A stretch of 64,000 nt of DNA from positions 45,570,001 to 45,634,000 of the forward strand of contig CM059434.1 of assembly GCA_030390025.1 (NCBI GenBank). The letters run 5' to 3'. This document shows, piece after piece, positions 1-64,000 of this stretch. Each line of letters begins with the position of its first letter. Position 1 is the stretch's first letter. The position numbers and the translations under genes were made by a program. This DNA comes from Squalus acanthias. Its lineage: Eukaryota. The notes below the pieces were generated by a model. The model searched no databases. It saw nothing but the letters and a program-made list of their open reading frames with translations, and had not been told where the DNA came from.

Positions 1-1486
1 TTCCCCCACTCTCTCCTCCGATTCCCCACTCTCTCTCCCCCGATTCCCCTCTCTCGCCCGATTCCCCCACTCTCTCTCCTCCAATTCCCCCACTCTCTCT
101 CCTCCGATTCCCACTCTCTCTCCCCAATTTCCCCTCTCCTCCGATTACCCCACGCTCTCCCCCAATTCCCCCTCTCCCCCACTCTCTCCTCCGATTCCCC
201 CACTCTCTCCCCCGATTCCCCCTCTCTCCTCCAATTCCCCCACTCTCTCTCCCCCGATTCCCCCACTCTCTCTCCCCGATTCCCCCACTCTCTCTCCCCG
301 ATTCTCTCTCTCCCTCGATTCCCCCTCTCTCCCCCGATTCCCACTCTTCCCAATTCTCTCTCTCCCCCGATTCCCACTATCTCTCCCCCATTCCCCCACT
401 CTCTCCTCCGATTCCCCCACTCTCTCTCCCGCGATTCCCCCTCTGTCTCCTCCGATACCCCACTCTCTCCCCAATTTCCCCACTCTCTCCTCCGATTCCC
501 CCACTCTCTCCCCCGATTCCCTCTCTCTCCTCCAATTCCCCCACTCTCTCCCCCGATTCCCTCTCTCCCCCGATTCCCCCTCTCTCCCCCAATTCCCACT
601 CTCTCTCCCTCGATTCCCACTCTCTCTCCCCCTCTCCCCGATTCTCTCTCTCACCCGATTCCCCCACTCTCTCCCCCGATTCCCACTCTCCCCCGATTCC
701 CCCTCTCTCTCCCCGATTCTCTCTCCCCCGATTCCCACTCTCTTCCCGATTCTCTCTCTCCCCTGATTCCCCCTCTCTCTCCCCGATTCCCACTCTCTCC
801 CCCGATTCTCTCTCTCCCCTGATTCCCCCTCTCTCTCCCCGATTTTCTCTCTCTCCCCGATTCTCTCTCACCTGATTCCCACTCTCTCTCCCCGATTCTC
901 TCTCCCCGATTCCCTCTCTCCCCATTCTCTCTCCCCCGATTCCCCCTCTCTCGCCCCGATTCTCTCTCTCTCCCCCGATTCCCACTCTCCCCGATTCCCA
1001 CTCTCTCCCCGATTCTCTCTCTCTCCCCTGATTCCCCCTCTCTCTCCCCGATTCTCTCTCTCCCCTGATTCCCACTCTCTCTCCCCATTCTCTCTCTCCC
1101 CCGATTCCCCCCTCTCCCCATTCTCTCTCTCTCCCCGATTCCCCCTCTCTCTCCCCGATTCTCTCTCCCCCGATTCCCACTCTCTCTCCCCCGATTCCCA
1201 CTCTCTCTCCCCGATTCCCACTCTCTCCCCCTCTCTCCCCGATTCTCTCTCCCCCGATTCCCACTCTCTCCCCCTCTCCCCGATTCTCTCTCTCCCCTGA
1301 TTCCCCCTCTCCCCTGATTCCCCCTCTCTCTCTCCCCCGATTCCCACTCTCTTCCCGATTCTCTCTCCCCCGATTCCCCCTCTCCTCCGATTCCCCTACT
1401 CTCTCCTCCGATTCCCCCCCTCTCCTCCGATTCCCCCACTCTCTCCCCCGATTCCCTCTCTCTCCTCCAATTCCCCCACTCTCTCC
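1..1486. repeat. Polypyrimidine minisatellite (variants of CTCTCTCCCCCGATTCCC)
   Basis: Degenerate ~18-24 bp unit with a CCGATT core repeated up to the gap; the G/R/E-rich ORFs on the - strand are translations of this repeat. Confidence 0.95.
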
Positions 1487-1986
1487 NNNNNNNNNNNNNN
1501 NNNNNNNNNNNNNNNNNNNNNNNNNNNNNNNNNNNNNNNNNNNNNNNNNNNNNNNNNNNNNNNNNNNNNNNNNNNNNNNNNNNNNNNNNNNNNNNNNNNN
1601 NNNNNNNNNNNNNNNNNNNNNNNNNNNNNNNNNNNNNNNNNNNNNNNNNNNNNNNNNNNNNNNNNNNNNNNNNNNNNNNNNNNNNNNNNNNNNNNNNNNN
1701 NNNNNNNNNNNNNNNNNNNNNNNNNNNNNNNNNNNNNNNNNNNNNNNNNNNNNNNNNNNNNNNNNNNNNNNNNNNNNNNNNNNNNNNNNNNNNNNNNNNN
1801 NNNNNNNNNNNNNNNNNNNNNNNNNNNNNNNNNNNNNNNNNNNNNNNNNNNNNNNNNNNNNNNNNNNNNNNNNNNNNNNNNNNNNNNNNNNNNNNNNNNN
1901 NNNNNNNNNNNNNNNNNNNNNNNNNNNNNNNNNNNNNNNNNNNNNNNNNNNNNNNNNNNNNNNNNNNNNNNNNNNNNNNNNNNNNN
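1487..1986. other. Assembly gap (500 N)
   Basis: Run of N. Confidence 1.
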
Positions 1987-2019
1987 CCCCCCCCAGTCTC
2001 TCTCTCCCCCCCCCAAGGG

Positions 2020-2320
2020 CAGAGCGGCAGACGAGGCCCGACACCGGAATGCTGCGAGTTGGGAAAGAGTCCGAGAGCGGGAGCAGTCAAACAACAACAA
2101 CTGCGAAACCGGTAAAGTGACATCACAACTAGGGAAGGAGCTGATTGGTAAGTCGGACCTGGTGAGTATTTCTACAGTCCAGTCGTTAAAGTAAAAGTAA
2201 GGTCTCTAGTTTAGAGTAAGTAGTATTTAAAGGGAAGTAAGGTCCCTAGTGTATTTAATATTCTTTAATTTAAAGGAAGTAAAGGGAGTAAATTAAGGGT
2301 AGGACATGGCAGGGCAGCTC
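2020..2320 (+). mobile_element. Isolated 5' end (5'UTR and ORF1 start) of a CR1 LINE
   Basis: GGAGCTGATTGGTAAGT and ATGGCAGGGCAGCTC (2306) match the 5'UTR GGAGCTGATTGGTGAGT and ORF1 start ATGGCAGGAGAGCTC (60934) of the CR1 at 60263. Confidence 0.6.
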
Positions 2321-2862
2321 GTCTCCCCCTGTTCTATTAACACAATCCTTAAAACCAATCTCTTCCATTTAGCCTTTGGTAAACCCTCCTAATATCTCCT
2401 CCATTAGCTCGTCATCCATTTTTTGATTACACCTCTGTGAAATGCTTTGGGATGTTTTTCCAGTTAAAGGCGCTATATAAATGCATGTTGTTGTGGGGGA
2501 AGATTAGGGGCAGCCGGGGTCGAGAGGTAGTGGAGAGTTTGAGCTGGGTGTCGTGACCATAAGTGTGGAAGTTGACCGTATGTCTCTGGATGATGGTCAC
2601 TGGCAGTGCATTTCGAGGAATTTTCTTTAACATTGAAATGGTGCATTCTGGGTATTTAGAAAATATTTTGCTTCACCTAAATGTATCCAAATACAACAGG
2701 TCCAGCCAAACTATCCATTCCCCAAAGGCTACCTTAAAACTTCTTTTCCCTCTGCAAAGAGGCAATCTAACTCCTACCACTAGTTCACAGAGACACTCTT
2801 TCCCCCTCCAACTCCACCCCGTTTAGATAGGCCATATGTATCACCCAGTTTAGAGACACTTT

Positions 2863-3974
2863 GGCCCCAATATTTGCGGGGAGGGTGAGGGTGAAGCTGA
2901 AAACATCCGATTAACCTGGCAAGGCTGGGGACGTGAAGGCCCTGCCAATCTTAACAGCAGTGCTTCATTTGCATCTTTTAGCCACCTCCCGCTCAGCAGC
3001 CGTCCAAAAGGACAATCTGACCAGTGGGCAGGAGGGAACGCTAGCGGCAGAAGGCTGCAACCAGGGACCCTTGGGAACGGGCCCTGGAAATCGAGCGGGG
3101 GAGGGAGGACGCTCCGGTTGGTAATTGGGGAGTCGAGGGAGGCTTACGGTTGAGGTAAAGATCAGCCATGATCTTATTGAATGGGCCATACGGCCTAATC
3201 CTGCTCCTATTTCTTATGTTCTTATGAAGGCTTCCTTGAGGTGTCTGGGGGAGCACTCCTGCTCCTGTTGGCCCACAAGAGGTGTTGAAGAAGCCACTTA
3301 CCTTGGGAAGCCGACAGCTCCCGCCTCCGTTTCACTGCCGAGTTTCCCGTCCCCCGGGAAACCCATGCCGCACAAGTTAATTTCAAATCAGGCTCCCAAT
3401 TGCACTGTTGGAGTCCTATTTAAATATGTAAATAAGCGTCCCGCCTCTCCATGGACGGACACTCCGACGTCCCGAATTCTGCCGTCGTAAAAATGTCAGC
3501 AGGCATGTGAGCGGCATGTTGGGGTCAGGTTACGTGGATTTCATTTTTTAATTCCGCCCCCCTCCCCGCCGACACTGTCCCGCCCGTCGTGGGGAGGGGT
3601 TAATATCGTGGACTTTAGGGGGCGAAATTCGGTTAGGCCCCATTTGGGGGCGGTGACCAAATTATTGCCGGAGATTCGGCGCCCGACGCGGAAGTATTGC
3701 CCTGACCGCTAAATTTGGCTTACCGCCCCGGCGAGGAAGCAGAGCGCTATCTCGGGCGCACCACTTCCTCTCGGGGTGGTGTCGGGAGCGATGGCGCCGG
3801 CGTTGACAGTGGCCTGGGGCGCTACCGGCGGGGGCACGGCGCTATCAGCTAGCGCTTCAGTAGCGCCCCACCGAATTTCTCGGGAGGCGCCGCCCGGGCG
3901 ATAAGCCCTTTGCGCTCCGTTAGCATCCCCCGGAGGTGCTAACGGCAGGCGCAAAGGAGCCAAATTTCGGGGCC
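2863..3974. mobile_element. Two adjacent GC-rich non-autonomous TIR elements (MITE-like; ~2863-3613 and 3618-3974)
   Basis: Termini GGCCCCAATATT... and GGGGGCGAAATT...AAATTTCGGGGCC resemble other MITE termini in the window; a CR1 3' tail fragment sits at ~3145-3225. Confidence 0.55.
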
Positions 3975-4496
3975 ATGATCTTTAGTATGCACCAGTCATG
4001 GCTGCAGTTCCTCCCCGAGGTTCCTTTTTTGAATCAGTTTCTGTATTACAAGGGGAAATTCCTGTTTCACATGATGAAGCTTCCTACTTGCAGTTTGGTC
4101 TTTGATCGAAGCAGTAGCATCGTACAGTAACCAAAACCACAGGCACTTGCTGATCAAGCCACCCTTCCTTCTGCATTCCAAAAATCAACCCCATGAAAAT
4201 CAAAGAAATCAACCTGAAAACCTACATGGTACTGACATAGAAAAGAGACTACTGCCCTCGCTGTCATTAAACAAAAGACGGAAATTCACCATATCCAATA
4301 GTGTTGCACCAACATTATATAAAAATACAAAATATTATGTTTTAGGGTTTTCTGTTAGATATACTATTTGGCTTAAGCGTCACTGATCAATTATGTCAGC
4401 TAACCGTGTCTCCCCGAGGAACCAGAGTTTGTGTTTATCTGCCCACTATTTATGCAAATATAGTGAGTCCCAGGGATTAAACCGAGAACGATTGCC

Positions 4497-5240
4497 ACAA
4501 CAACAACAACAACTTGTATTTATATAGCAACTTTAACATAGAAAATCGTCCCAAGGCGCTTCACAGGAGCGTTATAAAACACAATTTGACACTCAGCCAC
4601 ATAAGGAGATATTAGGGCAGATGACCAAAAGCTTAGTCAAAGAGGTAGGTTTTAAGGAGCGTCCTAAAGGAGGAAGGAGAGGTAGAGAGGGGCGGAGAGG
4701 TTTAGGCAGCTGAAGGCATGGCCACCAATGGTGGAGCGATTAAAATCGAGGATGCTCAAGAGGCCAGAATTAGAGCAGCGCAGATATCTCGGAGAGGTGT
4801 GGGGCTGGAGGAGGTTACAGTGATAGAGAGGGGCGAGGCCATGGAGGGATTTGAAAACAACAATGAGAATTTTGAAATCAAGGCGTTGCTTAATTGGGAG
4901 CCTATGTAGATGAACGAACACAGGGGTGATAGGTGAATGGGACTTGGTGCGAGTAAGGACGCAGGCAGCAGAGTTTTAGATGACCAAGTTTACGGAGAGT
5001 AGAACGTGGGAGGCCAGCCAGGAATATGTTGGAATAGTCAAGTGTAGATTGAGGTAACAAAGGCATGGATGAGGGTTTCAGCAGCAGATGAGCTGAGGCA
5101 GGGGCGGAGTCAGGTGATGTTCCAGAGTTGAAAATAGGCGGTCTTAGTGATGGCGTGGATATGTGGTTGGCAGCTCATCTCGGGGTCAGATATGACACCA
5201 AGGTTGTGAACAGTCTGGTTCAGCCTCAGACAATTGCCCT
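4497..5240 (-). mobile_element. L2-like LINE 3' fragment
   Basis: ORF 4664-4921 ([30 protein letters not shown]) is the typical L2 ORF2 C-terminus; (AAC)n tail; paralogous to 19975-20680. Confidence 0.8.
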
Positions 5241-5244
5241 TGTA

Positions 5245-5330
5245 TTTGAAATAAAAACAGAAAATGCTGGAAATACTCAGCAGGTCAGGCAGCATCTGTG
5301 GTGAGAGAAACAGAGTTAATGTTTCAGGTC
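5245..5330 (-). mobile_element. Penelope-like element tail fragment
   Basis: Reverse complement of the 45717-45795 tail. Confidence 0.7.
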
Positions 5331-7572
5331 TGCATTTGGTTTACTGGAATATATGACGTGCCACCACTGTTTGTCTTTGCTGGGCTGAGTTTTATATACA
5401 GTCTATTGGAACGAGGCTCAGTCTATAAACCAACAAACAAATTTGTTCAGTATTAAAAAGGTAAGTAACTGGTAGTTGGTACAAACGGTATACCTACGTT
5501 AGTTTCAACCTTTGCTATTCTCCTCATTGTCAAAAGAACTAAGATGCTTATCCTGGCTACCACCAATGTAAAATTTATTTTTGAAACTCCGTTTATGGTG
5601 AATCACTACCAAAGAGTCACTGATAAAGCAGTCTGCCTCCTGGCTTTAGACAAACTGGCGAGCTGAGCACAGGGTGACAAACATTAGCTCATAATCGGAA
5701 GCTCCTGGCCACAGAGCTGTAACTCAGAGACTACAAAGAATTGTGGGCTCTGCTTCCCCTCATAGACCTGACTTACATCTTCCCCTCAGTCACAGCTGTC
5801 AATCAAAAGCACGACCTCAGACACCTAGGATGATGGAATTGCACGGGTAGGCTTGATTCATTGATCTGTGCCAAATACTTTCAGTGACAATCCCCGTCCA
5901 GGTACAATGTGAACATCCCATGCACACCAATGAATTGCAGAATTGTGCATGTCTCTATCTTGCCTTGAAATATGAATATTAGCTCGATTGTATTGTGGAT
6001 TCCCTCCAGCTTGCAAAAAGCATTATGCAATAACTGACTGTAACATTATAGCCAGTAATAAAGCCAGTAATAGATAATCTAACAATGACAAAAATGCTTC
6101 CTTTTTGTCACAGAAGAGACTTGGCAATTTTCAACAATTCAGTCAGTCTGCTGCTCACTTACTCTGCATCAGTGTCTCCATATTCCACATTCTGAACTGA
6201 GACCTCCCCTTTGTCCTCCTGGCACAGAGGTTCATGCTGAAGTGTTAGTCAGCAATTGGGACATCCCTTGATGTTGTCTGGGCTGGCTGATCATTAAGAA
6301 AAAATGGCTTTCCCACTGGCCATCTGCGAGAGCAATTGGATTTGTGAGCAGCAGAACTCAAGGAATTCACATTGTGGGAAACTCTCTTCAATGGCAGGAC
6401 ACCATACCTCAGCACCCTGGCTCCATTTAACCACTGGTCTGTGTCCCACCTACAGTGAGATTAAGTTAGCGGTTCTCATGTACACTTTTTTATCCCCATA
6501 TTTGCTGCTCCAGTGGAAAAGAAGCATTCATTGGCTGCTGATTATGACTATGGCCATTTACTGCCCCTCTAACTTCTAGAGTTGGCTTATATGTTGTTTA
6601 ACCTCCTGTTTATTTGTATTTCCCTTGTGCTATTCTACCTGTCCTGTGTTGTTATTTGGTTTGTCACTGGCCTGTAAAGTATTTTATGGAACTGTGGGTG
6701 GTCATATTTGCTGCTCCCTGTAGCCTGTTCTCATCTTCCCATCCCTTGTTCACCGGTGCAATCAGGGTCAGCAGGAAGCCACGATGGTCTGCACTAAAAG
6801 GGATAGCTCCTTTTTGCCCATGCAACAACAGTGAGTGCATTTCAAAAGTAATTCATTGACTGTGAAGCATTTGGGACACCCTGAGGCTGTGATTGGTGCT
6901 CTGTAAATGCAAGTTTGTTTGTTCATTTGTAGTGTAAAATAAGAAAGACGCACAAATAGCTGGACCTAGTCCTTCCATGTCTTGTTCCCTGGTGCAGTCC
7001 AAAAACTTCTTTCCTTCTTAAATGAAAAAGCTTCTATTCATTGGGGAAAATGTAGTAATTATTTTAGAAACAGCTTTAAAATCAAGGAATTATTTTACAG
7101 TTTATATTAATATTGGACTTGGATAAAGAATATATATGTAGAATTAGAGGGCCTTGCGTAATGTTGATGTATGGAATGTTAGAACAGACTGTGATTAGAT
7201 AGATGTAATACATAAAGAAAGGTTGGGATTTAGGTTTTGTTTTCTCTCTTTTTATCCTCTCTTGACCAATCCAAATGTCTCCAGAACATCTCCAGCAATT
7301 GCTTCTTTTCCTTCTCCTGCACCGTTACCTCTGGAGTAACCTAAAGATCTATACTTAGCTCCTTCCTCCGACTTATCTACATGCTGCCCCTTGGTGACAT
7401 CATCTGAAGACACGGGTCAGGTTCCACATATATACTGAAAACACCCAGCTCTAACTCTCCACCTCCTGTATTGACCCCTCCACTGCCTCTGTGTTGTCAG
7501 ACTTTGTCTGACGTCTGGTCCTAGATGAGTCACAATTTCCTCCAATTGTACATCGGGAACACCAAAGCCATT

Positions 7573-8315
7573 GGCCCAAAAATTAGTGCCGCTACGCGAG
7601 AGTACGCACTGTGTACTCTCGCGTATTCTGTCTCCAATTGCCGGTTTTCTGCATGCACTGCGCATGCGCTGAAAACCGGCACTTGGTGAATTCAAAAGGG
7701 GGAGGTTCCTAGGTGAACCGCGTGCGCGCTACAGGCTGCGCGCACGCAGTGCACTTAGTGCTTTGAACGCGCAGGTAAGCATGGAACATTTTAGACATAA
7801 AGAAAGGAGGCGTAAGACCCTCTTTTAACAAGGTAAGTAGTTAATTAAGTATTATTTTGAATTTTTTTTAACAGGTATATCTTTTTTAGAGACTTTAAAG
7901 ACAGGTAAGTTTATTTTTATAACTTTTTAAAAGATTTTAAATTTTTTCAAAAATTAAATTTTTTGTTTAAAATGGTTAATTTATTTAACTATACTTATTT
8001 TATTAATGTGATGGTTTTTAAAAAAAATTTAATTGAGGTTTAGCTGTTCTTTTGGGGGGGTATAGATTCATAGCTTTCACAGCACTTATGTGAAAGCTCT
8101 GAATGAAAGATGGTGTGCTGCCATTGGCCCTAACTGAGTCACGTGATCCCACAACTCGCACGAATTAACTACGCCTGTGGGATACGGAAGCCCTGCACAG
8201 CTGCTGTCCAGAACATCAAGTTCGTGCGAGCTCGGACTAAAAAAGCCAGCGCGCAGTGAGAGATCGCGGGGAAGCCTTACCCTCGCACGAAGGCTCCCTC
8301 ACGAATTTTTGGGCC
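7573..8315. mobile_element. Harbinger-like MITE inserted in a decayed L2 copy
   Basis: TIRs GGCCCAAAAATT...AATTTTTGGGCC, with ATT duplicated on both sides (7570-72, 8316-18). Confidence 0.8.
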
Positions 8316-9049
8316 ATTGTCTTTGGACATCGCCACAAACTCCGTACCCTCGACTCCGATTCCATCCCCTTTCCCAGCCACTGTCTTGGGTTGAACCAAA
8401 GTGTTTGCAACCTCGACAACCCATTTGACTCTGTGCTGAGCCTCCTGCTCCATATCACTCCATCACAAGGACTGCCTCTGTAACATCGCCCTACTCCACC
8501 TCTGTCCATCTGCTGCTGAAATCCTCATGCCTGCCTTTGTCACATCCAGACTCGACTACTGTTACAACATTGTTGGAAATATTGCCCCACATCGACTTGT
8601 GATTTAAATGACAGAGAAGAGAGAGTCAGGCTAAGTACAACTTGGTTTTTACGGTTTATATTCCAGTACCTGTGTGAAAATGGCAAGGCATATGGTTATA
8701 GGCTGCATGTTGAAAAGGGGTCTTGTTTTGCAGTGTATTAGTGATCTTGGAGACAAGCTATTAGAAAAGATGACTTTCCATACAGACCAGGAAGGTTCCA
8801 GTTGGACCCATAATCTGTGATGAGAAAGCTGATCTGAAATGCAAATATGATGAAGGCAATATAATTAGTTTTAGCAATCTGAATTGTGCCAGAACAGATA
8901 GTCCCGAGAAATTGGGCGTCCGGCCTCATGTAAAGTAGGCCCCAGGCAAGTCACCAGCAATGCAGCTGTAAATTGCGGGCTGCTGCATCACCGGTGACAA
9001 CAGTCGTCAGGACTGCTGAGGAGCTGACAGGAGCAATCCTGCTCCTGAG

Positions 9050-10005
9050 GTCGCCACCACCACAGAAGCCAATCTTCAACCAATTCGATTCACTCCACGT
9101 GATATCAAGAAACGGCTGAGCACACTGGATACACCAAAGGCTATGGGCCCCAACAACATCCCGGCTATCGTGCAGAAGACTTGTGCTCCAGAACTAGCCG
9201 CGCCTCTAGCCAATCTGTTCCAATACAGCTACAACATTGGTATCTATCCGACAATGTGGAAAACTGCCCAGGTATGTCCTGTCCACAAAAAGCAGTACAA
9301 ATCCAACCCGGCCAATTACCGCCCCATCAGTCTACTCTCAATCATCAGCAAAGTGACGGAAGGTGTCATCGACAGTGCTATCAAGCGGCACTTACTCACC
9401 AATAACCTGCTCACTGATGCCCAGTCTGGGTTCCGCCAAGACCACTTGGCTCCCGACCTCATTACAGCCTTGGTCCAAACATGGACAAAGGAGCTGAATT
9501 CCAGAGGTGAGGTAAGAGTGACTGCCCTTGACATCAAGGCAGCATTTGACCGAGTGTGGCATCAAGGAGCCCTAGTAAAACTGAAGTTAATGGGAATCGG
9601 GGGGGAAAACGCTCCACTGGCTGGAGTCATACATGGCACAAAGGAACATGATTGTGGTGGTTGAAGGTCAATCATCACAGCCCCAAGACATCGCTGCAGG
9701 AGTTCCTCAGGGCAGTGTCCCAGGCCCAACCATCTTCAGCTGCTTCATCAATGACCTTCCCTCCAACATAAGGTCAGAAATGGGGATGTTCGCTGATGAC
9801 TGTGCAGTGTTCAGCGCCATTCACAACTCCTCAGATAATGAAGCAGTCCATGCACTGGACGACATTCAGGCTGATAAGTGGCAGGTAACATTCGCACCAC
9901 ACAAGTGTCAGGCAATGACTATCTCCAACAAGCGAGAGTCTAACCACCTCCCCTTGACATTCAATGGCATTACCATTGCCGAATCCCCCACCATCAACAT
10001 CCTGA
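9050..10005 (+). mobile_element. CR1/L2-group LINE reverse transcriptase fragment (frameshifted)
   Basis: ORFs 9143-9664 and 9633-10082 carry NYRPISLL, LDIKAAFDRV, GVPQGS, FADD; same family as 44075-46003. Confidence 0.9.
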
Positions 10006-10285
10006 ATATGTTATTAATGAGACCTGTCACTGGGGTCTTGGATTCTATCAGGCCAGCTCCAAGTAACTGTGCAAGCCAATAACCTAATGAGTGGGATGGT
10101 CCTAGTTGGACAAACAGTGGGAAGCTTACAAGAATTATGTACTGGTAAGCTGGGTGGCTTCAGCTAATTACACTCCAGCAGTAGTTTGAATACATTTGGT
10201 GGGGGGAGGGGGGGCTAAAGTGTGGCATTTGCAAACCTGCTTCTAAGTTTTCTGAACTTGGGTAAATGGAATGTGTCCTTACAGA

Positions 10286-12006
10286 GGCCGGAATTTTACG
10301 GGAGGTTCAGCGGGTGGGATCGGTAGTGGGTCGGGTGGAAAAGTGGATTTTTTTTGACAGCGGGTCAGGACCCCGCTGTCAACCCGCCGCCACGTGCCTT
10401 TCCCAATGTCGGGTCTTTCAGCGCTGAGCAGACCCGACAGGCAGCGGCGGGGGTCCCAATTAAACTCATTCTAATGTCATTAACAGATCATTAACAGGCT
10501 TTTTTAACTCACCTTTTCACTGTAACTTCATGGCTATGGGAACCATGGCTGTCAACCTGAGGCGGGAGTTCAGTGGCCATTGCTCCAGCTGATTATTTGA
10601 CAGCTTCAAATGCACAGTAAAAGCTCCCACCTGACAGATCATCACTTGCCTCAGCCACAAGCTGTTTCTCAATCTATTTCCAGCACAGATTCTGCAGGCT
10701 TTCCACTCTCACCTGATTGGAAGAACTCTTTCACCGTTGACAGAATGCTTCTGTCATCTCTACTTCACCTGCCATCTATTCCATCAACATGGGTGCCCTT
10801 TATACTGTCTCATCTTGGTCCTCAGAATCCGACCATGATCAGCCCCAACACCAGCAGCACCAGGCACACCTGCAGCAACAACAACACCAACCTTCTCGGC
10901 AATCACCTGATGCTGCACAGGACAGAGGGCATCAGCACCCGAGCACATTGCTGCCAGGGATGGCCTCACCATGGCCAGATTTACTTCACTTGATGCTGTA
11001 CACCCTGGCTGCCACATGATGTGCCAGGTTGGCACCACCCCACACCAACACCATAAAACATCCCTACAATGCCCAAGCCATTCCTTTCACGCTCACCATC
11101 ATTGCAGTGGGTACCGTTATGTCTCACCATTCACTGCCGCTCACTAAGCCACTTCTAAAGGTGCTCACAAATCTGTCCAAGAACACAAAGTGTTGAAAAT
11201 AAAGATTTCAATGTTTGACAACACATTAACAGAAACTTTACATGAACATTGGATAAAACACACAAGTGGCTACCCTTGTGTGTTGTTAGTTGGTATGATT
11301 GCACTAGGATGAGGGTGAGTGTGAGGTGGCTAGTGAGATGGGGTTGTGATAATGTAGACAGAGAAAGAGGGATGGGTGGAGGTGCAAGGTAAGTTGGTGT
11401 GAGTAAGGATGTGCAGGGGGAAGGTAGGGGATATCATGAGAGGCACAGCAGGATGAAGGTGGTGTGGTTTTTTACTAACGTTTCGTGATCTACTGAGATC
11501 ATTGAAAGGTTTGTGCCACTGCACCCAGGTCCTCCTGACAACATCCTTGCTGGTGCCCTCCTGTGCAATGTGCAACCAGGCTGTGTTGGTCTCCTGGGGA
11601 GTTCTCTGCCGCCCATGGGAAGAGAAGGGGACCTCCCTGTGTGCTGTAACTCCCTCCATAAGCACATGGAGGGAGTCATGGGAGAACCTGAGTGCAGCCC
11701 TGCACCTCTGTACAGTGCTTGTCAGTGTTTGCAGCACCTCAATGCTGTAGAACACCGACAGCACAAATGTCAAAATAAGGTTGGCCATGGTCCCTTTAAG
11801 AAAACCGGCTGATGATGCGTCATCAAATGATGTGTTCAGACCCGCTTCCTCTAATTGGACCGGCAAACGCGCTGGGCGGGCTTAACAAGCCCCATCAATG
11901 AAAAGTCATTTTGGACAGCGGGCTGGAGCCAGCAGCGGGGTCGGGACCTGCCACCGATGTCGCCTGCCGAGGTCAGCAAAAGCCCTGCCAGAGTAAATGT
12001 TTCCCT
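10286..12006 (-). mobile_element. Harbinger-derived non-autonomous element with a Myb/SANT-like remnant
   Basis: ALRFSHDSLHVLMEGV...AWLHIAQE...[14 protein letters not shown] is a trihelix Myb/SANT signature of PIF/Harbinger ORF1; GGCCGGAATTTTAC terminus. Confidence 0.7.
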
Positions 12007-12720
12007 CCATATCTGACAAACAGAAACTTCATGTATAGCCCAGGGACCCACTTCTGATTGTCATCGACAAACTTCTGCAATGTGCATGTGTGTTGACAGG
12101 AATACAGGATAGAGATCAGCTGCAGACCTTCATGGCTGAATAGTTTTCTAACAATGTTTGCGTTAACATGTGAAGAATAACCACTTGGACAAGGTATTTG
12201 AGGTCTACCACTGACTATATTGGAGGGCTACTGTGACTGTTGAACCCCACAACAGCACCAATTGTCACCTTTTGAGAGAGAAAGAAAACAGATTTGGAGA
12301 CGTGTGTGTGTGTCAATAGAAATATATCATCCTAATATTTATTTTTCTCTCTTTTTGTAGTATTCCCATTCTAAGCATCATACCCACCTGGGAGGACAGT
12401 CATACAACCGGCTTTGAAGTTTCCATCTTTGCTGCTTCATAATCAGTTGCTAGGCGATGCATTTGAATTACCTAATGTGATGCTCCCTAATTCCCTGTGA
12501 GGAAGCACCCTAACCCTAACCCTAAATTTGCTCAACCCCAATCAAAGGGATGACAGATTGGTGGTGCACCACGTCAGGGAATCATGGATGTGCCTTGCAT
12601 CCAACCATTCCATGGCAGTGCTACTGTGCTACATCAAGCAGTATATTTTGAATCTGTTTTATTTCTAGTTGTGATACTTGAATGGAGATATTAATGTTTA
12701 ATTGTTCTATTGATATTTAG

Positions 12721-13062
12721 AAGCCTTGGATGTGAACATATTTGCAAAACGAAAGAATGTCTTAGTGAATGAAGATGTTTCCCTGGAATGTAAAGTTACC
12801 GGCTATAGAACACCAACACTCGACTTAACAAATGTAGGTGTCCAGTGGTTGTTTGGGCCCAAAAAGGAAGAGATCTTTGTCTTTAATGGAGGACAACATT
12901 TACCAAAAAGACCTGGAGCAAAAATGTCTGAAACCGAATTACAGAAAGGAGATGCTTCACTTCATCTTCCAAATGTACAGTTTAATGAAGAAGGAGAATA
13001 CACTTGTATTGTAATTGTCACTCCTGATCAGGTAGCAAAGAGTTCAGAAATGCAGGTGTCAG
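12721..13062 (+). CDS. NCR3LG1-like: Exon: IgV domain (B7-H6-like)
   Basis: tttag|AAGCC...TCAG|gtaagt, 342 nt; [22 protein letters not shown]. Confidence 0.93.
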
Positions 13063-16000
13063 GTAAGTCTCCAGAATGTTAACTGTTGTTGATCTCTGTA
13101 TTAAGTTGTTGGGTTGGGGAAACACTAAGGTATAGTACATTTAAGCATAAAGGTGTACAATAAACATGCTCAAGGTGGAATAGGTGATTCATTGGGTTAG
13201 CACACTTATCTTTTCACCAGTGAAGTCTGGGTTCTAATGCAGCCCAGACTGATGGAATGAGATTCCGCTCTGTCTGCTAGCAGTATGTGTGAAATGAGTT
13301 TAAGCACTCTTAATTTTGGCACAGAATTGGCAATCTCACTCCCGAGACCAGCAGGAAGGCTGTGTGGGAAATTGGAAACTTACAATGGTGCAGTAGGGGT
13401 ACTTCTCTGAGGAGAAAGGTGAGGTACAGTGTTGGGGAAGAGTAGAAGAGTTTTAGTCGGTCACAAACACACCCAACGAATGAGAATACTCCCAACATTG
13501 AAATATATGATGGCTACATAAGCAGTGAAAAAATACAAATTATGTACACAATCCCAACAGAGTATCATTATAAAACATAATTTAAAAATTGCACAAAAAT
13601 GTTATATTAATATGGTAGATGTGCTACTGGAAATTTGAGGACTTTTAATACCATCACTCTGAACCCTTTGAGAGTGTATTATTTCCATAGCCCTTAGAAT
13701 TCTATGGTCTGTCAAGGCCAATTTCTGCAGCAATTCTAATCAAATTCAATGGCATGAGAATATTTCCTGGCCGATTTGTCCAGGGTTTAGAAAATCTCAA
13801 CACAATAAATATTTTTAAAATTTTGTGTATAAACAGTGCTAAAGTATTGTTCATGAATTTTAAATTGTTTAACTCCTTTGTAGCCTTACCCTTTCATATC
13901 TCTGTAACCTCCTCCATGCCTACAAACCCTGCCCCGAACACTCCGTTAATCTGACCATAGCCTCTTAAGTATCCTGCACTGCTCCATCCCGCCATTCCTT
14001 CAGCTACCTTGCCCTATGTTGTGGCAATTTTTTTCCTCAGCACCTTCCATCTCTCCACTTCCTTCTCATTCTTGAAGATCCTCCTTAAAACCTATGTCTT
14101 TGACCAAGCTTTTGGCCACCCCTCCAAATATCTCCTTCTTTGCCTTACCATTTTTTGAAACAAATTATGCCTCCTCTGAAGTGCCTTTGGAGGTTTTTCG
14201 ACATTGAAGGGAATATAAATACATTGTTGTTGTCCTTCACCTCTACCTCCTCTTCCTATTCCACCCCCCCTCTTTGCCTCCTCCCCCTCATCTCCCCCTT
14301 TCTCCTCGTCCCCCCCTTTTTCCTCGTCCCCCCCTTTCTCCTCGTCCCCCCCTTTCTCCTCCTCCCCCCCTTTTTCCTCGTCCCCCCCTTTCTCCTCGTC
14401 CCCCCCTTTCTCCTCCTCGTCCCCCCCTTTCTCCTCCTCGTCCCCCCCTTTCTCCTCCTCGTCCCCCCCTTTCTCCTCCTCGTCCCCCCCCTTTCTCCTC
14501 CTCGTCCCCCCCTTTCTCCTCCTCGTCCCCCCCTTTCTCCTCCTCGTCCCCCCCCCTTTCTCCTCCTCGTCCCCCCCTTTCTCCTCCTCGTCCCCCCCCT
14601 TTCTCTCCTCGTCCCCCCCTTTCTCCTCCTCGTCCCCCCTTTCTCCTCCTCGTCCCCCCCCTTTCTCCTCCTCGTCCCCCCCTTTCTCCTCGTCCCCCCT
14701 TTCTCCTCGGTCCCCCCCCTTTCTCCTCGCCCCCCTTCCTCCTCGTCCCCCCCCCTTTCTCCTCATCCCCCCCTTTCTCCTCCTCGTCCCCCCCTTTTCT
14801 CCTCCTCGTCCCCCCCCTTTCTCCTCGTCCCCCCCTTTCTCCTCATCCCCCCCCCTTTCTCCTCGTCCCCCCCCTTTCTCCTCGTCCCCCCCTTTTCTCC
14901 TCGTCCCCCCCTTCTTTTTCCTCGTCCCCCCCTTTCTCCTCGTCCCCCTTTTCCTCGTCCCCCCCTTTCTCCTCGTCCCCCCTTTTTCCTCGTCCCCCCC
15001 CTTTTTCCTACTAGTCCCCCCCTTTCTCCTCGTCCCCCCCTTTCTCCCGTCCCCCCCCCCTTTCTCCTCATCCCCCCCTTTCTACTCCTCGTCCCCCCCT
15101 TTCTCCTCCTCGTCCCCCCCCTTTTTCCTCGTCCCTCCCTTTTCCCTCGTCCCCCCCCTTTTTCCTCGCCCCCCCCCTTTCCTCCTCGCCCCCCCTTTCT
15201 CCTCATCCCCCCCTTTCTCCTCGCCTCCCCCTTTCTCCTCGTCCCCCCTTCTCCTCGTCCCCCCCTTTTCTCCTCATCCCCCCCTTTTCTCCTCGTCCCC
15301 CCCTTTCTCCTCATCCCCCCTTTCTCCTCGTCTCCCCCCTTTCTCCTCATCTCCACTCTTGTGTCCCACCCCAAGTATTTTGTTCCTCAATGGCTTCCTG
15401 TGCATTCCCTGCCCTCTCCATTCCACTGCTGGTAGCAGAGTGTTCTCTCTGCTTTTAAACACCTTCTCTAAACATATGTATTCCACCATGCTTTTAGTCA
15501 CCTCTTCTATTCCCTCCCCATCATTTGTGAAGCACCTTGAAACATTTTTGTACATTAAACATGCTATAAAAATGCTTGTTGATGTTGGAGGAATTTGGAA
15601 TGCTTCAATCTGAATTTGAGGTATTGGAGTAGTTACTTAATTCACTCCAGATAGAATTATCCACATCCTTGAAGAAACCGAGTAGTTTATTATATGAGAG
15701 AAATACCTGAAGGAAGGAAAGTGGTGCGCTTAGCATACGTTTACACAACAAAAATTTGATCTGGCTTTAGATGTTTATGGTAATGTGCCTTCAGCCTGTC
15801 TGACCAATTGTTACATTTATCTTCAACACAGCTCAACCAGTGGTCCATTTGTCCACACAACACATTACCATTTTGACTGGTTCAGAGGGGTCTGTGAGAT
15901 GTGACGTTACAGGATTTTATCCTTCGGAGCATGAGCTCATCTGGGAGAAGATATCAAAGGACAAAACTGTGACAATAATAACAGATATCTGCACTGGTGC

Positions 16001-19000
16001 CCCAATTTCCAACAGTGATGGAACCTTTAATGTTTCCAGTAGAATGAGAATTGAACCAACATTGGATGATGATGATAATAAGTACAGGTGTGTCATGAAG
16101 CACCGATCACTTCCTGGTAGTCGTTCACTGGAAACTGTGCTCACAGTGAAAGGTATGTCCTCTTCCTTGCGTAAGATGGGAATATTTTTCAGTGCGCTTT
16201 TGTTAAATCTTACAATTGTTTAAAATGACTTGTGCCCATTGTTTAACATTGAATTTCTACTGAGGTTTTCACCGAATTTAAATCAAGAATTCATCCTTTA
16301 TTACTCCACAATGAAAAGACATTAAGAACATAGATAGATTAATTGAATGGGCAAAACTGTGGCAAGTGGATTTCAATGTAGGCAAATGTGAGGTCATCCA
16401 CTTTCGACCTAAAAAGCATAGAACAGGGTACTTTCTAAATGGTGGTACCCTCAAAAAACTCGATTTTGTCAAACACAATTTCCCTTTCATAAAACTGTGT
16501 CTAATTGTATTGTGATTTTCCGAGTGACCTGTTACCACATTGTTAATAAGAGATTCTAGCTTTTTCCCTATTACTGATGTCAGGCTAACTGGCCTATAGT
16601 TCCCTGTTTTCTCTCCCTCCTTTCTTGAACAGCAGTGTTACATTTGCTACCTTCCAATCCACGGGGACCATTCCAGAATCGAGGGAATTCTGGAAGATCA
16701 AAACCAATGCATCCACTAACTTTGCAGCCACCTCTTTTAAAAAGGGCAGTAGGCCATTAAGTCCACGCGATTTGTCAGCTTTTAGTCCCATTAATTTTTC
16801 CAGTACTTTTTCTTTACCAATATTAATTTGAGTTCCTCACTCTCATTAGACCTTTGGTTCCCCACAATTTCTGTTATGTTCTTTGTTTCTTTACTGTAAA
16901 GATAGACACAAAATATTTGTTTAACGTCTCTGTCATTTCCTTATTCCCCATGAAATTTGTTTTGTCTCTGCCTCTAAGGGGCCCATGTTTACTTTCACTA
17001 ATCTCTTACTTTTTACATACTTGTAAAAGCTCTTACAATCTGTTTTTATATTTCTTGCTAGTTTACTCTCATTCTATTTTCTCCCTCTTGATCAATTTCT
17101 TAGTCATTTTTAAAACCCTCTCAATCCTCAGGCTTACTACTCTATTTCAATAATTCAACATGCAGGCACTATTAATATCTGTGCAGCACTCTGCTTAAAG
17201 TGTTGGAATTTGAATTGACAGCTGGGGCATCATGGGATTGTCACCTGTAGATTTTGTGATTATTCTCTTATTGCAACTGGAGATCTGTCCAAATCGATCA
17301 CTAGAACTCGATTCCACACTATTTAAGCAATTAAAAAGACAATTCTTATTAAAAGGGAGTTCAATTTGCCACGGGAAAACTACTGAGAGTTACCCCAATG
17401 ACATTCACTGTTTTATTGTTGAAAGTTGAAATCAGAGCTGATAACATGGCGGAAATACTGCTCAGAAACTATAAACCTTTAAGAAAAGGAAGCTATGAAG
17501 TGATTTAATAAAAGCTACAGTGAAATCAGTTACATTGTTGACTGGGCCTCTCTTCAGATGAGACTAGCTTCCTAGTCTATGCAGTGAAACTAAAGTAAAA
17601 ATAACTTGCATGAACTTTGTACTCCTATCACGCACTTAACCCCATGGAACTAATAACTAATCCCTTCACAGACCGACTCAACTCGATCTAAGCAAACTTC
17701 TGTGGGCAAACACCCTTGCCTGAATCCTCCCCTCCTCTGATTTTGAACTGTTGCTTGTGCCCTGCTTCCTCTGCTCCACCATGGGAGTGTTTATTCAGTC
17801 AAAATAACTTGAATTTTCTTCCCAAAATCATTCTGCCTTGCTAGTTCCTTCCATGTCTTTGAAGGCCTAATTTAAGAAAATCTTTCCGACCATGTCCTCT
17901 CCCTTATCCCTTTCCCCAATTTTTGCTTTTCATGCCTACTGCCGATCTTGGCCCCTTGTGAATGATCGTTTACATGAGAAGATCCATATAAATGCATTAT
18001 CAAAATCGCTGTCCTGTAGAACTGAACTGATCAGGATTTATTTTAGGTGAACTGCTGCAGATTGTAAAACATGTAACATTAATTATAAGCATATTTGCTG
18101 AGAAATTACACTATTTTCAGCGGAATTTCAGTGTATAATCAGGGTAGCCCTTCCTCTGATTTGCTCGCCGAGTGAGGTAATTTATATATATATTAAAATG
18201 AGGGTCAGTAAAGCTGCATCTCCGAGTTTCCTGCTTTTACACTCCGTGCATTTGGGATAAGTTAGAATGAGAATTATAAGGAATAGTTGTTTCCAGGATA
18301 AGCTGAGACAGGCAGAAGTGAGGAGTTTGTGAGTGTGAAGGTGTGGACAGTTTCAGTCGTGATTTTTGCAGCTATTTGTCTTTTTTTTGCCATTCTGCCG
18401 ACGCAGACCTGAACTTGCTTCTCGCTGCTTCTGACCGTGTGAGACCACCGGGACATTTAAAACCCCACCCCTCACCCAGAGCTAGGGCTTTTCAGGAGCT
18501 GATACGGCTTTTCCTATGGGATGTGCTTGTATGCCATTATCACGGAGTAGGATGAAACAAAGGAGAGTAAGGCAGCATTTGAGGAGGGTGGATCCCACCA
18601 GATATTACTCCCAGTAATCATCACCTGATTCCATAAGTCACACTAAATAAGTGCACTCCTTCCTGTCTAACTATAACCTCTATGAAGAACAAAGTACGAC
18701 GTAAGTGCACATTATATTTTAATGCAACAAAGTCCAAAGTGAACACAAACCAGTCTGCTCTTTCCTAACATTATGCTTCTTGGGTGTCTAAATATGCCTA
18801 TTTTTCTCTTATTCTAGTGCTTCTCCCAGGTGTAACATGAGGGTCAGTATCACAAGAGATAGTTAGCCGCTCATGTTCGACAAAAAGTGGTCCTCCAATC
18901 ATTGTCAGGTTGCTCCTGACAGGGGTCTGATGCTGGATACATCTATGGAGCTTGTTCCTGGGTAGCCTGGTGTCACCTTCTGTGTTCTGTTGGCCTGGTA

Positions 19001-22000
19001 TGTGCAGCTGTTCTGAGAGACAGCAAGATCATGCAGGTCAACTCCAGCCATTCCCATTCCACTAAGCCCTGGATCTGTCCCCACCTCCTCTCCCCCCGCC
19101 CCATGCTCAGGAAGTTGGTTTGCCGGGTGCTATCTATTCTCTTCACTATTGCTACCAGAGCTGTAGTCTGTGCTTCTGTGGAGGTGGAGACACTGACTGG
19201 TCCCTGGCCATTTCTTAGATGGGGGTCTGTTGCAGATTGCAGTGAAACTGCAACAAAGAAAAATACTTCCCTGATGTTGCCACAAGTGAGAGCTGTCGGC
19301 TCAAGTAACACTGTCAGTTGCTGCACATCCTTGGAGACTGACCTTGGAGCCTACACATAGGTACAATGTTCCTTGAACAACTTTATTTTCAGTTTAGCAT
19401 CCATGTGTTCTGGATCCCATGACTCCGAATTCATGGGCAGCCTTCTTGATCCTCTGCTGGGGAGTTGGCCATTCCTCATCCATATTCCCATTCATCCAGC
19501 TTCCTCGTGCTCTATGAATCACCTGGTCACTTCCTCATTAACACTATCTAATTCCTGTCTCCCCACCCACTCCCGTTAAATGTATCTGAGCTGGTGCATG
19601 AAAGTGAAAAAGCAAGTGACACAGGAGATGGGTTTGAGGAGGTTGTGGCAGCGGAAAGTGGGGCAGGAGGTCTCTGCAGGGATTCATAGGTGGACTTTTA
19701 TCCAAATTCATCATCCTCGTCATTTTCATCCTCATCATCAGAGTTCACAGGAAGTAGTTGAGTCTTTGTTCGTCATCACCATCCTCTTCCTTCTCTTCCT
19801 TGTCCTTGTCCTGTGCCCGCCATTGCTGTGATGAATCTGCAGGAATATAGGGAGCAAGCTAAGTGTGGGTGATCGTGTCCTTTGGGATTAAGGAGATAGA
19901 GTAGGACTGGAAGCTTGTGGCTGTATGGTGCTTCATATAGATGCCATGGTGACTGTGTCCGTATTCAGTCACTATTCATATTTGACCCTGAAATGACCTT
20001 CTGACCGACCACATATCCGCGCCATAACTAAGACCGCCTATTTCCACCTCCGTAACATCGCACGACTCCGCCCCGCCTCAGCTCATCTGCTGCTGAAACC
20101 CTCATCCATGCCTTTGTTACCTCTAGACTTAACTATTCAAATGCACTCCTGGCTGGCTTCCCACGTTCTACCCTACGTAAACTTGAGGTCATCCAAAACT
20201 CTGCTGCTCGTGTCCTAACATGCACCAAGTCCCGTTCACCCTTCACCCCTGTGCTCGCTGACCTACATTGGCTCCCAGATAAACAACGCCTCAATTTTCA
20301 AATTCTCATCCTTGTTTTCAAATCCCTCCATGGCCTTGCCCTTCCCTATCTCTGTAATCTCCTTCAGCCCCACAATCCCCCGAGATATCTACGCTGCTCT
20401 AATTCTGCCCTCTTGAGCATCCTCGATTTTAATCGCTCCACCATCAGTGGCCGTGCCTTCAGCTGCCAAGGCCCTAAGCTCTGGAATTCCCTGCCTAAAT
20501 CTCTCCGCCTCTCTACCTCTCTTTCCTCCTTTAAGATGCTCCTTAAAACCTACCTCTCGTCTGCCCTAATTTCTCCTTATGTGGCTCAGTGTCAAAGTTT
20601 GTCTTATAACGCTCCTGTGAAGCGCCTTGGGATGTTTTACTACGTTAAAGGCACTATATAAATACGAGTTGTTGTTGTTATTCAAGTGCCAACCTTTTGC
20701 CGTCAATCTTGCTGGTTCCCACAGGAAGAGCACCAAGCCACTCCATGTGCTGTATGGCTACAATCTCGTAGGGTGTGAGGTTTTCCAGGTTGAAGCTCCC
20801 CTCTCCTGCTGCCTGTCTCTCACTGGCATTGTGTGACATTTTCTCCTGCAAGCAGATTGAATAAATTAGGCGAAGGCTTGCAGTTGAGTGTACGCCAAGT
20901 GGCTTGAGAGACCATGTTGAAGTGCAGGAAAGGTTTTAAGATTGTGCATGTAATTAATGATCGCCAGTTACTGCTGTTCTTAATCAGGGTGCATAGTGAA
21001 AGGTTATTTGTACAGCTGTTACTTTTAGAGGGTTAAAAGTATACTGGTGTCCAGGGTGCCTAAGGAAGAAAGGGGAAAGTGGCTGGTGTGTTACCCTGCT
21101 TGCTCAAGTCAGGTCATTCAACTTTTTGTGGCACTGGCCAGTGCTGCCTCCCTCCACATGCCATGAGTGCCTTCATTGATATGTTTCCTGCCATGGACAC
21201 AAATCATTCTGTCTCTCCTGTGCTTTATTTAATTGAGGAGGGTTTGCAGGTTGGACTCAGCGAAACTGTGGCACCTTCTCTGCCTTGGTCTCATACCCTC
21301 CTTCTGCCTTTGGCTGCCTCTGCTGGGTTCTCCTGTGTTAAACATTCTTGTAAAGTGTCCCAAAAACAGTCAGGTGACATACAGTCAACTCACTAAGTCG
21401 AGCACTGTTCGTTACTTGCCTGCTGCTGCAATCTTCAGCCAGAACTGGCTTTTTAAAGGCTCTACTCTAATTTCCATGCAACACAGCATATTACTCCTGT
21501 TTTGCTCCTCTCTAATGCACATGCAAATGAGCTGACCCATGAAATTGTGGTGTAAATACCTCTCCAGGCCACCGGCAGCAGCAACTTATTTTTCATTGGT
21601 GCAAAAGGAGTGCAATTCACCGCATGAAATTTCTAGGCCATTACTTAGAGGGGACATTAACTGCACATAGTTTCAAATTCTTTAAATACTTTACTGTGTT
21701 TAAGTATCTTCATTTCTAATTTACAGAAATGGAGGAGCACCATAACAAACTCTGTGCAAGTGAAGCAGTTTATTTCTTGTTGCATGTTTTTTGTCTAAAT
21801 GCTTAATGTATTTATGTTTCAAATTTCAGAGCCTGTGAAATCTTCTGCCGCAGGTGCGGTTGCTGGAAGCATAATTGGTACATTGCTGTTCTGTGCACTA
21901 TTGTTTTTTGCTGGATTTTATGCTTACAGAAAATTAAAAAAAGGTAATGTGTTGACTGGTGAAACCCTTTTATTGTACAATAACTATGTGTGTATTTGTG

Positions 22001-25000
22001 TTCTTGTAATTCTTTGGCTGCTTATTGCATGTTTTCCCCAAATTAGGTTGTGGTGGGCCTTCTCCTTGAACAACAACAGTCCTTGTGGTGATTGTGCTCC
22101 CATAATGGTGTTAGATAGACAACCTGGCCTGGAGTTTCCGCTTTGGGCGCAATTGGCAATCCAGGTGCAATTGTGCCTAAAATTCCACTAGTTTTGAGAA
22201 GTTGTATTTTTTCTCCTGTTTCTGATCAAACTCATTTGCATTTCACCAAACGTAAAATCTGCCGTGAACCAGCGCAATCGGGCAGCATTTTGGAATGTAA
22301 TTTCTTTTCTTTTTTAACTTTGCTTTAAAAAATATTCCTTGATGTTTTTAAGTGTGGTAACTTGGTGCAGTTTGCTTAATACAGCTGAAAATGGCTTTAT
22401 CACAAAAAATAAGCATTTTTAATCAGTGCCTGGGCCCACCACCTGTGAGTAATCCAATTTTGAATAACTGAAAATTGCTTTTAAAACTATACAGGACCAT
22501 TTGCTAGTTATATTGGTGTACAGTAGACAGTTTCTTAGTAAATTAAAAATAAATTATATTCAGAAGCTTTGAAAACATGCCTATTGGTATCCTTGCTCCT
22601 AAAAAAAAGCTTAATTTTAAGAGCCTCCTTGAAGGCCTGCAAATGGGAGCAATTAGGGAAACTTGCAATGGTGATGAATTCACTCTGGGGGCGTGGCCAG
22701 TTTTGTGGGCGGGGCTGGCTTCTTGTACAATGTTTTTTAAGCTAGCGCAAAAGATCGCGGAAACTCGCTTTGCATTGGATGTAATTTGCACTGGTTTGGC
22801 CATTTTCGGACGAATTGTGCTGAAAAAAACAGCACAAACTCACGGAAACTCCTGCCCTGTGTTTACATACACCATGGCCCGTATTTTCCGATCAGAGGCT
22901 TCCTGCATGCGAATGCCTCCGATCTGGAAAAAATCTACACCCTTACCTGAGGGCTCCAGAGGTCCGGACATTTCCGCTCCTGGGCCTCTCCGACTGCGCG
23001 TGCGCAGAGTCCCAGGGGCGCAGGCGGTTCGCAAGCGTCCCTGGGATCACGTGGGCCATGGGGAACCAATGGAAGAAGGGAATCCCCCTTCATATTTTTG
23101 ACACGTCTCTCACCTGACGAAGGAGCAGTGCTCCGAAAGCTTATGATTTCAAATAAAGCTGTTGGACTATAACCTGGTGTTGTGCGACTTCTCACATCTG
23201 TCAAATATATGAATGCGGATCACTCAAAAAACACAATACTGTAAATCCATTTTTTTTTAAATCACGTTTTTAAAATTAGTTAAAATTACATTAAATTAAA
23301 TATTTTAAACAAATTTAATTTAAAAAAAAATTAAAGTTTTTTACTGGGCTAAAAATAAACTTGCCTTTTTTAAAAGTATTTTTAAATTATAAATGAGTGA
23401 AAAAAATTTTCTTTTTAAACTCTTTTGCTGGTAAAAGCAGGTCTTACGCCTGCTTTTACCAGGTGTAAGATTTTTAAAGGTTTTCAGCGGGCGGAGGTTC
23501 TGCAGAAAGCGGAACTCTCCACCCACAGAGGCCCTTCTCCAGGGCAGGCGGATGATCTGTCAAGAGAATTCTTGACAGATCGGAAGTGCCGGTTTTCAGC
23601 ACATGCACTTCGCATGCCTGAAACCGGCACTTGCGAGGCCCCTACAGGTGTGTACACAGCTCGTACACAGCCATAGGGATCGGAAAATACGGGCCATTAT
23701 CATGTCTTGTATATACACTTCTACCTGTAGTCCTAGCAAGAAAATAAAGCAGAGTAAACAAATGAGAACATTTCGATTGTCAAATTTTAATTCACTTTTG
23801 TTTTGATTAGCTACTCCCAAAATTACTGAATTCAGCATTCCTCTCGACATTCGCCATTTTGAGGTAGCCGTCATCCGTTGCCAAATTACCGGATTTAGTC
23901 CACAGGGGATTAGACTTGCTTTATTCTTAAAGAGGAAGGGGAATGAAAACCAAAAGAAAATCTTTTGCTGGAATAGTATGGACCAGATCGCAAGAACCAA
24001 GTAAAAACAAAGCACCACGGAAAACTAGATGAAGTGCAGCTTCTTATGAATGGGTGTGAACAAGATGCATTCTTTAAGTCCTTGGAACCGGAATATGAAA
24101 ATAACAGTGACGGAACTTCCAATTTAAAGTGCGATATCAAAATGTATCCTGATTTATACAGCGATGATGGGGCTGAATTAACTATTGAAGTTCAACATAT
24201 AACTCTTGCGTCACCTGTTCGGAAAACTGTAACACTGGATGTTAAAGGAGGTAAATCATGAACATTTGCACTTAAGCATTAATGGTGCAGAAATTCTGAT
24301 CCCTACGGGTGTGTACGCGCTGTGTACTCACCCGTAGGGACATCGGAAATGCCGGTTTCAGGCATGCACTGCTCATGCGCTGGAAACCGGCATTTCCGAT
24401 CTGTCAAGCTTGACAGATCCTCCGGCTGCCCGGGAGAAGGGCCTCTACGGGTGGAGAGTTCCGCTGTTTGGAGACCCTCCGCCCGCAGAAAACACTTACA
24501 ATTCTTGCGCCTGGTAAAAGCAGGCGGAAGGCCTGCTTTTACCAGGATAAGAGTAGAAAAAAAGTTTTTTAAAAATTCCACTGATTTATCATTTAAAAAT
24601 ACTTTAAAGAAAGGTTTGTTTATTTTTAGCTCCGTTAAAAGCTTCGATTATTTTTTTCAAAAAATAAAATCTTTGTTTAAAATACTTAATTTATTGTAAT
24701 TTAAAGTCATTTTAAAAATGTGATTTTTTATTTAAATTTATTTAAAGTTTTACTATGTTTTGGGGGTGATCTCCATTCATATATTTGACAGGTCTTCCTG
24801 TCAAATGTATGAAGGGAGATTCCCTCCTCTGATTGGCTCCCCATGGCCCACGTGATCCCAGGGCGCTGCGAACCACCTGCGCCTCTGGGATATGTGGGCC
24901 CTGCACACCGGCAGTTTGGAGAGGCCCAGCAGCGGAACTCTGCGCCTCCCGGGAGCCCTCCGGTCTTGGCGCAGATTTTTCCAGATCGCAGCCCTCCGCC

Positions 25001-28000
25001 CGCGGGAGGCCTGCGATCTGAATTTCTGGGCCAATGTTTATGCTATGTGATTCTATTCTTTTTTGTTAACTTGTGTATTTGTGCATATGAAGTGACATTC
25101 ATGTGGTTAATAGTGGTAATGCAGTTCTGCCATCTGTAGACTCTAAATCATAGAAAATTCAGACAGCAAAATAATATTTTCTTGCTCTTATTAACTCGCA
25201 AAAATTCTTTTAGTTTAAATAAGTGATTTCTTTGTTTTGTTTTTCTTTCCCAAAGTGCCACCAAAGATTTCAAACATTGTGGTGCCACCTCACACCAATC
25301 ATAATGAGTCTGTGGCCTTGGCTTGTCCAATCAATGGATTTAAACCAAGACCATTAAGTATCAAATGGCAACAAATCGGAAAGAATAATGATTTGAAAGA
25401 AATCATTCAGCTGGATAAGAACAACAGAACAATCTTTCCTAGTGACAAAGGGAAGAAGTCCAAGTATCACCATTACATCAGTGAGATGGAGTATGTCGAC
25501 AAAACATACAACATCACCAGTGTACTAGTTATTGTGCCAGATATACTGCAAGACCAGGACACGAAGTTCATCTGTGAGGTACAGCATGAGTGCACCGGCA
25601 GTGACCAACAGAGAGAAATAATTCTGAAGATTAGAGGTATGTAATATTTTTGACAATACCTTGTATAGAACAATGGATTACATTTTGTTTCCAGATACTG
25701 TTTCCTTGTTTTTTGTAATGCAACAAAATTGCTAATTTTATTTGGCAAATCCTGTGAAGAGTGACATGTCCTCAGCGCTGTATTTCTTTAATAACTCCTT
25801 GAGGACAGTGATACTTTTACAAGGGAAGTATTCAGAATGCATCCAAGAATATTCAGAACTCAAATATTTAACAGGGAAACATATTAGCTGATTGCCCTGG
25901 AGTCACTGATTTAAATGAGCTTCTTGTGTAACTTTTTATTTTATACTTGGGTCTTATTTCAGAATTTTCAGAACACAATGGATTAAATTTTCTGGTTATT
26001 GGCTGTGGATAGGCAGAGAATCTAGCCCACAATATCTCTAATCTGCTTGTGTAAAGCCTGCGGTAATTTTCTTTTTGTGTGTGTTTTTTCCAGCCACTCC
26101 AAAACTGGACCCGATAAAGTATGAAGCAGAAAAACTAGTTGCAGAAGAGGCTGTGACTTTAAACTGTCGAATACATTCTTTTTACCCCAGTGAAATCACA
26201 GTTACATGGCTCAAAAATGGTGAGAAAATGACAGAAGAATGTGAAGTTAGTGTGGCAACTCTGGGAAAGGATGGACTCTATTACTTGACAAGTAGTGTGA
26301 AGATTGTACCTACCAGAGCTGATGTTGAGAAGAAATACACTTGTCAAGTAGAACATGAGAGCCTAACAGAGCCATTGGAAGCTGACTGGGTACTCGGTAA
26401 ACTGGGTAAGTAAACAAGTTCTGACCAGAGTATAACTATTACTATTTTTTTCTGAACATTTCTTATAAAAACATGTAGGGCCATAACTTGCTGTGGCAGG
26501 GCATCTAACGGCATCTGCTGTTAGTTAGATTTGCCCTTGTATGTTTTAGGTTTTTAAATTTTTAGCTTGGCAAGTTGCTGGAAGTGCGAGCTGATATCAC
26601 AGCGAGGGAAACCAGGGCCTGAATTTTCCCAGTCCCAAGCGTGTGGGTTAGTGGCGGGTCAGCAGTAAAAATCGCCGAAATTTCCAGTGTGTCGGCAACC
26701 CGCCAACTTCTGCATTTAACTCGGGCACGTTTCCCAGCGTGCCACAGACCCGCTCGGCTGAGGCGGGTGACCTCATTGAAGTGCTTAAATGCTTGTTGAG
26801 AGACGCTTAAGAGGCTTTTTAACAGCAGCTTTTAGCTTTAACTTCTTGAGCACAGAATTCACACACCTCGGGAACCTCGCCTGTGAAGGGCAGGCGGAAG
26901 CTCAGTGGCCATTGTGCGAGTTCATGAAGTGACCGCATTGCACTCACCTTTCCTGACCTCATGAGATCCTTGAATCTTTTCCGGCACTGGAGCCACATCC
27001 TCCTGACCACATCCCTGCTACTGACCTCCTCTGCAATCTCCAGCCATGTCCTTTTGTGTCTTTGGTTGGTCGTTTGCGTCGATCGCCAGGGAAGAGGACC
27101 TCCCTGCGTGCTCTTACTGCCTGCACCAGAACTTCCAGAGAGGCATCGTTGAATCTCGGCGCGGCCCTCTGCCTCGTTTCCATGACCCACAGTTTTATCA
27201 CATTATTGAGACCTCTGGAAATCACGTTATGCACTCCTACATCAATCTTCAAATGTGATGTGTGCAAGGCTGCTTTAAATATCCGCGCTGGAAACGAGTG
27301 ATCGATGACGTCATCAGAACCGCTCCATTTAATTGGGCCAGGAAACACGCATGGCTATTTTAATTGGAGCTATCCAGTAAAACGCGCAGTGTAGAACGCG
27401 CTGTTCACATCTTTGGGCTACGCGGCCCGCACGCACACAACCCGACTCCAAGGTAAAGATTCCAGCCCAGGCATTTGGGACCTGAGTGAACAGGGAAAGC
27501 AAATGTGTATCTCCTTAACCAATCAGATTGAATGATAGTGAAATTAACAGTGCAAGGTCTGAGCAGGAAATGTAAATTAGAGTGGGTGAATTCAATGTCA
27601 ATCAGGTACAGAAAGAAAGGGAAAGAAAGTTTGGATTAAGAGAGAAAAAAGAGACAAAATAAAAGATTTTAAAAGAAATTACATTTAAAATTTTACATTT
27701 TTAAAATATCCAACAATTAATACCTGAAGGAATGAGACTCCACACTTGTAATAGTTATTTTTCAGTGCCAGTGAGGTTGATTGGCCGTAATTAACACGTT
27801 ATTAAAAGAGTCTCAGACAGCTTAAAACGCTCCCTTTGTCTGAATCCATGCTTAATTAAATATGCATGGACCTTAAATGGCTCCAAGATGGGGTCCTTGC
27901 GTCACTTCAGATCAGCCCTAACTTTCTGTGCGGGTTTAGTTCGGATCTGCTGCACAAATACAGCAACTCCACGCCATTCAGTGCATTTCAATGGTGAGGC

Positions 28001-31000
28001 AAACGGCGAGATGCCCTTTTTGTGAAGCTAAAGGCAACTCAGACAGCAACTTTTGGATTTTTGAGTTTAACCACGCCTCTACCCCTCACCTGAAGTTGCT
28101 GTACAATTTGAGCATAAATAACAGTGAGCGCCGTTAAACTCATTGTTATTTTGAGAGCAAAGTCTGGGCATAATCGACTAATGTGTTTAATTGTTCTGGT
28201 TTGATTTAAAAATGCATAAATTGTAATAATTTGTTAATTGGGAAATATTAATAATCTGAAACTAATATACAGATTTAAGTTGGTGACTAACAATTCTACT
28301 GGGCAGTTTCAGCATTGGCAAAGGTCTGTTCGTGAAGGCCCATGACCTGGAGTGATCCGATTGGAGACAAGGGGAATAAAGAAACCAAAATAAATTAAAT
28401 TGAAATCTTGCTCTCACCCAAAAATAAAATTACCTTGGTTGTTTTTTTGATATTTTAGCAAACTGAGAAAATCCGAGTTGATCTTTTTGCAGTCTGTGAA
28501 AAATAATCCATTTGGGGTACTTTTTTGGTCTGGAAGAGCAAACAATAAAACAAAAGCCCAGAATAACAGAACAATAATACGAAAGAAAAACCTTGCATTT
28601 ATAGAGTTCATTTCCTATCCTATTTAAGTCCATAAACACTTGATTGCTCATGAATTAGTTTTGAAGTGTAATCTTTGTTGTTTTGTAGGCAATTTGTGCA
28701 GAGCAGTGTCCCACAAACAGCAATGTGATGAGTGACCAGTTAATCTGTTTTTTTGGTGATTTTGTTTTGAGGGCGAAATGTTGGCCAGGACATCAGGAGA
28801 AGTCCTTGCTCTTTGGATAAGTGCAATGAGATCTTTAATGTCCACCTGAAGAGGTAGACAGGGCCCCTTTCAGTACTGCAGTGCTCTTTCAGTATTGTAC
28901 TGACCTGTCGGCGTAAATTATTTCCTCAACTCCTGGAATGCCGCGAGAACCCAGACCACCTTCAGTGGCAAGAGCAGTACTGCTGAACCAAGCTGAATAG
29001 AGTTGGAAAGGATTGTTTGCAGCTCCCTATTAGCTCATTGGGAAAATGCACCACCCGATTCGGGCCTGAGCCATAGAGAACTGTAAGGTTGCAAGTCTGA
29101 TCCCTGAGTTTGCTGATCTCCGCTAGGTGGAGTGGTACAATCTGCCTCGGCCCCCATGGACTAGCGAAGTGAAATGTCACTGTCAAATGACCCCTGTTGC
29201 AAAGTGTGTGTGGATGCTTATTCGGTGAATGCAGGATCAGGCTTGAATAGCCTCCCAGTACTCCGTTCAGTCTCTTGGCCACTTCCAAGAGATACTGGAG
29301 CATTGACTGCAGCCATGGCCTGTACCACAGTGTGAGGGAAGAAAGAGGGACAGAGAAAAAGGATAGTTATTCAAGAAATCAATGTTTAAAATTAATCAAG
29401 GCATACTAGACATTTTTTTTTAAATTGTGGTCTTTTCTCAGTTACACAATCTCTAACACTGTTTCTTTTGTACGAGTAGTGTCGATGCCAAAGGTAACAG
29501 AAATTAAAACCGATCCACTTTACCCAGAGGTGGGAAAACCTGTAACACTGTCCTGCAAAGCAAAGGGCTTCTTTCCAGAAGATCATCAAATATTCTGGTT
29601 CAAAGCGTTTCAGAAAACTGATGATGGAATTGAAACAGAAGAAATTGAATTTGATGAAGAAACTGGTTTGTACTCTCGATTCTCCAAAAGGACATTCATT
29701 CCAACTGATAAGGACCATGGACAAGAGTTCAAAATGCAAATCCTTCACTCTGAAACTTCAAACAAGCCTGTCTCATCCAGTCATTTTTTGAAAATAAAAG
29801 GTAAATATTGTTTCAACAAGAAGTGCAACTTCATAGTACCAATTATGGAATGTTGAAAAGATTGTTTTGTAAATGGACAGATTTAAGTGTTTCAAATTCA
29901 TTAAATTAACATTGTTTTTATTAATAGAGGCTGGTAGTCAGGTAGGACAAACACCACAGGCCTAAACTGATAGCATATTGGTGATTGTTGAGGATAAAAC
30001 ATTATTTTATTAACGCTGCATTGTGGCCATAAGTCCTTCAAACATTCAGTCTTTGTGTTTATGTTGAAGATGATGATAGCTTTGCCATTGGAAGCCCAGG
30101 CTTTAACTACCTCTTTTGGTGATCCACAATACCTTCAGTAACTGTGCCACCCCACTTACATTCCTTGTTTGCCTGTGACTCCAGAGTTCCTCTCAGTGGC
30201 TCCATTGGCCCTAAGTTGGTGGTATCCCAACATAGTTGTGATTATCAAATCAGCAGCATAAATGGTTTGTAAAGTAAAGAGTGTAAAAAATGTCATCACA
30301 ATCTTTGAAACAAAGGCCAGAATTTTTAAGTTTGGACCCGGGGGAGTGGGCAGTAAAGCGCTGGTAAACCTGGAACTTAAGGTTTTAACTCCACAGCGTG
30401 CATTTGGCATCATGGACAGGTTCCCCGCCTGGAAGTCAGCCTGATTGACAGGCTGGATTCCAGTCAGACGAGAAACGCTGGCGAAGAGGCTGCAACCACA
30501 GGTAGGTGCAAGCTCCGACCCCGGGTGAGGGGGGAGTGTCTGATCCCCGTCCCCGGGGGGTGGGGGGAAAGTCCAATCTCCGACCCAGGGGTTGTATGGG
30601 TGGGGGGCGGGGGGGGGGGGAGGTGATGGTGGGGGAGCTGGGGGCCGGGAGGATGCACTCCTGCTCCTCCCGGCCCACAAGAATTGCTCCCCAAGGCTGT
30701 CCTCTCCTCGCTGCAGCTGCCGGGAATCCCAAGGCCCGGGAACCCCAGCCAGCCACAGTTAAACAAGCATAGCAGGTTTAATCTGAGACTGCTAGCCTCA
30801 TTATATAAAGTGCCAACCTGCCTCCTGGGAGCGGGTTGGCTGCCCGCCACCACCCCCCTCCCCCCCCCCCCCCCCGTCCTCCCTCTGTTAAAACTGGAAG
30901 TGGGTGGGTTGGAGGCAGGTAGGGGTCGGGATTCAGGTTTTTAACACTTTAACCTGCCACCCGACCCCAACCCACCTGTGTTTTGGGGTTAATATTCCCC

Positions 31001-34000
31001 TCAAAGCCTAAGTTGCACAATGATAGATTTGATGGCTGCTGTCATCTTAAATATCCATCATTTGGGGAAAAAAAGACAGTTCTTTTTAACCTCCCTTTTT
31101 GATCCTTAACCATGAAGGTTATTCAGTATTGTAATCAACTGTGGTTTCATGCAATTTAAACAGGAATTCCATCTGTTGAAGACATCAAACTTGACCCACC
31201 AGAAGCTGCTATATATGGTACAGATCTTGCTCTCATCTGCAATATCAGTAACTTTTACCCACAAAATATCCGTGCATTTTGGATGCAAAAAGAAAAACCG
31301 ATAGTCAAAGGGATCACAACTAACGGACCTGAGAGGGAGGAAAATGGATGTTATCGGTTGTCTTCCCACTTGCAAGTAACACCAACTGCACTAGATTTTG
31401 ATCAGGATTTTTCCTTCCGTGTGGAGCATGATAATTTAAAGACTCCAATTGTAAAAAAGGCATATTTAACACTTCCAGGTATGTTTCATCCTGATCCTTC
31501 TCCCCTCCCACCACAGTTTGAAAAATTCCACTTTTATATTTAAATGTTTGGGATTATTTTGTGAAGGACGGAGGCAACCCATCGGCCCCTTTCTGGCTGG
31601 GATATCCAGGACCAAATCATCCGCCTGCGGTACCAGTGAGCACAACCCGAATTCCCCTTTCAACATTTGTCCCACACCTTACCTTCCCTCTGTTACTGAT
31701 CATCACAGCATCCCCTTGGCCACAATGCTGAAATAAAAGCCACCACAAAGCAAACTTTCCAATCCAACTTTATCCATATATGCATCCAATATTACATCAA
31801 AAAGAAGGTAGAGTGATGTGGATGTGATGAGTGGCACAGCAGGATGGGGTGTGGCTTTGCAGTAATGTTTCGTGATCCATTGCGATCATTGAAAGGTTTG
31901 TGCCACTGCTTGTGCTCCCCTGTGCAATGTGCAACCAGGCAGTATTGGTCTCCTGGGGAGGTCTCTTCCGCCCATTGGAAGGGAAGAGGACCTCCCCATG
32001 TGCTGTGACTCTCTCCATAAGCATATGGAGGGAGTCATGGGAGAGCCTGGGTGCAGCCGTGCCCCTCTGTGCAGTGCTTGTCAGTGTTTGCAGCACCTCA
32101 ATGCTGTAGAACACTGACAGCACAAATGTCAAAGTGAATTTGCGCATGGTCCCTTTAAGAAACCGGTTGATGACGCCTCATCAAATGATGTCATCAGACC
32201 CGCTTCCTTCAACTGGACCGGGAAACGCACTGGGCAGGCATAACAAGCCCAATCAGGGGAAAGTCATGTCGGAGGCCATGATGGAGCCAACAGTGAGGCC
32301 GCGACCCGCCACTGACCTTGCCCGCCACGGACCCGCTGAGGTAGGGAAAATCGTGGTCTGTGTTTCTATGATTTGTATGAGTGCTGAAGCACTTTTAGCA
32401 TTATTTATCTGAAGAAGGCAGCTCAGCTTTAAGTGCTGCAGACTGCTTTGAAGAGGAGCAGGCTAGCTTTTATGTAAATATGTGAGCTGTATATCTACAG
32501 AAAATATTCCAATAATTCTGATGACAGTAGTTTTGCAGAACAGGTTCATGAGATCTTAATTAATTTTCTCCATAAATAATTTGTGTATATTACAAACTAT
32601 ACAAGCACCCTTTCTTTTCTTTTTATTTTATTCACATTAAAACTTAATCAGTTTGCTTCAATGGCTAAACACTTATGTACTTTTTATTTGTTTTTTCAGC
32701 TTTGTCTCCTGCCTTGTCCGTTATTAAAGCTGATCCCGAACTGCCTGGCGTTAATCAGCTTACAAAACTCAGTATCTCATTGACAAGCTATGCTCCTGCT
32801 GAAGTCCAAGTAAAGTGGTTTAAAAATGGGATACCTTGTTCGGATGTGATTAACAGCCCTCCTGTGATTGCAGACGATGATCTCTTCTCGTCAGTTATAA
32901 GCACACAATTTGTTGCAACTGAAAATGATCATGATAGTTTCATCAGATGTGAGGTGCTTCACATAGCAACAAAGGAAATTCAAGAGAAAGATTTCAAATT
33001 GCTCCTTAAAGGTGAATGTTTTATTGGAGTCGGATTTAAAGCAAACCATTTCATTAAAATTGTTATAACTGCAATATTGATTGCTTTGATTTCAACAAAA
33101 CAGTAATTTGAATGTTTATTTCACATTGAGATTTTATATTGAATAAACAATTTTTTTTATTAATGCTGAGAATAGTTAATTTTGGGTGACTTCAGTTATT
33201 TTCAATACTATTAGATGAGTTAATTAATGCTCTTAACATTGGAAGTGCCTATTTAATTTGACTTATGTCAAATTTAACTCATTTGTTTTTCTGTTCAGAT
33301 TGTGCTGAAAATGAAGATGATGCGCTTTATAGCAACATAACAAAATATGAAGGTAAAGTGTTCATTTTGAGAGGTTCATGTTTGGTTGTAATCCATTGTG
33401 CTGTCAGTGTGGTATTTCAGATTATTTGTAGAATAACCCAGATATTCCTATTTAGGTGGGCAGGTGTGGGGTGCTGTATGCCAGCTGCCAGCCCACTTCT
33501 GTGCTCGCCCAATATTCTGACTTTATTTCTGGCTGTTGGCAGAATCACCCACCCTAAATGGGCTGTTAAAATGAGGCTGTGATGACATCATGGATTCCAT
33601 TCTCCATCATTACTGCCTTATTTACACTCAGTACACAATGGCTGTCTAGGGTTGCTAGATGCTGGGGAAAAGACAAACATGCATTTAAAGAGCCAAATAC
33701 AGATATAATTAAAGCTTTGAAAAATCCTTATTTCTTCAGTGATTTTGGATTTTTTTGCTGTTCCTAATGTTTTACTCTCTGCCATTTGCCGATTGTCGCC
33801 ATCTTCAGGCAAGACACAACGTAGGTTTCTAATTGGGGATTCCCCTCTACCTTTTGCTTCCTAGAAGAGGAGAGTAGGGAATCCAGGTTGGTGAGGCTGC
33901 ACTGGAAACCCATGAAATGTACCCACCAGTACCCCACACCTGACGATAGAGGAAGAGGTGACACTATCTGCATTTGCCCAAGGAAGAGAAGGAGCAGCAG

Positions 34001-37000
34001 CAGAGGCCTGTAGATAAAGTAGAGCATAACCTTTTCCTAGCTGCAGCACATATTTGTGCTATATTGGGACAATAGCGGGGGGGGGGGGAAATTCGGTCCC
34101 TTTGGGACGCTAACTTCCCCGCGCCTGAAATTCACTGATAGCGTCCCAAGAGGGAGGCGGGACGCTACTGGAAGCGCTCCCCCTCCCTCTTGGGGCGCTA
34201 CCAGTGAATATCGCGTGCGACGTGCCGTGGTACTGCAGGCCTTCCTCCCCTTAGGGCGCTAACGGGAGGCGCAAAGCAACCGAATTTTGCCCCCTAGGTG
34301 TTCTCTTGACTACCACATCTGGTCATTGCACAACCAATCTTGTGCACATTTTTTTCCCCCACACCCTTTCCCATGCGCATCAACTCACACAGTTTTCATT
34401 CATGCCATCTGAACAAATCCATTTTCAAATATTGCTGTGGACAATGTATGCACACACAACTTTAATGCAACCATAGTTTTAATGAAACCCTGTATAGTGT
34501 GTGTGCATGCACCTTTTCCTAGGGGCCATCTGAGTGGTAAGCTGGTGTGAGGTGGCTGGATGCTGTGTCAGTATAAACCTCAGGGCCTGCAGTGGCTGTT
34601 TCCACAAGGCAGGAAAGTTCTGAGATGGACCTGCTGTCGGCTGCACCTCTTCTGCTGTGCCTGAGAAATTTGGCCCTGCTTCCTTTCTCTCATGTGCAGG
34701 CATCTGAGGGGCTGGCAGGAGGGCATGCACGTGCTGCTGCCCATAGAGACCATCATCTGAATGCATTCCTGCCATGCTGCCAGCACTGGGCTGTGGCTCT
34801 GCATGGTCACTGGTCTGCAGGAAAGCAGATCTATCGGTAATAGTGAGATTAATAAAGATCCATGAGATATCCCTTCCCAATCTGACGCCTCAGACCTCTA
34901 TGGCAGCAGTCTGAGCAACCATGAAAGAATTTCTGACTGCTCTCATGGCCTCTGTCATGTGGTCCCCTCTTCAAATGTTCCAAAGTAGACTGCAATGCAC
35001 ACAGTGGACTCCTCCAGTTTACCCATCATCTGCTGCACAGTTTCTGACACTGTCTTTGGCGTCTGCACATACGTTTAATACCCTGCAAGCATCCTTTTAA
35101 AAGCAAGACTCCTGAGATCATGATCACTTGGCTTTTGAGCCAAGGGGCAATGTATCCTGATCCTTCAGTCAGTAACTTCTTCCGCCTCACATTCCACGTT
35201 GGCTCCTCCAGCTCACTTGTGATCTGTGCATTACCCAATGCACTCCCCTTACACTCAGTCTGTAATGGATGTCTCTGGCCTGGTGTTTGGGAGGGAGAGA
35301 ATGAGTGTTAGTTTGTACTCTGCAGTGCTGGCAGGGCTGGATGCACTGGAGTCTGGCTCACCATATTCAGAAACACCTAGATAAAGAAAAGAGAAAGACA
35401 GCTTAGAATAGAATCTCAGGAATGGAGCTCGTATCAATTTCAGTGGAAAGAGTAATAGGGCTGTCATGATATGCTTCACTGAGGATTAATGCAAGGTGCA
35501 ATAGGAAGAGTAGAATGTCATGACTGTTGGCAAATACCCTTTTACCTTGCTGTCTCTATCACCCAAAGTACTTCACTCAGAATCTGCATGGCTTCCTCCT
35601 CATTGAAGTGGTAAGTTTCAGGTTTGGGGGGCCGACCAACTTTGCTGTTTTCTCCTGATTATAAGGCTTGTCTGCTTGAAGAAATCATGCAAAAAGTGAG
35701 AATGACCTCTTGCTCTTATGATATGCAGTAAACCCCACGGATCAGAATGCAGACAATAATGGGTATGCTGACAGCTGCAAGGCAGGCAGTATAAAAGGCA
35801 CTGCACTGCTTCAAATGTCAGCTTGGATCAGTGGTAGCACACTCGCCTCAAAGTCTGAAGATTGTGGGTTCAAGATCCATAAGAGCTTGAATACATAATC
35901 CAGGCTGGCACTTTAATGCAGTACCGAGGGAGTGACGCATTGTCAGAGATGCTGTCTTTCAGTTAAGATGCTAACCGAGGTCCCATCAGATGTAAAAGAT
36001 CCCTGGAAATAGTAGATGCATTGCTGATCATCTTCCAACATTCGATGGGATCTGGAACTGTACCCATGGATTGGAGGGTAGCTAATGTTACCCCACTATT
36101 CAAAAAGGGTGGTAGAGAGAAAGCGGGGAATTACAGACCGGTAAGCCTGACATCGGTAGTGGGGAAAATGCTAGAGTCCATTGTAAAGGATGTAATAGCT
36201 GAGCACTTGAAAAACAGTGACAGGATCGGACAAAGTCAACATGGATTTACAAAAGTTAAATCGTGCTTGACTAATCTACTGGAATTTATTGAGGATGTAA
36301 CTGGTAGAATAGATAAGGGAGAACCAGTGGATGTGGTGTATTTGGACTTTCAGAAGGCTTTCGATAAGGTCCCGCATAAGAGATTAGTTTGCAAAGTTAA
36401 AGCACATGGGATTGGGGGTAAGGTACTGACTTGGATAGAGAACTGGTTGGCGGACAGAAAGCAGAGAGTAGGAATTAATGGGTCTTTTTCCAAGTGGCAG
36501 GCAGTGACTAGTGGGGTACCGCAGGGATCGGTGCTAGGACCCCAGCTATTCACAATATATATTAATGATCTAGACGAGGGAACTAGATGTAATCTCTCCA
36601 AGTTTGCAGACGACACAAAGCTGGGTGGGTGTGTGTGCTGTGAGGAGGATGCAGAGAAACTCCAGTATGATTTGGACAGGTTGGGTGATTGGGCAGATGC
36701 ATGGCAGATGCAGTATAATGTGGATAAATGCGAGGTTATCCACTTAGGTTGCAAAAACAGGAAGACAGATTATTATCTGAATGGCAATAGATTGGGAAAA
36801 GGGGAAGTGCAACGAGACCTGGGTGTCCTTGTGCACCAGTTGCTGAAGGTAAGCATGCAGGTGCAGCAGGCGGTTAAGAAGGCAAATGGTATGATGGCCT
36901 TCATAGCGCGAGGATTCGAGTACAGGAGCAAGGATATCTTGCTGCAGTTATACAGGGCCTTGGTGAGACCACACCTTGAGTATTGTGTGCAGTTTTGGTC

Positions 37001-39123
37001 GCCTTATCCGAGGAAGGATGTTCTTGCCATGGAGGGAGTGCAGCAAAGATTCACCAGACTGATACCTGGGATGGCAGGAATGACGTATGAAGAGAGATTG
37101 GGTCGATTAGGCTTATATTCGCTAGAGTTTAGAAGAATGAGAGGGGATTGCATTGAAACTTATAAAATTCTAACAGGACTAGACAAACTAGATGCAGGAA
37201 GGATGTTCCCGATGGCGGGGGAGTCCAGAACCAGGGGTCACAGTCTAAGGATAAGGACTAAGCCATTTAGGACTGAGATGAGGAGGAATTTCTTCACCCA
37301 GAGAGGGGTGAGCCTGTGGAATTCTCTACCACACAAGGCAGTGGAGGCCAATTCATTAAATATATTCAAGAAGGAGTTAGATATATTTCTTAAGGCTAAA
37401 GGGATCAAGGGATATGGGAAGAAAGCAGGGACAGGCTACTGAATTTGGATGATCAGCCATGATCTCATTAAATGGCGGAACAGGCTCGAGGGGCCGAATG
37501 GCCTACTCCTGCTCCTATCTTCTATGTTTCTTTTCTTTCTCATGGATATTGATGTTAGGGCTGTATTCCCTGGAATTTAGAAGATTAAGGGGTGATTTGA
37601 TTGAAGTTTTCAAAATATTAAGGGGAACGGATAGGGTAGATAAAGAGAAACTATTTCCGCTGGTTGGGGAATCTAAAAATTAGAGAAGGCCTTTCAGGAG
37701 TGAAGTTAGGAAACACTTCTCCACGCAAAGGGTGGTAGAAGTTTGGAACTCTCTTCTGCAAATGGCAGTTGATGCTCGATCAGTTGTTCATTTTAAATCT
37801 GAGATTAATAGATTTTTGCTAAGCAAAGATATTAAGGGATATGGGGCAAAGGCGGGTATATGGAGTTTGGTCACAGATCAACCATGATCACATTGAATGG
37901 CGGAAGAGGTTCAAGGGGCTAAATGGCCTACTCCTGTTGCTATGTTCCTATGGTAAGCTATTCAAGCACTTTAATACAGTTAGTGGAAGTGGTTATAAAG
38001 TGGTAGGCAAGCTTAGTAGAGGGCATTCTTGGCTGGCTTCTTGTAACTTACCTGACCTGGTGAGGTTATTAAACATTTTGTGGCATGGAGTGACTGTGTG
38101 CGAAATAGTTGAATTCATACTGACTGTCCTACTTATCTCCTGCGGCTCTCCTTTTGTCTGTTCCCAAAGGGTGCTATTTTCATAATTGTTTCAAATTTAA
38201 TAAATATCTCTGATATGGGAAACATTTTTTGCACATATGTGAATAAATTATACCAACAATATAACTTTTAACTATTTTTAAAATGTTACGGTATAGCACT
38301 GTAATCTCATACTTTCATAGTCCCCAATTTGAAAATCAGATTTCCTTCTTATTTCTGCATTCTTGAATATTTTACTTGCTTCCCTCTTCCATGGCCCCAT
38401 CTCCATTATCCCTTCAACTCCAAGTCTACTTAACAAAGACAGGAGGACGGCTGGATGGTCTCTGGCTGCTGCTATGGTCGTTGTTATTTTATTGGCCTCT
38501 CTTCTTGGACATCAAGGCTCGTGATTTATGGAGGGGCATCCGTGACTCTTGGTAAAATGGCTCATCTCTCGTAGAACATTCCATGGCCATGGTGTACGTC
38601 TCCTGATTCCAAGCTTTTAGGCAGGAAATGCCAATTGATGGCTGCGTTCAAATGTCAGAAGTAGCTGGGATTAAAATGAAATGTCCCTAGTCTAGGAGTG
38701 CAGAGCTCTGCTGCTGGAACCAGCAACTTTCCTTGTGCTTTCATTATAAAATCAAATCTATATTTTTGTCACATTATTAAGGGTTTTGCATTATTTATTT
38801 CAAATTTTATTCCAACAGATAATTCTCAGGAGATGTCGGACATAACTTGCCAAACAGAAAATCCTAAAGCTGACCAACCCGTAACTCTTTCCTGCACTGT
38901 TAAAGGAGTCGCCATAGCAGATGCTCACATCACCTGGTACAGAGAAGTTTACCCCATTGAAGATGTGAGCTGTATTGAAAACACAGCATTTGCAACTGGT
39001 AAAGGTTTCACCACTGCACTCACGTATATACCAAGGCAAGAAGATGACAATCGTCTGTTCCAAATTGATGTTACCACTGAGATGGACCCAGTTAGCAGAT
39101 ATTTCAACCTGAAATTAAGTTGA
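12721..39123 (+). CDS. NCR3LG1-like: B7-H6/NCR3LG1-like receptor gene (multi-exon span): IgV-IgC1-TM-(IgC1-like)x6-Tyr micro-exon-IgC1-like; leader exon not located; one exon frameshifted
   Basis: 11 coding exons, each with an AG acceptor; the first ten end in GT donors, all junctions phase 1. V and C1 motifs closely resemble B7-H6 (RPGA...GDASLxLP...GEYxCxVxVTP; GFYP...WEK...NxDGTFNV). Confidence 0.8.
13175..13320 (+). mobile_element. Decayed tRNA-derived SINE
   Basis: A/B-box-like TCATTGGGTTAGC...GGGTTCTAATGC. Confidence 0.4.
14260..15360. repeat. Polypyrimidine minisatellite (TTTCTCCTC(CTC)GTCCCCCCC)n
   Basis: Direct tandem unit of ~18-21 bp; the Pro-rich and GDEEK ORFs are repeat translations. 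Confidence 0.95.
15832..16152 (+). CDS. NCR3LG1-like: Exon: extracellular IgC1 domain
   Basis: cag|CTCAACCA...AAAG|gtatgt, 321 nt; [29 protein letters not shown]. Confidence 0.93.
16322..17150 (-). mobile_element. Rearranged CR1 ORF2 fragments (short + piece at ~16322-16447, then - strand)
   Basis: ORF 16594-16791 GLKADKS...[14 protein letters not shown] matches the CR1 ORF2 elsewhere in the window. Confidence 0.75.
19975..20680 (+). mobile_element. L2-like LINE 3' fragment
   Basis: LADLHWLP...[12 protein letters not shown]...GPKLWNSLP; (GTT)n tail. Confidence 0.85.
21830..21943 (+). CDS. NCR3LG1-like: Exon: transmembrane helix and basic stop-transfer
   Basis: tttcag|AGCCT...AAAG|gtaatg, 114 nt; [38 protein letters not shown]. 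Confidence 0.9.
22126..22857. mobile_element. MITE-like TIR element
   Basis: GGCCTGGAGTTTCCG...CGGAAACTCCTGCCC imperfect inverted termini. Confidence 0.6.
22876..23695 (-). mobile_element. Harbinger-like MITE, family A copy 1 (contains a Penelope tail at ~23104-23198)
   Basis: Perfect TIR GGCCCGTATTTTCCGATC / GATCGGAAAATACGGGCC; homologous to 24284-25032 and 39223-39901 in the opposite orientation. Confidence 0.85.
23811..24250 (+). pseudogene. Exon: first post-TM Ig C1-like domain, disrupted by a 1-nt frameshift
   Basis: ttag|CTACT...GGAG|gtaaat, 440 nt (3n+2). The first half ATPKI...[11 protein letters not shown]...ARTK stops at TAA 24002-04; the second half (...[13 protein letters not shown]...LTIEVQH...TLDVKG) is in another frame. 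Confidence 0.8.
24284..25032 (+). mobile_element. Harbinger-like MITE, family A copy 2
   Basis: Flanked by AAT/AAT duplication; colinear with 39223-39901. Confidence 0.85.
25256..25636 (+). CDS. Exon: post-TM IgC1-like domain 2 (both Cys)
   Basis: aag|TGCCA...AGAG|gtatgt, 381 nt; [20 protein letters not shown]. Confidence 0.88.
26094..26405 (+). CDS. Exon: post-TM IgC1 domain 3 (both Cys)
   Basis: ccag|CCACT...CTGG|gtaagt, 312 nt; [28 protein letters not shown]. Confidence 0.92.
26616..27468 (-). mobile_element. Harbinger-derived Myb/SANT element nested in a larger TIR element (~26478-28168)
   Basis: [15 protein letters not shown]...EVLFP / [28 protein letters not shown] split over two frames. 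Confidence 0.75.
28590..28995 (-). mobile_element. tRNA-derived SINE, decayed
   Basis: Reverse-strand similarity to the SINE at 35815-36003. Confidence 0.5.
29480..29800 (+). CDS. Exon: post-TM IgC1-like domain 4 (F-strand Cys lost)
   Basis: tag|TGTCG...AAAG|gtaaat, 321 nt; [22 protein letters not shown]. Confidence 0.88.
30314..31001. mobile_element. GC-rich MITE-like element
   Basis: GGCCAGAATTTTTAA...TTAATATTCCCC termini; abrupt GC-rich island in an AT-rich intron. Confidence 0.5.
31164..31478 (+). CDS. Exon: post-TM IgC1-like domain 5 (F-strand Cys lost)
   Basis: cag|GAATT...CCAG|gtatgt, 315 nt; [20 protein letters not shown]. Confidence 0.88.
31560..32358 (-). mobile_element. Harbinger-derived Myb/SANT element (same family as 10286-12006)
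   Basis: Very similar text to ~11430-11990; ORF 31797-32147 [12 protein letters not shown]...AWLHIAQ. Confidence 0.75.
32700..33011 (+). CDS. Exon: post-TM IgC1-like domain 6 (B-strand Cys lost)
   Basis: ttcag|CTTTG...AAAG|gtgaat, 312 nt; [24 protein letters not shown]. Confidence 0.88.
33299..33352 (+). CDS. Micro-exon: acidic tyrosine-motif linker [18 protein letters not shown]
   Basis: Polypyrimidine tract, ttcag|AT...GAAG|gtaaag, 54 nt, phase 1-1, open in frame. Confidence 0.75.
34078..34294. mobile_element. Short MITE (GGGGGNGAAATT family)
   Basis: GGGGGGAAATTCGGT...ACCGAATTTTGCCCCC inverted termini. Confidence 0.7.
35815..36003 (+). mobile_element. tRNA-derived SINE 5' part, interrupted by CR1
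   Basis: A-box TGGATCAGTGGT and B-box GGTTCAAGATCC. Confidence 0.6.
36004..37530 (+). mobile_element. 5'-truncated CR1 LINE with an uninterrupted 473-aa RT ORF
   Basis: [23 protein letters not shown]1 3'UTR and tail; start nearly identical to 63422-64000. Confidence 0.95.
37551..37952 (+). mobile_element. CR1 3' fragment (second subfamily)
   Basis: [20 protein letters not shown]; tail CTATGTTCCTATG. Confidence 0.85.
38819..39123 (+). CDS. Terminal exon: degenerate Ig domain 7 (F-strand Cys lost), stop TGA
   Basis: acag|ATAAT; [19 protein letters not shown], ...FNLKLS*. Confidence 0.82.
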
Positions 39124-39222
39124 GTTGGTGTGGCACTTTCTGGGTCAGTAAGCAATGAGTTTGGTTTTGATATAGAAGATGGGAGCAACTTCCCTATTTG
39201 AACCCCTCTCATCATGTACATT

Positions 39223-39901
39223 GGGCCGGATATTCCGATCCCTACGGGTGTGTACCCACCTGTAGGAACATTGGAAATGCCGGTTTCAGGCATGCACTGC
39301 GCATGCGCTGGAAACCGGCATTTCCGATCTGTCAAGAAAGCTCTTGACAGATCCTCCAGCTGCCCTGGAGAAGGGCCTCTGCGGGTGGAGAGTTACGCTT
39401 TTTGGAGACCCTCCGCCCACAGAAAACACTTACAATTCTTGCGCCTGGTAAAAGCAGGCGTAAGGCCTGCTTTTACCAGGATAAGAGTTGAAAAAAGTTT
39501 TTTTTTAATTTCCACTGATTTATCATTTAAAAATACTTTAAAGAAAGGTAAGTTTATTTTTAGCCCTGTTAAAAACTTTTTTTCAAAAATTTAAATTTTT
39601 GTTTCAAATAGTTAATTTATGTAATTTCAAGTCATTTTAAAAATGTGATGTTTTTTTTAAATTTATTTGAAGTTTTACTATGTTTTGGGGGTGATCGCCA
39701 TTCATATAATTGACAGGTATGAAGGGAGATTCCCTTCTCTGATTGGCTCCCCATGGCCCACGTGATCCCAGGGACGCTGCGAACCGCATGTACACCGGCA
39801 GTTTGGAGAGGCCCAGCAGTGGAACCCTCAGGTAAGGGCGCAGATTTTTCCAGATCGCAGCCCTCTGCCCGCGGGAGGCCTGCGATCGGAAAATACGGGC
39901 C
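39223..39901 (+). mobile_element. Harbinger-like MITE, family A copy 3 (in the presumed 3'UTR)
   Basis: ATT/ATT duplication; TIR ...TTCCGATC / GATCGGAAAATACGGGCC. Confidence 0.85.
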
Positions 39902-41336
39902 ATTATATTAGAATGTTATCCATCTGAATGAGTGAATGAAATGATTTATGGTCAACTTCAGTTTTATTTTTATATTTTATTACCTATGATATGAGTTTCT
40001 TTTTCTGATTATCCTGGATCTTCGTAACATATATCACTTTTATCCAAGTTATATTAATGATACAGTATTTTTGTTTCACCTTCGTTCATTTCAATAATTA
40101 GAGGAATGATTATAAACAATGGTGGAAAGCCATTGAGTAGTTACTGTATATAGAAACTGTTTGAAAGAATTAGCTAAAAGACAGGCCTTCAAAGCCACTC
40201 TTTGATAAAATAGAACGACTGTTCTGCAGTGAATGAAAGAGAGGGACAAATGTAATCTTTTAGTGTGAAGGGAGAGCAGAGAGAGACGAGTGGCTGCTAA
40301 ATGCAGCTATAGTTTGTTATGCAGACTGTGTAGGGTGAGATAGAAGTGAGAAGGGAAAAAGAAGGTAAGTTGTGAAGAGACCATGCGTGATATCTCCTCC
40401 ATTGTTGCCACTCGCCACGGTCATGACTCGCCCCCTGCCTGTGATATCCAGCATGTCCGCCTCGAGTGGGGAGAGGGTGTGCAGGTGGTCTCTGGCGTCT
40501 CCGTCGCCATCTTCTGCCTGATTTGTGTGCAACTTTCTCCTGCAAGAAAAAAAGCGAGTGTGTTAGTGACAGCCACAATATTCCCGGCATGGTCGAATAG
40601 TACATGTTCTGTGCAAGGTGTGAGTAAGTGAGGGTTGCAATAGTGGTGAGAGTAGGAGGAGGAAGGTGGAGTGGTGCAGTGATTGTAGGAGAGTGAAGAG
40701 AAGTGGGGGAGGAGAGTTAGTGTGGCTGTAGGTATGAGGAGAGAACTGTTAAGATCCCGGTTGAGGCCATCCCCACGCCTCCACTACTCGCCTTCAAACA
40801 GCCGCCTTACCTCAAAAGTACCATCGTTCGCAGCAACGCCATGTTCTTCGCAGCCTTCAACATGTCATCGATGACGACGAACACCTCGCTAAGGCCATCC
40901 CCACGCCTCCACTACTCGCCTTCAAACAGCCGCCTAACCTCAAAAGCACTCAACCGGGATCTTGGGTTCATGTCACGCTACATGTAACCCCACCTGACGT
41001 AGAGTCATCCAGACGCGAGTTGTCGTTGGCTTGTTCACAGATGTGATTCCCCGTAAAAAAGTAAAAATTTTCCCACTAAAAAAGTAAAAATTTTAAAGCT
41101 TTTCGTTTTACATACAGACGGCAGCTTTTGACACGTTAGACCCCCTGCGACTCCACCTCATTGTCTCAGTTGTATCTTGCTATGTCTTTGATGTGGTACC
41201 TTCCTGGCTGACCTGATTAACTTTATCACACCTCGGCAGATAGTCAGGATGATTTAATTTAGTTGTCTGCAATTGTAAAGTACACATGCTTTGTTCTCTA
41301 TCTATATATGCTTTGGCGATTCTGTATCTATTTACT

Positions 41337-41378
41337 TCACCTGAGGAAGGGGCAATCGATAGCTCCGAAAGCTTGTGA
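41337..41378 (+). ncRNA. Minimal hammerhead ribozyme motif (Penelope-type)
   Basis: TCAC-CTGAGGA-A-GGGGC/GCTCC stem-GAAA-GC-TT-GTGA. Confidence 0.65.
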
Positions 41379-41463
41379 TTTCAAATAAAACTGTTGGACT
41401 ATAACCTGGTGTTGTGCGACCTCTCAATTTTATATATGCTGTGCCCATTTGTATTTCTTCACT

Positions 41464-41501
41464 TCACCTGACGAAGGAGCAGCCGCTCCGAAAGCTTGTG
41501 A
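41464..41501 (+). ncRNA. Minimal hammerhead ribozyme motif (Penelope-type)
   Basis: TCAC-CTGACGA-A-GGAGC/GCTCC stem-GAAA-GC-TT-GTGA. Confidence 0.7.
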
Positions 41502-42910
41502 TTTCAAATAAAGCTGTTGGACTATAACCTGGTGTTGTGCGACTTCTCACTTTTGTCCACCCCAGTCCAACACCGGCATCTCCGCATCATGAGATAAATT
41601 TAACAGACTCGGTGATGCTGGAGATTTTCATTAAAACTGCAATTGAACATCCAGCCCAATGTCATTACAATATGTGCCTGCGCCTTTTTTTTTAGTTCTA
41701 ACCGTGGGTGACAATTCCATTTAATATTTTATCCTTTTCATAATCTATTAACATTAATAAGTAATGCATATGTGCTTTGGAACAATTAGATGCAGCAGTT
41801 GACAGTTGTGGGTTAGATCTTGTTGGCATAAGGAAATGGATTAATTCAGCTTCTGAAAGGTGTTCATGTTTAGTTCATTCAGTATAGGGAAAAAATGTGG
41901 CTGGTATTGTAGCCAGTTCCTGCAGCAAGAACGCATTCAATTTAAATGATACCAACATTAAAGGGTCAAACAGCTGTACTGTAAAGGCAGTTTTGTGAAA
42001 TTAACCAATCATAAGAAACTGACCAAACTTCGTATCCCAGTATAACGTGAGAAACCAACGAGGCTTTTAAAATGAATTTGTAATACACGCTCTGGATAAA
42101 CAGGATAAGAACCACAGACACGACTCCTTTTACTTCATGAATATGCTAACCAAGGAATTGGCTGGAACAATCAAACCACACTATGGCATGTGTTTGTGTA
42201 AATTCAGCTGACTATCCTGTCCAGTGAAACTCCTTGGTCCAGCTGTTAACCAGACTTACAATTGGTTCCACCGAGTCTGGAATGGCTCCCTCATCTTTTG
42301 CAAATGTTAATACCAGAATTGTCGTTGGATTGAAACCCATTCACTAACCTTTCAAACTGATGATAAGCAAGGAAGTGTCTAATCAAGATGTGTGATAATG
42401 GTCGAACATCAAACAGGATGAAGCCATTTCTTTTTGTATTGTATGGTTTGAAATCGAACAGAATGGCAGGAAGACAAGATTAAGATGGTACAATCAAAAG
42501 GGGAAGGGTTTGCGTCAATCTAGTGTCACGGGTTTTGATCTTTTGTATTATAAAAGGGTGTGTTTAGAAACGGGTGCAACTTGCAAGGAAACTGCGGACG
42601 AATTTGATCGCCCGTACAGATGGAAACATACTGCTCCACATGATCGCCGGGGTGAGTGGTGTTTGAAATTAAAGAGTTAAAGGGAACGGTGTATGTTAGT
42701 ATTGTTTGGAGTTATAAGGGGACAGTGCATTAACATTTGTATGTTATTTGTAGTACAATAAATAGTTAAAGACATACTGAGTTGTACTGAGTTTGTGAGC
42801 CTTGACCATTTTACTCCACCCGGAAGGAGTTCAAGTCAGGATTCTGGAATTATAAGACGGGTGGTGCGGGTTCACCTACCTATAGATTAAAATTCGATAT
42901 AGGGAAAAAA

Positions 42911-44015
42911 TGTGATTGGTATCATTGGAGAGAGAGAGACAGATTTCACTTAGCAACAGCTGGTGTTTGCAACCAACCAGCTGTGGATATTCTCAGAATC
43001 GAATGTTTAGATTAGAAATACTGGGGGTGAAATTGGGTGCCTTTGCGCCGTCCGTTTCAAGGGCGCTAACGGGGCACAAATGGCTTTGCGACCGGGTGCG
43101 GCGCTGACATCGACTCCCGCCATATTTGGCGGGAGCTTTGAGGCGACACTACAACTTTGGGCACCGATCTCCTTCGCCCAGAGATTGTGACGTCATCGCC
43201 CAGTAGCGCCCCGGTCCCAAAATTGACTTCCACCCCCTGCAGAAGCGCCGGTTAAAAACACCGACTGCTGCAGGAGTACATTGGGCGGGCGGCCTCTTCG
43301 GGGGTAATGATTAAAGGTGAGGTTAACAAAAAACTTATCTTGTTCCATTTTCTTCGTGGGTTCCTGCCCGCGATCGATCAGCCCGGCACTCTGCTTGGTT
43401 GAGCTGCCTTGGTGGTCCAGGTAGGTACTTTTTATATGGCAGAGCCTGCAGCGATGGCCCTTCCCTTTAAGGGAGGGAAGAAGCCTTTGAACATTGTAGC
43501 GCTGCTGAAGTCTCCACCCCACCTGCTGCCGAGCACAAACGGCGATTTTTTCAAAAGTTTGATATTGTTAGCGCCCGGCACTAACTTTTAAAAATTAGCG
43601 CCCCCAACGGGGCGACAGTGAATTTCTCCCCCATTATGTTAGGATAAGAAAGTCTAGAGACCAGAAGGTTTATGCTTACCACAGCAAGGTCACGATATTT
43701 TTATATGCTTTTAACGTTGTTGACGTATGTTGAAGAAAATGCAGACTTGTGTCTCTGGACTATGCAGTAGCCAGAGACTACCATATTAGGTAATGCTTGC
43801 TCCAGTTTGATAAGAAAAAGGTGTATATATGTAAGCTTTTTCCTTTATTCAAGCAGCACGAAAGGACCCTTGCCTAGGTTCGTGTGGTCTATCTGTGACT
43901 GTACTCCGCTTGTAAATTGCTTTCTATGCCGAATTTAAAGAATAAAATGATTACAACCAAAAGACTGAACTCGTTACTAGTCAAGTGAACAACAGAACTC
44001 TGTTTTAAGTCAACA
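42911..44015 (+). mobile_element. Putative retroviral LTR (interrupted by MITE 43023-43632)
   Basis: TG...CA ends, TATA-like ~43824, AATAAA 43941; preceded by purine tract AGGGAAAAAA and followed by a PBS-like sequence. The 5' boundary is uncertain because no second LTR is visible. Confidence 0.55.
43023..43632. mobile_element. MITE (GGGGGNGAAATT family)
   Basis: GGGGGTGAAATT...AATTTCTCCCCC. Confidence 0.75.
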
Positions 44016-44016
44016 T

Positions 44017-44034
44017 TGTCGAGCCAGGCACGGT
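44017..44034 (+). promoter_or_regulatory. Putative primer-binding site (tRNA-Arg-like, degenerate)
   Basis: TGTCGAGCCAGGCA directly after ...CAACA-T resembles TGGCGAGCCAGCCA, the complement of a tRNA-Arg 3' end. Confidence 0.5.
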
Positions 44035-45117
44035 CTGAACCTGCAGCTTTTTGTTCTGATAACCGGGGAGGTGATGCCAAACTCAGTCAAATGCTGCCTT
44101 GATGTCAAGGACAGTCACTCTCACCTCACCTCTGGAATTCAGCTCCTTTGTCCTTATGTCATAAGGTCGGGAGCCGAGTGGTCTTGGTGAAACCCAAACT
44201 GGGCATCAGTGAGCAGGTTTGTGGTGAGTAAGTGCCGCTTGATAGCACTTTCTATCACTTTGCTGATGATTGAGAGTAGACTGATGGGGTGGTAATTTGC
44301 CGGATTGAATTTGTCCTTTTTGTGGACAGGACATACCTGGGCAGTTTTCCACATTGTCAGATAGATGCCAGTGTTGTAGCTGTACTGGAACAGCTTGGCT
44401 AGAGGCGCGGCTAGTTCTGGAGTACAAGTCTTCAGCACGATAGCCGGGATGTTGTCGGGGCCCATAGCCTTTGGTGTATCCAGTGTGCTCAGCCATTCCT
44501 TGATATCACGTGGAGTGAATCGAATTGGCTGAAGACTGGCTTCTGTGATGGTGGGGACCTCAGGAGTAGGCCGATATGGATCATCCACTTGGCACTTCTG
44601 GCTGAGGATAGTTGCAAATGCTTCAGCCTTGTCGTTTGCACTCATGTGCTGGGGTCCACCATCATTGATGATGGGGATATTCATGGAGCCTCCTCTTCCC
44701 GTTAGTTGTTTAATGATCCACCACCATTCATGACTGGATGTGGCAGGACTTTGATCTGATCCGTTGATTGTGGGATCGCTTAGCCCTGTCTATAGCATGC
44801 TGCTTCCGCTTTTTAGCGTGCATGTAGTCCTGTGTTGCAGCTTCCCTATGAACAACAGGCTGTTGCTTGACTAGTCTGTGGGACAGCTCTCCCAATTTTG
44901 GCACAAGTCCCCAGATGTTGGTGAGGAGGACTTTGCAGGGTCGACTGGGCTGGGTGTGCCGTTGCTGTGTCCATAGTCAGTGCCGAGTGGTCCATCCGGT
45001 TTTGTAGCGGTTGGTTACAACTGAGTGACTTGCTACGCCATTTAAGTATTGCTGTGGGTCTGAAGTCATATATAGGCAAGGACGACCGATTTCCTTCGCT
45101 AAAGGACATTAGTGAAC

Positions 45118-45795
45118 AGCAATTTACTTGTACTTCCTGCAATTTAGTATACTGTATTCGCTGCTCACGATGTGGTCTCTTCTACATTGGGGAGACCAAA
45201 CGCAGATTGGGTGACCGCTTTGCGGAACACCTCCGTTCAGTCCGTAAGGGGGACCCCGAGCTCCCGGTCGCCTGTCACTTTAATTCACCGCTTCACTCCC
45301 ACTCTGACCTCACCGTCCTCGGCCTATTACACTGTTCCACGGAAGCGCAGCGTAAGCTCGAGGAACAGCACCTCATCTTTCGTTTCGGCACGCTACAGCC
45401 CTCTGGACTCAATATCGAGTTCAACAATTTTAGATCATAAACTCAGCCCCTATCACATTTATATTTTATTTTTTCATCAACCCTTTTGTTTGCCCCCCCC
45501 TTTTTTTTCCCTCCTAGAAGCTGGCAGCTGTCCTTCATTCTGCCAGTGCATTTCACACTTCTTTTAGCCTCAACCTGTCATATTAACACCACCTCTTACC
45601 TTGATCATCTCGTGATCTCTCCTTTTGTTCTTTCATCCCCTCCCCTTTTTCCCAGCTTTATCCTTGCCTTAAATCTATTCCATTTCCTGCTATTTCCAGT
45701 TCTGACGAAAGGTCTTCGACCTGAAACGTTAACTCTGTTTCTCTCTCCACGGATGCTGCCTCGCCTGCTGAGTTTTTCCAGCATTTTCTGTTGTT
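45118..45795 (+). mobile_element. 5'-truncated Penelope-like element (GIY-YIG endonuclease) with a 10-bp TSD
   Basis: NLVYCIRCSRCGLFYIGETKR...RFAEH...GLNIEF; ATTAGTGAAC at 45108-45117 and 45796-45805. Confidence 0.92.
45698..45734 (+). ncRNA. Minimal hammerhead ribozyme motif
   Basis: AGTT-CTGACGA-A-AGGTC/GACCT-GAAA-CG-TT-AACT. Confidence 0.7.
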
Positions 45796-46093
45796 ATTAG
45801 TGAACCAGATGGGTTTTTACGACAATCCAATAGTTTCATGGTCACCATTACTGATACTAGCTTTTTATTCCAGATTTATTTAATTAACTGAATTTAAATT
45901 CCCCAGCAGCCTTGGTGAGATTTGAATTCACAGTTTCTGGATCATCAGTCCAGGATTTCTCGCTTGGCTAGCCCAGTGACATTACCACTACGCTACCATT
46001 TCCATAAGTGAGGAGATTGGAGACTGATCACCTCCAATAGAGGTCGAGTCCAAGAAGGAGAGGGCCGAATAGAAAACAGCTGTAACAATAAAA

Positions 46094-47890
46094 ATGGATA
46101 GCGATGATAAAGGAATATTATTGTGGAGAGCATAGGCAGAAAATTATGTCCAAAAGCGCACTACGGAAGGACCTTTTGAGGAGGGTGACACTAATGACCC
46201 TTATGGGGGACCTTTCAATGAAGTGTGAGAATCGAATATAAATGAAAAAAATAACAAAGCAAGAAAGGCCAATTGCATAATGGCAATGGTGCAAATAATA
46301 ATTAGTTTGAATGCGAAATTCACTAAACACTCAGGCTGTACAGGCAGAAGTAGAGAGATTGAAAAATGAATTGGGTGCTGTACATGCAGAATGGAGATTA
46401 GCCGCCAACCAACAATTGGAGATGCGCCAATTACGCATCCAGCTACAGCATTCTTCAGAAACAATAGCTGAGATACAGGGGAAACGGAAGGATACCAAAA
46501 TAGCTTATTGAGAACGATGGAACTTTTCGTAAGAAAACAACGATAGAGAGGTGGTAAGGCAATGGAGAGAGGAGAGACGGGGAAGAGCAGAGGACAAGAA
46601 AAAGATTAAAGAATTAAAAGTTAGAGTGGCAGCCTTATCTGTTGGCACTTATGAGGAGGAATCCAATCCTCCCAGCAGCGCCCCCACAGTTCAGAAGACC
46701 ACTGAAGGTGGAGGTTTCTGAGGCCGAGCAGGGAGGAAGGGATACTTCTACTATCAATAGTAATGCAGGGGGTGTCGCGGATTATACCCGGTCTAAAACA
46801 GGTGGTAGAACGGGGAGTACACAGCTCTGTTAAAATGGCCCCGTTAGTGAACAAACACCTGCGCACAAAAGGGGAGACAGATATGCGAACAGGTCAAACA
46901 GTATATGAATACGAAAATAACGTAAGTCAGGATCTGACTCTTTTAGAATCATGCCAACTCAGTGACCAATTGCCCAAATATGAGGGAATAGGAGACCCAA
47001 CTCGGTTATTAAATAAAGTACGATTGCTCCAGCGGGTGTACGCCTTGACAGACAAGGATGCTTGTCGACTGCTGCAGGCTGTCTTGCCTCCAGGCGTGAC
47101 ATTGCCTGATGAGTTTGAACTGGGGAAGAGGGCCAATTCTCAGACCATGAAGAGCGTAAGACCATAGTGTGTGAGGCGGTGGGATATAGGGTAGTGGCGG
47201 ATATGGGAAAGATTATGGACCATAATCCCAGGGATGAGCACCCAATCCAGTATTTGAGGGACTTTGTGGAAGTGTATAATCAGAACTGTGGACCCCGTGG
47301 TGCTCGAGTAGAATTGTCCGAGGATGATCCCACTTTTTGGAGTTTAGTGATTAATAAATACAAGACCCGAGTAAGTCCTGCTTGTGAGCATATACTTCAT
47401 CAATACGCCACGGAACTGAGGGCGATGAAACCACGAGAAGGGATAGGGAGGGATATTCAGACACCCCTTCAAGCCTGACATGAATCCTGACTCGAGCATA
47501 AAACTCTGACAATCCCAAAAACTGAAAAAGCAGCGACAGTTGTGACTAATGAAGGGGCAAAAGGAGGGAAGCCTTGCTTTAACTGTGGGAGACAGGGACA
47601 CTTTGCCAAGGAGTGTCGTACACAAAACATCTGTGGTAACCGTGGCAAGTCAGGACACACTAAAGGACAGCGTTGGTCTAAGGGAGGAGGAGCCCACGGG
47701 CAGGGACCCTAACAGAAAGGAGGATAGAGAGTCTCAGTTTAACCACTTCCGGACGAACAGAATGTGTATGTAGAAGTAGTTTGGGCCTTACTGAAATTGT
47801 GGGAGAGAAAGAATCAGGGCAAGTCCACGAACCCAAATCCTTTTAAAAAGGATGAACAGGGGCAGGCCTCAGTAGCTGCTGTGAGTCAGC
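46094..47890 (+). pseudogene. gag: ERV gag (decayed): coiled-coil region and two CCHC zinc knuckles
   Basis: CFNCGRQGHFAKEC at 47575 and a second knuckle CGN(R)GKSGHTKGQ(R) with two TGT>CGT changes; multiple stops and frameshifts. Confidence 0.8.
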
Positions 47891-50800
47891 TTCGATATGA
47901 TGACGAGGGCAGACCTTGTGTCTCAGTCTTGGTAAGAGGCCGCCGAGACCATTTTCTAGTGGACATGGGGGCGTCCTGTTCCATCACTCACCATGAAGAT
48001 TTCCCCTCCAGCGGGCATTGCCTGCAGTTATTGGGAGCAGGAGGAAGAGGCATCTCGGCAGAGATGACCCTTCCCCTTCAATTACAAATTGGCAGTATTA
48101 AGTTTGAATTATCATTGTGTATGGCCTCCACACATGAAGGGTCAATTTTAGGGTCAGGCGGGATCGCTAAAGGGAAATTGATTATTGATGTTACAAACCA
48201 TATGATTTGACAGGGACCCGATCCACCCCATGACATGCATTTGCCAACCGTAGTGCATGATGTACACTCAGTGTATACAGTAAAAGGGATAAGGGTTTAT
48301 GATGTTCCCCATCTATTACAAACGTTCGATCAGTGTTTGGCTCACATAATTTGGAAACATCAGAAGGTATGGGCACAGCATGAACATGATTGTGGGAGGG
48401 TGATAAATATGGTGGTAGCCGTAGACGGTGAGGACCCTTCACCCCAGAAGCAGTATCCGTATCCAGAAGATGCGGAACAGGCAACTGGGGACGTCATTCA
48501 GTCCCTTTTAGGCCAGGGGATACTACGGGAATGTGTCTCCCGGAAAAATGCACCCGTATGATCTGTAACAAAGTCTGATGGCTCGTGGAGAACGACTATC
48601 GATTACTGTCAGCTAAATGCCGCCCTGTTAGCCAGTCACCCTGATGTGATGTCCAAGTTACGGGGCACTTGGACATTTCAAATGGATTCTGGAGCATTCC
48701 AGTGCATCCAGACAGTCAGTAGAAATTTGCATTTACCTTCAGGGGACAACAACATACTTGGGTAGGGTTACCCCAGGGATTCCACAAATCGCCTACTTTG
48801 TTTCACCAGTGTATGGCAGATGTATTACATTCATGTTCACGACCTGACGATGTGATTCAGTATGTTGATGATTTATTGTTGCAGTCAGAGCCAATGGGGA
48901 AGCATTACTTCCTCTTGGAGGAAGTCTTGAGCCTCTTAGAAGAGGCTGGATTTAAAATTAATCTGAAAAAAGCTGCACTTGCGCAGAAAACTAACTTTTT
49001 TGGGTGTTAAAATTGAACAGGGAGGAAAACCCCCAGATCCAGCCACATGACTGGTAGCGGAACTACCAAGACCACACACGTTTACAGCTTTGCGGTCGTT
49101 CCTGGGTTTTGTGGAATTTTGTAGGGAGTTTATTGAAGGATTCAGTGAGATGGCAGCCCCATTGTATCGCCATCTACAGGGCAACCCCGGTAAAGAATTG
49201 GGACTGGGAATCACATCAGGCATTCAAAAATCTTAAAAAGGCACGCACACAAGCTCCAGCCTTGCGGAGTCCAGATCCCTCTCAGCCCTTCATTATGGAA
49301 GTTGCAGTTTCAGAGCAACGTATACCTGCCGTGGTAATGCAAGAGGTGCACAGAAGGATATTTCTCACGTACACTCACCCCTGTGGAGAGATCGTACGAC
49401 CAATGTACTAAGCAGATTCTGGGGGTCCACTGGTTAGTCAAGCACACGGAATATTTGGTGTGATTTAATCAGTTAATCTTTCACACCCCTCATACCCCAG
49501 TGGTGTTATTAGTGAAGGGCCAGGTGAAAGGTGTGTCCCCAGCGCAGTGGGGAAGATGGATCTTGGATTTGAGCAGTAAAGATATTACGGTCCAACACTC
49601 CCACACCTACCAATTGGTTCAAATGTTGCAATATGAGGGAACACCCTATGCCTGTAAAGTGGAAGAGGTCGTATCTAGTGGACCTTTATTAAAACCATAC
49701 CACTGGTGGGCTCCGCTAGTGTTTACGTGGATGGTTCCAGGTTTTATGAACAGGGACAATACCATACAGGCGCCGCATGCTGGATTCCACAGGACTCTCA
49801 TTAAAGGTCCGCCCCAGCACTCTGCCCAAAAGGCCAAAGTTATTGCTGTAGTTACAGCTCTCCAGACAATTATGGGGAAGGTCACTAAATGCTCTTGATA
49901 GTTCATTTGTGTGCCATTCCCACACAGACTATTTGCCTATTTGGCAAAAACGTGGCTTCTGCACTGCAGAAGGGCAACCACTCGCCCATCATTCGGAACT
50001 CCAAATGATTTGGGATAGCGCCGGTGAGCGACATGGGCAAACTGCCATTTATAAAGTGAAAGCCCATCAGTGGGAGGGAATTAGCCAAGAAGGTGACCAT
50101 AATAATGTGGCTGATCAATTGGCCAGAGAAACAGCTATAAAAGAGATTCCACGGAAACCACCTACCTCACAACCACTGGCATCAGTGCGACAGACTCCGG
50201 TCATACCTGATTTGAAAAGCTGTCAGGATACTGACCCCGATGTGGTCATGGCTAAAGAGGCTATACGCCATGGGAAGGATCTTCCTCTGCCCTTCGCACT
50301 CAGTAAGAACTCGCTTGTCCTACATGAAGAGGTTTTGTACCATGAGGATGGCCCCAAATTGACATGGGTCACCCCTCTCTGTCTTAGAAAAGAGTTGATT
50401 CTGTATATGCATCAAATGCCTCTGTTTCTCGGGTTATGGATATGTTACACAGTTGTTACTGGTGGCCAATGATGCGCCAGGATGTTCAACATCACCGAGC
50501 TTTGTGTCTCATTTGTGCCCAAATGAATCCGGCCCCAACTAAAGAAAAGGTCCCGATGGGTACCTCTCACCCGAATAATGATCCATGGGAAACATTGCAG
50601 ATTGACTCTACAGGCCCATTACCCACAGCAAAAGGAGGGTATTGGTTTATCTTAGTGGTTATACATATGTTTACCCGGTGGATCGAAGCCTTTCCAGCCC
50701 GTAAAAATGATGCGGTTACCATGGCAAAGATTTTGTGGGAGCAAATTCTTACCAGATGGGGTTTTCCAAAAAGGATAGAAAGTGATAATGGATCACATTT

Positions 50801-51438
50801 TAGGGCAGAAGTGATGCAACATCTGTGCCGCCTCATCAGTGTGGAGCAATATTTCCACATCCCCTACCACCCACAGTCTATGGGATGGTGGAACGCTTGG
50901 ATCGCACTCTGAAAGCAGGGCTGAAAAAAGCTGTCATGCAGGGAAGTGATGATCTGGTTAAGACCAGTACTGATTGGGTTCTGGCTTTGCCTGGTATTCT
51001 GATGGCCACACCAGTGAGCTCTACCGGCTGATTTGAGCTGATGACAGGCCGACAGATGCAAATTGCACATCCAAATGAGGTTCCACTCCCCATTGCTACT
51101 CGCCAGATCCATAACCAGTTCCTCCAGAACCTCCAACAATCTTTACAGTCCACTCTGCTCCATGTAGTGGAGAAGATGGGTGCTACCCATTTTAACACCA
51201 CCTGGAACGACCACCCCACCTATTGCATTAACTACTTGATTGCGAGCAAGTCATGCTAAAAACTTTTTTAAAAGGGGGGGCCTGGGAGGCTAATTGGGAA
51301 GGTCTGTATGAAATCATGGACAAATTGGGAGAAACAAACCTTAAATTGGCCATCCAGAAACGAGGGAAGAAACCACAATATGTCTGGTATCATGGAGATC
51401 AGTGTAAACTGTACAAGAAAAGGAGGTCAGATAACTAG
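47890..51438 (+). pseudogene. pol: ERV pro-pol (decayed): protease, RT, tether, RNase H, integrase
   Basis: FLVDMGAS; LPQGF; QYVDDLL; LRSFLG; VYVDGS/SAQ/KVKAH/NNVADQLA; CLIC, LQIDSTGPLP, ESDNGSHF, PYHPQS..GMVER. Confidence 0.92.
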
Positions 51439-51483
51439 ATGGAGAATAAATGCTGCATTTGATTTTATTTTAACTGGAACAGG

Positions 51484-53563
51484 ATGTGGAGAGTCATTGT
51501 ACTACTGCTGACCTCTACCAGTGTGAAACAACAGCTGGAAAGAAGATGGAACTGTGTAACAAGCCCGGTCGGCCCGAACAGATCCAGTGATGAACGCACC
51601 TGGAGGGTGCAAATACCAGAAGGGGATGGGTTACAAATACGATGTGATTGTATGGGAAATAATACTTTCAGTGTAACTAAGATCACTTTTAAGTGGATCA
51701 AAATTCAAGGACCTATCAGCAGCAAAATTGGGGACTTGGGGATCCCGTATAAAGGAGCCTTAATAATTAATGCTAATTAAAGTGAGTTGAAACAAAAATT
51801 GAAGTGGCCAAGAATTTGGAAACATAGCTTTCCCAAAGATGCGATAGGAGTGGGATGCTCCGTGATGAACAGTACTAGCCGTTTAACTGCAGTATCTGGA
51901 AACTTTGTTTATATTAATGCAACAGATGTTGAGGAAAAGCTTGAGCATGTGTTCAACTCAAGCCTACAAGATTATACCTGCCCACCTCAGTGACCAAACC
52001 CAAATAGAAACAGACTCGAAGTAATCAAATCCGGGACTGTATGATGTAATGTTGCCCGTTTTGAGATTGTACCAGTGTTATTGAATATGAAATTGGACAT
52101 ATCCAAAAGGCTTTTCATTGTAATTATAAAGATATATTGCACAGAATGTTCCAAGCCTTAGTGGAAAAGGTGGGAGAAAAGCATAAGGGATGAGAAGAAG
52201 AATCAGATTGGTGGGAAGATAGGCATAAGGAGGCTAAGAAACGAAAGAAGAGGGGGCTAATGGAATGGCTGGGCATAGGAGCAACAACAGGTTTGTCTGG
52301 AATGAACCGAGCCGATATACAGGGAATGTGGGAACATGATGAGGTGACGAGGAAGCAATTGAAAGACATTTTATCCAAAATGAACCAAGAAGTGGGAGAT
52401 GATTTAATGGAACAACAAAACACCTTATTATCTACTGAGGAGTTAGTGAGAGAATTGGGCAAAGTACAGAAGAGAATTAATCAGTTAATAGATAATAATA
52501 ATGAGGCCAATGAAAAACAGGAGACAATGAGAGGTATTATGTGTAGCCTGTATGCGGCTTTTGTGATGAACATAATCCAGAAAGGAATGGATCAAATAAA
52601 GGGACGTGAGGTGCCTCTGTTTATTCATGAGAAACAAATGAGAAGGTAGTTTAACAACTCGAAGAATTCAGAGAATAAATAGGACTATGATTTGATGCAG
52701 AAAATGGGAATTGCGTTTCTGGCCCCTAGGGAAGGGGAAAGAAATGAAGATATTATACCAGTGGTCTGGGTCTTGGCTTTGTTAAGGAAAAATGGAAATG
52801 AAATGAAATCTTGGAAGGTGTATAGTGTAAAATCGATTGGAATGGTGGAAGACTATGAGTTAGGCCCGATCCATAAACAGTCTGAGGAATATCCAAGATA
52901 TCTGATTAAGAAGGGAGGAACTTGGATAGCACCAGATATGCAGTATTGTACTCTGAAAGGGACAACATGGGTTTGTAGATGTGACGTAGTCCATCAACAG
53001 ACTGTTCCAGCTTGTGGGTTCACTCTCGACAAAGAATCACCAAAATGCCAGATTGGAATAAGTAAATGGGGTGAAGACCAAACTAGTACCGTGTATAAAG
53101 GAAAAGGACAGTATTGTGTGACTACCATGGCCACTCATATGACTGTGGGTTCAACCCGATGTCCCATACTAGAACGCCAGTTTTACTTGACTCCAACAAG
53201 AAACACTTGTATCGGTGCTAAAACGTTGGTACCGGTAGATCATCATAACACCACTTATCTGCAGATGAGACTGCCTCTGGAGGATGAAGCCATTCGAGCC
53301 ATTCCGCAAATGGAACACTATATACCTCTCTTGTCTCTGGCTTTAAAGGCCATAATTGAGCGACCGAGGACATCCCAGAAACACATAGTGCAAATGATAC
53401 AGTCAAATAGAGAGACAGAACAGACAATCACGAGGCTTGGGAATCATGAATGGTGGGAAGTAGTATCTAGTGTGCAACTACATCCTTAGGCTAGACTTTT
53501 CCAGATGGGATTGGTGATAGCACAGATAATAGCTTTAGGGATTCTGGTCATTGTGTTATGTTG
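51484..53563 (+). pseudogene. env: ERV env (decayed class I fusion glycoprotein)
   Basis: Signal-like MWRVIVLLLTSTS; furin site KKRKKR|GLMEWLGIGATTGLSGMN; heptad coiled coil; Cys-rich region; TM GLVIAQIIALGILVIVLCC. Confidence 0.85.
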
Positions 53564-53565
53564 TA

Positions 53566-53929
53566 CAGGAAACTCTCTTTTAACCGGCACCCAAATAAAC
53601 GGAAATCTCTCTTAACCGGCAAAATTCTTGAGTAGGTATCCGGGGTTTTCCTTCATCTCTCCTTTAAAAATAACTTTTTAAAAAACCCCGAGGCGTTTGC
53701 CTTGTATCGGAGTGTGTAGATTGGGAGGGGAATGTGCAGCCCGGGTAGGCAGCGGACACGACAGATGGTCAGCTGGCGGTCCCCGGGGAGACGGAGCTCC
53801 GAATGCAGGCGCATGTCAGTGTGTACGGGGCTCTCGTACGTTGGGAGATATAACTCTCCATTATCCGGACTTTTTGATTAACCGGCACCACGCCGGTCCT
53901 GTCGGTGCTGGTTAATAAAGAGTTTCCTG
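53566..53929. mobile_element. Tc1/mariner(pogo)-type MITE inserted at the end of the env TM
   Basis: ~26-bp TIRs CAGGAAACTCT..TTAACC(G/A)GCACC flanked by TA on both sides. Confidence 0.85.
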
Positions 53930-55724
53930 TATAAGGATGTCGATAAGGGACATAGGGGGAGAAATTCGGTTGGTTAGCCTCGGGAGGCGCTAGAAACATA
54001 GAAAAATAGGAGCAGGAGTAGGCCATTCGGCCCTTCGAGCCTGCTCCGCCATTCAATATGATAATGGCTGATGCTCTATCTCAATACCATATTCATGCTC
54101 TCTCCCCATACCCCTTGATGCCTTTTGTGTCTAGAAACCTATCTATCTCCTTCTTAAATATTTTCAGTGAATTGGCCTCCACAGCCTTCTGTGGTAGAGA
54201 ATTCCACAGGTTCACCACCCTCTGAGTGAAGACATTTCTCCTCATCTCAGTCCTAAATGTCCTACCCCTTATCCTGAGACTGTGACCCCTCGTTCTAGAC
54301 CCCCCCAGCCAGGGGAAACATCCTCCCTGCATCCAGTCTGTCTAGCCCTGTCAGAATTTTATACGTTTCAATGAGATCCCCTCTCATTATTCTAAACTTT
54401 AGTGAATACAGGCCTCGTTGACCCAAACTCTCTTCATACGACAGTCCTGCCATCCCAGGAATCAGTCTGGTGAACCTTTGCTGCACTCCCTCTATGGCAA
54501 GTATATCCTTTCTTAGGTAAGGAGACCAAAACTGCACACAATACTCCAGGTGTGGTCTCACCAAGGCCCTGTACAACTGTAGTAAGACATCCTTGCTCCT
54601 GTACTCAAATCCTCTTGCAATGAAGGCCAACATACCATTTGCCTTCCTAACTGCTTGCTGCACCTGCATGTTTGCTTTCAGTGACTGGTGTACAAGGACA
54701 CCCAGGTCCCTTTGTATATCAACATTTCTCAATCTATCACCAGTTAAATAATATTCTACCTTTCTGTTTTTCCTACCGAAGCGGATAACTTCACATTTAT
54801 CCACATTATACTGCATCTGCCATGTATTTGCCCACTCACTCAACTTGTCTAAATTGCCTTGAAACCTCTTTGCATCCTCCTCACAATTTACAATCCCACC
54901 TAGTTTTGTGTCATCAGCAAACTTGGAAATATTACATTTGGTTCCCTCATCCAAATCATTGATATATATTGTGAATATCTGGGACCCAAGCACTGATCCC
55001 TGCGGTACCCCACTAGTCACTGCCTGCCACCCCGAAAAAGACCCATTTATTCCTACTCTCTGTTTCCTGTCTGTTAACCAATTTTCAATCCATGCCAGTA
55101 TATTACCCCCAATCCCATGTGGTTGAATTTTGCACACTAACCTCTTATGTGGGACTTTACCAAAGGCCTTCTGAAAATCCAAATACAGCACATCCACTGG
55201 TTTTCCCTTGTCTATTCTACCAGTGACATCCTCAAAAAACTCCAGTAGGTTTGTCAAACACGATTTCCCTTTCATAAGTCCATGTTGACTTTGTCTAATC
55301 CCGTTGATATTTTCTAAGTGTCCTGTTATCACATCCTTTATAATAGACTCTAGCATTTTCCCTACTACTGATGTTAGGCTAACCGGTCTGTAGTTCCGTT
55401 TTCTCTCTCCCTCCTTTTTTAAATAGTGGGGTTACATTTGCCATGCTCCAATCTGCAGGGACTGTTGCATAATCTATAGAATTTTGGAAGATGACAACCA
55501 ATGCATCCACTATTTCCATGGCTATCTCTTTTAGTACTCTGGGATGCAGATTATCAGGCCCTGGGGATTTATCAGCTTTCAGTCCCATTAATTTCACCAG
55601 CACTATTTTTTTACTAATACTAATTTCCTTTAATTCTTCCTTCTCACTTGACCCTTGGTTCCCTCGCATTTCTGGGAAGTTATTTGTGTCGTCTTCCATG
55701 AAGACAGAACCAAAGTATTTGGTT

Positions 55725-58221
55725 ATAGAGTCATAGGGGGAGAAATTCAGTATCGCCCCATTTGGGGCGCAATTATCGGCCGGGCGCAAAGATTAGCGCC
55801 TGGCACTAATTATCGCCTCCGACTGCAAACTTGACTTTTATCGCCCCTGAAGGTGATTGGAGCGCTAAATCAGGCGCTACACATCTGTCTTAAGGCGCAC
55901 AGGCCGAGGAGCGAGGCGCTAACTCAGAGCGCTGGCGAAGCTCATGTGATGTCAGTCAGCAATGGAACACAGACACAATGGCGCCGGCCAGTTCTTAAAG
56001 GGGAGGGTTGATCTTGCTCTCCATCCACATCCTGCTCATTGCAGCTTTGAATCTCGGCCTGGAAAGACCTCTACATCAAATCTGCAGGAAAGAACAATGG
56101 AGATAACCAGGGAAAGAGCTCAGAGTGAAGCCCCCACAGTCTCTTCTAAATCGATACAAGGAAGGGCAAATCAAAATGAACCTGCAAAGTGCTGCTCAGT
56201 ACCCCAAACTCCTTCACACAGCATTGAATCTCTCCAGAAGTCTCTCTCTCTCTCTCTAAGAATCCGTGGTTCAAAAATGTCACCAACAAAAAAAGGCAGG
56301 AAGCGGTCGCCTTTAAATAGCGCTCCCCCAGTCCCTTCCTGACTGCAAAACGCTCCCCTCAACCTGTCGTTGCTAGCGGCAGGCGGTAAGGCAGGGGGCG
56401 CCACTCAATATCCGCTCCGGGGTGCTACCGGGGCGTTGCGCACTCGACTGACGTCACGATCTGCCGGCACAGTAGATCGTGGCGATAGTGTTTAGTGCCA
56501 CTGCAAAATGTCTAGTTAATTTTGCGAGCGGCGCAAACATTGCCGCGCCCGGGCGCTAGTTGCTTTGCGCCCCATTAGCGCCCTCTTAAGGCGCTAACAG
56601 GAGGCGCAACCAACTGAATTTCCCCCCCATAGAGTCATAGAGTTATACAGCACGGAAAGAGGCCCTTCAGCCCATCGTGTCCGCGCCAGCCATCAAGCCC
56701 TGTCTATTTTAATCCCATTTTCCAGCATTTGGTCCGTAGCCTTGTATGCTATAGCGTTTCAAGTGCTCATCTAAATGCTTCTTGAATGTTGTGAGGGCTC
56801 CTGCCTCTACCACCCTTTCAGGCAGTGAGTTCCAGATTCCAACCACCCTCTGGGTGGAAAAGTTTTTCCTCAAATCCCCTCTAAACCTCCTGCCCCTTAC
56901 CTTGAAACTATGCCCCCTGGTTATTGACCCCTCGACTAAGGGGAAAAGTTCCTTTCTATCTACCCTATCTATGCCCCTCATAATTTTGTACACCTCAATC
57001 AGGTCCCCCCTCAGCCTTCTCTGCTCTAAGGAAAACAACCCCAGCCTGTCCAGTCTCTCTTCATAGCTGAAGCGCTGCAGCCCAGGTAACATCCTGGTGA
57101 ATCTCCTCTGCACCCTCTCCAATGCAATCACATCCCTCCTATAGTGTGGCGACCAGAACTGCACACAGTATTCCAGCTGTGGCCTAACTAGCGCTTTGTA
57201 CAGCTCCATCATAACCTCCCTGCTCTTATATTCTATGCCTCGGCTAATGAAGGCAAGTATCCCATATGCCTTTTTAACCACCTTATCTACCTGTCCTGCT
57301 GCCTTCAGGGATCTATATACATGCACACCAAGGTCCCTCTGATCCTCTGTCCTTCCTAGGGTCCTACCATTCATTGTGTAATCCCTTGCCTTGTTAGTCC
57401 TCCCAAAATGCATCACCTCACACTTTTCAGGGTTAAATTCCATTTGCCACTGTTCTGCCCATCTGACCAACCCGTCTATATCATCCTGTAGCCTGAGGCT
57501 TCCCTCCTTGCTATTTACCACCCCACCAATTTTCGTGTCATCTGCAAACTTACTGATCATACCTCCTACATTCATATCTAAATCATTAATATACACTACA
57601 AACAGCAAAGGACCCAGCACCGATCCCTGCGGTACACCACTAGACACAGGTTTCCAGTCACAAAAACAACCTTCGACCATCACCCTCTGCCTCCTGCCAC
57701 TAAGCCAATTTTGGATCCAATGTGCCAATGTGGATCCCATGGGCTTTTACCTTCTTGACCAGTCTCCCATGCGGGACTTTGTCAAAAGCCTTACTGAAGT
57801 CCATGTAGACCACATCAACTGCACTACCCTCATCCACACACCTAGTCACCCCCTCGAAAAATTCAATCAAATTGGTCAGACATGATCTCCCCCTGACAAA
57901 GCCATGCTGACTATCCTTGATTAATCCTTGCCTCTCCAAATGGAGACTAATTCTGTTCCTCAGAATTTTTTCCAATAATTTACCTACCACTGATGTTAGG
58001 CTCACTGGCCTGTAATTCCCTGGTTTATCCCTACTACCCTTCTTGAATAATGGTACTACGTTAGCTGTTCTCCAGTCCTCTGGCACCTCCCCTGTGGCCA
58101 GAGAGGTCCTGAAAATTTGTGTCAGAGCCCCTGCAATCTCCTCCCTTGCCTATCACAGCAGCCTGGGATACATCTCGTCTGGGCCTGGGGATTTATCCAC
58201 TTTTAAGCCTGCTAAAACCAC
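55725..58221 (-). mobile_element. Nested 5'-truncated CR1 (different subfamily)
   Basis: ORFs 57700-58086 and 56709-57740; (CTATGACT)n tail. Confidence 0.9.
55736..56628. mobile_element. MITE (GGGGGAGAAATT family) inserted in the nested CR1 tail
   Basis: GGGGGAGAAATTCAGT...ACTGAATTTCCCCCCC with ATA/ATA duplication. Confidence 0.85.
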
Positions 58222-60262
58222 TAATTGCTCTGCCATTTTCTTGTTCCCCATTATAAATTCTCCTGTTTCTGACTGTAAGGGACCTACATTGTCTTCACTA
58301 ATCTTTTTCTTTTTACATACTTGTAGAAGCTTTTACAGTCCATTTTTATGTTCCTTGCAAGTTTACTCTCGTACTCTATTTTCCCCTCTTAATCAATCTC
58401 TTGGTCCTTTTTTGCTGAACTCTAAACTGCTCCCAATCCTCAGGCTTGCTACTTTTTCTGGCAACTTTATATGACTCCTCTTTGGATCTAATAATGTCCT
58501 TAATTTCTTTTGTTCGCCACGGTTAGGCCGCTTTTCCTTTTGTGTTTTTGCGCCAGAAAGGAATGTATAACTGTTGTAATTCATGCATTCGTTCCTTAAG
58601 TGTTAGCCATTGCCTATCCACCGTCATGCCTTTTAATGAAGCTCCCAATCTATCATAGCCAACTCACTCTTCATACCATCGTAGTTTCCTTTGTTTAGAT
58701 TTAGGACCCTAGTTTCAGATTGGACTTCTTTACTTTTCATCTTAATGAAGAATTCTATCATGTTATGGCCACTCTTCCCTAAAGGACCCTGCACGACAAG
58801 ATTATTAATTAACCCCTTCTCATTGCACAATACCCAATCTAAGATAGCCTGTTCCCTAGTTGGCTCCTCAATGTACTGGTCTAAAAAACCATCTCGTACA
58901 CACTCCAGGAATTCATCCTCCACAGTATTATTGCTAATTTGGTTTGGCCAGTCTATATGTAGATTAAAATCTCCCATGATTACTGTAGTACCCTTGTTGC
59001 ATGCATCTCTAATTTCCTGTTTGATGCCGTCCCCTACATTACCACTACTGTTTGGAGGCCTATAGACAACTGCCACCAATGTTTTCTGCCCCTTGGTGCT
59101 TCTTAGCTCCACCCAGACTGATTCTACATCTTGATTTTCTGAGCCAATATCCTTTCTCACTATTGCTCTGATTTCATCTTTTACGAACAACGCCAACCCA
59201 CCTTTTCCTTTTTGCCTGTCCTTCCTAAATATCGAATATCCTTGGATATTCTGCTCCCAGTCTTGGTCACCCTGCAGCCATATCTCCGGAATGGCAATTA
59301 TATCGTATCCATTTACATCTATTTGTGCTGTTAATTCATCTACCTTATTACGAATGCTTCGTGCATTCAGATACAGTGCCTTTAGATTTGTCTTTTTAAC
59401 ATTTTTAGACATCTTAACATTTTTTTGTACTATGGCCCTATTTGTCTTATTACCATTTTTTTCTTACCCGGACCCTATTTATTAGTGCACTCTTTTGTTT
59501 GTACACTCTGTCCCTTCCTGACACAATCTGGTTATCCTTACCCCAATCACTTTCCTGCACTGCTTCCTTGTCTTTTCTCTTTAGCATTGTAAATTTCTTT
59601 CCACAAGGACCCTCCTCCCCCCCCCTTATTTAGTTTCAAGCCTTATCTATCTCCCTAGTTATTCGATTCGCTAGAACTCTGGTCCCAGCATGGTTCAGGT
59701 GTAGTCCGTCCCAACGGAACAGCTCTCTCTCTTTCCTCAGTACTGGTGCCAGTGCCCCACAAATTGAAACCCACTTCTCCCACACCAAACTTTGAGCCAC
59801 GCATTCATCTCCCTTATCCTATTGACTCTATGCCAATTTGCTCGTGGCTCAGGTAATAATCCAAAGATTATTACCTTTGTGGTTCTGCTTTTTAATTTAG
59901 TCCCTAACTGCTCAAACTCTCTCAGCAGGACCTCTTTCTTTGTCCTACCTATGTCATTGGTACCTACGTGGACCATGACAACTGGATCCACCCCTCCCAC
60001 TCCGAGTTCTTCTCCAGCCCGGAGGAGATGTCCTTTACCCTGGCACCGAGTAGGCAACACAGCCTTCGGGACTCACGCTCTTGGCTGCAGAGAACAGTGT
60101 CTATCCCCCTAACTATGCTGTCCCCTACCACTACCACATTTCTTTTTGCTCCTCCCTCTTGAATGGCTCCCTGTACCACGGTGCTGTGGTCAGTTTGCTC
60201 ATCCTCCCTGCAGTCCCTGCTCTCATCCACACAGAGTAAGAACCTTGTACCTATTGGACAAG

Positions 60263-63200
60263 ACCGGAGCTGAGCGGCGGACCTGCGAGAGGCACAGAGT
60301 CAGCGAGAGGAGGATAAAAGTAGCGCGGAGAGGAGGCCTGGGACCGGAGCTGAGCGGCGGACCTGTGAGAGGCACAGAGTCAGCGAGAGGAACTCAGCAC
60401 AGGAGTGACGTCAGAATTCAGAAGTGAGGTGGTCAGAGGGGAGCTGATTGGTGAGTAGCTGGTGGGTATTTTCTGTTAAGTTTTTTGTTCAGTTTTAAGT
60501 GTATTTCTGCTGAGTAGTTCATAGCCCATTACTAGAGGGAGAGCGCTCATTGGTGAGTTGCAGGTGAGTGTTTTTGTTAAGTTTTTAAGTTTATTTTGCG
60601 GGCTTTTTTACAGGGGCCAGTGTCAGGAGCGGAGAGAGCAGCAGCACTGTGAGTAGTTAAACTCACTTTCGCGGGCTTTTTTGCAGAGGCCAGTGTCGGG
60701 AGCGGAGAGAGCAGCAGCACTGTGAGTAGTTAAACTCACTTTCGCGGGCTTTTTTGCAGAGGCCAGTATCGGGAGAGGAGAGAGCAGCAGCACAGTGAGT
60801 AGTTAAACTCACTTTCATGGGCTTTTTACAGAGGCCAGTGTCGGGAAAGGGCCCTTGAGTATATCATTTAATTGAAGTGAAATTGGTGGGATTAATTTAA
60901 TTTAATTTTAATTAATTAATTAAAAGGTAAGTCATGGCAGGAGAGCTCCGCCCCGTGATATGCTCCTCCTGCTATATGTGGGAAATCAGGGACGCTTCCT
61001 GTGTCCCTGACAACCATGTGTGTGGGAAGTGTATCCAGCTGCAGCTACTGATAGACCGCATTGCGGCACTGAAGCTGCGGATGGATGCATATTGGAGCAT
61101 TTGTGATGCTGAGAACATCGTGGATAGCACATTTAGCGAGTTGGTCACACCGCAGGCAAAGGGTGTACAGGCAGGAAGTGAATGGGTGACCACCAGGCAG
61201 AGTAAGAGGTGCAGGCAGGTAGTGCAAGGGTCCCCTGTGGCCATCCCCCTCTTAAACAGATATACCACTTTGGATACTGTTGGGGGGGATGACTTATCAG
61301 GGGAAGGCAGCAGCAGCCAACTTCCTGGCACCATGGGTGGCTCTGCTGCACAGGCTGGGAGGAAAAAGTGTGGAAGAGCTATAGTGATAGGGGACTCAAT
61401 TGTAACGGGAATAGATAGGCGTTTCTGCGGCCGCAAGCGAGACTCCAGGATGGTGTGTTGCCTCCCTGGTGCAAGGGTCAAGGACGTCTCGGAGCGGTTA
61501 CAGAACATTTTGGAGGGGGAGGGCGAACAGCCAGTTGTCGTGGTGCACATAGGCATCAACGATATAGGTAAAAAACGGGATGAGGTCCTAAAAGCAGAAT
61601 ATAGGGAGTTAGGAGGTAAATTAAAAAATAGGACCTCAAAGGTAGTAATCTCAGGATTGCTACCAGTGCCACGTGCTAGTCAGAGTAGAAATAGGAGGAT
61701 ATTTCAAATGAATACGTGGCTAGAGGAATGGTGCAAGCGGGAGGGATTCAAATTCCTTGGACATTGGAACCGGTTCTGGGGGAAGGTAGGACCAGTACAA
61801 ACGGGACGGTCTGCACCTGGGCAGGGCCGGGACCGATGTCCTAGGGGGAGTGTTTGCTAGTGCTGTTGGGGAGGGTTTAAACTAAAGTGGCAGGGGGTTG
61901 GGAACCTGAACAGGGAGACAGAGGAAAGGGAAACAAGGATAAAAGCAAAAGACAGGAAGGAGAAAAACAAAAGTAGAAGGCAAAGAACTCAACGGTTTAA
62001 ATCAAACATGGTCACAGTAAATAATAATTCATATAGGTCTGAGAGCGTTAAAAAAACAAGCCTGAAGGCTTTGTGTCTTAATGCAAGGAGCATTCGGAAC
62101 AAGGTGGATGAATTAGCTGCGCAAATAGAGGTAAATGAATACGATTTGATTGGGATTACAGAAACATGGCTTCAGGGTGGCCAAGGATGGGAACTCAACA
62201 TCCAGGGGTATTCAATATTTAGGAAAGATAGGCAAAAAAGAAAGGGAGGTGGGGTAGCATTGCTGGTTAAAGAGGGGATTAACACAATTGAAAGGAAGGA
62301 TATTAGCTCTGATGATACGGAATCTGTATGGGTAGAACTGAGAAATAACAAGGGGCAGAAAACATTAGTGGGAGTGGTATATAGACCTCCAAACAGTAAT
62401 ATGGAGGCTGGGGACAGCATTAAAAGGGAAATTAGAGAAGCATGCAGTAAGGGCACAGCAGTCATCATGGGTGACTTTAATTTACATATAGATTGGGCTA
62501 ACCAAATTAGTAAAAATACTGCGGAGGAGGAATTCCTAGAATGTTTACGGGATGGTTTTCTGGAACAATATGTCGATGAACCAACCAGAGATCAGGCCAT
62601 CTTAGACTGGCTATTATGTAATGAGAAAGGATTAATTAGCAATCTTGTTGTACGAGGCCCCTTGGGTCAGAGTGATCATAATATGATAGAATTCTTCATT
62701 AGGATGGAGAGTGAAGTAGTTGAATCAGAGACTAGGGTCCTGAATTTAAATAAAGGAAACTACGATGGTATGAGGCGCGAATTGGGTAGGATTGATTGGG
62801 GAATGTCACTCAAAGGGTTGACGGTTGATAGGCAACATTCAAAGACTGCACGGATGAACTACAGAATTTGTTCATCCCAGTGTGGTATAAGAATAAAACA
62901 AAAAGGGTGACTCAACCATGGCTAACAAGGGAAATTAGGGATAGCATAAGACCCAAGGAGAGGGCATATAAATTGGCCAGAAAAAGCGGTAACACTGAGG
63001 ATTGGGAGCAGTTTAGGATTCAACAAAGGAGGACAAAGGGATTAATTAAGAAGGGGAAAATAGAATATTAAAGTAAGCTTGCAGGGAACATAACAACTGA
63101 CTGTAAGAGCTTTTATAGATATGTGAGGAGAAAAAGATTAGTGAAATCAAGTGTAGGTCTTTTGCAGTCAGAAGCGGGGGAAGTTATAATGGGGAACAAA

Positions 63201-64000
63201 GAAATGGCAGACCAATTAAATGCATATTTTGGTTCTGTCTTCACAAAGGAGGACACAAATAACCTCCCAGAGATGTTGGAGAACATACGGTCTGATGAAA
63301 GGAAGGAACTGAAAGAAATCAGTATTTGCAGGGAAATGGTGTTAGGGAAATTGACAGGATTGAAGGCCGATAAATCCCCAGGGCCTGATAATCTACATCC
63401 AAGGGTACTTAAGGAAGTGGCCCTGGAAATAGTAGATGCATTGCTGATCATCTTCCAACATTCGATGGAATCTGGAACTGTACCCATGGATTGGAGGGTA
63501 GCTAATGTTACCCCACTATTCAAAAAGGGTGGTAGAGAGAAAGCGGGGAATTACAGTTGGTAAGCCTGACATCGGTAGTGGGGAAAATGCTAGAGTCCAT
63601 TATAAAGGATGTAATAGCTGAGCACTTGAAAAACAGTGACAGGATCGGACAAAGTCAACATGGATTTACAAAAGGTAAATCGTGCTTGACTAATCTACTG
63701 GAATTTTTTGAGGATGTAACTGGGAAAATAGATAAGGGAGAACCAGTAGATGTGGTGTATTTGGACTTTCAGAAGGCTTTCGATAAGGTCCCAGCATAAG
63801 AGATTAGCGTGTAAAGTTAAGGCACATGGGATTGGGGGCAAGGTATTGACTTGGAAAGAGAACTGGTTGGCGGACAGAAAGCAGAGAGTAGGAATTAATG
63901 GGTCTTTTTCCGAGTGGCAGGCAGTGACTAGTGGGGTACCGCAGGGTTCGGTCCTTGGACCCCAGCTATTCACAATATACATTAATGATCTGGATAAGGG
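60263..64000 (+). mobile_element. CR1 LINE with 5'UTR, ORF1 (zinc finger + SGNH esterase) and ORF2 (APE-RT), running off the window
   Basis: ORF1 60934 CxxC..CxxC, VIGDS, HIGIND, DGLH (after a frameshift ~61785); ORF2 CLNARS, ITETWL, MGDFN, SDH, then RT; several frameshifts and stops. Confidence 0.95.
60595..60846 (+). repeat. 73-bp tandem repeat (~3.4 units) in the CR1 5'UTR
   Basis: CACTGT/CACAGT-GAGTAGTTAAACTCAC recurs at 60645, 60718 and 60791. Confidence 0.9.

What the first reader, a model, noticed from the sequence alone, without database searches (positions are those of the whole stretch)
12721..39123. B7-H6-like receptor whose apparent cytoplasmic tail is an array of seven Ig C1-like domains
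Seen: IgV (12721) and IgC1 (15832) exons, then a TM exon ending YRKLKK (21830-21943) that has no stop codon and ends at a phase-1 donor. Seven more Ig exons and one micro-exon follow, all phase 1, ending at a single stop (39121-23), with no second TM or signal peptide. Known: V-C1-TM is the B7-H6/NCR3LG1 ectodomain plan (ligand of NKp30); C1-set domains are normally extracellular or luminal (Ig, TCR, MHC, tapasin, SIRP), while familiar cytosolic Ig domains are mostly I-set (titin-like). Inference: this is a type I immune-surface protein with a ~810-aa intracellular C1 scaffold, an architecture I do not recognise as characterised. Similar uncharacterised gene models may already exist in databases.
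Basis: partly seen in the sequence, partly recalled or inferred. Interest (0 to 1): 0.92.

Follow-up and report, generated by a model that had tools for sequence, protein, structure and literature searches.

The report
Shark B7-H6 with intracellular Ig array
This is a shark's copy of the NK-cell ligand B7-H6, whose tail beyond the membrane-spanning segment is a chain of seven antibody-like domains; the design is conserved from sharks to alligators, but no paper I could read explains it.

Summary
On the + strand lie a V exon, a C1 exon, a 114-nt TM exon, seven Ig exons, one 54-nt micro-exon and a single stop. All are phase 1-1. In the window E4 is 440 nt and out of frame. Contigs of three related runs carry one extra A there.

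Spliced contigs of a close relative join C1→TM, TM→E4, E4→E5, E5→E6 and E6→E7.

The gene is the orthologue of nurse-shark "B7H6" (1092 aa) and of reptile and axolotl "NCR3LG1". All share V-C1-TM-(Ig)n with no second TM.

Three sequence signatures place the array in the cytosol:
- Both canonical cysteines: 47% of domains after the TM, 92-98% before it.
- Sequon excess over shuffles: 1.11 after, 1.62 before.
- Sporadic cysteines: tenfold denser after.

Topology is inferred, not shown. TM-skipped isoforms exist in a paralogue. The 2012 B7H6 paper was not held, so prior description cannot be excluded. The scan noted similar genes elsewhere in this genome.

The parts
12721..13062 (+). IgV exon (342 nt, phase 1-1) of the B7-H6-type ectodomain
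   Evidence: Pfam V-set 40 bits. Best PDB match is human NCR3LG1, E 4.6e-14. Splice sites. 76% identical to Pristiophorus P0170.
15832..16152 (+). IgC1 exon (321 nt) of the ectodomain
   Evidence: Pfam C1-set 35.6 bits. Best PDB match is human NCR3LG1, E 3.5e-13. Its last 30 letters before the shared AG are the loose end joined to the TM exon in X5.
21830..21943 (+). Transmembrane exon (114 nt, phase 1-1): uncharged core followed by RKLKK, no stop, GT donor
   Evidence: Sequence. Hydropathy 2.33. Joined to E4 at GT..AG in 2 contigs of X5. The TM is conserved in 18 of 18 orthologues, with a basic cluster after it.
23811..24250 (+). E4, first post-TM Ig exon. It is 440 nt in the window, so out of frame (stop at 23999-24001). 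Related runs have one more A behind 23991.
   Evidence: table 4. hhalign of E4 against E5 gives probability 99.7%. The junction 24250→25256 is seen in X1 and X5.
25256..25636 (+). E5, C1-set exon with a long conserved insertion; both canonical Cys kept
   Evidence: Pfam 36.8 bits. Junctions to E4 and E6. Cys 18/18 at both positions.
26094..26405 (+). E6, the most canonical C1-set exon; both Cys kept
   Evidence: Pfam 72.1 bits. PDB matches are MHC-I alpha3/beta2m, IgA and SIRP. Junction to E5, and a loose end equal to the start of E7.
29480..29800 (+). E7, C1-set exon lacking the F-strand Cys
   Evidence: Pfam 33.9 bits. Cys pattern. The X5 loose end matches 29480-29509.
31164..31478 (+). E8, C1-set exon lacking the F-strand Cys
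   Evidence: Pfam 49.0 bits..
32700..33011 (+). E9, C1-set exon lacking the B-strand Cys
   Evidence: Pfam 31.6 bits..
33299..33352 (+). Acidic micro-exon (54 nt, phase 1-1) holding a Y-S-N-I motif
   Evidence: In 8 of 9 database selachian orthologues the matching linker is acidic and holds a Tyr, as Y-x-N-[IL] in 6 of them; S. canicula has none.
38819..39123 (+). E10, last Ig exon, ending in ...LKLS and stop TGA (39121-39123)
   Evidence: hhalign against E7 and E9 gives 99.4%. The same Y-x-L-K-L-x C-terminus occurs in shark, salamander, caecilian, frog, turtle and crocodilian proteins.

Best explanation
The locus is the orthologue, in a squalomorph shark, of B7-H6/NCR3LG1, the ligand of the NK receptor NKp30.

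Its mRNA encodes, in order:
- a leader (not found in the window);
- a B7-H6-type V domain and C1 domain;
- one stop-transfer transmembrane helix;
- directly afterwards, about 813 residues made of seven C1-derived Ig domains plus a short acidic, tyrosine-containing linker, ending at a conserved ...LKLS C-terminus.

The V-C1 part is displayed outside the cell. The seven-domain array most likely lies in the cytosol as a folded, largely disulfide-free rod. I infer that it serves as a scaffold or sensor that couples the inside of the cell to the display or signalling of the NKp30 ligand. The precedent is the butyrophilins, where a B7-related ectodomain carries a folded intracellular domain.

Shown here: the exon structure, the splice junctions from C1a to E7 in a close relative, orthology and conservation.
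Inferred: cytosolic location and function.

Cassette splicing (dropping the TM exon or E4) probably gives minor variants.
For: Exons, phases and domains.

Splice junctions. X1 and X5 give spliced contigs, so they are RNA-like. The junctions are 21943→23811 (X5, 2 contigs), 24250→25256 (X1, X5) and 25636→26094 (X1, X5). Loose ends in X5 equal the end of C1a and the start of E7.

Identity of the gene.
- V and C1a best match human NCR3LG1.
- The gene is collinear with nurse-shark 'B7H6' P0169, at 34-63% identity per exon piece (34% over the TM exon), and with Pristiophorus P0170, at 46-80% (46% over the TM exon).
- Reptile and axolotl proteins named NCR3LG1 have V-C1-TM-(4-7 Ig).

TM. An uncharged core of 19-30 residues, followed by 2-4 Lys/Arg, in 18 of 18 orthologues. 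None of the 18 aligned orthologues has a second TM beyond the leader region.

Constraint. Tail domains are as conserved as the ectodomain: within selachians 49-70% against 60-67%.

Cytosolic signatures.
1. Among 1608 C1-like domain hits in 220 fetched proteins, both canonical Cys are present in 220/224 domains before a C-terminal TM and in 172/186 before an internal TM, but in only 387/821 after an internal TM. In the window 5 of 7 tail domains lack one Cys.
2. N-glycosylation sequons, observed over shuffle-expected: 1.62 before the TM (142 proteins), 1.66 in Ig-chain-like controls (27 proteins), and 1.11 after the TM, where their density equals that of the reversed motif.
3. Non-conserved Cys: 0.15 per 100 aa in the ectodomain against 1.50 per 100 aa in the tail, in 18 orthologues.
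Against: - No direct evidence of topology.
- The TM→E4 joint rests on 2 short contigs with only 25 letters on the shorter side, from one run of a related species. Each junction comes from a separate contig, so no single molecule was seen from V to E10.
- The same run also joins the TM donor to 144 letters that are not in the window.
- TM-skipped models exist: RefSeq isoform X2 of a paralogue in Carcharodon and Cetorhinus, and a partial S. torazame model.
- E5 and E6 keep both Cys in 18/18 orthologues, which would also fit folding in the ER.
- The window's own E4 is out of frame.
- The compositional surveys count related proteins, not independent events.
- Isoelectric point does not separate the two parts: median 5.63 against 5.83.
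- The differences listed within E4-E6 are 20 non-synonymous to 2 synonymous. This is a partial list, and it is odd for a conserved scaffold.
Confidence: 0.7

Rival explanations
1. The TM exon is a cassette. The array works outside the cell in a secreted, TM-less V-C1-(Ig)7 protein, and TM-containing long mRNAs are a minor form or by-product. The membrane form would then use another exon after the TM.
For: - The TM exon is 114 nt and phase 1-1, so skipping it keeps the frame.
- TM-skipped RefSeq isoforms exist in a paralogue (P0194, P0198), as does a partial S. torazame model, P0017.
- One X5 contig joins the TM donor to sequence outside the window.
- E5 and E6 keep both Cys in 18/18 orthologues.
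Against: - The TM→E4 joint is seen in RNA-like contigs.
- The nurse-shark record named B7H6 and nearly every orthologue model examined include the TM together with the array; the exception among the orthologues is the partial S. torazame model P0017.
- A secreted Ig array should resemble other secreted ones, but the tail has lost the canonical pair in 53% of domains, shows no sequon excess, and carries ten times more sporadic Cys.
Confidence: 0.2
2. These are two adjacent genes, a short V-C1-TM gene and a separate multi-C1 gene, which only look continuous because all IgSF exons are phase 1.
For: Phase compatibility alone proves nothing. No leader exon was found for either part.
Against: - The GT..AG joint 21943→23811 and the chain of junctions on both sides.
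- No signal-peptide-like exon or second hydrophobic exon lies between.
- The same order is kept in proteins of more than 40 species, including records deposited as B7H6/NCR3LG1.
Confidence: 0.03
3. The copy in this window is a broken allele or a pseudogene. The 1-nt loss in E4 ends the frame 63 codons after the TM unless E4 is skipped. This can be true together with the best explanation for the gene family.
For: - E4 is 440 nt with a stop at 23999-24001.
- Three related runs have one more A there.
- An E4-skipping isoform exists in whale shark: P0172, 971 aa against 1118 aa.
Against: - All ten other coding exons are open, with intact splice sites.
- A single-base miscount in an assembly is at least as likely.
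- None of the four runs I laid fits as the window's own individual: X1, X5 and X9 contigs differ by about 2-5%, and the longest X12 piece by about 3%. So this could not be settled.
Confidence: 0.15

Closest known systems
Human B7-H6 (NCR3LG1), ligand of NKp30
   Same: It has a V plus C1 ectodomain followed by one TM. It is the best solved-structure match of both ectodomain exons (6yjp, 3pv6, 4zso; E 4.6e-14 and 3.5e-13).
   Different: The human tail is, from my recall and not tested here, a short non-Ig sequence of retroviral gag-like origin with signalling motifs. Here the tail is about 813 residues of seven Ig domains.
[quoted passage not shown]
   Same: Same order, V-C1-TM-7 Ig, ending ...LKLT. 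It is collinear with every exon of the window at 34-63% identity per exon piece, the TM exon lowest at 34%.
   Different: It is from another order of sharks. Whether its authors discussed the tail I could not read.
Reptile and amphibian NCR3LG1 models (alligator, gharial, turtles, lizards, python, axolotl, frogs, caecilian)
   Same: V-C1, then an internal TM, then Ig domains. The same Y-x-L-K-L-x C-terminus occurs in many of them.
   Different: They have 3-8 post-TM domains instead of 7. The sharks' acidic Tyr linker is not shared.
Butyrophilins such as BTN3A1 (recalled)
   Same: A B7-related V-C ectodomain, one TM, and a folded beta-sandwich domain in the cytosol that senses an intracellular ligand. 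This is the nearest working precedent.
   Different: Their intracellular domain is B30.2/SPRY, not Ig. No SPRY hit was found in four full-length orthologues.
UrIg2 of elasmobranchs (PMC12227049; section 'UrIg2...' read)
   Same: A non-rearranging V followed by many C1-type domains, in sharks.
   Different: UrIg2 has a VJ-type V, nine nearly identical C domains and its TM at the C-terminal end, so all its domains are outside the cell. Here the TM follows the first C1 and the later domains are only 15-25% alike.
Cytosolic Ig domains of titin-type proteins (recalled)
   Same: Ig folds working in the reducing cytosol, mostly without the canonical disulfide.
   Different: Those are I-set domains in muscle and cytoskeletal proteins. 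Here the domains score best as C1-set and keep the C-x-V-x-H type F strand.

Membership tests
B7-H6 / NCR3LG1 | N-terminal V-set domain most similar to B7-H6 among B7 members | tested here: met
   Pfam V-set 40 bits. The top three PDB sequences are human NCR3LG1 (E about 5e-14); the next is CD276 at 3.7e-09.
B7-H6 / NCR3LG1 | Membrane-proximal C1-set domain | tested here: met
   Pfam C1-set 35.6 bits. The top PDB matches are human NCR3LG1, E 3.5e-13.
B7-H6 / NCR3LG1 | Single-pass type I membrane anchor after the C1 domain | tested here: met
   The TM exon 21830-21943 has an uncharged core and RKLKK. The same is found in 18/18 orthologues. The signal peptide is seen in orthologues only; the leader exon was not found in the window.
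B7-H6 / NCR3LG1 | Orthology to genes named B7H6/NCR3LG1 | tested here: met
   Collinear tblastn matches of P0169 (nurse shark B7H6) to every exon. A reptile NCR3LG1 query retrieves Heptranchias P0168, the shark orthologue second closest to the window, and coelacanth P0008. Synteny was not tested.
B7-H6 / NCR3LG1 | Binds NKp30 | not testable with these tools
   This needs a binding assay.
B7-H6 / NCR3LG1 | Mammalian-type non-Ig cytoplasmic tail | not tested
   The nature of the human tail is recalled. The solved chains cover the ectodomain only. The shark tail is Ig domains throughout.
Ig C1-set domain (PF07654) | Score above Pfam's gathering cut-off (21 bits) | tested here: met
   Met for C1a, E5, E6, E7, E8 and E9 (31.6-72.1 bits). 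E10 scores 17.0 bits and the E4 halves have no hit. E4 and E10 join the family by profile comparison, 99.7% and 99.4%.
Ig C1-set domain (PF07654) | Canonical B-F strand disulfide pair | tested here: not met
   In the window it is met in C1a, E5 and E6 only; E4, E7, E8, E9 and E10 lack one Cys. These are C1-derived domains that have lost the bond.
UrIg / UrIg2 | VJ-type V exon and TM at the C-terminal end | tested here: not met
   The TM follows the first C1. By eye I see no J-like G-x-G motif at the end of the V exon translation. The UrIg2 description is from PMC12227049.
Butyrophilin | Cytoplasmic B30.2 (PRY/SPRY) domain | tested here: not met
   No SPRY family appears among the Pfam hits of four full-length orthologues or of the window's exons.

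The most novel reading that the evidence does not exclude
The ancestral B7-H6 of jawed vertebrates was an inside-out sensor. In this reading a cytosolic rod of seven disulfide-free, C1-derived Ig domains binds intracellular ligands such as stress, viral or cytoskeletal factors. It thereby controls the display, clustering or signalling of the NKp30 ligand at the surface, much as the B30.2 domain does for butyrophilins. Mammals later replaced this array with an unrelated tail. This would be the first C1-set Ig array that works in the cytosol.
Probability: 0.2. Interest if true: 0.9.

Novelty: new variant of a known kind. Interest (0 to 1): 0.68.

Why it matters
B7-H6/NKp30 is a central axis of tumour and stress recognition by NK cells. 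Its evolution has been followed back to sharks.

If the long tail is cytosolic, then outside mammals the ligand carries about 800 residues of folded Ig domains inside the cell. C1-set domains are otherwise known only outside the cell or in the ER lumen. This points to an unstudied intracellular function of the ligand, such as sensing, scaffolding or reverse signalling. It also dates the loss of that function to the mammalian line.

The claim is directly testable with tagged constructs. The gene and many orthologous models are already public. What this work adds is the evidence that the tail sits in a reducing, non-glycosylating compartment.

Tried and rejected
Steps that led nowhere:
- Leader exon. 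A short-word tblastn of seven orthologue N-termini gave only chance-level matches upstream of 12721. The best candidate, near 4084-4107, has stops and no start codon.
- The 144-letter sequence joined to the TM donor in X5. It has no match in the window at up to 3 mismatches, so its origin stays open.
- Exon-sized protein search with C1a, meant to catch transcript fragments that run into the next exon. No candidate was found in the allowed length range.
- Positionally conserved N-glycosylation sites. No alignment column reaches 8 of 18 orthologues in either part of the protein, so only densities could be compared.
- Isoelectric point. The two parts do not differ: median 5.63 against 5.83.
As a substitute I used per-domain protein identity and a partial count of listed differences. 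The latter rests on 40 of 127 differences and is only a lead.
- Literature. Six full-text searches and passages of PMC12227049, PMC3964593, PMC10751288, PMC6514059, PMC12619710 and PMC11599192 gave no description of a post-TM Ig array. Flajnik et al. 2012 and Ohta & Flajnik 2015 were not held.

Rejected reading: that the holes in X1 over the TM exon show TM skipping. The TM exon is the least conserved exon (X9 differs at 11 of 114 places). Short contigs may therefore fall under the 95% threshold, and the tool itself warns that a hole proves nothing.

Full report
WHAT IS THERE. The + strand between 12721 and 39123 holds eleven coding exons with AG/GT borders, all in phase 1-1.

| Exon | Coordinates | Length (nt) |
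|---|---|---|
| V | 12721-13062 | 342 |
| C1a | 15832-16152 | 321 |
| TM | 21830-21943 | 114 |
| E4 | 23811-24250 | 440 |
| E5 | 25256-25636 | 381 |
| E6 | 26094-26405 | 312 |
| E7 | 29480-29800 | 321 |
| E8 | 31164-31478 | 315 |
| E9 | 32700-33011 | 312 |
| micro-exon | 33299-33352 | 54 |
| E10 | 38819-39123 | 305, with the stop |

The stop is TGA at 39121-39123.

Each exon was translated and scanned on its own against Pfam. V is V-set (40 bits). C1a, E5, E6, E7, E8 and E9 are C1-set above the 21-bit cut-off (35.6, 36.8, 72.1, 33.9, 49.0 and 31.6 bits). E10 scores 17 bits, and the two halves of E4 give no Ig hit. Profiles cut from a 35-protein orthologue alignment show that E4 is homologous to E5 (hhalign probability 99.7%, E 2.8e-27) and E10 to E7 and E9 (99.4%). 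All seven modules after the TM are therefore Ig domains. They are old: identities to C1a are 15-25%.

The TM exon encodes an uncharged stretch followed by RKLKK and ends at AAAAAAG|gtaatg. No other hydrophobic stretch lies in an exon frame.

First, E4 is one base short of a multiple of three in the window and reaches a stop at 23999-24001. Second, the leader exon was not found; the window has a 500-N gap at 1487-1986.

All searches with window sequence were exon by exon.

TRANSCRIPTS. No listed run is on record as RNA. I laid four runs from four studies on 21700-27699. X9 and X12 give contigs that run through intron-exon borders, so they are DNA-like. X1 and X5 give spliced contigs, so they are RNA-like. 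X1, X5 and X9 contigs differ from the window by about 2-5%, so they come from relatives and not from the sequenced animal.

The GT..AG joints seen are:
- 21943→23811, TM to E4: X5, 2 contigs, 25 letters on the shorter side.
- 24250→25256, E4 to E5: X1 and X5, one contig each.
- 25636→26094, E5 to E6: X1 one contig, X5 two.

In X5 a contig that enters the TM exon carries 255 loose letters upstream. The 30 shown are exactly window 16121-16150, the end of C1a. A contig that leaves E6 carries letters that match 29480-29509, the start of E7, with one mismatch. So C1a→TM→E4→E5→E6→E7 is supported junction by junction, though not on a single molecule.

In the same table, contigs of X1, X5 and X9 have an extra A behind 23991, which makes E4 a multiple of three. 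One X5 contig joins the TM donor to 144 letters that occur nowhere in the window. This is either an alternative exon beyond the window or a paralogue's transcript.

WHAT GENE IT IS. A phmmer search with E6 against 1.84 billion representative proteins gave 2159 hits at E≤0.001 and 74 at E≤1e-30. The top of the list is dominated by proteins of 900-1200 aa with 6-10 matched stretches.

Their sequences and a hydropathy scan show signal peptide, V, C1, a TM at about residue 250-295, then Ig domains to the C-terminus, with no second TM. This holds for Callorhinchus, Narcine, Latimeria, Erpetoichthys, two Protopterus genes, Lissotriton, Cetorhinus and about twenty more chondrichthyans.

Most records are named 'uncharacterized protein'. 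The exceptions matter:
- P0191 is NCR3LG1 of the axolotl.
- Proteins named NCR3LG1 in alligators, gharial, turtles, lizards and python have the same plan, with 4-6 post-TM domains.

Many of these, from shark to alligator, end in the same Y-x-L-K-L-x C-terminus.

tblastn of twelve orthologues against the window is collinear, exon for exon. The closest is the sawshark Pristiophorus: V 76%, C1a 64%, E5 78%, E6 80%, E7 75%, E8 64%, E9 64%, E10 66%. The window is therefore from a squalomorph shark.

Against solved structures, the V and C1a exons each match human NCR3LG1 best (E 4.6e-14 and 3.5e-13). E6 matches MHC class I alpha3/beta2m, IgA and SIRP C1 domains.

No mammal, bird or teleost turned up among the names I looked up. 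The length window of the searches and the small number of names read mean this is not evidence of absence.

IS THE ARRAY INSIDE THE CELL? With a cleavable leader and one TM, whatever follows the TM is cytosolic. In 18 of 18 aligned orthologues the uncharged core is 19-30 residues and is followed at once by 2-4 Lys/Arg, while the upstream flank is the acidic K-E-P-E type. This fits N-out, C-in.

I then asked whether the sequences themselves differ on the two sides of the TM. Three tests gave a contrast.

1. Canonical disulfide. In the 18 orthologues both Cys are present 18/18 in V, C1a, E5 and E6. E7 and E8 keep only the B-strand Cys, E9 keeps only the F-strand Cys, and E4 has no conserved pair. 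The single survivors are themselves conserved in 17-18 of 18, so conservation of a Cys here does not prove a disulfide.

I widened this to all 220 proteins then fetched, using an HMM of the family's C1-like domains. It gave 1608 domain hits, of which 87 with a gap at either position were set aside.

| Position of the domain | Domains with both Cys |
|---|---|
| Before a C-terminal TM (Ig-heavy-chain-like proteins) | 220/224 |
| Before an internal TM | 172/186 |
| After an internal TM | 387/821 |
| Proteins with no TM | 124/191 |
| Proteins with two TMs | 85/94 |
| Proteins with three TMs | 4/4 |
| Overlapping a TM | 1/1 |

2. N-glycosylation sequons. In 142 proteins with an internal TM, the pre-TM part has 1.16 per 100 aa, which is 1.62 times the shuffle expectation. 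In 27 Ig-chain-like proteins the figures are 1.43 and 1.66. The post-TM part has 0.63 per 100 aa, 1.11 times expectation, and exactly the density of the reversed motif.

3. Cysteines in non-conserved columns. There are 6 in 4012 ectodomain residues (0.15 per 100 aa) against 221 in 14758 tail residues (1.50 per 100 aa).

Secreted Ig domains keep their disulfide, gain sequons and avoid stray thiols. The tail does none of these.

These counts are of related proteins, not independent events, and they are indirect. Taken together they make a reducing, non-glycosylating compartment the best reading.

The tail is not decaying. Per-domain identity within selachians is 49-70% for E4-E10 against 60-67% for V and C1a, and the same parity holds between chondrichthyans and bony vertebrates.

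THE LINKER. The micro-exon encodes an acidic stretch with a Y-S-N-I motif. In 8 of 9 database selachian orthologues the matching linker is acidic and holds a Tyr. It reads Y-x-N-[IL] in 6 of them. Rays, chimaera and bony vertebrates differ. From general knowledge, such a motif fits SH2-binding or Y-x-x-hydrophobic sorting signals in a cytosolic tail. An acidic Tyr could equally be a sulfation site in the secretory pathway, so I do not count it as evidence.

RIVALS. The serious rival is that the TM exon is a cassette and the array works in a secreted TM-less protein.
- For it: the exon is symmetric. RefSeq lists TM-skipped isoforms X2 of a paralogue in two lamniform sharks. One partial catshark model lacks the TM. 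E5 and E6 keep both Cys.
- Against it: the TM→E4 joint, the TM in nearly every orthologue model examined (the partial catshark model is the exception), and the three signatures above, which a secreted array should not show.
- I put it at 0.2.

Two separate genes is at 0.03. That this window's copy is a broken allele is at 0.15 and does not conflict with the main reading. Whale shark has an E4-skipping isoform (P0172), which would keep the frame.

WHAT IS KNOWN. The gene is public: nurse-shark B7H6 and dozens of RefSeq models. In six full-text searches and in the passages I read, no paper describes Ig domains after the TM of B7-H6.

The 2025 UrIg2 paper (PMC12227049; I read the outline, the section on UrIg2 and passages of its reference list) describes a different shark gene. 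That gene has a VJ-type V, nine C1 domains and the TM at the end.

The paper that reported shark B7H6 (Flajnik et al. 2012) and the 2015 review by Ohta and Flajnik were not held. I know the former's abstract only from memory, and I do not recall that it mentions the tail. Supplements were closed. So the architecture may have been remarked on in print, but I found no functional study of it.

The scan's own notes list similar genes elsewhere in this genome, including one 16 kb after and one 124 kb before this window. I did not test them. They fit the clustered paralogues suggested by the neighbouring LOC numbers in other sharks.

NOT DONE. There is therefore no model of the array and no codon-level test of selection. 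Of the differences that one search lists inside E4-E6, 20 change the residue and 2 do not. In the TM exon the split is 4 against 7. Only 40 of 127 differences were shown, so this is a lead to follow, not a result.

VERDICT. The locus is a shark B7-H6/NCR3LG1 orthologue whose conserved tail of seven C1-derived Ig domains most likely lies in the cytosol (0.7). It is a variant architecture of a known family, already present in databases, seemingly unstudied, and directly testable.

Noticed in passing
window 21943 (donor of the TM exon), run X5: One RNA-like contig joins the TM donor to 144 letters that have no match in the window at up to 3 mismatches. This is either an alternative exon beyond the window or a paralogue's transcript.
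   Followed up: partly
window 23913-26253 (E4-E6): Of the differences from related-species contigs that were listed inside these exons, 20 change the amino acid and 2 do not. In the TM exon the split is 4 against 7. Several cluster in the long loop of E5. The list is partial: 40 of 127 differences were shown.
   Followed up: partly
window 24281-25032 (intron between E4 and E5): A DNA-like contig of run X9 skips 752 bases here (24280→25033). The repeat-rich insert is therefore absent in that relative. Depth in the flanking bins is extreme, as expected for dispersed repeats. The scan's note s1-890014 calls this an inverted MITE pair.
   Followed up: no
window 14092-15435 (intron between V and C1a): A long low-complexity tract. 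One strand reads as Pro/Leu/Ser/Phe-rich open frames of 246-431 aa and the other as Gly/Glu/Lys/Arg-rich frames. GC skew is -0.63.
   Followed up: no
window 36021-37442 (+) and 61861-62907 (+): There is an open frame of 473 aa with reverse-transcriptase-like motifs, inside the intron before E10. A second open frame of 349 aa looks like a retroelement endonuclease part. I judged both by eye from the translations, with no family search.
   Followed up: no
orthologue proteins P0230, P0235-P0240, P0038, P0191, P0023, P0169, P0170: The C-terminus Y-x-L-K-L-x is kept from sharks to crocodilians, and the protein ends exactly with the last Ig strand. A conserved free C-terminus could be a binding site.
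   Followed up: no
proteins P0196, P0197, P0200-P0202, P0205, P0210, P0211: Other shark paralogues have the same V-C1-TM head but other tails: 1500-1730 aa with non-Ig Pfam families on record, or repeats that earned the name 'ribosome-binding protein 1-like'. The scan also notes a B7-H6-like/NLR fusion in this genome.
   Followed up: no

Follow-up and report, generated by a model that had tools for sequence, protein, structure and literature searches.

The window analysed here is a stretch of 64,000 nucleotides of the Squalus acanthias genome (G000:C10:45570001-45634000). It contains one plus-strand gene, and our finding concerns the 3′ exons of this gene. Two exons code for immunoglobulin (Ig) domains upstream of the membrane segment. 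D1 (12721..13062, edges read from the sequence) is a B7-H6-like IgV exon (Pfam V-set, 4e-10) and D2 (15832..16152) is an extracellular C1 exon (Pfam C1-set, 5e-9) with a conserved sequon at 16029. Then follows the transmembrane (TM) exon (21830..21943), which by its translation ends in the basic stretch RKLKK; a TM helix is also predicted at this place in the orthologue model.

Seven further Ig exons lie downstream on the same strand. The first, D3 (23811..24250, translation), has a long loop with the acidic dileucine motif DEVQLL (24028..24045), a predicted AP-adaptor sorting signal in a low-pLDDT segment. D4 (25256..25636), D5 (26094..26405), D6 (29480..29800), D7 (31164..31478) and D8 (32700..33011) all match the Pfam C1-set, with E-values of 3e-9, 3e-20, 2e-8, 5e-13 and 9e-8, respectively, and pass the cut-off of the profile PF07654. 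An acidic linker exon of 54 bases (33299..33352) with the tyrosine motif YSNI (33328-33339) precedes D9 (38819..39123), the last Ig exon, which includes the stop codon. D9 was recognized from its translation; it has weak Pfam Ig matches only and stays below the PF07654 cut-off (18.1 of 21). For D3, which was scanned as two halves, there was no Pfam C1 match. The window also contains LINE-type reverse-transcriptase fragments at 36000-37500, within the intron between D8 and D9, and at 56712-57746, downstream of the gene. A degenerate LTR retroelement, identified by eye, occupies about 42300-53900, that is 3 kb downstream of the gene, and shows gag zinc-knuckle-, pol-, integrase- and env-like stretches with many stops and frameshifts.

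The GT..AG joints from D2 through the 33299 exon are borne out by RNA-like contigs. D2 is joined to the TM exon in 4/4 runs (16152>21830), the TM exon continues into D3 (21943>23811), and D8 is joined to the linker exon in three of four runs (33011>33299). A single contig of 2887 bases from run X23 carries D2-TM-D3-D4-D5-D6-D7-D8 in this order. Thus, the exons behind the TM segment belong to the same transcript, at least in a close relative; that the runs are RNA is a guess backed by the GT..AG joints. Their sequences deviate by a few percent from that of the window, and relatives or paralogues are a possible source. D9 is joined in annotated orthologues, and its splice joint lies outside the stretches that were compared with the RNA-like contigs. 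An acidic Tyr-x-Asn like that of the linker exon is found in several sharks only. Since it is not conserved beyond these, we leave it out of the mechanism proposed below.

The copy in the window has a defect which the sequence-only reading missed. The D3 exon is 440 bases long and one base short near position 23991, which leads to a TAA at 24002-24004; the dileucine motif lies downstream of the frameshift and LTIEVQH, a motif discussed below, lies in another reading frame than the start of the exon. The extra base is present in five exon copies on contig C1615 and in 6/6 RNA-like runs. The frameshift may be a real null or short-tailed allele, or it may be an assembly error. If real, the product would be a V-C1-TM protein with a short tail devoid of the dileucine motif, or the allele would be null.

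A leader exon of this copy was not found between 2 and 12.7 kb of the window or in the 40 kb upstream. A genome search with the leader of a paralogue gave two matches, both on C1615, where the paralogue has a signal-peptide-like leader exon. There is an assembly gap at 1487-1986 of the window with flanking CT-rich repeats, and the missing exon may lie there. In the whole genome, C10 and C1615 together carry 11 B7-H6-like V exons, some of which may be haplotype duplicates. In the paralogue at G000:C1615:38583-77525, a D3-D4-D5 cassette is repeated several times at a spacing of about 3 kb, with some cassettes interrupted. A joint from D5 back to D3 occurs in 5/6 RNA-like runs and matches these cassettes; back-splicing would give the same joint. 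Two further members are located at G000:C1615:187864-211170 and 309389-357100. One of them is divergent (47% V identity). The other, on the minus strand, is a close copy that has a leader exon and appears intact. A large cluster of V-set exons at G000:C26:79896-7588618 is 31-40% identical to the query V domain and possibly butyrophilin- or MOG-like.

Sequence comparison identifies the gene as a cartilaginous-fish orthologue of B7-H6 (NCR3LG1). Human B7-H6 is the top PDB match of D1 (E = 4.6e-14; the next family, B7-H3, follows at 3.7e-9) as well as of D2 (3.5e-13, with an IgG chain close behind at 9.9e-13). The V-C1 part of the AlphaFold model of orthologue P0004 superimposes on human B7-H6 with a TM-score of 0.86-0.89 over the target and an rmsd of 2.4-3.3; a structure search with the whole model returned mostly generic multi-Ig chains. 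The human gene order is RPS13-NCR3LG1-KCNJ11. In S. acanthias, a Kir gene on the minus strand, about 85 kb downstream, has KCNJ11 as its best match (2e-84). The RPS13 side of the synteny is weak, as the RPS13-family match 0.5 Mb upstream is one of three similar matches.

The architecture V-C1-TM-(Ig)n is shared by homologues from sharks, rays, a chimaera, sturgeon, bichirs, coelacanth, lungfish, amphibians, squamates, turtles and a crocodilian, and two marsupials have homologues with only D3 and D5 in the tail. Many of the reptile and amphibian proteins carry the NCBI name NCR3LG1. There was no teleost, bird or placental with this architecture among the named proteins, and of the unnamed matches of the wider set only 30 were given names. 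The Gag-homologous tail of human B7-H6 is absent here, the tail being made of Ig domains in the Pfam scan. Because marsupial and reptile proteins named NCR3LG1 have Ig tails as well, the Gag tail is not a family-wide feature of B7-H6. Between chondrichthyans and tetrapods, the tail is 29-37% identical and the ectodomain 36-39%. The tail is therefore under long-term constraint.

The sequence-only reading had claimed that the canonical pair of B- and F-strand cysteines is lost only in domains after the TM segment. In the window gene, both domains upstream of it do keep the pair (at 12789 and 13005 in the V domain and at 15900 and 16089 in the C1 domain). All five motifs named as replacing a cysteine are present in the sequence. 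The F-strand position is taken by Ile (ATT) in LTIEVQH of D3 (24178-24198), by Met in FKMQILH of D6 (29728-29748), by Phe in FSFRVEH of D7 (31409-31429) and by Ile in FQIDV of D9 (39058-39072); in D8 it is the B-strand position which is Ile (LSISL, 32768-32782). These replacements are all hydrophobic, as had been noted, and they are almost always so in the orthologues. D4 (25324, 25573) and D5 (26165, 26342) have the canonical pair. Other Ig hallmarks were said to persist and mostly do, but D3 has Phe instead of the C-strand Trp, and D9 is without the F/YxP and the His. As D3, D6, D7, D8 and D9 do not have the B-F disulfide feature of the C1-set, they are best called C1-derived. Taken by itself, this gene (0/2 domains before against 5/7 after the TM segment) does not give a significant difference (hypergeometric p = 21/126 = 0.17). 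The support for the pattern comes from the orthologues.

In the close set, with per-domain profiles on 70 homologues and three unrelated matches dropped, both cysteines are found in 63/63 copies of D1, 64/66 of D2, 0/67 of D3, 42/42 of D4, 72/72 of D5, 0/72 of D6, 26/66 of D7, 0/55 of D8 and 16/44 of D9. The two exceptions in D2 belong to one divergent frog protein. With one protein, chosen by us, for each of 39 genera, the counts are D1 39/39, D2 39/39, D3 0/39, D4 22/22, D5 36/36, D6 0/39, D7 11/37, D8 0/36 and D9 13/30; as the sequences are related and the genera not independent, none of these counts represents independent trials. The genera with a complete D7 pair are mostly amphibians; amphibian D7 has both cysteines. 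D9 has lost the B-strand cysteine in salamanders and a bichir and the F-strand cysteine in elasmobranchs and frogs, and D3 lacks the B-strand cysteine as well in rays, some sharks, sturgeon, lacertids and marsupials. The cysteine loss is thus ancient and domain-specific.

For the B7-H6 orthologues the claim that the loss is confined to the tail holds. It does not fully hold for the wider set of look-alikes, that is, proteins of <2300 aa with one called TM segment plus one IgD control. Here both cysteines are present in 216/224 domains before and 188/368 domains after the TM segment, and the eight exceptions before it are five B-Cys-to-Ser changes in frog-type look-alikes, two V domains and one fragment. 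The distant frog, bichir, coelacanth and lizard proteins P0097, P0110, P0145, P0152, P0114, P0160 and P0131 form part of a wider group with three to more than ten Ig domains behind the TM segment; in several of them canonical and Cys-less domains alternate.

Could the losses simply be the decay of a dying gene copy? The one-base frameshift in D3 of this copy would fit, and so would a pN/pS near 1 among the copies of the genome (0.95 after and 1.40 before the TM segment in young S. acanthias copies, small counts which are uninformative). However, intact orthologues from chimaera to crocodilian lack the same cysteines in the same domains, and the replacing residues keep their hydrophobic character. 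A frameshift in one copy cannot explain such a pattern, and the orthologues refute decay as its cause; we give this explanation practically no chance. An old divergent paralogue beside the gene (G000:C10:45650141-45671231) keeps both cysteines and the Trp in D3 and both cysteines in its last domain, and its D7 has lost both. The retention in D3 and in the last domain suggests a piecemeal loss from canonical ancestors. Proteins like this paralogue are found in a sawshark and in lungfish. In a quick domain tree, most domains group by position; its base is weak and does not decide whether the tail arose from D2.

The fold appears to be kept without the cysteine pair, as had been proposed. AlphaFold predicts Ig sandwiches also for the domains without it: in an orthologue model, all nine domains have the predicted Ig fold with a pLDDT of mostly 80-90. 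D3 alone, modelled from an in-frame paralogue copy, is predicted as an Ig domain with a pLDDT of 88.9 and matches the C domain of B7-H6 with a Z-score of 11.1 and an rmsd of 1.8 over 97 residues, tied with other Ig folds. That the disulfide is dispensable was the second part of this proposal. It stands for five domains but not for the whole tail, since D4 and D5 keep both cysteines as strictly as the ectodomain does. Dispensability is therefore domain-specific.

This retention in D4 and D5 is also what one would expect if the tail were cytosolic but its cysteines were redox-active, with buried B-F disulfides in D4 and D5 and alternative pairs in the other domains. The pattern would then reflect rewiring rather than simple loss. 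Extra conserved cysteines do exist in the E-strand of D3 (29/39), in the A-strand of D9 (30/30) and at two positions of D6 (27/39 and 24/39), and titin provides a precedent with buried cytosolic disulfides and a CysB/F/G triad (PMC5766482). Yet D6 of the window has a single cysteine, and some paralogues have lost a D4 or D5 cysteine. Moreover, the B-strand cysteine of D6 (72/72) and the F-strand cysteine of D8 (55/55) lack a partner and are nonetheless invariant. The remaining core cysteines are therefore likely packing residues, and the complete pairs of D4 and D5 may or may not form a disulfide. We consider redox-active pairs rather unlikely and prefer a tail in which the B-F disulfide is simply not needed.

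Such a tail, D3 to D9, sits most likely in the cytosol, which assumes a type I topology deduced from sequence features. The TM segment is placed between D2 and D3 or D4 in 121/126 homologues, and the other five are gene models without a TM exon. Its C-terminal side is the more positive one in 104 of the 121, and a later hydrophobic segment was found in 1/67, a two-gene model. Both the positive-inside charge and the conserved dileucine motif support the cytosolic topology independently.

An alternative would be that the domains act outside the cytosol, either in a secreted nine-domain isoform which skips the TM exon or through an inverted topology, and that disulfides were lost as in some extracellular Ig domains. 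The five gene models (5/126) that join D2 directly to D3 or D4 point in this direction, as do the 8/224 look-alike domains without a cysteine before the TM segment and the sequons of the window gene, of which six lie in the tail and one before the TM segment. But the TM exon is present in every RNA-like joint among those listed and none skips it, and the charge bias, the lack of a second TM segment and the conserved dileucine motif do not fit. Neither do the many unpaired cysteines; non-canonical cysteines per 100 aa amount to 0.07 in V, 1.1 in D2 and 0.8-3.3 after the TM segment. The sequons themselves occur at 1.33 times the expected number before and 0.98 times after the TM segment (32 of 36 proteins with a called TM segment). 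Their density is higher before it in 33/39 genera, and two D2 sequons are conserved (24/39 and 18/39), while no column behind the TM segment exceeds six genera. The sequons of the tail, which had been listed as a neutral or mildly contrary caveat, are indeed at chance level and unconserved, and the caveat is therefore removed as far as sequence can do so. We hold a location outside the cytosol to be very improbable. The observation of the sequence-only reading as a whole is confirmed and its interpretation supported.

New here is the dileucine motif in the D3 loop, for which the sequence makes a trafficking role likely. The loop varies in length and sequence and has a low pLDDT. Nevertheless, [DE]xxxL[LI] is found in it in 23/40 genera against 2.2 expected by shuffling, and in 27/40 against 2.7 if Met is allowed; the motif had been noticed by eye before testing and the genera are not independent. 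Further D3 domains have the strict motif in 16/52 cases (2.7 expected). Over whole domains and with Met allowed, D3 has it in 30/40 and every other domain in 2-9 of 22-40. The strict motif is missing in 17/40 genera, including most amphibians and the bichirs. A conserved sorting-signal consensus is thus found in an exposed, disordered segment on the presumed cytosolic side. D3 is also the domain which is usually retained in shortened forms, and it is tandemly repeated in some chondrichthyans. Tandem expansion of a single domain was seen for D6 in Mobula P0001 (six copies) and for D3 in Heterodontus P0094 (seven) and Callorhinchus P0102 (three).

We suggest the following mechanism. The seven Ig domains behind the single TM segment of the shark B7-H6 orthologue would fold in the cytosol, a compartment in which they could do without the B-F disulfide. 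The acidic dileucine of D3 is predicted to bind AP clathrin adaptors. AP-dependent sorting could then limit the surface level of what would be an NKp30-type ligand, and D4 to D9 may serve as a docking scaffold of variable length. We consider this overall reading quite probable. Normal cells carry little human B7-H6, and HCMV proteins direct it to lysosomes (PMC6514059). This makes a control of display plausible, though it is no evidence for the D3 motif. One may go further and imagine the ancestral jawed-vertebrate B7-H6 as a receptor with a cytosolic C1-Ig sensor array. Through the dileucine loop of D3, this NK-cell ligand would be kept from the surface as long as its rapidly varying Ig modules have not been engaged, oxidised or cleaved by pathogen or stress proteins, and placentals would have replaced the whole module with a retroviral Gag. 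This extension is speculative, and we consider it unlikely.

The Ig-tailed B7-H6 is real and ancient. The known C1-set domains belong to adaptive-immunity proteins that are extracellular or luminal. A cytosolic tandem array of C1-derived domains on a membrane protein, retained in lineages as far apart as chimaeras and marsupials, would place this fold in a new setting. It would be a natural experiment in Ig folding without the disulfide, of relevance for the design of intrabodies, and human B7-H6, the tumour ligand of NKp30, would have to be recast as a derived form. The short D3 motif, in turn, has a proposed role in surface display which is directly testable. In databases, these proteins are named uncharacterised or NCR3LG1. 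Within the literature covered by our searches, no paper describes a B7-H6 with Ig domains in its cytoplasmic tail, and the passages covered of PMC11599192, PMC12227049, PMC13262535, PMC9231431 and PMC10751288 do not mention an Ig tail; an earlier description may nevertheless exist.

Among known systems, human B7-H6, the NKp30 ligand, is the closest. It shares the V and C1 domains and the single TM segment with the shark protein, is the best PDB match of the ectodomain and has KCNJ11 as neighbour. Its tail is Gag-homologous with ITIM, SH2 and SH3 motifs (PMC2715080). The shark tail, in contrast, consists of seven Ig domains of C1 type and has a dileucine loop, and the shark has many paralogues. 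The Ig domains of titin are of the I-set and part of a soluble filament, whereas those of the shark tail resemble the C1-set and are attached to an immune ligand in the membrane. The shark tail and the titin I-band both have Ig domains in tandem, of which a part retains CysB and CysF, and both have extra conserved cysteines; in titin, CysB is present in 43% and CysF in 42% of the Ig domains (PMC5766482). Acidic dileucines similar to that of D3 are the [DE]xxxL[LI] signals of HIV/SIV Nef and LIMP-II. Such signals act in cytosolic tails via AP adaptors; that of Nef is located in a loop which lacks structure although the protein itself is folded, has variable flanking residues and occurs as LL, LV or LM (PMC2173715). 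There is no homology of these proteins with the D3 loop, and for the latter AP binding is a prediction. Finally, shark UrIg2 and IgD also have long tandem C1 arrays grown by exon duplication (PMC12227049). Their C1 domains, however, precede the TM segment and keep both cysteines, namely in 7/7 detected domains of IgD and in 10/10 and 12/12 domains of two multi-C1 elasmobranch proteins.
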